Shown piece after piece: positions 1 through 64,000 of a DNA stretch of 64,000 nt. The notes beneath the pieces are model-generated. The model searched no databases. It saw only the letters and a program-made list of their open reading frames with translations, and had not been told where the DNA came from. Numbering within the stretch: position 1 is the first letter of the stretch; the number at the start of each line of letters is the position of its first letter. Position numbers and translations under genes: made by a program. The DNA lies in assembly GCA_038087875.1 (NCBI GenBank), contig CM075978.1, positions 178,064,001-178,128,000 on the forward strand. The letters are read 5' to 3'. This DNA comes from Malacoraja senta. Taxonomy: Eukaryota.

Positions 1-844
1 ATTAACGAAGCACTGGCTTGGTAAAACTAATATTAACAAAGCAGTGGTGACCATCACAGGCAAATCAAGAGGAGATCTTGTACGTCGATCCCATTAGCAT
101 TGAGCTACATATTGGGTATGCATTGCAACGTGACTATTCTTTACTCAGAGGGAAGTACACTCCAGTTAGAGATGGTACCCATCTAGTATGATGCCACCGT
201 CTTGGGGGGGGGGGGGGGGGAGCGACCGGCCCTGGCATCAGGGTGGAGGTCTGGCGGGAAACAAAAACTGCAGCCTTGCCTAAAACACAGAGATGGTGAA
301 CAATTAAGAATATAATGGAGCCTCCATGTCATGTACTTCACCCTTCCTCACTGCGGGGGCGTCAGGCTTTATACTGCGGACATCAACCTCGAGAGTGACC
401 CTCTTGATATCCATCCTGGGGTTCCTGGTCTGTCCACCACTCACACTGCGGCCACTCTGAGCCACCACTGCTCAGTAAGAGGAGGATACAAGAAGTTCCA
501 CCCCGGCAGAATCAGCAGCCAAACCAACACACACGAGCATGATATCCTAGAACACCCACACAATACTTCATACCCACAAGCACTTAGAACGCTGGTCAAT
601 ATTACAAATTTTCAGCTGTACGCAAGTAAAATAAATACTCCAAACTGTTTGTTAATTTTGACATATTTCCTGCTGTCTAACGTCAATAAATTAAAGGGTA
701 AATCAGAGAACTTCAGCATCACTGGTCAATAAAGTATGAGTCAAACTAAAGATAATTGGGAACTGTCTGCATGTTGCATATCTCTTCATGTCCCTTTTCA
801 TGACCTGGCTTTCAACAGCAGATTTTTTTTTAACCTTCACTCTC

Positions 845-1250
845 TCTCACCCGCAGTGTTCCACTCGCTCCCATCCGCACAGTCACCATCTCCCACCAAC
901 ACAGTAACCCTGTCCCACTCGCTCAGACTCCCTCACAGTCAGCCTGACTCCCGCTCTGTTGCCCCGTCCCATTCTCCCACCCACCCCCAGTTGCCCTGCC
1001 CCACTCTCTCCCACCCTCACCGTCACCCAGTCCCACTCTCTTCCACCCACACACAGTCGCCAAGTCACACTCTCTCCCACACACAATCGCCCTGTCCCAC
1101 TCTCTGCCACACTCACATGGTCAGCCTATCTCACTCTCTCTCACTCTCAGTCGCCCCATCCCACTCTCCCACCACACACAGTCACCCTGTCCCACTCTCT
1201 CCCACATTTGCACACTCACACTGTCCCACTCTTCCATCCAAACACAGTTT
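845..1250. repeat. Degenerate C/A/T-rich minisatellite (about 30-bp units like cacagtcaccctgtcccactctctcccac)
   Basis: Recurring cacagtc(a/g)cc and tcccactctc motifs; explains the S/H/P/T-rich ORF 736..1368. Confidence 0.75.
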
Positions 1251-1379
1251 CCTGTTGCACTCCCTTCCATCCCCGCGTGGCCCCACTAGCTCCGCTATCA
1301 CCTCTCTGTTCTCTTTAACACAGCCTCTCCATTCAGCATCTGTGTTGCTCACTGTTGCACTGCCTTGACTGTCTCCTCA

Positions 1380-2150
1380 TAGAGTTATCAACATGGAAAC
1401 AGGCTCTTCGGCCCAACATATCCACGCTGACCATGATGCTCCATCTACTCTAGTCCAAACTGCCCATATTTTGCCTAATTCCAAACTTTTGCTATCCATG
1501 TACACATCACAATGTCTTCTAAATGTTGTTATAGTATCAGCCTCAACTACCTTCCATGGTAGATCGTTCCATATAACTACCACCATCTGCAAGAAAAGAT
1601 TTCCCCTCGGATTCCTTTTAAATCTTTCCCTTCTCACCTTAAACCTATGTCCTCTTGATACTTGATTCCCTACTCTGGGTAAAAGACTGTGCATTCACCC
1701 TATCTATTACCCGTGTGATTTAATTCACCTCTATAAGATTACCCCCTCAGCCTACTGCACTCTAAGGAATAAAGTCCTAGCATGCCAGGCTCTCCCTATA
1801 ACTCAGGCCCTCAAGTCCTGGCAACATCCTCATAAATCTTCTCTGCACTCATTCCATCTCAACTTAACCTTCCAATTTCTATACTCAATACCCTGGTTAT
1901 TGAAGGCCAACATACGAAAGGCTTCTTGATCACCCTGTCGACCTGTGACGCCACTTTCAGGGTAACTATGCAGCTTCACTCCTTGATAACCCTGCTCTAC
2001 ACTCCTACGCAAAACTCGCATTAAACACCATCAACTATTCCTCAACCCACTAGCCCAGCTGAACAAGATCATGCTGTCATTTTTAATAACCATCTTTGCT
2101 ATTTAAGATACCACCCACTTTCGTGTCATCTGCAAACTTACTGACCATAC
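1380..2150 (-). mobile_element. CR1-clade LINE 3' fragment
   Basis: ORF 1377..1694 (RGHRFKVRRERFKRNPRGNLF...WNDLP) matches the CR1 ORF2 C-terminus; rc of FADD at about 2120-2135. Confidence 0.9.
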
Positions 2151-2447
2151 CTTGTACACCCCGCTCCAACCAATGTGCCTTGAGTCAGTTAATCAGGTGG
2201 GTGGGACAGGCCAGGACAATCTCCACTCACACATCTCACCTGGATGCCACAAAAATCTGCCCATGCCAGCTTAGTTTACTGTCGAAGATTTTTTAACGAA
2301 TTGAATGTCTCTGGCATTCAGTGATATTTAAAACTAAGATTTTAAAGTACAAATTAGTTTTACATTAATCTGCTTATGTTATTGATCACGTTAAAAGGAA
2401 ACACAATTTTGTTAAGAAGTGCAAGTTTACTTTTTTTTAACCTCACA

Positions 2448-2725
2448 GCTCCAGTGACCAGACAACCTCGGGAGTTGTCTGTAACCCTGTGTGGGCTTTC
2501 CTCGGATGCTCTGGTTTTGTTCCTCTTCCCAATGGCTCACTGACCGGTTAATTGATGGCAGAAGATTATCCATCGTGTTGTAGAATCATGGGGTGTTATT
2601 CAGTGTCTGAGGCCATCTAGGTCCCAGGGAAGTGAGAGGCAGGTGGGGGTCAATGGGATCGGTGAGAATATTGTGAACGCCAGCATGGATTTGATGGGCT
2701 GGACAGCCTCCTATATTGTAGGAAA
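2448..2725 (+). mobile_element. Decayed HE1/V-SINE
   Basis: V-domain-like tgtgggctttcctcggatgctctggttt and tail gatgggctggacagcctcct. Confidence 0.6.
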
Positions 2726-3513
2726 ATATGAGTTCTAACTCAATGCATGATCTGACAGACGGTCCCAAAAGGAACTGCTCTGTAATTCCAGTGAGCCCCT
2801 GGTCCTCACTGCAGAGCCCAGCTGTGCTCCACAGCTGGAAGATCTCCAACGTACATTGGTCAGAACGATCAGGAGCTCTGCATTCACGGGATAGCCGGCA
2901 AAACCCAGCGGGATCTGCACCTCACAATTCCAGGTGTGAACACATCTGTGCTCCATCCTTTAACTTTTCCCTGGGTGGCAAGTCCCAGTCCCAGAGTTAT
3001 ATTATTACACCTGGCAAAGCAGTAAAATGATTCACATTCGTGAAGCATTGCAAGCAATGTTTCCATGTGTTACCACTGTCCCAAACTCCACACTCTGAAA
3101 TCCACACCTCCAACATTACTGCCTCCCTCTATACACCCAATCCATATCCTACCCACTTCCTTATTTTCAGAACCATCACTACCTGGTGCCATCTAATCTC
3201 TTTCCGTTCCATCTTTCCCTAGAGTCATATACAGCACAAAAACAAGCCCTTCGGCCCACTACAGTCATGCCGCCCCTTGTACCTACCCATAGTAATCCCA
3301 TATACCCCCCACGTTGGATCTGTAAACCTCCGTGCCTTGGCAGTTCAAATGCTAGTGTAGATACTTCATAAGTGCTGAATCACTCTGAAATTCTCTTCCC
3401 CACCCCTCCTCCACAAACCAATTCATCTCCTGCCACTGCATATTTATTTTGCAGTTCTTTTCCCGCACCAGTATGCAGGTAAATATGATGTTGAGTCAAA
3501 CGTAATTCTATTA

Positions 3514-3695
3514 CAGCTGCTCCTCGACCTACGATGGGCTTACGCTCCGATAAACCCATCGTAAATCGAAAATATCGTATCGAAAACGCATTTAATACAA
3601 TATGATCACGTGACCGGAAGGGACGTGCGGCTAGCTGCCGTTGCCCAGAGTTTGCACCATCGTAATTCGAAGCATCGTAAATCGGGGAGCATCTG
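3514..3695. mobile_element. Tigger/pogo-like MITE (Tc1/mariner), TA TSD
   Basis: TIRs cagctgctcctcgacctacgatg / rc cagatgctccccgatttacgatg; TA at 3512-3513 and 3696-3697. Confidence 0.85.
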
Positions 3696-3789
3696 TACCA
3701 CCAACATATTACTGGTGAAATTATCACAAGCTGGTTTTGCCAAACTAACTCCAACAATGAAAAATGTTGCTTAAAATGTTAAATGATAA

Positions 3790-4075
3790 AGTGTGGAGTT
3801 TTCATGCTCTCCGAAATGCGTGGATTTCCCCTGGGTGTGATCTATTTTCTCCCACATCCCAAAGACATGTGGGTTTGGTAAGTTTATTGACCATTGTAGA
3901 TTGCCACCTTGTGTGTGGATGACTGGTAGAGTCTGGGTTGGGGGGGGTCGTAGATGAGAATGTGGATAGAATAAGATGGGTTAAGGTAGGGCAAGGGTAA
4001 AGATGGGTAGTTGATTGCTGGCGCGGACACGGTGCACCATAGTGCTTGTTTCCATGTTGTATCTCTCTATGATTC
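3790..4075 (+). mobile_element. Decayed HE1/V-SINE
   Basis: ttctcccacatcccaaagacatgtggg V-domain; tail ending ctctatgattcta. Confidence 0.75.
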
Positions 4076-4594
4076 TAAAATGAAGTGCAAAGTGGTTGAA
4101 TTTCAAACCTTAAGGCAAGACATTATTTCAGCATTGCACAATAATTATCAATTAAAAATTAAAGTGAGACTTAATATTTGTTACCACAATTTGATTCAGC
4201 TAAACATAAGCCACTGAGCTATCTGTAGCAGCGCACATCTTATATGTTGGGGGCGATGATAAACCTTCATGTTCTTTACAAGCTGTGAATGTGAATAACT
4301 GCAAGATTAATGAGAAATTATGGAATAGAGTATGAAATAAAGCCAGTCAGAAATATAAAAATGGATAGCAAAGGTTTCCATCAATATTTTCAAAAAGTAA
4401 TCAGTGTGGTGGAGTTTTTGAAAGCGTATCTGCGAAAATAAAAATGGAAAGTAAAATGGCAAATGAATTATGCGATTATTTTGTAAGAACCTTCATTTTA
4501 AAGGACACAAGTAATGTTCCAAAAATAGCGGTGAATAGAGAACTGGGATTGAGAAAATTGGGAATATGGCTGTCATCATGGAAGTTGTTCTGAG

Positions 4595-4757
4595 GCAAGG
4601 AACTGCAGGTGCTGTTTATATAAAAGAAAACAAAGTGCTGGAGTAACTCAGTGGGTCGGATAGTCTGAAGAAAGGACTCAACCCGAAACATCACCTATCC
4701 ATGATCTCCAGGGATGTTGCCTGAACTGTTGAGTTACTCCAGCACGTTGTGTCCTTT
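4595..4757. mobile_element. Penelope-derived inverted terminal-repeat unit with degenerate hammerhead motif (4665-4692, +)
   Basis: Inverted arms gtgctggagtaactca / tgagttactccagcac; ctgaagaaaggactcaacccgaaacatc. Confidence 0.8.
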
Positions 4758-5001
4758 AGACCCTGATCCCATTGTTGAAACTGCAGGTGGATGTCTCCAG
4801 CTCCCAATGGATTTCATTCAAGGATCTTAAATCAAGAGGCTTTAGTTTAGTTTCTCCTTTGCACCACCTGATATGCTCATGCATGGTGTGATTCCCGGAT
4901 AACATGCAAAACTTAATTTTTCACTCCAAACTTAATTTTCACTCCACAGATGCTCCTTGAACTCAACAGGTCAAGGAGCATCTGTGGAAGGAGAAGCAAC
5001 T

Positions 5002-5030
5002 AACGTTTCTATCTGAAAACCCGTCATCAG
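5002..5030 (-). ncRNA. Degenerate hammerhead-like motif (CTGATGA variant)
   Basis: rc reads gttCTGATGAcgggttttcagataGAAAcgTTag; helix II is damaged. Confidence 0.5.
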
Positions 5031-5249
5031 AACTGGGAAAACAAGCATTGAAGCTATGATTCACGTACTTCCTCTAGTCTGGTGCAGTGTGTTCAATGCT
5101 CTTGGTGTGGTTCCCTCTCCATTAGCAAAATCAAATGCAGATTGGGGGACCTTTTTGTGGAATATCCTGAGCTCCACTGACCTGCGAGGTTAATTCTCTG
5201 AGTCATTCCACTATTCTGCAGTGTATTTTGCTGCTTTTTACCAAAGAGA

Positions 5250-5689
5250 TAATGACGTGGTTGCTTGAGGCGTATGGCCGCCCGGGGCCGGTCCCACTTA
5301 GAATCGCGGAGGCGTATGGCGTTGTGCAGGGCTGGTCCCACTTAGAATCGCGGAGGCGTATGGCGTTGTCGCGCGCCAACGGCCTGTCGGCACGCAGGCG
5401 CATTGCGGTCGTACGCAGCGTCTTGACGGCGTACGCCTAACGCGTGGCATTGCGCAATGACGTCACCGCCCGGCGTTGCGTTGCGTGATGACGTCACCGC
5501 CCGACGCTGTGCGACGCCCAAATTCAGTCGTCCCGCCTCCTGCCCAGCTGATTGGTGAGTATGACGCAAATTACGTCACGCGCGAACTTAACGCGTACTT
5601 ACCACCTACTTAGCGCGAACTTCGCGTGAACTCCGCTTCCGTTTGGTCGCGCCAAACGCATGCAATCGCATGCAAGTGGGACAGGCCCT
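5250..5689. mobile_element. PIF/Harbinger-type non-autonomous element, left end missing
   Basis: Right TIR gtgggacaggccct followed by TAA; CpG-rich; internal 44-bp tandem duplication; terminus matches the element at 48572. Confidence 0.75.
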
Positions 5690-5905
5690 TAACATTACCC
5701 TACATACACTAGGGACAATTTACAATTATACCAAGCCAATTAACCTACAAACCTGTAGGTTTTTGGAGTGTGGGAGGAAACCAGAGAAAACCAACGCAGG
5801 TCACAGGAAGAACAAACAAACTCCGTACAGACAAGCACCCGTAGTCAGGATCGAACCGGGTGGAAGGCGCTGTAAGGCCTCACTCTACTGCTGCCCCATC
5901 GTGCT
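5690..5905 (-). mobile_element. HE1/V-SINE fragment
   Basis: rc of the V-domain (ttggagtgtgggaggaaacc) and B-box (ggatcgaacc). Confidence 0.85.
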
Positions 5906-7026
5906 GACTAGGTAACCTGCTTTGAGTAATTTTAGTTGAGGGTTAATTATTTGCCTGGGCTCAGGAGAGAAACACATTCTTGTTCAAATAGCTCAACGCG
6001 ATCTCCCACTTCCTTCCAATGTCAAGACACCGCTCCTGGAAAGAAGATAAACAGCCACAGAATGAACACCCACTAATGATAAAGAAAATGAGAGGATTCC
6101 TCCCCAAAGATCATCAAAGATGTGTCTCTGAAACTTAACGTTCTCCTTGTTCAGTGGTATAAGGGTTCTTTAGATGGATCTGGATACTAATCAAAGGTTG
6201 ACAAGGAAAAGATACTCAAGGCATATTCTATTGACAACTCTGCAGACACCAGGTCAGGTCACATTTAAAGGTGCTGATATCGATACAAATTAACTTAGCA
6301 TTTTGTTTTGACGCTCTCAGGAATCTACAGATAAGTTCATAAGTGATAGGAGCAGAAATAGGCCATTCAGCCCATCAAGACTACTCCGCCATTCAATCAT
6401 GGCTAATCTATCTCTCCCTCCTAACCCCATCATCCCGCCTTCTCAGTTTGTGTGTTCTCCCTGGAACCACATGGGACCCTCCAACTGGTCTGGTTTTCTC
6501 TCGCATCCCAAAGATAATGCAAGTTGGTTGATTAAATGGCCACTGTAAATTACACCTAGTGTATCGGCAAGTGGTTGAATCTGGAGGGAGTTGATGAGAA
6601 ATTGAGGAAAATGACGTAATAAAAAATCAATTTGTGTACTTGATGGTCAGCTAAAGGCCTTGTTTCCATGGCGGACGATGTAATGAGTTGAGCAACCTTT
6701 CCTTATGCTGTATGGAGACTGGTCTCTGCATCCATAACACTTTGTGCAGGAGGTCATTTGCTTTGCTGCCATGAATGCCCGTTCGCAGACTTGGCAAGCG
6801 CAGCAGAAATTGTGACAAATTGCCCGATCTACATCCATTCAAGGGTGGAATGAAAAAAGACTCCGTTTGATCCATCAAATCCATTCTTTCTACGGACCGT
6901 GAACAATCCACTCAATCACTTTACTCAAGCTATTCAATCTTCTGAAAAATGGCTGTGTAACTTTCCATCTAATCCTTCCCATACAAAACTAAATTAAGCA
7001 GCACTCTAGTTTGGTGCCAAGCCTCA

Positions 7027-7250
7027 CAACAACAGTTTGCATTTATTTAATGCTGTTAACTTAGTATATTTCCCAAGGTGCGACAAGAAGCAATGGTGAT
7101 CAAAATTTAATGCCGAACTACGTTACGGAGAGATTAGATCAGGAGCACAAGAGCGTGGTCAAAAATATGTTTTATTGAGAGAATTAAAGAAGGAAAGAAC
7201 AGAAGATATGATGAGGTTTAGGCAGGAAACTACAGAGTTTAATGTTTCGC
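7027..7250 (-). mobile_element. Old L2-type LINE 3' end
   Basis: caacagtttgcatttatttaatgc...cccaaggtgc resembles the reverse of an L2/Deu-SINE 3' tail. Confidence 0.5.
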
Positions 7251-7569
7251 AAGTCTGGTGAATGAATCCCACCAGATTGGTGTAACTATATTTCCTAGAG
7301 ACCTAACAAATTCAGAGCCATTCATGCACAGCATTCGAACCTCTCCTGCTGAACCTCCATTTAGATATCTCAACTGTGAGAAATGAGTTTTTGCGCAACT
7401 TCTTTTTAAACGGGCTAACTAATCCCATGCTACTTGTGTGGGGGAGTTTACATTCAATGTTGCATGGTGCAGGTGGAGTTGGCTGGAATCCAGGTGAGCT
7501 ATTCATTTTTGCAAGAGTAACTACATTGTCTGAGTCAATTATAATTGCAGATCATGTCCCCTTTGACCT

Positions 7570-7796
7570 GTGTAGGAAGGAACTGCAGATGCTGGTTTAC
7601 ACTGAAGATAGACACAAAAATGCTGGAGTAACTCAGCGGGACAGGCAGCATCTCTGGAGAGAAGGAATGGAAGACGTTTCGGGTCGAGACCCTTCTTCAG
7701 ATTGACCTCAAATAGGGTCGACCCAAAATGTCACCTATTCCTTCCATCCAGAGATGCTGCCTGTCCTGCTGAGTTTCTCCAGCATTTGTGTTTATC
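7570..7796. mobile_element. Penelope-derived inverted-repeat element with hammerhead motif and 12-bp TSD
   Basis: TSD cccctttgacct at 7558-7569 and 7797-7808; two long inverted arms; intact core on - strand at 7673-7700. Confidence 0.9.
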
Positions 7797-8349
7797 CCCC
7801 TTTGACCTTCTTATTCTCCATTAAGTCCCTTCCATCACTTAAACGGACACAAATTCCAAAATCACACTTTAAAAAAAAAAGAAATGTTTTAAAATTGCAT
7901 ACAAAGTAATTGTTCAATCTGTGACGGTCCAAGTAATTTAATGCCACATACAATCGGAAAAATTAAGTTATTGAAACCAAAATCAACTTTTCTATTTAAA
8001 TGGGTTATTAAATTTGGGACAGAATAGGAAAGTGGTAAATGTAAATCCGTCAAGTCATAATCACGTCCAGAAAAATGCACTTGTTCAGATTGAACCAATT
8101 TTGATACATTTCCCTCCTAATAATAAACACATCTACAGATGTCAGAGATCTGATTTGATGAAAAGTGTTCCATAAAGCTGACAACTGTGTATTATTCATG
8201 GTTCAAAATGTTGACCCAGAGAACCAAATCGTGTCAAGAAAACAAATTGTGGGGCTATTCTCCACCAATTTTGTGTGGATGACACAGTGTGGCAGCAGGC
8301 AGTGCTGCTGTCTTTTTTCTCCAGAGACCCGGTTCCATTTAGACCTCAG

Positions 8350-8665
8350 TTAGTTTAGTTTAGTTTAGAGATACAGCACAGAAACAGGCCCATTGGACCA
8401 CCATCCGCACCGACCAGCGATCCCGCACACTAACACTATCCTATACACACACTAGGAACAATTTACATTTTTACCTAGCCAATTAACCATCAAGCCTGTG
8501 CATCTCTGGAGTGTGGGAAGAAACCAAAGATCTCGGAGAAAACCCATGTGGTTGCGGGGAGAATGCACAAACTTCGTGTAGACAAGCACCCATAGTCAGG
8601 ATCGAGCCTGGGTCACTGTTGCTGTAAGGCAGTAGATCTACTGCTACGCCACCGTGCCGCCCACA
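8350..8665 (-). mobile_element. Full-length HE1/V-SINE nested in an older + strand SINE (about 8280-8810)
   Basis: (tttag)n tail, V-domain, rc tRNA-like head; the older SINE resumes at about 8665. Confidence 0.85.
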
Positions 8666-9227
8666 GTTGTTGTCTGCGTGGACCATGCATGTTCTACCTG
8701 ATGCTCTGGTTTCCTTCCACATTCCAATGATGTGATGATAGGTTAAATAAAGAATGGTAAATGATCCTTAGTGCAGCTAAGTGATGAAATAATTAACGGA
8801 GAGCTGGTGAGTACACATTCCTGTGAAACTCCATAAATCCAAATGTGGCAAGGATACCTCAATCAACTCTGGAACCAGGAGGCACAGTTTGAGGAAAAAA
8901 TAGGGTGCTTAAGAATGAAAAAAAGAGGATAATTTTTCTCGCCCCCACTCAGAGGGTGGTGAATCTTTGGAAGTCTCTCCGTCAGTGGCTGTGCAGGCTC
9001 ATTTGTTGAGTTCACTTGAAACAGATATCACTGAATTCTTGGACATTGAGAGATAGTTGAGAGATACAAGAAAGCAGCCCTGAGGAAGATCTGGCCTGGT
9101 CTTGATGACTGGCCGATCCGGTTCAAAAGGGGTAAAACAACCTACTCCTGTCTCTAGCTCACCGGCTGTTCATTAGGTTCCACCTCCATTCCACTTCCAA
9201 AGAAAGAGAAGGCCGTTCTTAAAAATC

Positions 9228-9540
9228 ATGTGGCGCAGTGGTAGAGTTGCTGCCTTACAGCGATTGCAGCGTCAGAGACCCGGGTTCGATCCCGACAACA
9301 GGTGCTGTCTGTACGGAGTTTGTACATTTTCCCCAGACCAGCGTGGGTTTTCTCCGAGATCTTCAGTTTCCTCCCACACTCCGAAGACGTGCAGGTTTGT
9401 AGGTTAATTGGCTTGGTAAATGTAAAAATTGTCCCTAGTGGGTGTAGGATAGAGTTAATGTGCGGGGATCGCTGGTCGGTGCGGACTCGGTGAGCCGAAG
9501 GGCCTGTTTCCGCACTGTATCTCTAAACTAAACTAAACTA
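9228..9540 (+). mobile_element. Near full-length HE1/V-SINE
   Basis: A-box tggcgcagtgg, B-box ggttcgatccc, V-domain, CR1-like tail, (ctaaa)n. Confidence 0.92.
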
Positions 9541-11959
9541 ATGGTTGATCCCAACTTCACTCTCAGTTTCAGTTCGGTGGATTGGACGTCAAATGCAAAA
9601 GTGGGAAGTTCTCAACAATTTGAGTGTTACAAGAGTTTACACATTGTACAAATCCAAAACATGTACGATACATGTAACATGCAAGATTTTAATGCATGCC
9701 AAGCCTTTTATTTGCATGTATTTTAATAGATATATTGATTTTTATGTATAAATATAAAAAATGATCATGCAACACTGGACGTGTAAATAAATTCAACGCT
9801 TCAATGCAACACACTTAAGATAGGTTCATCACTTCTGCCCTAATTCCCCAACCCGTGCTAACGTGCTCCCCAGCACAAGTCAACGCTGAGAGTGGAGGAG
9901 GGCAACACTCAACCTCATTCAATTTTGATGTGAATACCTGGACATTCAGTCTGTATTTTGGACTAAAACCCTGGTTCAAACAATGATTTCAACTCAGAAA
10001 TAAACGTGGATAGCACCGAAATCCAACAATGACTATAAAATAAGAATGAAAAAATCTTCACTGGCACAGTTACGACAAAGGCACATGGAGGCTGAGAAAC
10101 TAGGATCTAGCAGCAATGAAACTACAATGATCCAGCATCCAGACATTAGTGGTTCCAGACTAACAGATTTGTTGGGACTATTGGATGATATGACCATTCA
10201 CTAACACATTTTTAATTCACCATTTTTTTGGAAATCACATTGAATACCTGAGGAGATTAAAAGGAAACAAGACCTCGCCCAGTTTGAAGAGAAAGGAGTC
10301 TCCAATGAGTTGAAACCAGGCTATGAGGAGGTTGGGGCCGGGGGAGGGAGGTGGGAAGTGGGAAGTAGGATCCCAGTGAATTGAATGGGACTGTGAAAAC
10401 CAGATCTGTGCAGAGCAGAAAGGAACACAGCTAAAAATACCTGGTGAGCCAGATCATGAACCGTCAGCCTTTGCAAATTGAGAGATATCAAATGATCAGA
10501 GTTTTACTGTACATCATCTCTTGCTCAAAGACAACGAATGAACATGGTGCAGTCTCTAATCATTCAAATGGAACACAGAAAAGTTTTAAATTGGTTTCCA
10601 GACTTGTTACCATGAAAAGTGGTGGATTTACAATGGAAATTTTAATGACATATTAAAATTGTTATTTTGCATTAGGATTTAATCATGTAGGTGCTTGATC
10701 TAATTATTTCATGACTGATAGCATATACAATTTGATGGCAAGTCCAAAGCAATACTTACAGATCAGAACAAATAATAAAGAACATGCGACCCAAAGTCAA
10801 CATATTTATTTTCGATAATTGTGCTCGTAGGTGGCTGATGGAGTTCCAATTGAATAAACCCAAGACAATCCGTGTAAGAAAAAGCATCTAAAGATCAAAA
10901 CAGGTGATGAACCAGAGTGCAGGTGCAGCTTTAAACAGATAAAGAACCAGGATGCAAAATAGGCAGCTGATGAGCTTCAAAGTGGTTTCTTCTTGTAGCA
11001 CTGACTAATTTTATCCCTAATATTTATAAAGCTGAAATAGATTTGAGAGCGTCTACTTTGGCATAAAAACAGCTCAATCGTCCATTGCAGAGACACCTCG
11101 TTATAGTGAAAATCACCAAAACTATCTACTGGTCCAGAGAAGATGTCACAAATTGCTCGCGCATTGCAGAGAATCTATTACATCACAGTAGAATAAAGAC
11201 TACCCAAAACAGAGCTTTGACCATATTAGAGTTGGCCACAAATATCACCATCTTCCAAACACAGATGACCAACTAGGTCCTACATTGACAGCTACTTATT
11301 GAACAGGTCTCATTGGGTTACGAATGATCTGATTGCACAAAATCCTTACATTTTTAAAGAATTTGTCAAGCTAAATTTTTAAAGAATTTGTCAAGCTAAT
11401 AAAATGTTTCAGTTTCATTAGTATTCAAACAGCATAGTTTCTCTCAGTTTAATTATGAGTAGCATAAGGGTGATTATTCAATGAAATGAAAGAATTATAG
11501 CAAATGTACATCACGCAATGTGGGTGGCTATAGAAAATGGATGTTTGTGATCAAAGACAGTGTTCAGGAACGGGGAGCTGAAATAATCTGGACTACACTA
11601 CTTCTGTCGTTAAAATAAATAGTGAGACTACTTTTAATTTTTGCAAGCTTAACCGAAAAAATCGAGTTCTGAATTCTCTTTGTTCTTCCCAACTGTTCTG
11701 GCATTGTACGCGTTGATTCCTGGGGAATCATAGATGTTGCTGATGTAACGTCCGTCTCACTGAAGCCATCACCACTTGGCTCTCTTCAGGCACGTTGTGT
11801 CACCTCTTCCCCAGCAGTTGAACTTGCTTCATATAGTCATAGATTTACGCAGCACTGAAACAGGCCCTTCATCTCAACTCGTCCACACCAACCTAAAATG
11901 TATATTTGAGCTGGATCCATTTGATCTGAGCTGGTCCCATTTGCTTCAGGTACTGTATA

Positions 11960-13110
11960 TATTGAATTTATAATCTGCCTCCCTATCCTCTCGCCACCTT
12001 TCATTCAGCAATTTGTGCCAACCTTTCTGCATCTCCTCCAAACTATTTTGGGATTGCCCTATCCACTCAATCTCAATGATATCCCACTTCCAGCACAGGG
12101 ATCTCTTCCTTTATTGCATTATACTTCAACCACTCTTGTTCTACCAGATTTAGTTTTCCAGCTGTGTCCACAGTCTTCAAAGTATGTCATTTCTGCAAAT
12201 GTGTTACTTGTCATGGAGTGTGTGTAGCTGTTGTTAGGGAAACTTTTACTTGCAAAGGTTTCCGAGTCCATGCTTCACAGTAAGGCCTGCTCTGTCTTGC
12301 ATGACCGGATCCATCAGTACGTTATGAACTCTCAGCATCTCCCTATGATACGGGGTGGTATGGCGATGTGCGATGATCTTTGATCCTATTTTGTTTCACA
12401 CACAGCTCAAAGTGCAATCAGTGATGGTGGGAGGAGCCCATGGGTGACCTTAACCCATTAGAATGATTTATCCACCAATATCAAGAGGTCACTCACACCT
12501 TTCTTGATGTAGTCTACAGTACATATGCCTACCAGAATTGGGCTGTTTTCCCTGCAGAGTAGTGCTCCTAAAGGCCTTGTTCAGCAGTGTAGAGAGGTTG
12601 TGCACTTGCTGCCTTGCTCTTCCAGATCCTTTGCTATAGCTATATTGCTTTCAGGTTAACAATGGCCAAGAGCTCTGTTCTTCCACAACTGTACTTCATA
12701 GCTCTTTGGATGAACTAAGCTGCGACAATACTTGTTGCAGTCCTGCTTTGTGAACAGCGCACATTATCTATGACATAAAGGTTTTACATTCTCCTCCAAG
12801 CCTGTCCAAATCAGTCAAAATCTATTCATTGTTAATATCGGATTTCCTTGCAACTATTCCACCTTCTCCTCCTTTGTTAGAGGGATATGGATATTGACTC
12901 CCTGCAGGATGAATATTCCATTCTCTGTGTCTTCATACATCAACCTTAAGGATGTGGCATTCTGTTTGGATGCTCAATAGTCATAATCGTACTGGGACAA
13001 GATGATGGCACATCATTACATTCATGAGGCTGCCATTGAGAGAATGATTGACTTGGGTTCACTAATGGTAAACAAAGGCTCATGGTCTTTGAGCAATGTG
13101 AAGAGGTTAC
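11960..13110 (-). mobile_element. Ancient Gypsy pol relic (RNase H and integrase)
   Basis: Manual - strand reading: DHEPLFTISEPKSIILSMAA...ILSQYDY near 13090-12980 (RNase H-like) and HRTSPYHPVS.GDAE near 12375-12330 (integrase core). Confidence 0.7.
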
Positions 13111-13814
13111 CTAGCAAGTGAGGTCAGAAATGGTAGGGAAATGTCGGAAATGGTTCAGGTTTATTTGAATGCCAGATGGAAGTTAGTGGTGAAATGGATG
13201 AAGTCAGTGAGTTGTGTGTGGGTGCAGGAGGTAGCACCAATGCAGTCATCAATGTAGCGGAGGTAGCGTTTGGGGATGGGGCCCTGGTACGCCCCGAACA
13301 AAGATTGTTCGAAGTACCCTACAAAGAGGCAGGCATAGCTGGGGCCCATGCGCGTGCACATAGCTACGCCTTGTATTTGGAGGAAATGGGAGGAGTCAAA
13401 GTTATTAAGGGTAAGGACCAGCTCTGCTAGGGGGATGAGACAGGGATTGGTTGGTTCTGCTATCGCAGGAAATGCTACACTTGTCACTTTACCTCCTCCC
13501 TTGACTCCATTCAAGGACCCAATCAGTCTTTCCAGGTGTAGCAGAGGGTCACCTGCACCTCCTCCAACCTCATCGATTGCATCCGCTGCTCTAGATGTCA
13601 GCTGCTCTTCATCGGTGAGACAAGCGTAGGCTTGGCGATCGCTTCGCCGAACACCTCCGTTCAGTTCGCATTAACCTACCTGATCTCCTGGTGGCTCAGC
13701 ACTTCAACTCCCCCTCCCATTCCGAAACCGACCTTTCAGTCCTGGGCCTCCTCCATGGCCAGAGTGAGGACCACCGTAAATTGGAGGAGCAGCACCTCAT
13801 ATTTCGCTTGGGCA

Positions 13815-14030
13815 GTTTCCCTGCCAGAGGGCAGTGGAGGCCAAATCACTGGATGGATTTAAAGAGAGAGTTAGATAGAGCTCTAGGGGCTAGTGGAATC
13901 AAGGGATATGGGGGAGAAGGCAGGCACGGGTTATTGATTGGGGACGATCAGCCATGATCACAATGAATGGCGGTGCTGGCTCGAAGGGCCGAATGGCCTC
14001 CTCCTGCAGCTATTTTCTATGTTTTCTATG
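13815..14030 (+). mobile_element. CR1 3' tail inserted in the Penelope GIY-YIG end
   Basis: FKRELDRAL...GIKGYG and (tatgtt)n tail; Penelope resumes at tttgcacccagc. Confidence 0.88.
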
Positions 14031-14171
14031 TTTGCACCCCAGCGGTATGAACATTGACCTCTAATTTCAGGTAGTCCCTGCTTTCTCCTCCCCTTCTCAG
14101 GTCTCCCTCAGCCACTGTCTCCGCCTCTTCCTTTCTCCTTCCCGCCACCCCCCCCCCACCCTCACATCAGT

Positions 14172-14199
14172 CTGAAGAAGGGTCTCGACCCGAAACGTT
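14172..14199 (+). ncRNA. Minimal type I hammerhead ribozyme motif in Penelope terminal repeat
   Basis: CTGAAGA-a-gggt ctcg accc-GAAA-cg-TT; palindromic ACGT helix III. Confidence 0.75.
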
Positions 14200-14379
14200 G
14201 CCCATTTCCTTCGCTCCATAGATGCTGCCTCACCCGCTGAGTTTCTCCAGCATTTTTGTCTACCTTCGTATTCTTTGATCTGACTGGATAGCATGAAAAA
14301 CAAAGCTTTTCCTTGTACCTCGGCACACATGTCGATAATAAACCTAAACACAAACTTAATTCCCCTGTTACAGTGCATG

Positions 14380-14600
14380 AAGCAAAGGCATTTCCTGACT
14401 TGTTAAGTACCTTGGCCACCCATAAGACCAGAGATTGTATGACCTCTTCTCCTTTCTCCACCGCCATGGTACTTCCTTCATCGGCAGTGGATGCAACAGT
14501 TCACACGTCTCAAAGGGCTTCCGTCTGCAATCACAAACACCAAGGCTCCCTGCGATGCTGGGTTGCATCTGCACTGCTAATCCTGCAACATTCCCACAAG
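14380..14600 (-). mobile_element. Probable continuation of the Gypsy pol relic (RT/RNase H linker)
   Basis: ELLHPLPMKEVPWRW resembles Gypsy LL.K.VPW.W; collinear with 11960-13110. Confidence 0.4.
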
Positions 14601-16044
14601 GTTTCCATTGATCTGCAGCTACCCGTCCTTATTTCTCCTGTGCTCGAGTCTGAACCTCAGTTTGTTTCTTCACGTCTGCACACTGAACTGACCATGACTA
14701 ATGTTTGGGAGGCTCCGGCCACCATTGTGAGTGTACTATCAACACCGAGTGTCTTCACTGCTCTCCCATCCAACCCACATTCCAGTGTAATGTAGAATTA
14801 CTCTGCAAGTCGCACGATCTGTAACACAATGTGCAGACTTGTATGCAAGAAGTGCAGACAGCTCTGAAATGTCTGTCTGGTTTATTCAAGATGCACAGGG
14901 GAATACATGCATGACCAAGTACATCAAGCATGATGTCCCACATTTGAATGTACTGTATTATCTATCAGGATACAACATGCTTGCCTTTGATAAAAATAAG
15001 CGAATGATTTGCCCCTCAATTCACATGAGCATTAATTCTTACTAATCGTTTTAACTCAATTTCCTCTAATGGCTTCACTGAAACATTTATTATTTGTTAA
15101 GTATGCATTTGCTGACCCCATTATTCTAATATAACTGCATTTCACTTTGCATTTCACCACTAAAATGCCAAAGATATAGAGACTGACGAATACTCTTTTG
15201 AGAATTGCAAAGTTGTATCAGTCAAGGGTCGTGGAACTGAGAAGCTGCGTCTTGAGTGGTTCATGGAAAACACAGTCCCTTGTTTAATCTAGGGCAACAA
15301 GAAATGGGCAATATGATGTGGCTTCCCAGCATCGCAGTACCACTTTGTCAATGAAATATGTAACCTATGTTTGTGCCTTGGACACATTCTGCTCGTTCCT
15401 GATCCTGGGTGCCTGACTCTGGAACCCATTTTGGATCTCTTTGTCCGGGACCATCTTTGCCACACATATTCCCCATACCCGATCTTGGGCCCGAACTTTG
15501 CAACAGATTTTGCCCACTTGTGACCGTGGGGTCTTAATTCTGGGACATATTCTGGGGTCTTAATTCTGGGACACATCCTGCCCCTCTCGATCCAGTGCCC
15601 TAACGGCAGGATACATCATGCCCCTACTGATTTGACATGCAGAATTACTCTAGTACTTTGTGTTCTTTGCAAGTTTCCAGCATCTCCAGTTTCTTGTGTT
15701 TACAGAAGTGATCACTTGTCAATGTCAATGGCCACCTGCAGTGAAACTGACAGACCACGTTCTTAGGAGACAATGGTGTCCGATTACTGTGGGGAGGTTA
15801 CATGGAAACAGTTTTTTCCCCCAAGACTGTTTTTAATTCCAAGGCAGCTTTCCATTCGCTCGTCAACTTCTAAAGTAACTTTAAAGTGTGTCTCTAGATC
15901 CCAAGTGAAATCATGTTACAACCGATTTGACCTGTATAATGCAATAGTGTTCCCTAATTTATCAATCGCATTATATCCAATTCGCATTGTGGAAATATGG
16001 ATAGTAGCAGAATAATGACTAATTACAGTGTAATGCTCAAGAAA

Positions 16045-19000
16045 GTGACATCAGGCAGAGGTGGGAGACTCCATCGTCAGAGGTGCAGACAGGAAATTCT
16101 GCAGCAGCAGGCGAGACTCCAGGATGGTGTGTTGCCTCCCTGGTGCCTGGATCCAGGACGTCTCGGAGTGGCTGCACGGCATCCTCAAGAGTGAGGGGGA
16201 GCAGCCGGAGGTTGTTGTACATGTTGGCACAAATGATATAGGTAGGAAGAGGAAGGAGATTCTGCAACAAGAATTTACGGAATTGGGTAGAAGACTGAAA
16301 AGCAGGACCAGCAGGGTAGTGATCTCAGGATTGCTTCCAGTACCATGTGCTGGTGAAGGTAAGAATAGGAAGACTGGGGAAATGAATGTGTGCTGAGGAG
16401 CTGCTGCAGGGGGCAGGGATTCAGATTTCTGGATCATTGGGATCTCTTCCGGGGCAGGGGTGACCTGTATAAAAGGAAGGGTTGCACCTAAACTGGAGGC
16501 ACCTAAACATTGATAGGATTAGACGAGATTGGGAACAAGAACTAGCTATAAAAATCTCGAAAGAGAGTTGGGATAAACACTTGTTATATGTGCATAAATG
16601 CTCGATTAATGTAAGACACATTCTAATTCAATTTAAAATTTTACATAGACTATACTACTCAAAAGCTAAAATAAGTAAATTTTACCCAAATGTCTCTTCC
16701 ATCTGTGATAAATGTCTAAACCAAGAAGCAACTATAGCACATTCTTTTGTTTTTTGTATAAAAATTTAAAAAGTTTGGAATGAAATCTTTGAAATTTTTA
16801 CAAAATTATTTAAAATAAAACTGAAACCGAATGTAGAACTGATTATTTTTGGAACAATCGAAGCCAGTTTGGAGCTGACTTCGTTTCAAAAGAGCTTTCT
16901 TAATTATGGCTTAATAACGGCAAAAAACATAGTGAAATTCTGGAAAAACGCTCCCACGCCAACGATAAAAATGTGGATTTCTAATATGTCGGAACTGTTA
17001 CACCTAGAAGATATGAGATTCCTCTTAGCAGGTAAACCAGACCATTTCCAAAAGATTTGGTCTCCATTCATCGACTTATTACAAATATAGGGTGCAACAA
17101 AATGTTGAAAATAAATGGTTTCAGGACCTGGTGAGGGGTGAGTAAAGATATGAAGTAGGTACATCCTTTTATCTTGTCTTATCTTATCTTACTTTTTTTC
17201 CTTCTTTTTTGTTTTTTTGTTTAACTCTTTCTTGTGGTTTAGGTCCCTACGGGTTTCCCTGGACACTCTTTCACTCACTCACTCACTCACTCACTCACTA
17301 TCTCTGCTAACTCTCTCTATCTTTTTTCTTATTAAAGTTTAAAATAAGAAGTGGTACAAGAAATGTATAATTTTATGTTTGTTTGAGATCACTGCACTGT
17401 ACAATACTTCAAATAAAAAATATAAAAAATAAAATAAAATAAAAACTGGGGGGGGGGGGGGACCAACATCCTAGCAGGAAGGTTTGCGATGCTACACGGG
17501 AGGGTTTAAACTAGATTGACAGGGGGGTGGGATCTCGTGCAGGACAGAGGCACGTGAGAGGCTGGAAGTTAGTATGGAAGGTGGTGTGGGAAAGGTAGTG
17601 GACAGAATAGGTAGGTGAAATGCAGAGAGCGAGGAAGGAGGGTTGGTTAAACTGCATGTATTTTAATGCAAAGGGCCAGACGCGTAAGGCAGATGAGCTT
17701 AGGGCATGGATAGGTACGAGCTACTGGGACTGAAGCCTGGTTAAGGGAGGGGCAGGACTGGCAGTTCAATGTTCTAGGGTACGGGAGCTTCAGGAGAAAC
17801 AGGGGTGAGGGAAAAAGAGGAAGGGGGTTGCATTGTTGGTTAAGGAGGATGTCACGGCTGTGTTCAGAGGTGACATTACGGTTGGTTCATCTAGTGAGGC
17901 TATATGGGTGGAGCTGAGGAACAGGAATGGGATGATCACCTTGTTGGGGGTGTATTACAGACCCCCGAATAGTCAACGGTAATTAGAAAAACAAATGTGC
18001 CGGGAGATTGCAGACAGCTGCAGGTCAAATAAGGTTGATATAGTAGGGGATTTTAACTTTCCCAATATAGACTGGGAAACTCATAGCATGAAGGGTTTAG
18101 ATGGGGTGCAATTCCTCAAAAGTGTTCAGGTGAGTTTTCTTAAGCAGTATATGGAGGTCCCCACAAGTGAGAGGGCAATGCTGGATCTAGTATTGGGAAT
18201 TGGGAAGGGCAAGTTAATGAAGGATGTGTGGAGGAGCCTTTTGGGACCAGTGACCACAGTTTGATTAGGTTTAAGATAGTTATGGATAGGGACGGAGAGG
18301 GTCCACGTGTTAAAATGCTCAACTGGGGTAAGGTCAACTTTGAGGGTATGAGGGAAGGTCTCGCTCAAGTTGTCTGGAGCAGGTTATTTGAGGGGAAAGG
18401 AACATCGGCCAAGTGGGATGTTTTTAAAAGTGTTCTGAAGAAAGCTCAGGATGTGTGCGTCCCAGTTAGAGTGAAGGGCAAAGCAGGCAAAGGTAAGAAA
18501 GCTTGGCTGACGAGGGAAATTGAGACATTAGTCAAAAACAAGAAGGATGCATGAGACAGGTATAGGCAGCTGGGATCAAGTGCATCCCTGAGGAGTTTCG
18601 GGAACTAAGGAGTAAACTAAAAAAGAAAAAGGGCAAAAAGGGGCCAGGAGAGCTCTTGCGGGTAGCATTAAGAACAATCCCAAAAGATTTTATAAATATG
18701 TAAGGGGGAAAATGGTAACTAGAGAGAGAGTGGGACTTCTCAGGAATCAAAGCGGTCACCTCTGTCTGGAGCCACAGGAGATGGGCAAGGTCCTAAATGA
18801 GTATTTCTCCTTTGTATTTACCGAGGAGAAAGACAGTGGGACTGAGGAAATTGGAGCAGTCACTGGAAGTGTCTTGCAAGCAGTCAGGGTTACCGTCGAA
18901 GAAGTACTGAAAGTACTGTCGTGTTTGAAGGTAGACAAATCTCCAGGGCCTGATCAGATATATCTGAGGACTGCGGGAAACTAGAGAGGAAATTGCGAGA

Positions 19001-20220
19001 GCCCTGGTTGAAATTTAGGAGTCATCCTTAAATACAAGAGAGGTGCCGGAAGACTGGAGGGTGGCAAATGTTGTGCTTCTTTTCAAGAAGCGCTGCAGGG
19101 AAAATGCTGGGAACTATAGGCCGGTGAGCTTACTGGAGAGTATTCTGAGAGATAGGTTATACAGGTATTTGGATGGGCAAGGGCTGATTAGGGTCAGTCA
19201 GCATGGTTTTGTACTTGGGAGGTCGTGTCTCACAAATCTGATTGATTTTTTTGAAAATGTGACCAAAAAGGTTGATGAGGGCAGAGCTGTCGATGTTGTG
19301 TACATGGACTACAGTAAGGCATTCGACAAGGTTCCGCATGGTAGGCTGCTCTGGAAGGTTAGATCGCATGGGATCCAAGGAGAGATAGCCCAATGGATAG
19401 CAAATTGGCTCCATGGGAGGAAGCAAAGAGTGATGGTGGAAGGTTGCTTCTCAGGCTGGGGGTCTGTGACTAGCGGTGAGCCTCAGGGTTCGGTGCTGGG
19501 CCCATTACAGTTTGTCATCTACATCAATGATTTGGAAGAGAACATACAGGGCAAAATTAACCAGTTTGCTGATGATACAAAAGTATCAGTGGGTTTTCAG
19601 ATAGTGAAGATAGTATAAACGACATCAGCAGGATATAGATCGATTGGCAAGGTGGGCAGAAGAATGGTTGATGGAATTTAATACAGAGAAATGTAAGGTG
19701 TTGCATTTTGGGATGTCGAACAAGGGCAGGACCTACGCAGTAATTGGTAGGCCTCTGGGTAGTGTTGTAGAGCAGAGGGATCTAGGAGTACAGGTGCATG
19801 GTTCCTTGAAGGTCGAGTCGCAGGTAGATATGGTGGTCAAAAAGGCTTTGGGCACTTTGGCCTTCATCGGTCAGTATTGAGTATAGAAGTTGGGAGGTCA
19901 TGTTGCAGTTGTATAAGACTTGATGAGACCGCATTTAGAATATTGTGTTCAGTTCTGGGCACCATTTTATAGGAAAGATATTGTCAAGCTTGAAAGTGTT
20001 CAGAAAAGATTTACGTGGATGTTGCCAGGACTAGAGGGTGTGAGCTATAGGGAGAGGTTGCGTAGGCTGTGTCTCTATTCCATGGAGCGCAGGAGGATGA
20101 GGGGAGATCTCATAGAGGTGTACAAAAGCATGAGAGGAATAGATCAGGTAGATTACACAGTCTTTTGCCCATAGTATGGAATCAAGGACCAGAGGACATA
20201 GGTTCAAGTGAAGGGAAACA
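16045..20220 (+). mobile_element. Near full-length degenerate CR1 LINE (ORF1 SGNH esterase; ORF2 APE endonuclease and RT)
   Basis: GDSIVRG...VHVGTND (16061..16396); VGDFNFPNIDW, LDLV, SDH; QHGF, DYSKAFDKVPH, PQGSVLGP, FADDTK (19043..19618); multiple frameshifts. Confidence 0.96.
16500..17442 (+). mobile_element. 5'-truncated L1-clade LINE inserted in CR1 ORF1
   Basis: IQFKILHRLYY...CDKC...H...C zinc-knuckle C-terminus, T-rich 3'UTR, A-rich tail, aaactgg on both sides. Confidence 0.9.
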
Positions 20221-20849
20221 TTTATAGTACACAACAACATTTACACGGACTGGCATGGCAAGTGTTCCAACCAATCAACAGAATGAGGGAGGTACACTCA
20301 TATAGAACGTGTCATAGAAACATAGAATATAGATGCCATTAGGCCCATCGAGCCAGCACCGCCATTCAATATGATCATGGCTGATCATTTAAAATAAGCA
20401 CCCCGTTCCTGCTTTCTCCCCATATCCGTTGATTCCGTTAGTCCGAAGAGCTAAATCTAACTCTCTCTTGAACGTCTGTCGTGACCCAGTTCATCCGAAA
20501 GTGCTCTGGAGTCAATGAAGTACATTCCTAACGACAGCTATTAGTGGACCTGTGAAGCCACACAGGAGCATAGCAAGACTCCACACTCGGCAACACGATA
20601 GTAACCTGGAAATCCATAGCTAGCAATGACAGTGGCGGGATAACTTTTAGCTGGCATAGCAGGTGAACTGGCCACCTTTTTACAAACAGGGTAGGGGTTC
20701 TTTTTCTCTTACCCGAGCAGGTTTGTTGATCATCTGACAATAGTACTCTGGGCATTGGAGGCGGTGGTAGGGGAGGTAACAGCTAGGATTTAGTGTTACA
20801 TTTTATGGATCTTGCTGTTTACAGTAGCTATGTTCTTTACATATATATA

Positions 20850-22800
20850 AAACAGGAGCAGGACTAAGCTATTCTTCTGCTCTATTCAAAGATACCATGG
20901 CTGATTGCAACCTCTCTGTACTCCCATCTACCAGCAGATCTTTTACCATCTTGCTTATACATACGTCAACCTTTAAAATATTCTACTGACCTTTGAGGAA
21001 GAGAGTTCAAAGACTCACGAACATCAGGGGGAAAAAAACATCACCTTAAACAAGCAAACCTTTACTTTTATATAGTTCTAAATTCTCCTTCAAACAGAAA
21101 CCTTGTCAAGACCCTTCAGAATGTTGTTATGTTTCAATCATGTCCGTCTCATTCTTCTTAACTCTAATGGTTACAAACCCAGGCTGTCCAATGTTTCCTC
21201 ATTAAAAAATCCTCCTATTCTTGGTATTAGTTGAGCCAACCTTCTCTAAACTGCTTCCAATAGATTAGCATCTTTCGTTAAAAAAGGAAACTAGGGCAGC
21301 ATGGTGACATGTCAGCACAGTTGATGCCTTGCAGTGCTAGAGACCCGGGTTCGATCTTGACTATGGGTGCTGTCTGTACAGAGTTTGTTCCTTATACCCC
21401 GTGCCCACTTGGGTTTTCTCCGGGTGCTCCAATTTCCTCCTACACTCCAAAGACGTACTGATTCATAGGTTAATTGGCATCAGTAAAATTGTAAATTGTC
21501 CCTAGTGCATTGGATAGTGCTAGTGTACGGAGATTGCTGGTCGGTGCGGACCCGGTGGGCCTAAGGGCCTGTTTGCACGCTGTATCTCTAAACTAAAACC
21601 AAACAAATACTTTCCAAAATACTCCGGATGTTGTCTCATCAATTACCCAATATAACTGAAGCATAACCCTCCCCCTATACATTAATACTTAATTCCTCTT
21701 GCAATAAATAAAACACATTCTGCTAGCTTTGCTAATTATTTACAATACCTGCATTTTAGTCAATTATGAACCATGCGCGATGACACCCTCTGCATCTCAG
21801 AGCTCCGCAGTTTAGCACCCGTTAGACAACATACTTATCACACGTTGTACTGCATTTGCTGCATCTTTGCCCACTCACTTAACCTATCCACGTCCCTTTT
21901 GTAGCATCCTCTGCCCGCTTCATATCTTGCTCTCCCACTTAGCTTTTTGAGTCTTCACCAAATTCAGTGATCGTATCATCAGTGCATTCCTGCAGGTCAT
22001 TTACATACTGTAGGTTGTAAAAAGCCGAGACCCCAGCCCTGATCCCTATGCCACGTCAGTCTTTACATCTTGCCAGTCAGAAAAAACCCGCGGATGCCCC
22101 TTCTGGTTCCAGTTAGTTGCCCATCTTCTCTGTATATTAATATGTTATATGAACTTATATCCTACACCAGGAGCTTTTATTTTCTGCAATAACCTTCAAT
22201 GCTGCACCTCATCAAATAGCTTCTGGAAATCCTAGTACATCCATCAGTTGCCCTTTATCTAGTTACTTCTTCACAGAATACCAATAAATTGATCCAACAT
22301 GATTCCTTTCACAAAATAATTTTGACGTTGTATTTTTATCTTCAAGTTTTCAAAGCGTCTGGCTATAACATCTGTGAATAAGAGCTTCTGACATTTTCCC
22401 TGTGTTAATTGAATTGGCCTGTAGTTTCCTGCTTTATCTCTCCCTCCCTATGCTGAACAAAGATGATACATTTGGCATTTCCCGTCTAACCGTACTTGCT
22501 CCAAATCTAGCTAATTTTGGAAGATTTGGACCACCACATCAACCTTCTCACTTCCCACTTCATTTTGTACCCTTGGATGCAGTCCACAAAGACTGCAGCT
22601 CCAACAATTTGCTCCATACCATTTTCTGGGTGAATGTAATATCGTCAAGTTATGTCCTCCTTCGCAATTCCACACCTACAACAATTTCTCGGATTCTCTA
22701 CAAAGAAGACCGATGTAAAATAGCTGTTCAATTTATGTACATACATTCTATTAGTAATCCCACTGACATACTTTCTATAGGAACTCAACCTGATAAATTG
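20850..22800 (-). mobile_element. Old decayed CR1-type LINE interrupted by a SINE
   Basis: Scattered rc matches to RT motifs (tcaaatagcttctggaaatcc, gtcttcaccaaatt, agaccccagccctgatcccta). Confidence 0.6.
21293..21600 (+). mobile_element. HE1/V-SINE
   Basis: B-box ggttcgatc, V-domain, tail gctgtatctctaaactaaa. Confidence 0.9.
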
Positions 22801-22879
22801 ACGATTCCTTCCCCACCTCCACAGATACTGCTCAACCCGTTATGTTCCTCTAGCAGTTTTCTTCCCCCCAGGGTTTAAG

Positions 22880-23070
22880 AGCAGGGGGGAAAGTTCCCAA
22901 CCTTTTTTGTCCCGTTTACCCCTGGCAACTTTAATAGCACATAACAATGTTATTTCACTTATTTATGAACAACTAATGATGAACAGACACAGTCAGTCAA
23001 TGAGGATAAATACGTACAAATCCAGAATCAACAAATTTACCCCCTTGGGTAGGCAAAATTTACCCTCTTG
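22880..23070. mobile_element. Possible hAT-Charlie-like MITE remnant
   Basis: cagggg...ttcccaaccttttt start, repeated tttacccc motifs, similar flanks gtttaagag / gtttagag. Confidence 0.4.
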
Positions 23071-23074
23071 GTTT

Positions 23075-25000
23075 AGAGGCATAGAGTCAAAGAGCTGTGG
23101 AGAACAGAAACAGGCCCTGGAGCCCACCATTTCCATGCCGACCAAGTTGGCATTCTGGGCTCATCCCATAGGACTACATTTGGCCTATATCCCCCTAAAC
23201 CCTTTCTATCCATATATATCTGTCCAAATTGTTTTCTTCATCTGCAGCCTTCTCTGCCTTGGTGGTTCAAGCACTCATACAGATACATTTTTGCAGAGTC
23301 CATTACCCCCTCTGGCACCCTTTCAAAACCTCTTTCTCCTTGCCTTAAATGAATTTCCCTCTGGTTTTAAATGCCTCCTTCACGAGGAAACATTTCTCAC
23401 TGTCCACTCCATCATTCCCCCTCAATTTTGCATATTTCCTTCACGTCCCCTTCAGCCTCCTCCAATCCAAAGAAAACAAACACAGCCCTAACAGCCTCTC
23501 TTCCTATGCCATTCTATCCCAGGAAACATCCTGGTGAATTTCCACTGCACCCTTCCCAATTATTCCTCCTATAGTCACCTTGGATTCCACCACTCAACTA
23601 CACTCCGGTGGCAATTTACAATGGTCAAATCTCTGGAACTCTCTGCCACAGAGGGTAGTTGAGGCCAGTTCATTGGCTATATTTAAGAGGGAGTTAGATG
23701 CGGCCCTTGTGGCTAAGGGGATCAGGGGGTATGGAGAGAAGGCAGGTACGGGATACTGAGTTGGATGATCAGCCATGATCATATTGAATGGCGGTGCAGG
23801 CTCGAAGGGCCGAATGGCCTACTCCTGCACCTATTTTCTATGTTTCTATGTTTCTAACCTACCATCCCGTATGTTTATGGGACATGGGAGGAAATCAGTG
23901 CACATCCTCACAGGGAAAGTGTGCAAACTCCACATAAACAGCACCAGAAGTCAGGATTGAAACCAAGTTGCTGGAACTGTGAGGCAACGGTTCGACTATC
24001 CAAGCTGATATGCTGCCCTTGAGGATGAAGTGAATAAAACTGGGAACATAAATGTTGCAAGAACAAGTTCAGAACTGTTTCACGGACAGAAGGGATTATT
24101 CTGAAAGTGCAGTGATGGCACAAAGCCAGCACTACATTAATACCTTTATATAAAAAATACCAAGTAAAGAAAGTAGTTTGCTATTCAAGTCATTCACTTG
24201 TGTTTTGATCTGCTGCTCATCAACTTCAGTGCAACCTGACTGTGCCAAACTGCTCTTTAACTACAGATTACTTTTGCATGAGAACAAATTGTTCAAGAGG
24301 AAATATTGCAGAAGCAATTTACCCACTCTGAACCAAATTATGTGTAAGGAACAGCAACAGGGGGAAAACAAAATTCTGCTTGTAGTTATTTTGGTTAACA
24401 GCGGGGACACTGCAGGAAGTCCCCATCTGGTTCTGTGAAGAAATTGACTGCTTTTTTAAACCTTCAGCAGATTGATAAGTGTAATGTAATGTAATGTAAT
24501 GTCACCAAAGTAGCTTGAATTTAAAGTGTACCGTTGCGACAGGAACTGAGTGGGATGAAGGGGAAGATAGGAGAGGCTCGGCTTGTATTCCAGGAGTTTA
24601 GAAGAATGAGAGACGACTTGATTGAAACAGATTAAGATCCTGAGGGCTCTTGTCAGGGTGGAAGTGGAGAGGATGTTCCCTCTTGTGAAGCATCTGGAAC
24701 TAGGGTCACTGTTTAAAAATAAGCGGATACCCATTTAATACAGAGATGAGATGAATTATTTTCCCAGTCGTTTGTGAGTCTTTCAAACTCTCTTCCCTAA
24801 AGGGTGGTGGAAGCAAAGTCTTTGAATATTTTTATGACAGAGGCAAAGAGATTCTTGATTAGGAAATGGGGAAAAAAAGTTACCATGGTTACCAGAGCGT
24901 TCAAGAATGTAAAATTAAGCTTACAATCAGATGCGTCATGATCTTTTTAAATGGTCTAGCAATCTCAAGAGGCTGAGTGGCCTCCCTCCTGCTCCTAATA
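23075..25000. mobile_element. Cluster of CR1 3' fragments (23075-23570 -, 23625-23850 +, 24560-25000 +) and a split SINE
   Basis: Typical CR1 C-terminal and tail sequence (tttaagagggagttagat, aagggccgaatggcctactcctgc). Confidence 0.8.
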
Positions 25001-25049
25001 TGTTTGTTCCTTTACAAACCACGGAGAAAATAATTCATCTCATCTCCAG

Positions 25050-25305
25050 GCAGAGCTACCGCCTTACAGCGCCAGAGACACGGTCTCGATCCTGACTACG
25101 GGTGCAGTCGGTACGGAGTTTGTACGTTCTTCCCGTGAACCTGCATGGGTTTTCTCAGAGATCATTGGTTTTCTCCCATACTCCAAAGAGGTGCAGGTTT
25201 GTAGGTTAAATGTGTTGGGATAAAATGTAAAAATGTCTCTAGTGTGTGCAGGATAGTGTTAATGTACGGGAAACGTTGATCGGCATGACAAAGGGCCCGT
25301 TTCTT
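25050..25305 (+). mobile_element. HE1/V-SINE
   Basis: ccttacagcgccagagac, gtacggagtttgtacgttct, V-domain. Confidence 0.85.
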
Positions 25306-25571
25306 CACAACAGGAAACATCCCTTTCACTTCCACATCAAGAGCTACTACACTAATGTCCTAGCTCCCTTAGATCAATATTGGGGGCACAGATATTTGCA
25401 ACAGCAATGATGTATTACCAACTGACCACCTCATCTTAACACCCTCTTCTTCATGACATAACGTAACATTGGCATTAAGGATGGGCAAACATTATTTTTA
25501 TACATTAAAAAAAATAACTTTGGGCTGAGTATCAGGACTGAGTGTATAGAGGAGAGATGGCCAGTATATAG

Positions 25572-26609
25572 TAGGTATGTTACAATACTTACCTTCAGCG
25601 GCGCTGCAATTCTGCCACTGGCCGTGTGCGCGATTTTGGCGCCTTTGAGGGGGGGCGGGGTTAAAACGCGGGTTTCTCCTACCTTGTCCTGTATTATATT
25701 TCGTTGGAGTGCCAGCTTTTGCTGAAACATCGTTCCGATGGGCGTTTTGTGTATTTTTTATTTTTATTCGATTGACAAGTTCAGCGCTGGAATTATTTTA
25801 AAATCAGCTTCGAAAGCCGTCAACGCCACAACGGGGACGGATTTCACGCACGAGACAGGTAAACGAAAGCAGTTTATTTTATGTATAAAAGTGCTTCTTA
25901 AGAGGCCTTTAATTCACATTTTTTAATGCGAAACGGTGATTCTTTTCACCGAACTAGGCAGAATTTTTCATGCCGATACGGGGTTAAATTCACCGCAAAT
26001 CAACGTTCCAAATGATCGTGTTCCAGAAAACCCCACTCGCAAGATGATTTAAATGCCCATTAATTTACAGGTATTAAACATTAAATTCCTTCCATTTGGC
26101 CTGTAAATCCATGACAATGAGATTTAAAAATTATGTTATATTGTGAATTATTGTGTGAATGTTATTTGGACACTTAGGCTATTTAAAAATGTTAATCTAT
26201 TCTTAAGAAATTGATAGATGTTTAGATCTAGTAATTGAATTTTGTAATTAGCTACAATTAGGTAACTAACTAATTATATGCTTTAATTTCATGTCATCTA
26301 AGTAAGATTGTTTCATATTTGTTTCAGAATGCTTCAATCTATAATAACTGAAAATTTCTTTCAGTTCTCTTAATTTTTAAGAAAGTTATGGGCTTTTGAC
26401 TGTCCTCGATCAGAGCTTTTGTGTTAAGTCAATGGAAAAGCAATAGGGAACAAGATGCTAATTTCCGAGTATGAAACTGGCCATAACATTTTTAATACTG
26501 AAGATATGAAAGTGCATTAGGTGTCAAATTAAACGTCTTTTTATGCTTTATCTGATGGGATAAATTACAGACTTTATTTTTTAAATGTCAAAATTTTGTA
26601 ACATTGCTA
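25572..26609. mobile_element. Non-autonomous TIR DNA transposon, TAG...CTA ends, 7-bp TSD
   Basis: TIR taggtatgttacaatactt vs rc tagcaatgttacaaaattt (15/19); tatatag at 25565-25571 and 26610-26616. Confidence 0.75.
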
Positions 26610-26737
26610 TATATAGGTGTGATGAGGGAGCATTGAGACAGACTACTAAGTGACGGTGGAAACATAAGTAAAGAAATAAAAATTAGGCAGATGATTCCAA
26701 GTTGGGGCAAGAAGGGAGAAGGATAGAGAAAGAAAAA

Positions 26738-28470
26738 GCACAAAATGCTGGTAGAACCCAGCGGGTCAGCTAGAATTGAAAAGGAACATGGATAGGTGAT
26801 GTTTTGGGTCAGGACCCTTCTTCAGACTGATGGTGTTTTTGGGGGGTGGAAATGAAAGCTGGAGGAGAAGAGAGGTTGGACAAAGCCTGGCAGGTAAGTG
26901 GTGGATACAGGTGTTTTTTTGTGATAGGAAGATGAAAAGACAGGTGTGAGACAAAATGATTGAAGAGATGTGAATTGTGAAGCTAGAGGAAGGAATGTAG
27001 GTAGAAAGCAGAGGTGAGTGGATAAATAGTTAAGGGTCAAGGTGTACACAAGGGAAGTGGCAGAGGGGGTTTGTAGTTACCTAAAATTGGAGACTTCGAT
27101 GTTCATATCATTGTGTTGTAAACTACCCAAGGAGAATACGAGGCGCTGTTCCTCCAGCTTGCAACTGACCTCACTCTGGTAATGGAGGAGGCCATTGGAA
27201 TGGGAACAGTTGTGTTAGCAAGTTTAGCAATTGTTAGTAATTGGGAGATCCAGTAGGACTTGGCGGACCGAGCACAAGTGTTCAGCGAAACTGTCGTCGA
27301 ATCTATGCTTGGACTCACCAATGCAAAGGTGGCCACATGGGGAACACCAGATGCAGTAGGTGAGGTTAGAGGAGGTGCACGTGAACCTGTCTTACCTGGA
27401 AGGACTGCTGTGGTTCCTAGATGGAGGTGAGGCAGGAGGTACAGGGACAAGTGTTGCATCTCCTGTGGTAGCAGTGAAAAGTTCTTGGGGGGGGGGGGCG
27501 ATTTGGGTGGCAAAGAATAAGTGAACCAAGGAGTTGCGGAGTGAGCAGTCTCTGTAGAAGACGGAAAGAGGTGAGGATGCAAAGATGTGACTGTCGATGG
27601 GATCACTTTGGAGGTGGCAGAAATGTCAGAGAATGATGTGTTGGACGTGGAGGCCGGTGGGGTAAAAGGCGAGGACCAGAGGAACTCAATCCTCGTTCCG
27701 TCTGTGGGGAGAGAGAGTGAGAACAGAACAGAGGGACACAGAGGAGACACGGGTGAGGGATCCATCTATGACAGCAGGAGGCAAAACCAGTTCACCGAAG
27801 AAAGAGGATGTCTCAGATATCCTAGAATGGAAAGCTTCATTTTGGATTCAGATGCGGCTTCGATGGAGAAATTGAGAATAGGGGATGGGTCTTTACAGGA
27901 GGCAGGGTGGGAGGGGGTGCTTTCCAAATAACTGTGGGAGTGGCAGGCTTGTCGTGGGCATCATTTGTTAGTCAATCGCCTGTGATGAAGATAGAGAGAT
28001 CAAGAAAGGGAAGAGAGTCCCAACAGGGATTGTCCAACTAAATTTGAGGATAGGGTGGAGGTTAGTGGTAAAGTTAATGAAATCAAACAAATCTGCACAG
28101 GTGCAGGAGGCAATCCTGATGCTGTCATTGATGTAGTGGAGCTGGACTTTGGGATAGTGCCAGTGTACATTTGCAACAAGGACTATTCTACATAACCAAA
28201 AGAGCACAGCTGGGGCCCATGCGAGTGCCCATATGGCTACACCTTTAACTCCAATAAAGTGAGAGGAATTAAAATAAGTTGTTGGAGGTGAGGACAAGTT
28301 CTGCCAGGCAGAGGAGATTGTTAGCGGGTGGAAATTGATGAGGTCTCTGTTCGAGGAAATACCGGTGAGGGATGGAGGTGCAGAGGAACTGAACATCCAT
28401 TCAAGAATAACCGGAGGATGGAGAAGGGATAGACTCAGAGGCTGGGATGATGAGGAGCTTATGGTCATTA
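26738..28470 (-). mobile_element. Decayed Penelope-like element (RT, GIY-YIG, 3' terminal repeat)
   Basis: GVKGVA / HYIND RT remnants (27968..28468); GIY-YIG-like region about 27100-27400; degenerate hammerhead motif about 26797-26825. Confidence 0.88.
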
Positions 28471-29084
28471 TGAAGCATGATTTTTACCTGCCTGCGTAAC
28501 ATGGAGGGGGGAAATGGGTAACTGCCCGGGTCCATGTTACAGGCCTGGGAGAATGGAACGGTTTGTAATTATGCTGAAGGGATTGAGTATCCTGCTCCCT
28601 TATCTCTGAGATATGAGCACTGGATAGAGGCAACTATTTTCATCAATTCAGGGATTCACAATAAACAACTTGATATTGTACCAAATTAAGTCACAAATCC
28701 ATGTATTTAACTTTGCCAAAATGCATTCAAGATTACGGTAGGAATCACTAATGTTTATAAAACAATACGATATGGGTCACAACACAAAATGGACATGCCT
28801 GACTGAAGGAGAAAATGGCTTGCGGACACTTCTCAGGATAGAGACACTTACGTGACCCAAGGGCTGATTGCAACTAGCCTGAATTGGCATCTTAATTGAT
28901 CTTAAAAGTGATCATGCAGTTAACAGCTAACTTCAAGTATGCAATCAGAATATTTTAAGTGAGTTGATATTTACAAGGTTGCCAGGAAGCATACACAACA
29001 TCCGGACTGTGTCAGTGCTTAATGGGTTGTCCTCTCCAGATTTCCTCTCCCACTCACTGTTTATCTCTCCACGGATGCTGACTG

Positions 29085-29730
29085 ACCACAGCAGTACAGC
29101 TGGTGGAGCTGCTGCTTCACAACTCTATTGACCCTGATTTGATTCTGACCTTGGGTCAGGTTTGTGTGGAGTTTAAACATTCATCTTGTGAGCACGAGTT
29201 TCCTCCGGGTGCTCCGGTTTCCTCCCAAATCCCAAAGATGTGCAGGTCTGTAGGTTAATTGTGAGCTGTAAATGGTATGTAGGTGAGTGGGCGAATCTGG
29301 GGGGGGGGGGGGGGGCAGTTGATTAGAATGTGAAGAGAATAAAATGAAAATCGAGTGAATGGATGGCTAATGGTGGGCACAGACTTGGTGGGCTAAAGGG
29401 CCGGTTTTGTGCTGTATGGCTTGTGGGCAGCACGGTGGCACAGCGGTAGAGTTGCTGTCTTACAGCGCTTGCAGCGCTGGAGACCCGGGTTCGATCCCGA
29501 CTACAGGGGTTGTTTCTACGGAGTTTGTACGTTTCTTCCCCTGACCGCTTGGGTTTTCTCCGTTATCTTCGGTTTCCTCCCACACTCCAAAAACGTACAG
29601 GTTTGTAGGTTAATTGGCTTGGGTTTGTACACTTGGAATAAATGTCCCAAATGTGTGTAGGCCTGTGCGGGGAGTGCGGACTTGATGGGCCAAAGGTCCT
29701 TTTTCCACGCTGCATCTCTAAACTAAATCT
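29085..29730 (+). mobile_element. Two tandem HE1/V-SINEs (older 29085-29420, younger 29425-29730)
   Basis: Two heads, two V-domains, two tails. Confidence 0.88.
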
Positions 29731-30200
29731 AAAAAAAAATCTAAATCTGAAAAAAAACCCTTCTTGACCTGCATAGTATTGCCAGCAGTTTAGGTGTAGA
29801 AACTCAAGAAACATACAGCATGGAAACAGGTACTTTGACCCACTGAGTTGACGCTAACTTTCAAGTGCTCATGCATGCCAATCTTATTTTACATTAGGTG
29901 AATGACCTATTTGACCTCACACACCCAAGATCAAATTAAGGAGTGAAGTGGAACGTCTCTCTGGATGTCCACAGTGGATTTTTAAGCATTTGTTGCCTTA
30001 TCGTTGAGTGGTTAGCATGTAACAAAAGCTTTTCACTGTACCTCAGTTCACGTGACAATACACTAAACTCAAAAGAGTGGTGTGGAACTGTAGTTATGTA
30101 TCTGACCGGGGTCTGTCAGAAGTGAGGGAGGCATTGAGAATGGGAGGGTGAGATGGTGACTAGAAAGGGAATCAGGCACGGGCAGGTTAAAGCAGCAGGT

Positions 30201-30340
30201 AGACAAACGTCTGAAGAAGGGTTTTGGTCCGAAACGTTGCCTATTTCCTTCGCTCCATAGATGCTGCCACACCCGCTGAGTTTCTCCAGCACTTTTGTCT
30301 ACCTTCGATTTTCCAGCATCTGCAGTTCCTTCTTAAACAC
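30201..30340 (+). mobile_element. Solo Penelope terminal-repeat insertion with hammerhead motif and 14-bp TSD
   Basis: TSD ttaaagcagcaggt at 30187-30200 and 30341-30354; CTGAAGA...GAAAcgTT at 30211-30238. Confidence 0.9.
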
Positions 30341-30769
30341 TTAAAGCAGCAGGTTCTCCCTGCAGGGAGCATGGGCGCTGAGCAATGGCGGCATTTGGCT
30401 TGTGGTGTGGGAATTGGTGGTTGCATGCAGAGATCATTTCCAAGCAAGGTTGTGAAGGGCCTGGCCTGGCAGTGTCTGTGCCAGCTGCAACTCCTTCTTG
30501 CTGCAGCTGGCAGCTTCTAATGCTTGGCCAATGTGTAATGAGCTGTTGATGGTTTCCAATCTGCTTAAACAGGAAGCCAGTGAGCTGGTGGAAGCCTCAG
30601 TGTGGATGTGGCAGAGGTTGTGTCTTCAGATGTTCCCGCAGCCTGGACCACTGTGCGAGTCGGGGTCCATCAAAGAGGAAACAAGTTGTGTAGGTCACAT
30701 GCACTCTAGCTTCCTCTAACCATTCTGGATGGCAACAGGAGCCAGCTGTTGGAGAATGTACCCTCATCC

Positions 30770-31220
30770 ATCAAGCTGGTGAGGGTACAGGGAAGATTTA
30801 CGAGGATGTTGCCTGGGCTACAGGGTCTGAGCTATAGGGAGAGGTTGAATAAGCTGGGAGTCTATACGTTGGGTGATCTTATGGAGGTGTATAAAAGCAT
30901 GAGAGGAATAGATCAGGTAGATGTACAGAGTCTCTATCCCAGAGTAGATAAATTGAAGACCAGAGAACATAGGTTTAAGGTGAAGGAGAAAAGATTTAAT
31001 AGAAACAAAGGGTGGTGGGTGTGTGGAACAAGCTGCCAGAGGAAGTAGGTGAGGCAGAGACTATCCCAACATTTAAGAAACAGTTAAGACAGGTACATGG
31101 ATAGGACAGGTTTGGAGGCATATGGGCCAAACGTAGGCAGGTGGGACTCGTGTAGCTGGGACATGTTGGCCGGTGTGAGCAAGTTGGGCCAAGTGGCCAC
31201 ACTGTATCACTCTATGACTC
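30770..31220 (+). mobile_element. CR1 3' fragment
   Basis: RVQGRFTRMLPGLQGLSYRERL. Confidence 0.9.
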
Positions 31221-31694
31221 TACGAGAAGAATGAGCAACAATGCCAATATATGATCCCAAGGCCTTGAGTCGTGAGCAGTTTTCCCATGAGCTGGGAGAA
31301 CCAGTGTTTTATACACTATTTGTGATGACATTTGATCTCCGCCAAGGCGATGGCAGGAAGGACAGTGAGCCTCTAAACGCCGAAGGTTAGGTGAAAATAA
31401 AATCCTGAAAGATAAAGGGATAACGTACAAGGACATACCCAGAACTGACGGATTTTTTTTCATCAGCAGCAGATTGATTTAAATAAGGAGTTTAATATGC
31501 TAGAGGATGCAATAAGGTTGATAAAGGGAAACTGTTTACTCTGGTGGGGGCATCATGAACACAGACACAACCTTAAGCTGATGCTGGCAGTTTGTGAGCT
31601 AATGTGGGGAAACAATTCTCCCATGAAATACCAGAGGAAACTTGGAACACACTCTAGAGGCTGAAAGGCAAAGTGACTGGAACTGACATTAGCT

Positions 31695-31788
31695 GGACAC
31701 AAAAAGCTGGAGTAACTCAGCGGGTTAGGCAGCATTCTGGGAGAAAAGGAATAGGTGACATTTTGGGTCGAGACCCTTCTTCAGACTT
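31695..31788 (-). mobile_element. Penelope terminal-repeat arm with mutated hammerhead motif
   Basis: gctggagtaactcagcggg...gacattttgggtcgagacccttcttcagact. Confidence 0.8.
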
Positions 31789-32469
31789 TAGCGAGTTTGT
31801 GTCTGCCACGAGTCACAAAGTCATGGTGAAGAGATGGTGACAAGGTATGTTCTGGCCGACTGGCTCAATGAGCTTGATGGGCTGAATGGCCTTCTACGGT
31901 TCCCATGCTTCAGGGGGGTCCCCACTGCACAGATAGGCTCACAGATGTCACACTGGGCAGCACGGAGTACAGACATTGTCCCCACCCCAGTCAGCACACT
32001 GATACAAATAGCAGGGGAGGGGTAGGGGGGTGGCGCATTGGCTGTGAAACCAATTGACAGTACCAAGGACGGGGTGGGGAGGGAGAAAGCTGGCAATGAA
32101 AGAGATCACAGAATAATCACGGATATGAAAGTGTTTGCTACAGACAAAAGAGATGCATGTACTATACTTGTAGGAACAGGGAACTCTTTGATCTATGGGT
32201 CCCATTGAGGATAATAGATGCATGGCAGTGAGTTTAAAGCATTAATTCATTCGTGAGCCTAATAAACCATGACAGCAGAGGTAAAGCATCGGCAGAAATG
32301 ATCAATTGAATTGTTGTCTTAAACAGTGCAGCAACCATGTGCAGGGTGCTCCCTAAAGGAGTCTAATTTCCAAGTATGTGCTTTCTGTGCAGTCACTGGG
32401 TACCGGAGGTTTCAGGGCAGAATGAGAGGGGAAGAGGAAATTAAGAAATTGGGGAAATTAGGAAATAAG

Positions 32470-35100
32470 AGAAATCCCAGTAAACACTGACACAGGCTGG
32501 GACGTTGGCGATATGAACTCACTCCCACTGACCAGTAAATACTGACAGCCGGGGACTGCTCATATTCCCCAGTCATTGTAAATATTAACTAACTCCTGAA
32601 GACCCCAGTAAATAATGACACAGACTGGGGATGCACCTATTCCCCGATCCATTGTAAAAGTTAACTCTGTGTTGGCACCCGGCGGTTAGGCCACTTGCTA
32701 CGTGAACCCTTGGCAGTCGGGGGTAGGGTCACGTGACTGGGCAATGACGGGAAAGAGGGGTATAGGGGTGTGTCCTAGTATATATAACGAACCCCGGGTT
32801 AACCTTCTCTCTCTCTTCGCATGTGTGTCCCGTCACCTCAGCGAGAGCTCAGCTCGAGCCCACAAAGCAACAGCCTGGCAGTAGCAACAATGACTTTTGG
32901 ACTAAACGTGCATGTATATCTAATCTATAATGCCTGAATAAAGAAACCGTTTATTCACGACGTTTGGTGTCTCTACATTGGTGACCCCAACGTTCCAAAA
33001 CGGAATTTTTTGATTTCCCGACGCACGCAGCCAACCGCCCACTTCTACCGTGGTGACCTGATGTCTGCAGCCGGCAGCCCAGCTCGACAGTGATTACAGA
33101 GCCGTCAACTCCGCATGGCACCCAGACGCTGCCTTGGGCCCCACCGCCGTGATTGGACCGCTCGACTCCTGCCAGTAACGTGCCTTTGGCCTCGCCGCCG
33201 CGGTCGGCCGCTCACTTCCCGCCTGTGCCTGGTCTCGCCGATCGTCGGCAGTCCGGGTCGATGGGTGCGATCCCGGCCTTGATTGACGGCTGACGGCCCT
33301 CCCTCCCGCTCCAGCAGGCTTACCTGGGGCGGGTGTCTGCTGATGTCCGCCTGCTCCTCGCGGTTTCCGAAGATCTTCGGCTGCTGGCGGCCCGTCCAGT
33401 CGAGCTGTGGTCAGCCCAGCAGTGGGGTGGAGACTCGGTTGGTCGCGAGTCGGCGGTCCCGCGATGGATCCCTCGTTCGCTTCCAGTCTCCGCTGAGGGC
33501 GCGGCAGTGCAGCCGGTCTCCGATGACACCGGCGACGGTGGGTGGAGTTCCAACCTGCAGTGGTGGGGCAAGGCCTGTCGATGCCGGCCGCCCCGCACGC
33601 ATCCGGGAATCGCCTCATTTGGCCGCCAGTAAAGGCTGCCTCGGTCGGCTGCCAAAATGGCCGCTGCGGCCTACTACCACATGGCCGCCGCAGTCAACTG
33701 CCAAAATGGCCACCGCGGCCAGCTGGAAGCGACACTTGACCTGCTCTGTACGCTGTCAACAGCACCACCTTCAGGCCGGATGCCGTCTCTGCAGCCTGAC
33801 TGCCGTCAACAGCGCCACCTCAGGTCCGATGGTGTCTCTGCAGCCTGACCGCCGTCAACAGCACCACCTCAGGTCGGATGGTGTCACTACAGCCTCCAGT
33901 TTGATGCACAGCTTCTAATCGTACATTGGACAATTCGAACTTTGGTTTCCTGTCCTACCCTGCTTGATTCGAACCATAGAACTTCCGGCATCTGACCACT
34001 TTGGACTTTGCTGTATGTTTGTTCAGTGTAGTTATTTTTTTCATTTTACACTGTAATGACCTAGCTTAATATTGCTATTAGTTTCTTGTTATTTCTTTGT
34101 TGTTGTATTTGCATTGTTTCCGACGTCGCCCAGCCATCGCTGGGCACCATATTTGTCAGGACACGATCCCCTGCTGGTTGACGTGACGGGCCTGTACCTG
34201 CGGCTTTTGCGTTGGTCTCCTTGCAACCCTCGGCATATAGCCCACAGCCGGAGCGTCGACTGCACCTGCCGGCCCCACCATCCCAACCCACAGCAGGAGC
34301 CACTCTCGACCATGCTTGCGCACCTTAGAAGGTGAGCTCACTCCTTCCCATTTCGACATCTGCCCTCACGGTCTGCCTGTGTGGTTACGAGTTCAGGTTG
34401 CCGCGTTTTGTCGGCCTGCTCATTTTCCTGCCTCCGGTTCTGGGGGGGGGGGGGTTCTGTGGCGGCACCACGTGGTTAGGCCACTTGCTATGGGGGTTAG
34501 GGGGTTAGGGTTACGTGACTGGGGAATTGCAGGGAGGAATTGTCACGGGGTATAGGGGTGTGTCCTAGTATATATAACGAACCCCGGGTCAACCTTCTCT
34601 CTCTCTTCCTCTTCTCTCTTCGCGTGAGTGTCCTGCTACCTCAGCAAGAGCTCAGCTCAAGCCCACGAGGCAACAGCCTCGCAGCAGCAACAATAACTTT
34701 TGTGTTAGAGGAGTAAACGTGCATGTGTATCTAACCTATAATGCCTGAATAAAGAAACCGTTTATTCACCACGCTTTGTGTCTCTACAACTCACCCCATA
34801 ACTCCAAGTAAATACTGACACACAATCGGAAGCTGTGCATACTCACTGGTCATTGTAAATGGTTACTGATTGACACAGGACCCCTGTAAATACTGACACA
34901 TTCTGGGACTACTGCATTTTCTTTGCTCCTTCTTAAATAGTAACTCACTCTCACAGTCTGGAGACTGTCCCAAATCATTGTAAATATTAACTGCCACCCA
35001 CAGACCCAATCTTGGGATTCTACATTTTCCTGGTTCCTTTCAAAACATTAGCTCCTTCCCACAGACCCCAGTAATTACTGAGATTCCGGGGACTGCCTGT
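32470..35100. repeat. Degenerate tandem repeat of about 80 bp, split by the LTR element
   Basis: Recurring ccagtaaatactgacaca...cattgtaaatattaact units at 32470-32667 and 34789-35100. Confidence 0.75.
32668..34788 (+). mobile_element. Non-autonomous Gypsy-type LTR retrotransposon (LTRs 32668-32977 and 34458-34788)
   Basis: TG...CA LTRs with TATA and AATAAA; PBS tggtgaccccaacgt (tRNA-Trp type) at 32979-32993; poly-G PPT before 34458; 4-bp TSD actc. Confidence 0.93.
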
Positions 35101-35284
35101 ATATTGTAGAGAAACATCAGTCTGTTAAATTATCTGTTCCATACTGCGTTTGCCATCAATGAAGATGATGGTGGGGATGGTAAATTGTACCAAGTTGTCT
35201 AACCAGCTTTGATAGAGCACAGCAATAGTACACCAGTAAAATGTTGAATGACTCATTAACTTTGAAAGGAAGTCACTGCATTTA

Positions 35285-36810
35285 CAGTGCACTCCATAAT
35301 GTTTGGGACAAAGACCCATCATTTATTTATTTGCCTCTGTACTCCACAATTTGAGATTTTTAATAGAGAGAAAACAAAAATCACGTCAGATTTTATTAAA
35401 GGTCATTTTTATACATTTTGGTTTCACCATGTAGAAATTACAGATGAGTTTATACATAGTCCCCCCATTTCAGGGCACCATAATGTTTGGGACACATGGC
35501 TTCACAGGTGTTTGTAATTGCTCAGGTGTGTTTAATTGCCTCCTTAATGCAGGTATAAGAGAGCTCTCAGCATCTAGTCTTTCCTCCAGTCTTTCCATCA
35601 CCTTTCGAAACTTTTATTGCTGTTTATCAACACGAGGACCAAAGTTGTGCCAATGAAAGTCAAAGAAGCCATTATGAGTGAGAAATAAGAATAAAACTGT
35701 TAGAGACACCAGCCCAAACCTTAGGCTTACCAAAATCAACTATTTGGAACATTATTAAGAAGAAAGGGAGCACTGATGAGCTTACTAATCACAAAGGGAC
35801 TGACAGGCCAAGGAAGACCTCCACAGTTGATGACAGAAGAATTCTCTCTATAATAAAGAAAAATCCCCAAAAACCTGTCCAACAGATCAGAAACACTCTT
35901 CAGGAGTCAGGTGTGGATTTGTCAATGATCACTGCCCGCAGAAGACTTCATGAACAGAAATACAGAGGCTACACTGCAAGATGCAAACCACTAGTTAGCC
36001 GCAAAAATAGATGGCCAGATTAACTTCTATCAGAGTGATGGCAAGAGCAAAGTATGGAGGAGAGAAGGAACTGTCCAAGATCCAAAGCATACCACCTCAT
36101 CTGTGAAACACGGTGGTGAGGGTGTTATGGCCTGGGCATGTATGGCTGCTGAAGGTACTGGCTCACTTATCTTCATTACTGATACAACTGCTGATGGTAG
36201 TAGCATAATGAATCCTATCTGCTCAAGTTGAAACAAATGCCTTAAAACTCATTGGCTGGCTGTTCATTCTACAGCAAGACAATGATCCCAAACATACTGC
36301 TAAAGTAACAAAGGAGTTTTTTCAAAGCCAAAAAATGGTCAATTCTTGAGTGGCCAAGTCAATCATCCGATCTGAACCCAATTGAGCATGCCTTTTATAT
36401 GCCTGAGAGAAAACTGAAGGGGACTAGCCCCCAAAACAAGCATAAGCTAAAGATGACCAATACAGGCCTGGCAAAGCAGAGAAGACACCCAGCAACTGGT
36501 GATGTCCATGAATCGCAGACTTCAAGCACTCATTGCTTGCAAGGGAAATGAAACAAAATACTAAACATGACTACTTTCATTTACATGGCATTGCTGTGTC
36601 CCATACATAATGGTGCCCTCAAATGGGGGGACTATGTATAAACACTGCTGTAATTCCTACATGGTGAAACCAAAATGGATAAAAATGGCCTTTATTAAAA
36701 TCTGACAATGTGCACATGTGATTTTTTTCTATTACGAATCTCAAATTGTGGAGTACAGAGGCAAATAAATAAATGATGGGTCTTTGTCCCAAACATTATG
36801 GAGAGCACTG
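35285..36810 (+). mobile_element. Tc1 DD34E transposon, IR/DR type, decayed transposase (about 35630-36565)
   Basis: About 210-bp TIRs starting cagtgc, TA TSDs, inner/outer direct repeats ccataatgtttgggaca; RPRKT, QQDNDPKH, WPSQSSDLNPIEH. Confidence 0.96.
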
Positions 36811-36812
36811 TA

Positions 36813-37085
36813 GTTTAAGGTGAGAGGAGAAAATTTTGACAGGAACCAGATAGGAAACTTTTTCGCACAGAGCGTGGTGAGTATATAGAACGAGCTGCCA
36901 GACGCGGCAGTTGAGGCAAAATACTATAACAACATTTAAAAGACATTTGGATAGATACATGGATATAAAGGTTTAGAGGGATATGTGCCAAACTCAGGCA
37001 GGTGGGACTAGTGTGGATGGGGCACCTTGGTCAGTAAGGGCAAGTTGGGCTTGTTTCCGCATTGTCTGACTCTTATAACTCAATG
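36813..37085 (+). mobile_element. CR1 3' tail
   Basis: gtttaaggtgagaggag...aacgagctgccaga...gcaggtgggacta. Confidence 0.85.
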
Positions 37086-37429
37086 ACTCGGGCAACATTT
37101 GTCGAGCGAAATGGGCAGTTGATATTTTGGGTATGGACTCTGCTTCAGACTGAAAAGGTATCCTGTATCAAAGCAGTGTGGTCCAGACTTGGATAAGCAT
37201 AGCAGGTATTAAACTTCCAGGTGGTTTACTACCTTTGATTTCTGATGAGATACTTAATGGTTGTAAACATTCAGTGATGATGAATATACTGGGCATGTAC
37301 ATTACACAGGTTCAGCACTCTAAAAGGCATGGTTATGAAGTTCTGCCCATACATTAAGATGAAAAAAGCAGAATTCCTGCAATACTTTAAAGGGGCGTCA
37401 AAGGCCATCCAGCCATCTGCTGCCTGTGT

Positions 37430-38520
37430 AGCGTGTTTGCACTCCCGTTACAATGCTTGTGGGTGAGTGTACGTTTTAAGGGGGAAAAGGCCATGTAACG
37501 GCAAACGCACTCTCATCATTAAACATGCAAGCAGCTTTCTGGAAGAAAAAAACAGGTCCCACCAGGTATGTACATCTTTATTTATTTATAAGCCCCTGGC
37601 ATTGGTCAGTGAGCCGGAAAACTATTACACTCATTTCTCACAGCTCCCTGTAGCTCGGATAATGCAAGACTGCACATTTTACAAGGCACCTCACACGCAG
37701 GCGACAAGGCACTTTCTCCCTAGTAACCCGCCCTAGCTTTCGTTCTGGTGGGCCAACTCCCGTCTCCACACCATTCATATTTGCAGTGTGTGTGGGGGAA
37801 AGAAAGAAAGGTGAGCTTCTCCCTAGCCTAGATTCTATATAACCTAGCATGCAACCCTCGCCCTGAGCTTGATATTCACAACAGGATTAACGCCTTTTTA
37901 TTTGCATGATTGTGAAATACTCACGTCTCTGGTTGCGCCGCTTACTTTTAAACAGAGTCATGCCAAGCCGTGTGGTGTGGTGTGGTGTAGTGTGTCGGGG
38001 GGCAGCTGGAAGCGATCACAGGTTGCAGGTGGAGCTCAACAGCAGCCTCTCTCTCCCTCTCTCTGACACTGACACACACACACACACAGCCTGTCACTTA
38101 ATGCTGCGATCAGCCCAGAGACTGTACCACGTCCCGGGAAGGGGAGGCGAGACTACAAAGCAATGGCTGCCTCCGCCAAGCCTACAATCTCCCAGCTGCA
38201 GGCATGCAGATAATCCTTTTAGTCTCAATTAAATGTAAAGCTGACAGTTCCTTGATCTGCCAGTCCCTGTACATTCAGGTCATAAATAAATAATTCCAAC
38301 GCCTCCCACCTACTAAACGTTTCAATACATTTCTTTGAAGCAGATATGCCAACAGGCAGAGAGAGAAACAACACACACACACACACAGGCGATGGCCACT
38401 TAATACAATGCGGACACATGCAATTTGTCTCAATTCACCCGGTTATTGTAAACGATGATTTAAATGTAATGGCGGTGGCAGTGGGCGTGGTGAGTGTGGC
38501 CCGGGATGCTGTCCGCAAAG
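37430..38520. promoter_or_regulatory. Repeat-free, CpG-retaining unique segment; possible promoter/first-exon region
   Basis: No TE similarity seen; several + strand donor-like sites (gtgagt, gtatgt, gtgagc), CA/CT microsatellites, aatggc motifs. Confidence 0.3.
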
Positions 38521-38624
38521 CCTTGCCTTGCACTAACAGCACAATAAAAGAACAAACAGCATCTAACACAAGGGACACCTATTGTGGCCCCCTATCAGCA
38601 TCGTCTTCTTAAAGCTCTTCCATA

Positions 38625-38995
38625 AGATGTTCATCAGTGATAGGAACAGAATTAGGCCATTCAGCCCATCAAGTCTACTCTGCCATTAAATCATGGCTGA
38701 TCTATTTTTCCCTCAACCCCATTCTGCTGCCTTCTCCCCATAACCCCTGACATCAGTACAAATCAAGAATATATCAATCTCTGTCTTAAAAATATCAATT
38801 GAAGGCGTCCACAGCCTTCTGTGGCAATGAATGAATTCAACAGATTCACCAGCCTCTGACTAAAGAAATTCCTCCTCATCCCCTTCCTAAAGGAATGTCC
38901 TGTTAATCTGAGACTATGACCTCTAGTCCTAGACTCTCCCACTAGTGGAAACATCCACACTATCCAGGCTTATCACTATTCGGTAAGTTTCAATG
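38625..38995 (-). mobile_element. CR1 3' fragment
   Basis: MFPLVGESRTRGHSLRL...RRNFFSQRLVNL. Confidence 0.9.
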
Positions 38996-40430
38996 AGATC
39001 CAAAGATGTGGCTTTAACCGTGTTCCTAACTCCCTTCCTGCCGCCTTCCTCCTCCCCTTCCTCAGCCTCCGCACTGAGCAACTCCTCATCCTCATTGAAA
39101 CATTTTTAAAAAGCTACAGCTGAAGGAATTTTGAAATAAAAGCAGAAAGTGCTGAAGGTTTTCAGCAGATCTGGCAGCATCTGTGGAAAGAGAAATGGAG
39201 ATAACATTTCAGGTTAAAACCCCCACAGAACCAAGTGGTGCTACAACTCAGTGACTTGATATTACAGGTCACTAGTTGTGTACTAGAAGTTTCATCTCTG
39301 ACCAGCATAAACCTGGTGCTTATTACCTTTGTCCATCTCCCAATTAGACAAGGAACATATTGCACTAATTTAGATACAGATACATAGACAATAGGTGCAG
39401 GAGTGGGCCATTCGGCTCTTCGAGCCAGCACCGCCATTCAATGTAATCATGGCTGATCATCCACAATCAGTACCCCGTTCCTGCCTTCTCCCCATATCCC
39501 TTGATTCCGCTATCTTTAAAAGCTCTAACTCTCTTTTGAATGCATCCAGTGAATCGGCCTCCACTGCCTTCTGAGGCAGAGAATTCCACAAATTCACATC
39601 TCTCTATGTGAAAAGGGTTTTCCTCATCTCAGTTCTAAATGGCCTGCCCCTTATTCTTAAACTGTGGCCCCTGGATCTGGAATCCCCCAACATCGGGACA
39701 TGTTTCCAGGGCTGTCAACTTTGGGTGAGAGTTGAAAGTGAGAAATTGTGAGGGAGCGTATTGACCAAGGGGGGGAGGGGGGTGTCCCCCTCCCACGGTA
39801 GGGAGCTTCTCCATTTTTCAGCTTGAAATTGTGCAATCTGGTGCATACTGTAGCGAGTCTTTTAATTTAAACTTGAATGCAGCATTTATGCTTCAAATTG
39901 GATTAGGTATGAATAAGGTTAGGCTAAATTACATTCCTAATTTTATTCCACAGTAGAGCCAGGCTCTGATCAACAGGTGCAGCACATGAATGACCTTAGT
40001 ATGTTCATGTATGGAAATCAGATTATAATTCATGATGTTATGCATATATATAGAGAAACAAAAACATAGAAACAAGGCAAGAGGAGTCAGACTTCCATCA
40101 CTGTTCTGCACAAATAAATTAATCAACCTTACCCTTTGACTATAGAAACAAGACGAAAATAATGCCACATATTCAACCGTATATGGTTCAATTAAATTAA
40201 GATATATATGTAAAACATATATATGGAAACAGGCCCTTCGGCCCACCAAGTCCACACCGACCAGCAATCTACCATACACCAGTTGTATCCTACACGCCAG
40301 GGACAATTTACAGAAGCCAATTAACCTACAAACCTGCACTTCTTTCGGATGTGGGGGAAACCAGAATATCCAGAGGAAACTATGTGGTCATAAGGAGAAT
40401 GTACAAATACTGTACAGACAGCACCCTTAA

Positions 40431-42246
40431 AGGTCTGTCTCACTGTGCGAGTTGACCCACGAGTGACCCCGAGTGAAAGACTCGTGGTTGCGTACGAGAC
40501 TACAAGTTTATGATCCAGAGTTTAACCGAGTTCCCACGGGTATGTCTAAGTTTCCCGTTTACTTCTCATTTCTGCGATGTTCCAAGTTCGTCTCCCGAGT
40601 GTACCAAGTTCCTCTCCCGTTAATCTTGAGGCAACAATGTATATCGAAGTGTTTAAAAATCATCACATGTTAAAAAAATGATGTCATGCCAGCCAAAGAA
40701 CGTAGAGACTATTGTGTTTGCTGCATGTGTTCTGCACAACCTGATCCGTATCAGAGGTGCAGCTTCAGGATCAGCAACAGCCATGCAGGACGGTGACTTA
40801 GTGGACAGTCAAACAGGGAGAATAACACTAGGTGCGTGGAGGAGTGGTACAAACGACGAGACTTTGGTGCCACTGCAGTGTTTTCGAGGTAACACGGGGA
40901 CCAACAGTGCAAAAGAGCAGAGAGACCATCTCTGCTCCTACTATAATTCAGAATTGGGCAGTGTGCCGTGGCAGGACAGCTTATTTTGAGCGGCTGCCGA
41001 CCACAGGTACATCACTGCATGAGGAGAGCCCACATGCAGAAAAATCCAGTTAATTTCATGTTTAGTTTAAATCCTGCTGACTTTTCATTGTTTAACTTTA
41101 AGTGTGGATTTTATTTTTTATTGTGGTGTAAAAGTAATTTCATTGCATCTGTCTTTCCTTTAAAACGTGGTTATCATGCATCTGCTTATCTGATTGTAGA
41201 TCTCAAAACTTGTCATTTAGCGCATTGCATTGTATCTTTTATTGCCTGAATTTAGACTAGTGCATTTCTCAGCTGAATTAGTATATAGTGGAAATACTTT
41301 TATTTGTGCTTCATTTGTTGATTTTCATGTATGAGAAGCCCTTTTCAGACCACTGTGTTGTTTGCTGTGGTGCTACTTTTCTCAATATGCGCAAAAAAGC
41401 GTTTTTTATATTGAACAAGAATAAAGACTTTGTTTCACATTCAAGACATTTGTTTCACATAAGACTTTGTCTTATTTTCTGATCTACTGAGAGGTGACAA
41501 TTTTAAACATTTAAAAAGCACAGCATATGAGGCAGCTGAGTCCTTAAATCTCACAAATGATTGTGAGAATCAAGATGTGAATATATTTTGCCTTCCTCTA
41601 TTTTGTGTTTTATGATGAAAGGAATATTACATTCAAGTCATGAGACTTTGTAGTGATATTAAAATGAAGACTTCCAGACATCAATTTGATCTTGATAGCA
41701 AAGAACTCTCTTTTATTGTGCAATGAAGTAAACAAACAGTGAGAATCAAACGGCTCAGCAAAAAGCTTTTCAACACAACACAACACAACACAAATTTATA
41801 TATAAACTTCAAGCAATTTTTTCTTTTCAACCCACTCTGTCACCTTATCAATAACTTGCTTAACTTTGTTAAGCAGAATTTGTCTTTAAAAAGTCTAAGT
41901 AACTGATATTTCTGTCCCTGATTATTGTTTCTAAAAAGAGTTCCCACGGTAGAATCACGAGTCACAAAGTTAAACGCACGGGCCACTACGTTCTTACAAC
42001 GAGTTTAAATGTTTCAATTTTTAACCACAAGAGTACATTTTACTCGTGGAAAAGTTCAAACATGTTTGAACTTTTGCAAGAGTTATAACAAGTTTCACGT
42101 GTACCTCCCGTTAACGCCAAGAGTCGCTAAGTTGCGTCCACGAGTTCCGACGTTCCCGCTACGTTAATTGTACGTGATTACCACGAGTTAAATTTGTTTT
42201 AAACTCGGGGTCACTCGTGGGTCAACTCGCACAGTGAGACAGCCCT
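40431..42246 (+). mobile_element. Internally deleted PIF/Harbinger transposon
   Basis: About 43-bp near-perfect TIRs (aggtctgtctcactgtgcgagttgacccacgagtgaccccgagt); TTAA on both flanks; cacgagt subterminal motifs. Confidence 0.92.
40678..40989 (+). pseudogene. C-terminal fragment of a Harbinger DDE transposase
   Basis: IVFAACVLHNLIR...AKEQRDHLCSYYNSELGSVPWQ is the typical Harbinger nuclease C-terminus; catalytic core absent. Confidence 0.85.
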
Positions 42247-42454
42247 TTAAGTCAGGATCCAATCTGGGTCTGTGGTGCTGCAAGGCAGCAGCTCTACTGC
42301 TGCGCCACTGCGCCACCCCATTAAATTATTTTTTCTGTAACATATTTATTGTGGTGTCACGTCAATAAAGATGAACACATGATTCTGATTTCTGCCCTTA
42401 GTTGGATAACACACATCTCCTGTCATTGTGTTTTATGGCTAGTTTTCAACCTCT

Positions 42455-42585
42455 TCAGTCTGAAGGTCTCGACCCGAAACATCACCTATTCTTTCTCTCC
42501 AGAGATGCTGCCTGTCCTGCTGAGTTATTCCAGCTATTCGTGTCTATCTTCAGTTTAAACCACCATCTGCAGTTCCTTCCTACAC
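42455..42585 (+). mobile_element. Penelope terminal-repeat arm, hammerhead core partly deleted
   Basis: cagtctgaaggtctcgacccgaaacatcacc...ctgcagttccttcctacac. Confidence 0.82.
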
Positions 42586-44371
42586 TCTTTGTTAAGCGAA
42601 ACAGGTCCTATTCTCATAACATTATTCACCTCAACTAAGTATTTTCTTCACCTCCGTTGCTGCAGAGAATACAATCCCAGTTATCAAATCTTTCTTCAAA
42701 GTGAAAAAAAAATCCCAACCCTGCCAATATGTTCATAAATCGCCCCTGGATCCTCTCCAGAGCAATTGCACCCTTTCTACAATGTGTCATAGTCTTACAG
42801 CATGGAAACTGGCCCTTCATCCCAACTTGTCCATGCAGATCAAGATGCCCCATCTAAACTAGCCCCATTTATCCGCATTTGGCCCATATCCCTTTGTGCG
42901 TGCCAGTGTGTGTGTAAGGGTGTGTGCTAGGTTGTGTGTGAGAGTGTGTGTGAGAGTGTGTGTCAGTGAAGCGGCGACAACACCCGGAGTGAGCAGAGAC
43001 TTGGTGATGTCCGGGGGAGCGTTTCCCTGCACCCCCTCCCCGGGAATGCGGGCCGGCTCAGGTGCTCTGTGTCCAGCTGGGGTCTGGGGGAGGTGAGGGC
43101 CAGTGACCTGGGAGTCGGGCATCGGAGCGGAGCTATAGCCTGAGATTCATCCCCGCGGCACCGGAGGCGGCACCGACGCCCCCACTCACGCGGTCCGCTC
43201 CTGGCTCCGGGCTGGGGTTAAAACTCCATGCGGTGTGGACAGAGCGGCCGACGGACACAGAGCTGCCAGAGGTGATGGTGGGAGGTGTGAGCGGTGCCTC
43301 AGTGGGGGAGGGGAGGGGGGGGGGATTCGGTGCTGGGACCACCGCCATGTCTCACTGAGACGTAGATGCTACCTCACCCGCTGAGTTTCTCCAGCATTTT
43401 TGTCTACATTGCCATTTTAAATAGTGTGTGATGGGCGTGAGCCATTGCTCGTTTTTTACGGGAAACCCGCCGACAGAAAACTATTCTCATTGGTGAATGT
43501 GGAGGAATGTGACTTTATTTATTTATTCATACATGGTTTTAAAAATATTTTTTTGAGCATGAGAACTTCTGTCATCAGCGTGAGAGCGTGAGAATTTTGT
43601 CAAATGCGTGAGTCTCACACTCAATTCGTGAGAGTTGGCAGCCCTGTGTTTCCTGCATCTAGCGTGTCAAATCCCTTAATGATTTTATATGTCTCTATAA
43701 GATCCCCTCTTATCCTTCTAAATTCCAGTGAATACAAGCCCAGCCACTCCATTCTTTCATAAAATGACAGTCCCGCCATCCTGGGAATTAACCTCGTGAA
43801 CCTACGCTGCACTCCCTCAATAGCAAGGATGTCCTTACTCAAATTAGGAGACCAAAACTGCACACAATACTCCAGGTGTGGTCTCACCAGAGTCCTGAAC
43901 AACTGCAGAACTCTTTGCTGCTATACTCAATTCCTCTCGTTATGAAGGCCAGCATGCCATTAGCTTTCTTCACTGCCTGCTGTACCTGCATGCTTACTTT
44001 CAGTGACTGATGTACAAGGACCCCCAGATCTTGTTACACCTCCCCTTTTCCTAACCTGACACCATTCAGATAATAAACTGCCTTCCTGTTTTTGCCACCA
44101 AAGTGGATAACGTCACAATGATCCACATTATACTGCATCTGCCATGCATCTGCTCACTCACCCAACTTGTCCAAGTCACCCTGCATCCTCATAGCATCCT
44201 CTTCACAGTTCACACTGCCTGCCAGCTTTGTGTCATCTGCAAATTTGCTAATGTTACTTTTAATTCTTTCATCTAAATCATTAATGTATAGTGTAAATAG
44301 CTGCGGTCCCAGCTCCGAGCCTTGCGACACCCCACTAGTCACTGCCTGCCATTCTGAAAGGGACCCGTTAA

Positions 44372-44801
44372 TGATCCATTTCTGATCTTCTCCTACATTA
44401 TGAACCATCCAGACCTGAGGTGGTCTGGGACCGGTCTGCTTTCTGTCCCCAGAGTTAGAACTAAACATGAAGAAGCAGACTTTAGTTTTTATGCACCACA
44501 TATATGGAACAAACTGCCAGAAAAATGCAGGTCCGCTCCAACTCTCAGTTCTTTTAAATCGGGGATGAAGACTTTTCTGTTTGACGCTGCTTTTAATTAA
44601 ATTAAATAATTATTCATTCTTACACTGCGCTGTAACTTTTATTCTTGTATTTTATACTTGTCTTATTTTAGCTTGTTTTTATTTTCTATTCTTTTTAATG
44701 ACTGTTTTTAATTGCTTTGATTGCTTTTTAATGCTTTGTGTAAAACACTTTGAATTGCCTTGTTGCTGAAATGTGCTATATAAATAAACTTGCTTGCTTG
44801 C
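44372..44801 (+). mobile_element. L2-clade LINE 3' end of teleost-like type
   Basis: SGTGLLSVPRVRTKHEEADFSFYAPHIWNKLP...FKSGMKTFLF; tail tgtgctatataaataaac(ttgc)n. Confidence 0.85.
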
Positions 44802-45539
44802 TACTCTTTGTTTCCTGTCTGCCAACCAATTTTCTATCCATGTCAATACCCTACCCCCAATGCCATGTGCTCTAATTTTGTCCACTAATCTCCTGTGTGG
44901 GGCCTTATCAAAGGCTTTCTGAAAGTCCAGAATTTGTTGTGCTTATATCTATTTGAAACGTCTTTAACCTGAAACATTGAATCTGTTTCTCTTTTCACTA
45001 ATGCTGCTTGATCCGCAAAGCAGTTTCTACTTTTATTCCTCATCTTGTTTGATTTCAGTTTGCTGAGCTCCCTTGCAATGGGACCATCCCTGCCTCAGCA
45101 CTGCTTTCTATAGTCTCGCCTAAGGATCCATCTACATAATGACTGCCAAGGTTTTTACCAGCAATGCCACCACATCCATGTCGAGGACTTGCACCTCCAC
45201 CTCATTAGGAGCTTTTTGAATAGCAGCAGATTGGATCTGTACACTTTAACATTGACGTGTAATAGGGGGTGTATCGAATAAAATATGACATCAAAGCACA
45301 GAAGAATTTTTAAAAATAAAAGCTTGGTTAAAAACATAATTTTTAAAGAGTAACCTAAAGGAGACATGAAATAGATGCAGACAATGCTGGAAACCCTCAG
45401 CAGGTCAGGCAGCATCTGTGGAGTGAGAAACAGAGTTAACTATTTCAGGGCATTGACCCTTCTCCACGTATATTTCTAGTTCTGGTGAAGGGTTATTGAC
45501 CCTATCTATTGACTGTTCTCTCTATTGACAATCTATACA

Positions 45540-45840
45540 TAGTGTGGCACAGTGGCGCAGCGGTAGAGTTACTGCCTTACACCAACAGAGACCCACTTTC
45601 GATCCTGACTACGTGCGCTGTCTGGACAGAGTCTGTACGTTCTTCCTGTGACCACGTGGGTTATCTCTGTGAACGGTTTCCTCCCACATCCCAAAGAAGT
45701 GCAGGTTTGTAGGTTAATTGGCTTTGATAAAATTGTAAATTCTTCCCAGTGTGTTGGATAGTGCTAGTGTATGGGGTGATTGCTGGTCGGCACGGACTCG
45801 GTGGGCCGAAGGGCCTGTGTCCACGCTGTATATCTAATGT
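45540..45840 (+). mobile_element. HE1/V-SINE inside a Penelope-type inverted-repeat unit (about 45375-45950)
   Basis: A-box tggcgcagcgg, V-domain; flanks carry complementary arms cagcaggtcaggca / tgcctgacctgctg. Confidence 0.85.
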
Positions 45841-46529
45841 CTAATGCCTGACCTGCTGAGTGTTCCCAGCATTCTTGGGAGGGCATTCTTAACTAATGCC
45901 TGACCTGCTGAGTGTTCCCAGCATTCTTGGACATTATTTCAGGTTTCCAGAATCCACGGTTTGGGTAATGAGGAGAGGAGGCAGGAGAGGGATCTGGCTG
46001 GCCAATATTAAGGTGAATGTCACTGATGCTTAAGAGACATCCGGGGATTCCCGAGGGATCAAGCTGGAACAGATAACAGAAATGGGGTCACGGTGGATTT
46101 GAGGAATTGAAAATCTGGGGATTGTCAATGAAGGGTTGTCAGAACAGAAGGGAGGAGTGAATTCAACGGAACTAACCATGAAATGAGCTAGGATGAAATG
46201 ATTTAGTCTGAGTTAATAATTAATGCAACATATGGCTTATTAAAAAGCTTCACCTAGAAGCTTAAAGGGAGAGAACCCTCCAACATGGTAAATCTCTGCA
46301 ACCATATAGTGGCAAATATACTCTCTGCACAGTTCTGGTCTCCTATTACAATAAATAACCAAATATGATTAGCAAGATTAAAAGAGGTGATATAATGATC
46401 AGGAGAGACTATTACAGGGTCAGGCTACATTCCCTCAGAGGGAAGAGACTGAGGAGTGATTTTTGCAGCAGTGATAAAAATTATGAGGCAGTTTGCAAGG
46501 GTGATTGATTGATTGATTGACTGATTGAT

Positions 46530-47330
46530 TTAAAGATACACCATGGAAACAGGCTGTTTGGCCCACCGAGTCCACACCGACCATTGATCACCGGTTCACA
46601 CAGTTGATCACCGGTTATCCTACTTTTGCATCCGCTCACTACATGCTATGGGAAATTTTATGGAAGCCAATTGACCTACACACCTTTGTGATGTGGTAGG
46701 AAACCCGAGCACCCTTTCGTTATAATGGAAGCTGAAAATAATGCAGAGATTTATGAGGATGTTGCCAGGACTTGAGGGCCTGAGATATGGGAAGAGGTTG
46801 GGCAGGCGAGGACTTTATTCCTTGGAGCACAGGAGGCCGAGGGATGATCTTAAAGAGGTGTATAAAATCATGACGCGAATAGACACGGTGAATGCACAGT
46901 CTTTTACCCAGGGTAGGGGATTCAAGAACTAGATGACAAAAGTTTAATGTGCGAGGAGAAGATTTATGAGGAATTTGAGGGGTAACCTTTTCACATAGAG
47001 AGTGGTGGGTATATGGAACGAGCTGCCAGAGGTGGTAGTTGAGGCAGGTACTATTACAACATTTGAAAAACATTTGGACATGTTTACATGGATAGAATAG
47101 GCTTGGAGGAATATTGGAGAAACGTGAGCAGGTGGGACTAGCGTAGGTGGGGCATCTTGGTCGGCAGGGGTAGGTTGAGCCAAAGTGCCTGTTTCTCTGC
47201 TGTATTACTTTACGATGACCTGGAGGAAACCCACGCAGTCACAGGTATAATGTGTAAACTTCTTACTGACAGTACCCAAGGTCAGGATTGAACCCGGGTC
47301 TCGACCAGCTGCGCCACTGTGCTGCCCACA
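46530..47330. mobile_element. HE1 SINE (-) split by a CR1 3' fragment (+, 46720-47215)
   Basis: QRFMRMLPGLEGLRY; SINE resumes at ggaggaaacccacgcagtcacagg. Confidence 0.85.
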
Positions 47331-48264
47331 GGATGTCTTTCCAAAATTGTGAGGAGCCCAGAGTTAAAATAAATAAGGAAGCCTAGAACTAGAAGACATT
47401 TGGGGAAAATTTAAAGGAGACCTGAGAGGTACGTTTTTCACACAAAGAGGGCGGTGGGTCAGTAGAACGAGGTGCTAGAGGAAGTGGGTGTGCCCAATTA
47501 CAATGTTTAGAAGGAATTTGGCAGGTACATGGATAAGAAAAGAGTAGGGCAGCATGGGCCTAATGCCTAATGCAGGCTCTTGGGCATCGCAGTCGGCATG
47601 GGCGCAGTGGGCTGAAGGGATGTATAACTCTGACGCTATAAACAAGAATATTGGAGAAGGAGTAGGCCATTTAGCCCCTCTGGCCTGCATTGCCATTCAA
47701 TATGACCATGGCTGATATATGCTGGGCTTAACTCTGTTGTGTGACAGTTCCCCATGATCCCCAATTCCTCAACGTTTAACTATCGGCTCCTTAAATATAA
47801 TAATCTAGACTGACTGTAGGTGTCAAGAGGACCAGAACATGGGACCTCTGGTCTTGAAAGGCGCTGACTTCGACAAAAAGGAGTGGGTCAGATACCACAA
47901 CAACTCTCCCAGTTGTGTGCTGAAACACCAGGCTTGATGGAGTCTTGTGAAGCTGTCACTTCAAACAGCTCCCTTCCCACATCAAAGAAGGGATGGATAA
48001 TAACCTGAAACCTTCTGCTGTTCTGCATTTCACGTTACATTATGATCACAGCTAGGACCAAAGAGCTGTAAGACAATTTCTCTTTGAGATTCATGAGACT
48101 CTCCTTGGCTCAGGACAACACAAAATTATGAAATGGTGTGTGCTTGCCAGGACTGAGTACAAATCAGATCTATTGCTGAAGACTTAACTGCCAGAGGAGT
48201 GTTGAATCCTTGTCCCTCACAATCTTCCAAATTCTGGTTTGGTGCAGTGGTGCAGCTGGTGAAG

Positions 48265-48398
48265 TGTCTGAAGAAGGGTCTCGACCCGAAACTTTACCCA
48301 TTCCTTCTCTACAGAAATTCTGCCTGTCCCGCTGAGTTACTCCAGCATTTTGTGTCTATCTTCGGTTTAAACCAGTATCTGCAGTTCCTTCCGACACA
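48265..48398 (+). mobile_element. Penelope terminal-repeat arm with hammerhead motif (helix III mutated)
   Basis: gtCTGAAGAagggtctcgacccGAAActttacc...ctgcagttccttcc. Confidence 0.85.
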
Positions 48399-48571
48399 TT
48401 ATTGTTGCACTTGCTACTTTCTCAATCAGCAACATCCCTTCCTTGTTGCCATTGTTGCATTCCATAGGCTTTAGTTTTGATTGCAGTTTAATAGCAAGGA
48501 GAGAGCTGTTAAACCAACATCCTCATTGCCAATGTAGCATCCGGATGCTTTATTTGATTGCTGTTTAGTAA

Positions 48572-49234
48572 AGGGCCTGTCCCACAGGCGATTTTTTCGG
48601 TGACTGCCAGCGACTGTCACAGTCGTAGGAGGTCACTGAAAAAGCGGCGACTGGACCCCCCCCCTACGACAATATCTACGACAAGCTATCACCTAGTCGA
48701 CGTCAAGCTACGGCAAGCTACCAACAACTGCCGTCCTAATCGTCGTGACTTAGGACGTCCACCTACGACGACACCTAAGACAACCTACAACCACACAGGC
48801 GATAACCTACGACAACCGAACTCAACCTACGTCCACCCGCGACAAGCAACGACAAGCTACGACCCTGTCGGCGACAACTGAAGACTACTGAAGACTTCTC
48901 TTGACTGTACCTGTCGCCGGTTGACATAGGTAGTCGCCAATGGAATTCACCAAAGTAAGCACCCGGCGACAACCAACGTCACCTGGCGACAACCTGCGTC
49001 ATCCTGGCGACAACCTGCGACAGCACCTACAACAGAAGACAAGCTACGTCAATCCCACAGTCGCCGAAATATTTTGAACATTTCAAAATCCAGTGGCGAC
49101 CAGCAAAACGTTACGACTCTTTAAGTAACTTGAGGAGACTACTCACAGCCATACAGGCGTCACCCCGCGACCATGTGAAAACAGCCAAGTTGCCTGTAGT
49201 TGTCAAAAAAAAATGCTTGAGTGGGACAGGGGCG
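48572..49234. mobile_element. PIF/Harbinger MITE, TAA TSD
   Basis: taa|agggcctgtcccac ... gtgggacaggggcg|taa; many internal cgacaa(c/g)cta motifs. Confidence 0.85.
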
Positions 49235-50324
49235 TAACCAGGAGAATTATTAAAACTAACGTTTTTTGCTGAAAGCCAGAACATTCTACCAACAGCAGTG
49301 GCTAATACAATGTTGCATCACACATAGTTCTTAAAGGTACATATACACACACTGGATATAATTAGCCATGTTTGATACTCAGATTATTGTGTGGGGTTCA
49401 GGTAAGGATAGAATTGCTAACAAACTAAACATCCTGCATAGTTTAATTAGAAAGAGTACAGGATGGAGAAACACATGAACACTGCGAGTAAAAAGGAATA
49501 AAGTATGATCCAAGATAAGTTCCAGAGTCTCGAGAAATGCTAAATCAAGAGGGACCTTGTAGATTAATCCTAAACATTAATGCTTGAAGTAAACGTTATT
49601 CCAGATGACTGCTTCAAAGAGCAGGAGATACACATAGACATTCAGTAGAATAAAATTGAGCAACTTGGAATGACGTTGACAAAAATCTACCCGGTGTCTC
49701 ATGATAAATGTTTGGAACACTTTACTTAGCAAAGAACAGAAAGAAAACTCAGATAATTGAAACGTGAGCTTGGATGGTGAGTCCGGGTCGGCTGTTTGGT
49801 TTCTGAATGTAATCTCTGGGAGAATCTAAAAGCAGAGGGTAAGGCATTTTGGATAGATGCCCTTACCGCAGAACAGAAATCACATTATCTCTGAAAGACA
49901 ATTAACTAGCAATGGTGATTCTATTTTCCTCACCACAGATGTTGCCTGACCCCATGGATTAGCATTTCTAGCATTCCCTGTTTTTAGTTCAGGTTTCCAG
50001 CATCCTCCATACTGTGCTGTTGGAACCACTTCTGTCCTCCTGCAATGTCCACAGGGCAACATTAGTCTCATTGGGTATTAATTGATTGCAGAAATGCTGG
50101 CCTATATTTCTTCTCCCTACTCATGGCACTGAGGTCAATAACTCAATATCAACCTGATTCTACAATTGGCCAACCGTATTGACTGGAGTCCTTCCTAACC
50201 AATAGAATTTATTTTTAAGTCACAGGAAGACATTTGAAATAGAGGTAAGAGTAGGTCCTTCAACCAGGCAAGCCCACGTCATTATTTACTGCTCCACTCT
50301 CCTATCTCCATCAATGCCCAAGAC

Positions 50325-50780
50325 CAAAGATGGCTGCAGAAAGCGGTGGATATTGCCTGGACCATCATGGGTGTTGACCTCCCACCATCAAAGGGATCTA
50401 CAGAGAAGCCTCAAGAATGCAGGAATTATCGTCAAAGACCCACCCCACCCTAGCCATGCTTTCATCTTGCTGCGACAGGAGTCTGAGACCAGTTGCCTCC
50501 AGGTTCAAGAACAGCTTCTTCTCATTAACTATCGGGCTCTTCAACCACACTGCACGACCCTAATCACAACCCCGAACCTCAGCAACAAACTACTATCTGC
50601 TTTTATAGGTTGCACTACATACTTTGACTTGCACTAACATGGCATGGTTCCTCATATAAATGATACTTTATTGCATATTTATTTGATGAATTAATGTGCC
50701 TGTCAATCTGCCGAAAGTAAGAATTTCATTGTTCCAGTCCTGGTGCTTGTAACAATTAAACACTCCTGCCTCTTGACTCT
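50325..50780 (+). mobile_element. Rex1/Babar LINE 3' fragment
   Basis: IIVKDPPHPSHAF...RFKNSFF-like C-terminus and short-repeat tail. Confidence 0.75.
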
Positions 50781-51209
50781 TAATTGTCATTAGTATAAAG
50801 CACTAAACATTGTATTATTAATATTATTAATATATTGAAAAACTTTTAAAATTATGGAGAATATTTGTATAATGTTGGATTTCTCTAAATCAGGTCTTCG
50901 TTAGCTCAGGGAGCCCCTGCCACTGAGAAAAAATGAATTAATTATGATATTGTAAACAAAATTAAAACAATGATGACACTTACACTGATGAAGTACTTTT
51001 GAATTAATCAATAATTTTAAATATGCAGATCAGATGAAAAGCTCCTCTCTCTAGGGTTCTTCCTCGAATGTGGTAGTAAATTAAGTTTAACCAGCTCAGG
51101 ATGGGAGAGCAGATGTCTCAGTTTCACTGCTGGGAATTCATCAGGAACCCAGCGTTGAAGTGATCACTTAGAAAACGTGGGTCTCCTGTGTCCGAGCAAA
51201 TGATCCTGA

Positions 51210-51690
51210 GGTGATTGGGATGCTCCACTTAGGGCACAGCCCTCCCCTATATCGGAAGCATCTATATGAGGCACAGCTTCAAGGAGGCGACATCTATCAT
51301 CAATGATCCTCGCCATTCGGGCCACTCCTTCTTCACATTCTACAGTCGAACAAGAGGTACAGAATACTAGAGCTCCACATCACCAGCTTCAAGAACAGCT
51401 ACTTTCCTACATCCATCGGGTCTTGAATCGACCCACACAACCCTAATACAATACTGCCTTGGCAAAGGAACACTAAGGTCCAACACTTGGACTACCATGG
51501 ACTTGTTTTCTCATGGTGATTTATACTAATGTCCTTTTTTGTACTGTCTTTTTCTTTTACTGTCCGGTAGAATTAGTGTAATTTACATATAATTTATGTT
51601 TTTGTGTGCTGTTTGAGTCCACGTGCCTGGGATATTGCACCACAATTGTGTATCTAACAATGAACACAACTTGACTTGACCTGACTTGGT
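51210..51690 (+). mobile_element. Rex1/Babar LINE 3' fragment
   Basis: SIINDPRHSGHSFF...FKNSYFP; tail (cttga)n. Confidence 0.75.
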
Positions 51691-51977
51691 CAATTTGAAC
51701 TAGCTGGAGAGAAGGTGTGTAGCATTGTTCAAGATGGTGGAGGTTTGGGAAGTCTTGTGGAAGATGTTTGCATGTTGTGATTCTCTCTACTTGCATGCAA
51801 GAACACACATATAGATGCATGTACAAACACATATTCACAAACATACAAGTACATTCATATAACCATGCACACATACATGCATGAATACACACGTGCATGC
51901 AAGGATGTATGTTTGCATACACATTCGTATAGGTAAATATGCATCCCTACACAGATTCAGACACAAGCAAACAAGAG

Positions 51978-52310
51978 GGGCAGCACAGCAACACATCTAA
52001 GAGACATTGCCGCACAGTGTCAGAGACCCAAGTTTAATCCTGACTTCTGTGTATGGATTTTGCATGTTCTTACTGTGAGAACATGCAAAATTCTCAGTTT
52101 CAGTTTCCAGTTTCCTTCTAATGCTAGAGTTTGATTGGTTAATTTGCCATTGTGAATTGCCCCTAGTATGTAGGTTAGTGGCAGCATCTGGGGGGAGTTA
52201 ATGAGAATGTGGCGTAAATAACATAGAAATAGTGTAAATGGATGGTGAATGGTCAACACAGAACCTGAAAGCCAAATAAACAGCTTGTTTCTATGCTGCA
52301 TCTCTCGGTG
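51978..52310 (+). mobile_element. Decayed HE1/V-SINE
   Basis: gtcagagacccaagtttaatcctgact head; tail tttctatgctgcatctct. Confidence 0.7.
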
Positions 52311-53399
52311 AAGCATGCACAGATATCGGCGTATACATGCACATGTACACCCAGCTGAACAAACCTGATGTCACAGGTATAGAGGGGTCTTTCGAGCTAT
52401 TTATAGGGCAATTGTCAGCCTGGAAACTATCCTCCAGCATCAGCCAGTGACATCGAAACGGGCGAAGGAAATTGAGGGGAAAAGACAAAGAAAGTCAGGG
52501 CATTCACTGGGAATCTGGCAAGCACACGCACTCGTTTCAGTGAAGCCGACACTGTGCCTTGCACATTGCCTTGCTTGGTTACATATGTCCCGTTAAATCA
52601 GAGTTTCCAGTAGCAGACACAAGACAGATACACTGGGTGTAAAAATAGGCGATTGGGATACCATCTATTGTAATCTGCGGCCGTCGGTTCTGATGCCTGA
52701 ACCTGCCAGTTGTGGACATGCGTGCACCCTCTGACTGCAGACTGGAAACAGTGACTTGATGGAGATGGAATTCATTGCCTGCTCCTGACATGAACTAGAC
52801 GGTGACACACAGAATTCTTCCCTGAAATTCCACATATGCTCCATGCTATTCCGAACACATTACATCACATCCTGAACTCACCAGTTTAAATTTGAACATA
52901 ACCCTGTCCTATTTTATTCCCCTCTGTTTGTCTCGTCCTTCCCTCGGGACAGATGATTTAAAAAAAGGAGCCAGTAGGTTAAGCTGAGGCCACCCGCTGT
53001 CTATCCAACGACTCAGAGGATCAGAGTGAGTGGAAATGAGGGGAAGCTCTGATCCTCAGCGCCATGTGCTTCAGACCACCGACCAGCTGCGACCAATTCA
53101 TCAGGTTCGTCCGTTCAAAGCAGGCTGCTCCTCAACCGTAAATCAGTGCTGAGCAACTGCAGGCCGCAGTGTTTGTGAGGGGGGGAGGGTCAAAAGTAAC
53201 CGGCTGGGGCTGGAAGAACCATGGCTGAATATTTTGTGTTCTGTGCAAACCCGTGGCTACTTACGCATGTGGTGACTTGTGATGTAACTCTACCTACGTC
53301 CTGTGTTTCTACAATTGCAGCTGCCAATCTAAAATCCATCAATCCCAGTTTTGAAGGGTACTTTTGAAGCCAATTCAAAGAGATGAATCGATATCTCCA

Positions 53400-54200
53400 C
53401 AGGCCATTGGTTATGGAGTCACATGACCCTGAAATAGGCACTTCGGCCCTCCAAATTCATACCGACCATCAACTACCCTTTTGCATTAATCCTATGCTAA
53501 TCCCATTTTTTGTCTGACATTTCCATCGACTTCGCCTAGATTCTAACACTCACTTACAGACCAGGGGGAATTTACAGTGGCCAATTAAAGTACCAAGTGG
53601 ATTTCCCCCAGGTGCTCTGGTTTCCTCCCACATTGGTAGGCTAATTGGCCACTGTAAATTGGGTGTCCTGCATGGGTGGGCTGGTCGAATTGATGGGAAT
53701 ATGGGGTGAATTAATGGAGCTTAGTGTTAATGTAAATGGGTGTTTGATGATCATTGGGGACTCATTGGGCCAAAGAGCCTGTTTCCACGTGACTATGGGT
53801 CCATCCATGATGCAGGATTGAATGCTGGTTCAGGCCAGCATGTCCTTGTCATAGGGTCATGTTCATAAGTGATAGGAGCAGAATTAGGCCATTCAGCCCA
53901 TCATGTACTCCACCATTCAATCATGGCTGATCTATCTCCCCTCCTAATCCCGTTCTCCTGCCTTCTCCCCATAACCCCTAACACCCGTACTAATCAATAA
54001 TCTATCTATCTCTGCCTTAAAAATATCAATTGACTTAGCCTCCACAACCTTCTGTGGCAAATAATTCCACAGATTCACCACTCTCCAGCTAAAGAAATTC
54101 CTCCCCTTCTCCTTCCTAAAGGAACGTCCTTTAATTTTGAGGCTGTGACCGAGACTCTCCCACCAGTGGAAACCTCCTCTCCACACCCACTCTGTCCAGG
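53400..54200. mobile_element. SINE fragments (53400-53790) and a CR1 3' fragment (-, 53860-54200)
   Basis: GHSLKIKGRSFRKE...NFFSWRVVNLWN. Confidence 0.8.
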
Positions 54201-55819
54201 ATAGCTGCAATTCCTGGCATTCTGTTGGTGCCTATGCTGCTGTCCAGTTCATCCAGCTTGGATCCTACATGCATGGTGAGAATGTGGCATCTGATTAATG
54301 GACCAAAGCTGCCTGAGCTCATCTCCAAGTCCACCTGCAAACCCCTCCACTACATCAGCAGGTCAGGCAAGGGCATCTGAAAAAACTGGCACTGTGAATC
54401 CAAAATGGTGACAGGCTGATGCTGGTGTGAATTGTGTCATGTTTGGTGCAGGTTGTGTCATGTTGATTCGGTGGGGTAACCTGCCGTTCAGCTGAAGTGG
54501 ATGCTGGGCTGATCACTACCGTCATAAGTGCAATGGAGTGAGGAATTAAGATTGCATTTTTTGAAACTGTGATGAATTATTCCTTCTCATAAACGTTACT
54601 CAGAAGGGAGCTACCAATATTGCTTTCTATAATTCTCTTTCTCTACTCTTTCTTCGTCTTCCTTCCACTATTCCCATTCCTTTCCTTTCCCGCTCCCCAA
54701 ATGCAACACAAAGAGCCAGATTGCATGCCTTGCATCACCCATGGTTCTCGATTCACCTGCGTGCACTGCCTCTTGATGTCTTCTAAGATAGTAGGACGTG
54801 AATTGGGTCACCAGGCTTCAGTTAACTCCCCAATGGTTACAATAATATTGCAGTCCTGCAGTGCAGTTTGTGGTTGCAGAATGTCATTTCTAATTGAGAT
54901 TCCGAGGCAAAGCCGTCTCCTGACACAGCTCCTCTCCGAGTTGGCTGAAGGAAGAATGATTCCTGAGATCCTTGATGGATGTGGCTTCCTACTTTCTTCC
55001 ACTCCATCCTTCAGGTATTCCTACTGTCCCCATTCTGCAATGATGCTGGACCAATTCTGACAGCAACATGCTTTGGCAGAAATTCTCCAAGGAGCACTTC
55101 TTCAAGACCTTTGCAACTGCAGCTCCGACCACAGTGCCCATCACCACCAACCCTCCATTTAATCAATCACCTATTAATATGTCAGTGACTGAACACCATC
55201 AGGTGGGGACGTTTTCCCTGGTGCGATGATTGGATCTATGCCATCTAACACTGGGTGGGTTCTCGAGGTCCATTGGTGGCTCTGGTGCCAAATCAATTTA
55301 CACAAGGCTTGACACAGGTCTGGTATCTGGGACCATTGCTCACATTACTACTCATCTGAAAACGAAAAATACGTTGGTGAACATTATGAATAGATTCAGC
55401 TAAACCGACATCTGTAACAGTCAAACAGCGTGCCAATGTGGAAGCCAATTCTGTGGTGCTGACTTTCCTCTGCCCACTATTTGGATATTAAACAGGCATT
55501 CACCCATGATCGATAGATCATCAACCTCTCCTTGCCTTTTGCAGACTGTCAACCATTTTGCAATGATCTATGATTGTTGCAAATTGAAACTATATTCAGG
55601 CAGCTATCAGGGTGAATGCTAGAAGCTCAGTACTGAAGAGAAATCATCACTTTAAACCTTTTTCACTCAAACATCACTTTGGCATGTTACTTTGAAAAGC
55701 ACATCAGTCAGCAAAAAACAAATTTAAAATGCATGTCTTAAGACAAAGGGAAATGTCCCAGAAAACTGACTTAATTTTATTCACAGTAATAATAATCCAT
55801 TACAATATTTGCATTTTAC

Positions 55820-55964
55820 NNNNNNNNNNNNNNNNNNNNNNNNNNNNNNNNNNNNNNNNNNNNNNNNNNNNNNNNNNNNNNNNNNNNNNNNNNNNNNNNN
55901 NNNNNNNNNNNNNNNNNNNNNNNNNNNNNNNNNNNNNNNNNNNNNNNNNNNNNNNNNNNNNNNN
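55820..55964. other. Assembly gap
   Basis: Run of N. Confidence 0.99.
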
Positions 55965-55969
55965 CTTGC

Positions 55970-56400
55970 ACATACGCGGAGGAGATTCACCAGGATGTTG
56001 CCTGGGATAAAGCATTTCAGTTACAAAGAGAGACTAGAAAGGCTACGTTTTTTTTGCCTGGAGTGGACGAGGTTAAGACAGAGGTGTAGAAACTTAGGAG
56101 GTATAGAGATAGGGCAGACTGCGGGAAATATTTTCCCAATGAGAGGTAGTTAAAATTATAAGATGTAGATTTAAGGTTTTGTCTAAGATATTTAGAGGAG
56201 TGAATACCTGGAATGTGTTCCCTGAGAGAGTGGTGAAAGCATAGTTGCTGACAGCATTTGAGAAGTGTCTAGATAAGCGATTGAATTGCCCAAGCATTGA
56301 GGGCTACGGGCCAAGTGCTGGCATATGAGTTAAATACAGATAGGAGCTACAATATAGACATTGTGGGCCGAATAGCTGTTTCCATGCTGTATGATTCCAT
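55970..56400 (+). mobile_element. CR1 3' fragment
   Basis: RRFTRMLPGIKHFSYKERLERL. Confidence 0.85.
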
Positions 56401-57212
56401 GACTCGATAACAATGCAGACTGCACTGACATGATCATATCATATTAATGGACACAATTTCAAAGACTGAAGCTTGACTAAGAAACTCACTTGTACAAGAA
56501 CCTTGACATAGTTCAAAACAATTTCCAGTTTTGCAAATGGCTGTCCTTCGGAAAGATCGATTGCCTTGCACTGATGACCCAAGAATAGCGTGCTGCTCAC
56601 ATTTGTCAGCTTTTAGCATACCAAGTGAAGACAACTGCCAGAATCGTCTGAAAGATGGTAGCGTATAATCCACACAAGGCAGTGACTATTCCTTCAATTG
56701 TCTAGTGATAGTACACGTCTTGCATCACTACTGTAACTACTTGGCTTCAATGTCCAGCATTGGAAAGTCCTTACTTTGATATCAAAAATGTTTTAATGAT
56801 TTTCCTCTTGCCTCTGAAACATTGATTCTAACCCAGCCAATACTGCAACTACCCTCTCCTCGAGAATCTGATCTGAAGTTAGTTTGCAGCAATTCCTATC
56901 CATGCAGCTGAAAATAAAACAATTGCAGATGGTGGAGTCTGAAATACAAAACAGAAAGCGGTGAAAACACACAGCAGGTTAGGCATTATCTGTGGAGAAA
57001 GAGAAACAGAGGATGTTTCATGTTGAAGATCTGCTGTTGAAAAAAAAATCTGTTATTATGTCTTTTGCATCACCAACAAATGCTTGATAAAGCATTTCCA
57101 AGAAAGGTCTTCAAACTGAAACTCACAACAAATGCTGCCTGACACTGAGTATTTCCAGGATAGACACAAAAAGCTGGAGTGGATCAGACAGCATTTTTGG
57201 AGAAAAAGAAAA

Positions 57213-57246
57213 AGTGACGTTTCGGGTCGAGACCCTTCTTCAGACT
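57213..57246 (-). ncRNA. Best-preserved minimal hammerhead ribozyme motif
   Basis: rc: agt-CTGAAGA-a-gggt ctcg accc-GAAA-cg-TC-act; 3-bp helix I, helix II, ACGT palindrome, GUC triplet. Confidence 0.8.
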
Positions 57247-57499
57247 GAGTCAGGTGGAAGGGAAACAGTCGGTGATATAGAACAAATGAATGAAAGATAT
57301 GAGGAACTGCCTCTACCTGAGATGAGGCTGAACAAATACTGATCTCTCTTTGCAACTTGGCAATATCTGATTGAGGTCCAGACTTAGCTTACTTCCATCT
57401 TAGTGGATTTTTACCACTTGGTGAACCAGAAGGGTTGAAGAATAAGACTTCATTATTTGAACACTTGATGAGAAAAGGGGAGAAAGGAATTTGTGTAAG

Positions 57500-60090
57500 A
57501 AAAACATTGGCAAACCTATGTTGAATAGCAGATACAGAAAGACATTATTATCCGTATGTTGTTGGATTGGGGAAGGGGGAGGTATAATGAGACCAGGGTG
57601 TCCTTGTATCCAATTGCTGAAAGCAAGTATTCAAAGGCAGTAAATTCTTGGGTGAGAAAATGGTACATTGGTGTTCATTGCCAGGGGATTAGAGTACCGG
57701 AAGATGTGTTGCCGCAGTTGCGTGGAGCCTTGGTGAGGTCCATTTGCAATTGTGGTCTCCTTAATGAGAGAAAAGATGGAACAAAATTTTATTGGACTGA
57801 TTGCTGAGTTGGTAGGACTGACCTCTGAGGAAGGATTGGGTAGTACATGCTTATGTTTACTAGAGTACCCAATACTAAGACAGGATCTTACCAAAACCTA
57901 GAAAGAGAATGATCCCAGACACTGGAGAGTCCAAAACAGGGTTACAACATCACGATACAAGGGTGTGACCTATAGAACCTGTATCATAAGAATGTCCTTC
58001 ATAAAAGAGTGGTGAACCTGTGGAATTTGCTGCCATGGAAGGTAGTGGAGGTCGTCATTAAAATATCCATAAGGAATGGGATATATTTCATTGTTCCACG
58101 GGATCACGGATATTGTAGGTGGGAAGGTGCTGGTGGATGGCCAGTATGATCATATTGGGTGATGGAGCAGGTCCAAAAGACTATTGCTCCACTTCAGACG
58201 CTCCCCATCTCCTCATTCAAACCCAGCAGTGTGATATGTCATTCCCTTCTACCTCATTTACTTGCAGAACCGCCCATTTAATCAATACAGCTCACCTCAA
58301 CTTTCAATATGGGAAATAATTCCATCACCAGCCTTTAGAAAAATAAGTTTATTCCGAATTTCCCATTGGATTTCCGGGTCACTATCTGATATTGATATCT
58401 CTAGTTAATCCCTTCACCATTCATGAAAACGTTTCATCTCACCTTCCCTGTCAAAAGCTATCACAATTTCAAAAGCTCCTATGATGGTATGTGGATGGGA
58501 GAGCTTTGGAGGGATATGGTCCAGTCACAGGCAAGTGGGATCAGTTCAGTTAGGCAACTTGGTCGGCAGGGGTGAGTTGGGCTGAAGGGCCTGTTTAAGC
58601 GGGGTATAGCTCAGTGACTTTAAGCCACCTCTCTGACTTTTCCCAAGAGAAATGAAAACCTTGGCTACTCACTCAAGTAAGCGAAAAGACAAAAGGACAG
58701 AGTTGTTTTCTGATGAAAGTGTTATTTCACCAAGCTCCAAACCTACATTGAGACCAAACTGGAACAGGTGATAAGAACCTGGATTGTATTCTCCAGAATG
58801 ATTGACATATTGTTGCAAATGTACCAAACATTGATTGGGATGCACTTGGAGAATTGTGTTTGCCACATTATAGGTAAGACATGGTAATCATAGACAAAGC
58901 ATACAGAAGAGATTCACCAGGATGTTCTCTGGAATCGAGAGTTATTGTTATAAGGAGAGATTGGATGAGCTGGATTTAATCTCAAAAGCCTGTGGTTCTG
59001 ACTCTTTATGCCTGTCATAATTTAAATATTTCTACCAGGTCTCCCCTCATCTTGCAATGCTCCAGAAGAACAATCCGTTTGTCCAACCTCTCCTTATAGC
59101 TAATACCCTCTAATCCAGGCAGCATTTTGTTCTGCACCCAAAGCCTTCACATCCTTCCTACAATGGAGCAAGCAGAACTGCACACAATACACCAAGTATG
59201 GCCAAAGTCTGATAAAACTGCAACAGGACTTGCTGACTCTTACATTCAATGCCCTGACCAATGAAAGCAAGCATGTCATATGGCTTATTTACCACTGTAT
59301 CTACTTGTGTTGCCACTTTCAGGGAGCTAAGAACTTGGACCCTAAGATCCCTCTGTACATCAATGCTGTCAAGGGTCTTGCTATTAACTGTACACTTTCC
59401 CTTTACATTCAACCTCCCAGAGTACAACACCGCATACTTGCTTGGTTGAAACTCAATCTGTCATTTCTCCGCCGATATCTGTAAATGATCTACATCACCT
59501 CTGGGTCCTTTTGACAGCCTTCCTCACTGTCCACAACTCTCCAATTTTGGTGTTGCCTGCACACTTACCACCCATTTCCATCCGAATCGTAACGGCAGAG
59601 ATACCAGCATAGATCCCCACGGAACACCACGGGTCACAGGCCTTCAGGCAAAATAACACCCTTCCACCACGATCCTGTCTTCTATGCTTAAACCAGTTAC
59701 GGGAGTAAGATCATCCCGTGAACGGAAGGCTCGAGGCCCCCGACCGCTGGAGGACAAAGAAGGGAAGAGATTGAACTTTTTTTTTTGCCTTCCATCACAG
59801 AGAGGAATGTGGAGGAGTCACTGTGGTGGATGTTTATGTTAAAATGTATTTTGGGTGATCTGTTGCTTTTTATTTGTATGACAGACTTGGCAAATGAAAT
59901 TCCTCGTATGTTGCAAAACATACTTGGCTAATAAAGTATTATTGTATTGTATTGTAAAATAATCACCATGGATCCCATGCATCTTAATCTTCTGGATTAG
60001 CCTACCACGAGGGACTTCATCAAATTCCTTGCAAAAATCCATGTAGTCAACATCCACTGCCTGACCCTCATCAATCCCCTTCATCACCTC
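57500..60090. mobile_element. CR1 fragments (57500-58180 +, 58830-58980 +, 59005-60090 -)
   Basis: QRDLRVQV...ATQVD; VDVDYMDFCKEFDEVPRGRL. Confidence 0.8.
59699..59955 (+). mobile_element. Short non-LTR/SINE-like 3' end inserted in CR1
   Basis: Interrupts the CR1 RT; ends aataaag(tattg)n. Confidence 0.65.
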
Positions 60091-60734
60091 AAAAAACGAT
60101 CGAGTGAGTAAGTCATTAAGTTATTTTTCAAATTGTTTATTATATGATATACTCATTGTGCAGGGAAGGTTTTGATTGATTTCTCTGAATAATCAGTAAT
60201 AACGTAACATTTTGGATGGCGTAACTAGGCCTTGGGAAACCACAACTCTTCTCAGTCAGTCCGAAAAGAATTGCTTGAGTTTAAATCAACAGAATTCTGC
60301 AGGGACAAACTTTCTCTCTGGATTGGAAGATTGAGTGCAGAAAATAAATTAAATAAAATGAGGTGAAGAGAAGGCACCATTTTTCATTCCATATGAGGCT
60401 CGTGCAAGTTGTCGCAATTCAAGTGAATGGCTCCAATCATACCTGTTGCTCTGGTATGTTTCATCTTGATGCAGAAAAAGGTATCTGATGATTCATACTA
60501 AACCTTGCCTTGCCTAGTTTTACCTCAATCTGCCTCTGGAGAGATTGAAGGAACTCAATTGCAAACGGCACGCATACCCAGTTTAGGTCACAATATTAGT
60601 GTTACTCTCCTGGGTTATCTGATCATAGAGCAGTGAGTCACTTCCCATAATAATTCCCTTAGATGATTCCTGGGACTGGCAGACAGCTTCTGGAGGTATC
60701 TGTGCCAAACCTACACTGCAGCAAAACTGTCTAG

Positions 60735-61010
60735 AGTCATAGTCATAAGTGTGGAAACAAGCCCTTTGGCCCAAATTGCCCACGTCGACCAACGTGTCCT
60801 ATTTCACGTCCCACTTACCTGTGTTTGGCTCATATCCCTTTAAACCTGTTCTATCCATGTACCTGTCTAATTGCTTCTTAAACATTGTGATAGTGCCTGC
60901 CTCAACTACCTCCACTGGCAGCTTGTTCCATACACCCACAACTCTTTGTGTGAAAAAGTTACCCCTCAGATTCCTATAAAATCTTACCCCCATCACCTTA
61001 AACCTATGCC
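60735..61010 (-). mobile_element. CR1 3' tail
   Basis: NLRGNFFTQRVVGVWNKLP. Confidence 0.9.
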
Positions 61011-61829
61011 AACTGGGAAAAACTTAGCAGGCCAGATAGTATCTTTGGAGAGAAATGGATGGATGAAGAAGGGTCCCAACCCAAAATGTTGCCTGTCCAT
61101 TTTCCCCCACAGATGCTGCTTGATCTGCTGAGTTCCTCCAGCATTTTATTATCTGCAGTTCTTTTTATCTTTCTACACTCGTCCATGAGCAAGAGCCACC
61201 CACACACAAGCTTGTGCCGAACAGGTTGCAGCAAAACCAGAACTTGTACTGCACAAGGGGTGGAAAAAAAATAATGAGCACTAAACAAGAACCACTGGAG
61301 CCACAAACGCATAAGAAACAACTTAATTTGAGCAGCATTTGATGTATTTTACGATGCCTCAAGCATAGGTGAATATTTTGGTAGACTTTGAAGAACCACT
61401 GATCTGTGTTCTGGACAGTTCAGAGATTCACTTACTATTAAGATTGAACGGTGCTGAGTGTGAGATGACGACTGATCCACTGTCTGCACATTTTTGCAGT
61501 GAAAACCCCTTGGCACAAGCGATAGAAAAAACAGATTAATGGCACATTTCAGCAGCTGCTCTGCTGAATGTAAAGCACTCCCATTTCCTCTGGGTCATAT
61601 TAAGGAATGTGTTCCTTGGCAGGGACCCTTTCCGCTAACTGATGGCTTTGTTCATTGTTTGCTTATGCGCCTGTGAAATGTTGTGACTGTTCAAAACTAC
61701 AACACGAGTGAACAAAAGGAAGAAAAAGCCAAGACAACAGGAGCTGGAACAGCCCAGTCATAATGGACTCTGTCCAGCAATATCTAGAACCACTTGAAAG
61801 TCTGAGAGTCTTTTCCCGAGTCCCATATT

Positions 61830-62310
61830 TGTCTTTTATTCCCCCTCTTTCCACTCCCACCTGTCCCCTTCCACCCCTTTTACATTTCACTCCTCCTCCC
61901 TTTTCCATATTCAACACCCTTTTGTCTCCTTTCCAGCTCTAGTCTTTGTCACTTACTCCACCCATCTTCTTCGTGCGTATGGCGTACACAGCCTGAATTT
62001 GCAAGACAACTTGTTCTGTTTGATCTTCTGTTTGTGCACGCCAGGTTAATTGTATTCGTCGAAACAGGGTGGACTACGTGAAGGTTGCAATCTCCCACCC
62101 CACTCCATCCATCAGCCAATTTTACTGTCCTCCTCACCTGTATCTACCTATCACTTGCCAGTCTCTGCATCGTCCACACTTCACTTCCAGCATTCTCCCC
62201 CCCCCCCTATTCCATCAGTCTGAAGGAGGATCTCCACCTGAAATATAGTCTGTCCATTCTCTCCACGGATGCTGTCTGACCACTCCGCTGAGTCCCTCCA
62301 ACACTTTGTT
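61830..62310 (+). mobile_element. Decayed Penelope 3' region/terminal repeat
   Basis: Pyrimidine-rich UTR like the rc of 26830-27060; cagtctgaaggaggatctccacctgaaat. Confidence 0.7.
61967..62101 (-). mobile_element. 135-bp retroposon with (GAA)n tail and 12-bp TSD
   Basis: actccacccatc (61955-61966) / actccatccatc (62102-62113); rc ends cacgaagaa. Confidence 0.7.
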
Positions 62311-62479
62311 TTTTCCCCATTTATGCTAATCCCATTTTATTTTCCAGACACTCCCATCAATTGCCCCAGATGCTACCACTCACTTACACACCTGGGGCAT
62401 TGAAAGAAAGTACCTGCCTCAAAATGCAAGCCTCAATGGCCCCACAATGTTCTTAATGTTCTTACAGCCAATCAAATAC

Positions 62480-62950
62480 TTTTCAATGCATTTGTTGTTT
62501 GAATATGGCCACATGTTATGAATATGAATACGATAAGAACACAGAACATGTTTACGCACAACAAACTCCTGCAAACTGCACTCTGATCAGGGACAAATAA
62601 TCTCCCTTGGTAGAAACAATGAACTATACATTCTGGTTTACACAAAGATACAGAAGGGTCAAGATCCAAAATGTCATCTATCCATGTTACTCCAGAGATG
62701 CTGCCTTTGCACTTCAGCACTTGTTCTTTTCATCTCCTTTGGTAATGTACGTAAGTGAACAATGTTCATGAGGACCCTCGGGATACCAACTTTGCTCCAT
62801 TTCCAATGGTGCAATTGGATGTTTTTTGTCCACCTGAGAGAATAAATGTGGCTTTGATTTAACATTATGTGTCTTTGACACAGCAGCACCTTCCCTCAGT
62901 GCTTGACTGTCAACATGGATTAGGTGCACGACTCTCAGGGGAGGGTCTGG
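62480..62950 (-). mobile_element. Ancient Deu-domain SINE (SacSINE1-like) remnant
   Basis: gtccacctgagag...tttaacatt...cagcaccttccctcagtgc resembles the reverse Deu-SINE consensus as I recall it. Confidence 0.55.
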
Positions 62951-63394
62951 GACAATAATGATCATACTCAGCCCAGAGACATGCTAACCAACGTTGTGGC
63001 TGACAGTTGGAGCTGTCCGAGTCCTATTGTTGGTGCGGTAGCTAATTCACAGTCACAGGTAACATGGGGAGTATGTTTCAGAAAGGAAACAATTAGATCA
63101 ATTTATTTCATGCTTACTACAACCCTGTTCACAAAAATGAAAGGATATCCTCAAAACTGGTTATATTTAGTATTCTTCACCCTGTCAATTCAACCATCGC
63201 AATTACTGTAACTAAGGCAACAAACTAACTCAGTAATAAGGTGCCTCAAATAAGCACTGCTTATTCCCATATACTTCACAGTTAACATTTTGCTGTTAAT
63301 TTATGGATATTAATGATCACCTTTGATGGAGGGTGATTACAGGTTCAGGTCCATAAACTGGTTTGGGTTAAATTATAGATAATTCTACAGTTCG

Positions 63395-63710
63395 TCAGAG
63401 GTTGAGGGGAGACCTGATTGAATTATATGAAATTATGAGAGGCATAGATAGCATAGAGAGTCCGAAGGCTAGGGGGTATAGATTTAAAATCAGGGGGAAA
63501 GTTTAAAGGAGATGTGCAGGGCAGGTTTTTTACTCATAGAGTGGTGGGTGCCTGGTACATGCTGTCGAGGGTGGTGGTTGAAGCAGTTAAGATAGTGGCT
63601 GGTGAATATGCAGGGAATGGAGAGATATGGATCACATGCATGCAGTTTAACTTGGTATAATGTTTGGCCCAGACATCTTGGGCTGAAGGGCTGTTGCTGT
63701 GCTGTCCTAT
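63395..63710 (+). mobile_element. CR1 3' fragment
   Basis: gaggttgaggggagacctgattgaa...agagtggtgggtgcctgg. Confidence 0.85.
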
Positions 63711-64000
63711 TCAACGTTTTTATAACTACACTGGCATTAATGAATTCCGTAGTAATTTGTCTCAGTGGATGTTATGTTGTTGCACAGGAAATATTTTTGG
63801 TAATGTATTATATTAGCCCCAGTTGGAGTTTTTTATGTAAAAGATTTGCGGAGTGGCTGAAGGATGTTATACAGCAAAGTAGTATCAGGCAGTGAATGGA
63901 CTATGTAATAAATCAGACAGCTGATTGGAGTGAGCTGTGGAATACATCAGCACACAGGATGGAGTGCGTGAGTAACAGATTAGAACACTAGGTAGAATGG

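What the first reader, a model, noticed from the sequence alone, without database searches (positions are those of the whole stretch)
4595..62310. Dispersed family of minimal hammerhead ribozyme motifs on short non-coding Penelope-derived units
Seen: CTGA(A/T)GA - hairpin (gggt-ctcg-accc and variants) - GAAA-CG-TH, intact or decayed, at about 4665(+), 5002(-), 7673(-), 14172(+), 26797(-), 30211(+), 31757(-), 37120(-), 42460(+), 48268(+), 57213(-), 61063(+) and 62220(+), almost always next to the same roughly 100-nt arm. At 14172 and 26797 it lies directly downstream of Penelope GIY-YIG coding sequence. Known: this is the hammerhead catalytic core, and PLE terminal repeats carry minimal type I hammerheads whose very short palindromic helix III is thought to need dimerisation. 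Inference: most copies here have no coding sequence, so the ribozyme-bearing unit looks like an abundant retrozyme- or SINE-like family mobilised by Penelope RT/endonuclease, at roughly one copy per 5 kb. I cannot confirm this is undescribed in chondrichthyans.
Basis: partly seen in the sequence, partly recalled or inferred. Interest (0 to 1): 0.85.

Follow-up and report, generated by a model that had tools for sequence, protein, structure and literature searches.

The report
Penelope retrotransposon ends carrying minimal hammerheads
The window is peppered with short (about 100 or 135 nt) end-pieces of Penelope-like retrotransposons that carry a minimal hammerhead ribozyme motif; the pattern is real and shows how these elements insert, but this kind of element is already described in other animals.

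Summary
A 95-136 nt unit starts with a minimal type I hammerhead: CUGAAGA, an extra A, GGGU-CUCG-ACCC, GAAA, CG, then U and C or U. It occurs 27 times (3.9% of the window). All 13 listed sites are real and I found about 14 more. Four copies keep the full descriptor (14172+, 30211+, 57243-, 7700-), against none in 200 shuffles. Most other copies are dead, largely through CpG decay.

The units are products of Penelope-like element (PLE) integration:
- They lie sense-strand, 115-265 nt after RT/GIY-YIG coding remnants, at 14172 and 26828.
- Their 3' ends fall at two sites 38-40 nt apart, matching the PLE "tail".
- Several form head-to-head pairs with the tail on one arm only.
- Two insertions have perfect 12 and 14 bp target-site duplications.

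The 5' ends cluster at (A)GUCUGAAG, so these are not random truncations. The non-CpG core is better conserved than the rest (96% vs 79%).

An independent retrozyme or SINE lineage is not shown. Short copies group with coding-linked copies, there is no pol III head, and no tandem array lies in the window. PolyA RNA-seq of a sister species shows no cleavage ends.

The kind is known (Cervera and de la Peña 2014; Frangieh 2024; Li 2026 preprint). First-stage readers of this scan flagged the same family in many other windows of this genome.

The parts
14169..14271 (+). HHR unit linked to PLE coding sequence. The min-HHR is intact (core starts 14172, predicted cleavage after GUU at about 14199). The 3' end is of the short class.
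   Evidence: upstream EN remnant
13458..14168 (+). 5'-truncated PLE arm. It holds a GIY-YIG endonuclease remnant (aa ~790-925 of ~920-aa homologues, frameshifted), interrupted by an unrelated ~215-bp repeat at 13817-14033. The stop (..SNFR*) follows, then a ~115-nt pyrimidine-rich 3' UTR ending ..CAUCAG.
13125..13487 (-). Inverted PLE arm: RT core remnant (aa ~488-616, YIDD motif), head-to-head with the + arm.
26735..28400 (-). 5'-truncated PLE copy. It runs from the RT core to the EN end (aa ~468-925, decayed), then ~265 nt of 3' UTR, then the HHR unit 26828-26735 (core dead: G12 to A, ACGU to ACAU). The 3' end is of the short class.
30201..30340 (+). Single mini-insertion: an 8-nt filler plus the unit from GUCUGAAG to ..AAACAC (with tail). 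It is flanked by a perfect 14-bp TSD TTAAAGCAGCAGGT (30187-30200 and 30341-30354). The HHR descriptor is met with two G-U pairs in helix II.
7570..7796 (.). Head-to-head pair inserted as one event. The left arm (-, 7703 to 7570) is complete, with an intact HHR and the tail. An 11-nt spacer follows. The right arm (+, 7710-7796) starts in helix II and lacks the tail. A perfect 12-bp TSD CCCCTTTGACCT flanks the pair (7558-7569 and 7797-7808).
4591..4756 (.). Head-to-head pair. The left arm (-) covers unit positions 44-131, with tail. The right arm (+, 4662-4756) covers positions 2-96, without tail, and its core is decayed. No clear TSD.
4937..5031 (-). Decayed copy whose distal half is a 17-bp-arm snap-back palindrome.
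48266..48397 (+). Near-consensus full unit with tail. Helix III is broken (ACGU to ACUU).
42457..42585 (+). Full unit with tail. A 4-nt deletion removes part of the core.
31686..31787 (-). Short-class unit starting at AGUCUGAAG. G12 to A and ACGU to AUGU (CpG decay).
37075..37151 (-). Decayed unit.
56920..57247 (.). Cluster of three copies. The unit 57247-57129(-) has an intact HHR and ~20 nt of PLE 3' UTR upstream. It lies tail-to-tail with an inverted partial copy 57101-57158(+). An older copy sits at 57030-56920(-).
61016..61179 (.). Head-to-head pair. The left arm (-) covers positions 31-80. The right arm (+, 61064-61179) covers positions 6-133 with tail. Core dead.
62135..62314 (+). Unit with ~85 nt of PLE 3' UTR upstream (5' truncation inside the UTR). 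Core decayed.
43362..43409 (+). 5'-truncated arm (positions 50-98), 96% identical to the 14169 copy.
39112..39222 (-). Old decayed unit.
45373..45466 (-). Old decayed unit.
22779..22865 (+). Old decayed unit.
62652..62725 (+). Decayed unit.
15633..15697 (+). Arm-only fragment (positions 62-127).
45843..45961 (+). Two partial arm fragments in a local duplication.
49926..50007 (+). Arm-only fragment (positions 41-117).
44960..45021 (+). Decayed fragment.

Best explanation
The repeat is the terminal cis-acting module of Penelope-like retrotransposons (canonical PLEs with a C-terminal GIY-YIG endonuclease) in a skate genome. The module holds a minimal type I hammerhead followed by about 65-105 nt. 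That stretch contains the region where the PLE reverse transcriptase starts cDNA synthesis, at either of two sites 38-40 nt apart. These two sites explain the 'short' (~97 nt) and 'tailed' (~133-136 nt) 3' ends.

Every PLE insertion ends with this module. Most copies here are mini-insertions made by the PLE RT/endonuclease. In these, the cDNA ran only from an initiation site back to an RNA 5' end lying 2-3 nt before the hammerhead core, at (A)GUCUGAAG. When both nicked DNA strands were extended, the result was a head-to-head pair with the tail on one side, bounded by a target-site duplication.

Shown here: the motif; its PLE linkage and strand; the two 3' end classes; the clustered 5' end; the head-to-head pairs; two perfect TSDs; and excess conservation of core nucleotides.

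Inferred:
- The 3' ends are RT initiation sites, by analogy with the Anolis PLE biochemistry.
- The sharp 5' end is an RNA 5' end. The sequence UCAGUC there looks like an initiator, and the upstream pyrimidine tract plus CAG also looks like a splice acceptor.
- The hammerhead cleaves after GUC or GUU only as a dimer and/or with protein help.
- Genomic copies are dead on arrival and decay fast, because G12 and the helix III CG sit in CpGs.
For: Motif and chance.

Unit and copies.

PLE coding:
- The RT piece has 1882 homologues. The full-length ones are ~920 aa with RVT_1 plus a C-terminal GIY-YIG domain.
- tblastn maps RT and EN remnants at 13125-13640 and 27095-28400 on the same strand as the adjacent hammerhead.
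- The LI(Y)C..C..(Y)IGET..RRL..EH motif is readable.

3' ends: 8 copies end at unit position 94-98 and 6 end at 131-136. The published PLE hallmark is an optional 30-40 bp tail on one side, corresponding to two RT start sites (PMC8557442; PMC11167929).

Head-to-head pairs with a one-sided tail: 7570-7796, 4591-4756 and 61016-61179. The coding copy at 13125-14271 is head-to-head too. The Anolis PLE cleaves and extends both strands in vitro (PMC11167929).

TSDs: 14 bp and 12 bp perfect, against a maximum score of 9 in ~400 random controls.

5' ends:
- At least 7 copies start at position 2-3.
- Dozens of independent DNA contigs from two species join a unit 3' end of either class exactly to GUCUGAAG.

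Conservation: the non-CpG core is 96.4% identical to consensus against 78.8% for the rest (p=7e-10). On the same 10 copies it is 99% against 83% (p=2e-6).

Shared lineage: short copies 30209 (88.6%) and 43362 (95.8%) are the closest relatives of the coding-linked 14169 copy.
Against: - No full-length PLE lies in the window, so I could not check that the arm after the hammerhead equals the element's 5' leader. I also could not check that a promoter lies upstream.
- Helix I is at most 2 bp and shows no covariation.
- Thermodynamic folding prefers an alternative pairing of GAAGAAGG with the downstream CCUUCU tract. In the homodimer it prefers an intermolecular helix II duplex over the hammerhead.
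- Rfam hammerhead models do not match.
- PolyA RNA-seq of a sister species shows reads in both orientations at equal depth, 94% of them running into unrelated sequence. No pile-up of ends appears at the unit start or at the cleavage site.
- Only 2 of about 18 insertions show a clear TSD.
- Recurrent head-to-tail junctions in contigs would also fit a tandem, retrozyme-like life cycle.
Confidence: 0.75

Rival explanations
1. The 98 or 136-nt unit is an independent non-autonomous lineage, a mini non-LTR retrozyme. Tandem copies would be transcribed. Dimeric hammerheads would cut out unit-length RNAs, which would circularise and be copied by PLE RT in trans, giving dispersed monomers and tandem arrays.
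For: - The unit has sharp, reproducible 5' and 3' ends.
- TSD-flanked units contain no coding sequence.
- Head-to-tail joints recur in 30-58 contigs per DNA data set in two species. The joints are CUACAC|GUCUGAAG and short-end|GUCUGAAG, including a 98-nt 'goes back' joint.
- A preprint reports non-LTR retrozymes of 51-972 bp in vertebrates, derived from PLE pLTRs (10.64898/2026.07.22.740005).
- Non-coding units outnumber coding fragments by about 8 to 1 in the window.
Against: - The window holds no tandem array.
- Short copies share subfamily-diagnostic sites with coding-linked copies rather than forming their own group.
- A circle cut at GUC|ACC would not by itself create a DNA boundary at GUCUGAAG.
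- The RNA run shows no excess of back-joints over what already exists as DNA, and no strand bias.
- The hammerhead is the minimal PLE type, not the canonical loop-loop type I of described animal retrozymes.
Confidence: 0.2
2. The short copies are ordinary random 5' truncations of long PLE insertions, and the apparent unit is only the part that all truncations share.
For: - PLEs are known for heavy 5' truncation (PMC8557442).
- The window does contain truncations at other points: aa 468, 488 and 790, 85 nt and 20 nt upstream of the core, and unit positions 31-62.
Against: - At least 7 of ~27 copies begin within a 2-nt window at the 5' edge of the core. One of them is proven by a 14-bp TSD.
- Contig joints from two species all land on the same base.
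Confidence: 0.04
3. The hammerhead-like block is conserved for a reason other than RNA self-cleavage, for example as part of the RT or endonuclease recognition site or of a promoter-proximal element. On this reading it does not cleave in vivo.
For: - In the Anolis PLE, hammerhead mutants do not affect insertion in vitro. No RNA-seq reads start or end at the cut site there, and cleavage needs the protein (PMC11167929).
- Here, no read ends appear at the site.
- Helix I is at most 2 bp.
- The MFE folds are not hammerheads.
- A second, non-ribozyme block (CCGCUGAGUU, unit 66-75) is equally conserved.
Against: All 11 core nucleotides, G10.1-C11.1, the extra nucleotide after A9, the palindromic helix III and a non-G at position 17 are present together. 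That combination was never found in 200 shuffles. It is exactly the published PLE min-HHR consensus, members of which cleave weakly as dimers (PMC4209133; PMC6765202 citing Lünse et al.).
Confidence: 0.15

Closest known systems
Minimal hammerhead ribozymes (min-HHR) in the pLTRs of Penelope-like elements (Cervera and de la Peña 2014, PMC4209133; Lünse, Weinberg and Breaker 2016/17, cited in PMC6765202)
   Same: - Type I topology and the core CUGANGA...GAAA.
- An unpaired nucleotide between A9 and G10.1, and a G10.1-C11.1 pair.
- A 1-bp helix III with a palindromic CG, implying dimers.
- Sense-strand position next to the RT/GIY-YIG ORF.
- Most genomic copies are single dispersed motifs, or pairs on opposite strands 100-700 bp apart or closer.
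   Different: - Helix II is 4 bp here, against 6-8 bp in the schistosome and fly examples.
- Helix I is at most 2 bp, like the D. virilis variant.
- The host is a skate, and that paper does not mention chondrichthyans.
- Cleavage was not tested here.
Poseidon PLE of Anolis carolinensis (PAc): internal initiation of reverse transcription and the 'tail' (Frangieh et al. 2024, PMC11167929)
   Same: - The hammerhead is followed within ~100 nt by two alternative cDNA start sites, whose spacing equals the optional 30-40 bp tail.
- Both DNA strands are cut and extended, which explains the head-to-head copies.
- cDNA length follows the RNA 5' end.
   Different: - In PAc the ORF starts inside the hammerhead. 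Here the relation of the unit to the ORF start is unknown, because no full-length copy is in the window.
- The initiation sites here lie ~65 and ~103 nt after the cut site, against ~85-92 nt in PAc.
- The biochemistry was not done for the skate element.
Animal non-LTR retrozymes (Cervera and de la Peña 2020, PMC7229834; Li, Clavereau and Pollet 2026 preprint, 10.64898/2026.07.22.740005)
   Same: - Short non-coding hammerhead-bearing repeats related to PLE pLTRs.
- Monomers are dispersed.
- Head-to-tail junctions exist in the genome (contig evidence).
- The size lies within the reported 51-972 bp range.
   Different: - Retrozymes are defined by tandem arrays and abundant circRNAs, with canonical type I hammerheads.
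- Here there is no tandem array in the window and no circRNA evidence.
- The hammerhead is the minimal type, and many copies are inverted pairs.
Schistosome Sm-alpha / Sj-alpha SINE-like hammerhead elements
   Same: A short, abundant, non-coding retroposon that carries a hammerhead.
   Different: Those elements have a pol III promoter and a canonical hammerhead. This unit has no tRNA-like head or A/B boxes and no A-rich tail.

Membership tests
PLE-type minimal hammerhead ribozyme | Conserved core C3 U4 G5 A6 N7 G8 A9 ... G12 A13 A14 ... U16.1 H17 | tested here: met
   The family consensus and 4 copies carry all positions. The pattern gives 8 hits against 0.69 expected.
PLE-type minimal hammerhead ribozyme | Helix II of at least 4 bp closed by a short loop, starting with G10.1-C11.1, with one unpaired nucleotide between A9 and G10.1 | tested here: met
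   A-GGGU-CUCG-ACCC. About 80% of cells are paired across 20 copies, with no compensatory changes.
PLE-type minimal hammerhead ribozyme | Helix III reduced to A15.1-U16.1 with palindromic 15.2/16.2 (dimer-forming) | tested here: met
   ACGU is in the consensus. CG is kept in 5 of 20 copies, and most of the rest show UG or CA as expected from CpG decay.
PLE-type minimal hammerhead ribozyme | Helix I of about 4-6 bp between the sequence before C3 and the sequence after the cut site | tested here: not met
   Only U2.1-A/G1.1 and G2.2-C1.2 can pair, and the third pair is A-C. The 3' strand varies among subfamilies while AGU stays fixed. A 2-bp helix I is reported for the D. virilis variant (PMC4209133).
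PLE-type minimal hammerhead ribozyme | Located in the non-coding repeat flanking a PLE RT/GIY-YIG ORF, on the sense strand | tested here: met
PLE-type minimal hammerhead ribozyme | Self-cleavage after H17 | tested here: inconclusive
   No pile-up of read ends in polyA RNA-seq of a sister species, with 6% of the run sampled.
Rfam Hammerhead_1 / Hammerhead_3 and related models | Score at or near the gathering threshold of a hammerhead covariance model | tested here: not met
   No hit at gathering score on the window, nor at E<=10 on 14100-14300. This is expected, because the models require a helix III hairpin.
Penelope-like element insertions | ORF with telomerase-like RT and C-terminal GIY-YIG endonuclease | tested here: met
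   Decayed fragments lie at 13125-13830 and 27095-28400. Homologues of ~920 aa carry RVT_1 plus GIY-YIG.
Penelope-like element insertions | Optional 30-40 bp tail, often on one side only | tested here: met
   3' ends fall at unit position 94-98 or 131-136. The pairs 7570-7796 and 4591-4756 have the tail on one arm only.
Penelope-like element insertions | Inverted 5'-truncated partner copy, and 5' truncation | tested here: met
   Head-to-head pairs occur at 4591-4756, 7570-7796, 13125-14271 and 61016-61179.
Penelope-like element insertions | Target-site duplication of variable length | tested here: met
   12 bp and 14 bp perfect TSDs, against a control maximum of 9. The other copies show none that is clear.
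Non-LTR retrozyme | Tandem repeats with one hammerhead per unit | tested here: inconclusive
   There are none in the window. Head-to-tail junctions recur in DNA contigs of two species.
Non-LTR retrozyme | Unit-length circular RNA | tested here: inconclusive
   The RNA run shows 5 reads with a head-to-tail joint that also exists as DNA, and none for the other two joints.
SINE | Pol III promoter head derived from tRNA, 7SL or 5S | tested here: not met
   ARAGORN finds 0 tRNA-like genes. There is no Rfam hit.

The most novel reading that the evidence does not exclude
The 98 or 136-nt unit is a self-sustaining mini-retrozyme. It would be among the smallest hammerhead-bearing mobile units in a vertebrate. 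It would have a precise transcription start 2-3 nt before the ribozyme and tandem or circular RNA intermediates. It would have out-multiplied its Penelope parent to become one of the most abundant repeats of skate genomes.
Probability: 0.15. Interest if true: 0.5.

Novelty: new member of a known kind. Interest (0 to 1): 0.3.

Why it matters
This is a clean natural record of how Penelope-like elements integrate. It shows two alternative cDNA start sites, priming from both DNA strands, and mini-insertions with exact ends. These agree with recent test-tube results from a lizard element and extend them to cartilaginous fish. For annotation, these units (about 4% of this window, and noted across the genome by this scan's first-stage readers) should be labelled as PLE terminal modules rather than as a new class. 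It does not open a new question about ribozymes. Whether the minimal hammerhead does anything in the PLE life cycle stays unanswered.

Tried and rejected
- **Rfam scans** gave no hammerhead hit, only chance lncRNA and ctRNA matches. This is uninformative, because the models need a helix III hairpin.
- **Pfam on the broken ORF pieces** found nothing. I replaced it with a homologue search plus Pfam on full-length homologues.
- **Contigs encoding the ~920-aa homologues**. These came from metagenome assemblies of other hosts. They hold neither this unit nor a CTGANGA...GAAA motif near the ORF ends, so they could not serve as a full-length reference.
- **Covariation counts** for helices I, II and III and for two arm stems. 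The values were no better than shuffles, because the copies are decaying neutrally. This says nothing for or against the fold.
- **Thermodynamic folds** of the monomer, the homodimer and the tandem dimer. None gave the hammerhead as the MFE structure.
- **First four runs laid** (X1, X2, X6, X7). They behaved like DNA contigs, with unique stretches covered at low even depth and X1 flagged as probably DNA. I used them only for junctions.
- **The one raw-read RNA run.** It is polyA-selected and from a sister species.
- **Random 5' truncation** was considered and rejected (see rivals).
- **A B-box reading of GGUCUCGACCC** was considered by eye and dropped, because it needs an indel and there is no A box.
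- **TSD search.** It failed for 16 of 18 insertions.


Full report

Yes. The relaxed core pattern CTGAWGA-N(8-30)-GAAAC occurs 8 times against 0.69 expected from dinucleotide shuffles.

A profile built from the best copies and iterated once finds 27 copies or fragments at E<1e-4. Together they cover 2471 nt, or 3.9% of the window, about one per 2.4 kb.

The family consensus reads CAGT-CTGAAGA-A-GGGT-CTCG-ACCC-GAAA-CG-T-C, then ACCTATTCCTTCTCTCCACAGATGCTGCCTGACCCGCTGAGTTTCTCCAGCATTTTGTGTCTATC. In some copies it continues with TTCAGTTTTCCAGCATCTGCAGTTCCTTCCTACAC.

I scanned with a strict descriptor:
- the core, with one optional extra nucleotide;
- a helix II of at least 4 bp beginning G10.1-C11.1;
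- GAAA;
- self-complementary 15.2/16.2;
- U16.1 and a non-G at position 17.

It is met at 14172(+), 57243(-), 7700(-) and, with two G-U pairs, 30211(+). It was never met in 200 shuffles.

The assembly gap at 55820-55964 is more than 950 nt from the nearest clear copies (E<1e-4), at 49926-50007 and 56920-57030. A marginal fragment (E=0.33) lies at 54355-54379. Nothing here depends on continuity across the gap.

**2. Is it a hammerhead?**

Rfam's hammerhead models do not hit, at gathering score or at E<=10. They require a helix III hairpin, which this motif lacks by design.

The proper comparison is the minimal hammerhead described for Penelope-like elements (PMC4209133). That paper lists four non-random features:
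- a conserved G10.1-C11.1 pair;
- palindromic 15.2-16.2;
- location in the PLE flanking repeats.

All four are present here.

The weak point is helix I. Only two pairs can form (U2.1 with A or G at 1.1, G2.2 with C1.2). The 3' strand differs among subfamilies while the 5' AGU never changes. The same paper reports a 2-bp helix I for the D. virilis variant.

Pair counts on 20 copies show about 80% pairing in register, but no covariation beyond shuffles. That is expected for neutrally decaying copies and is not informative.

Minimum-energy folding does not give the hammerhead. It pairs GAAGAAGG with the downstream CCUUCU tract. In the homodimer it makes an intermolecular helix II duplex instead.

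So membership rests on the motif and its context. Activity is untested.

**3. Conservation**

Across the copies, the non-CpG core positions are 96.4% identical to the consensus. Non-CpG positions of the arm are 78.8% identical (Fisher p=7e-10). For the ten copies that span both regions the figures are 99% and 83% (p=2e-6).

The counts are not phylogenetically independent. The contrast mostly reflects subfamily differences. These concentrate just after the cut site (positions 32-60) and spare the core, which is what selection on source elements would give.

CpG positions are only 63% conserved. G12 and the helix III CG both lie in CpGs. Accordingly, most dead copies read CCCAAAA, AUGU or ACAU.

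**4. Link to Penelope-like elements**

The 117-aa ORF on the minus strand at 13161-13514 (YLRYIDDC...) has 1882 homologues. The full-length ones are about 920 aa and carry RVT_1 plus a C-terminal GIY-YIG domain.

Mapping two of them back onto the window by tblastn gives three coding remnants:
- an RT core on the minus strand at 13487-13125;
- the start of the endonuclease on the plus strand from 13458;
- a continuous RT-to-endonuclease remnant on the minus strand at 28400-27095.

The endonuclease motif (FTCTSSNLI-C..C...-IGET-RRLGDRFAEH...) and the ORF end (..SNFR*) are readable in both copies.

The hammerhead follows on the same strand. It lies about 115 nt after the stop at 14172 and about 265 nt after the stop at 26828. 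'Directly downstream' is therefore close but not exact.

The 14172 copy carries an unrelated ~215-bp repeat nested in the endonuclease 3' end, at 13817-14033.

**5. Ends of the unit**

The 3' ends fall into two classes. Eight copies end at unit position 94-98 (..TTTTGTGTCTATC). Six end at 131-136 (..CCTACAC). The two classes are 38-40 nt apart.

This is the optional 30-40 bp 'tail', a hallmark of PLE insertions (PMC8557442). In the Anolis PLE the tail corresponds to two adjacent internal start sites of reverse transcription, about 90 nt downstream of the hammerhead cut site (PMC11167929).

The 5' ends are not random. At least seven copies begin at position 2-3, (A)GTCTGAAG, with unrelated sequence upstream: 4662, 7703, 30209, 31787, 37151, 42457 and 48266.

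Other copies extend into the PLE 3' UTR or the coding region: 14169, 26828, 62217 and 57247. About ten copies are truncated inside the arm.

**6. Evidence of insertion**

The unit at 30201-30340 is flanked by a perfect 14-bp duplication, TTAAAGCAGCAGGT. It has 8 extra nucleotides at its 5' junction.

The head-to-head pair at 7570-7796 is flanked by a perfect 12-bp duplication, CCCCTTTGACCT. Its left arm has the tail and its right arm does not. About 400 random control pairs never scored above 9.

Further head-to-head pairs lie at 4591-4756 and 61016-61179. The coding copy at 13125-14271 is head-to-head as well.

An inverted 5'-truncated partner and a one-sided tail are published PLE features. 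The Anolis enzyme cuts and extends both DNA strands in vitro, which would produce exactly such pairs.

**7. Evidence from public reads**

Contigs from three DNA data sets were laid on the stretch spanning 42420-48430 (42420-48410, 42440-48430). They represent two species, one identical to the window in unique stretches and one about 5% diverged.

They show recurrent joints that fuse a unit 3' end exactly to the G of GTCTGAAG:
- 42585 to 48266, which is CCTACAC|GTCTGAAG, in 47-58 contigs per set;
- 43407 to 48266, which is the short end|GTCTGAAG, in 30-46 contigs;
- 48363 back to 48266, a 98-nt period, in 38 contigs.

They also show loose ends of low agreement right after the short 3' end (48363).

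This supports exact unit termini genome-wide. It also shows that head-to-tail copies exist elsewhere, although the window has none.

Summed contig depth over the unit bins is about 10^5-fold that of unique bins. The tool warns that this is not a copy number.

The only raw-read RNA run is polyA RNA-seq of the diverged species, with 6% of the run sampled. It gives:
- equal depth in both orientations;
- 94% of reads running on into unlike sequence;
- no place where molecules begin or end.

Among reads crossing the unit start, the commonest upstream sequence is the PLE 3' UTR (agreement 0.38).

There is thus no sign of a dedicated unit-length transcript, of cleavage ends or of circles. A polyA library of unknown tissue is a weak test. 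The same negative result was reported for Anolis.

**8. Interpretation**

The unit is the terminal cis-acting module of the skate's PLEs: the hammerhead plus the region where RT starts. The many non-coding copies are mini-insertions made by the PLE enzyme.

The sequence there, TCAGTC, looks like an initiator. The conserved pyrimidine tract plus CAG just upstream also looks like a splice acceptor. In D. virilis Penelope an intron ends at the 5' edge of helix I. I could not decide between these two readings, and both are inference.

If the start lies there, RT that binds the first initiation site of its own transcript would copy only ~95-135 nt. That would explain the excess of mini-copies without a separate master element.

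Subfamily sharing supports this. The TSD-flanked mini-copy 30209 (88.6% identical) and the fragment 43362 (95.8%) are the closest relatives of the coding-linked 14169. Copies 4662 and 62652 share the TATCCATG variant with the coding-linked 26828.

An independent retrozyme-like lineage remains possible, at about 0.2, because head-to-tail junctions exist.

A SINE reading fails. There is no tRNA-like head, no Rfam match and no A-rich tail.

**9. Novelty**

- Minimal hammerheads in PLE repeats, mostly seen as dispersed single motifs from truncated PLEs or as close pairs on opposite strands, were described in 2014. That work covered fishes, coelacanth, frog and reptiles.
- Dimer-dependent cleavage was shown by Lünse et al. 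(cited).
- The tail and the RT start sites were explained in 2024.
- A 2026 preprint argues that vertebrate non-LTR retrozymes, with one chondrichthyan sampled, derive from PLE pLTRs.
- I found no paper that names skates together with PLE hammerheads.

This is therefore a new member of a known kind.

First-stage readers of this scan have noted the same family in many other windows of this genome. 452 notes hold both words 'hammerhead' and 'Penelope'. Those are unchecked first readings. Of them I tested here only the claims of inverted pairs and of 10-16 bp TSDs, and found both to hold for some copies.

Noticed in passing
window 13817-14033; also 20313-20472(-), 23640-23853(+), 38640-38821(-), 39382-39583(-), 53872-54054(-), 47640-47716(-), 6346-6408(-): A second abundant repeat of ~200 bp, unrelated to the hammerhead unit. 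One copy is nested inside the 3' end of the PLE endonuclease coding remnant. The copy at 39382-39583 lies collinear with a decayed hammerhead unit at 39112-39222, at the same spacing as at 13817-14256. This may mean that a PLE lineage carrying the nested repeat was itself copied, or that the locus was duplicated.
   Followed up: partly
window 7704-7709 and its surroundings (spacer of the head-to-head pair): The ~11-nt spacer between the two arms (GACCTCAAATA, preceded by TT) contains TTGACCT, a third partial copy of the 12-bp target-site duplication. This suggests that each arm was primed at its own nick of the same target.
   Followed up: no
window 44373-44800: Many DNA contigs and RNA reads from both species skip 428-431 nt here (joints 44372 to 44801). 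This copy of another high-copy repeat family therefore carries a nested ~428-bp insertion, or the family has a common deletion variant.
   Followed up: no
window 4937-5031: A decayed hammerhead unit whose distal part is a perfect 17-bp-arm palindrome (CCACAGATGCTCCTTGA ... TCAAGGAGCATCTGTGG). It looks like a snap-back during cDNA synthesis rather than the normal arm.
   Followed up: partly
window 57101-57247: Two units joined tail-to-tail (3' end to 3' end). This is the opposite of the usual head-to-head arrangement.
   Followed up: partly
unit positions 48-59 with 80-91 or 106-116 (e.g. window 48313-48324 with 48345-48356 or 48371-48381): The arm segment CACAGATGCTG can pair with either of two downstream CCAGCAT(T/C)T.. 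segments. Each of the two 3' end classes lies shortly after one of them. These may be alternative hairpins that mark the two RT start sites. They show no covariation in the window.
   Followed up: partly
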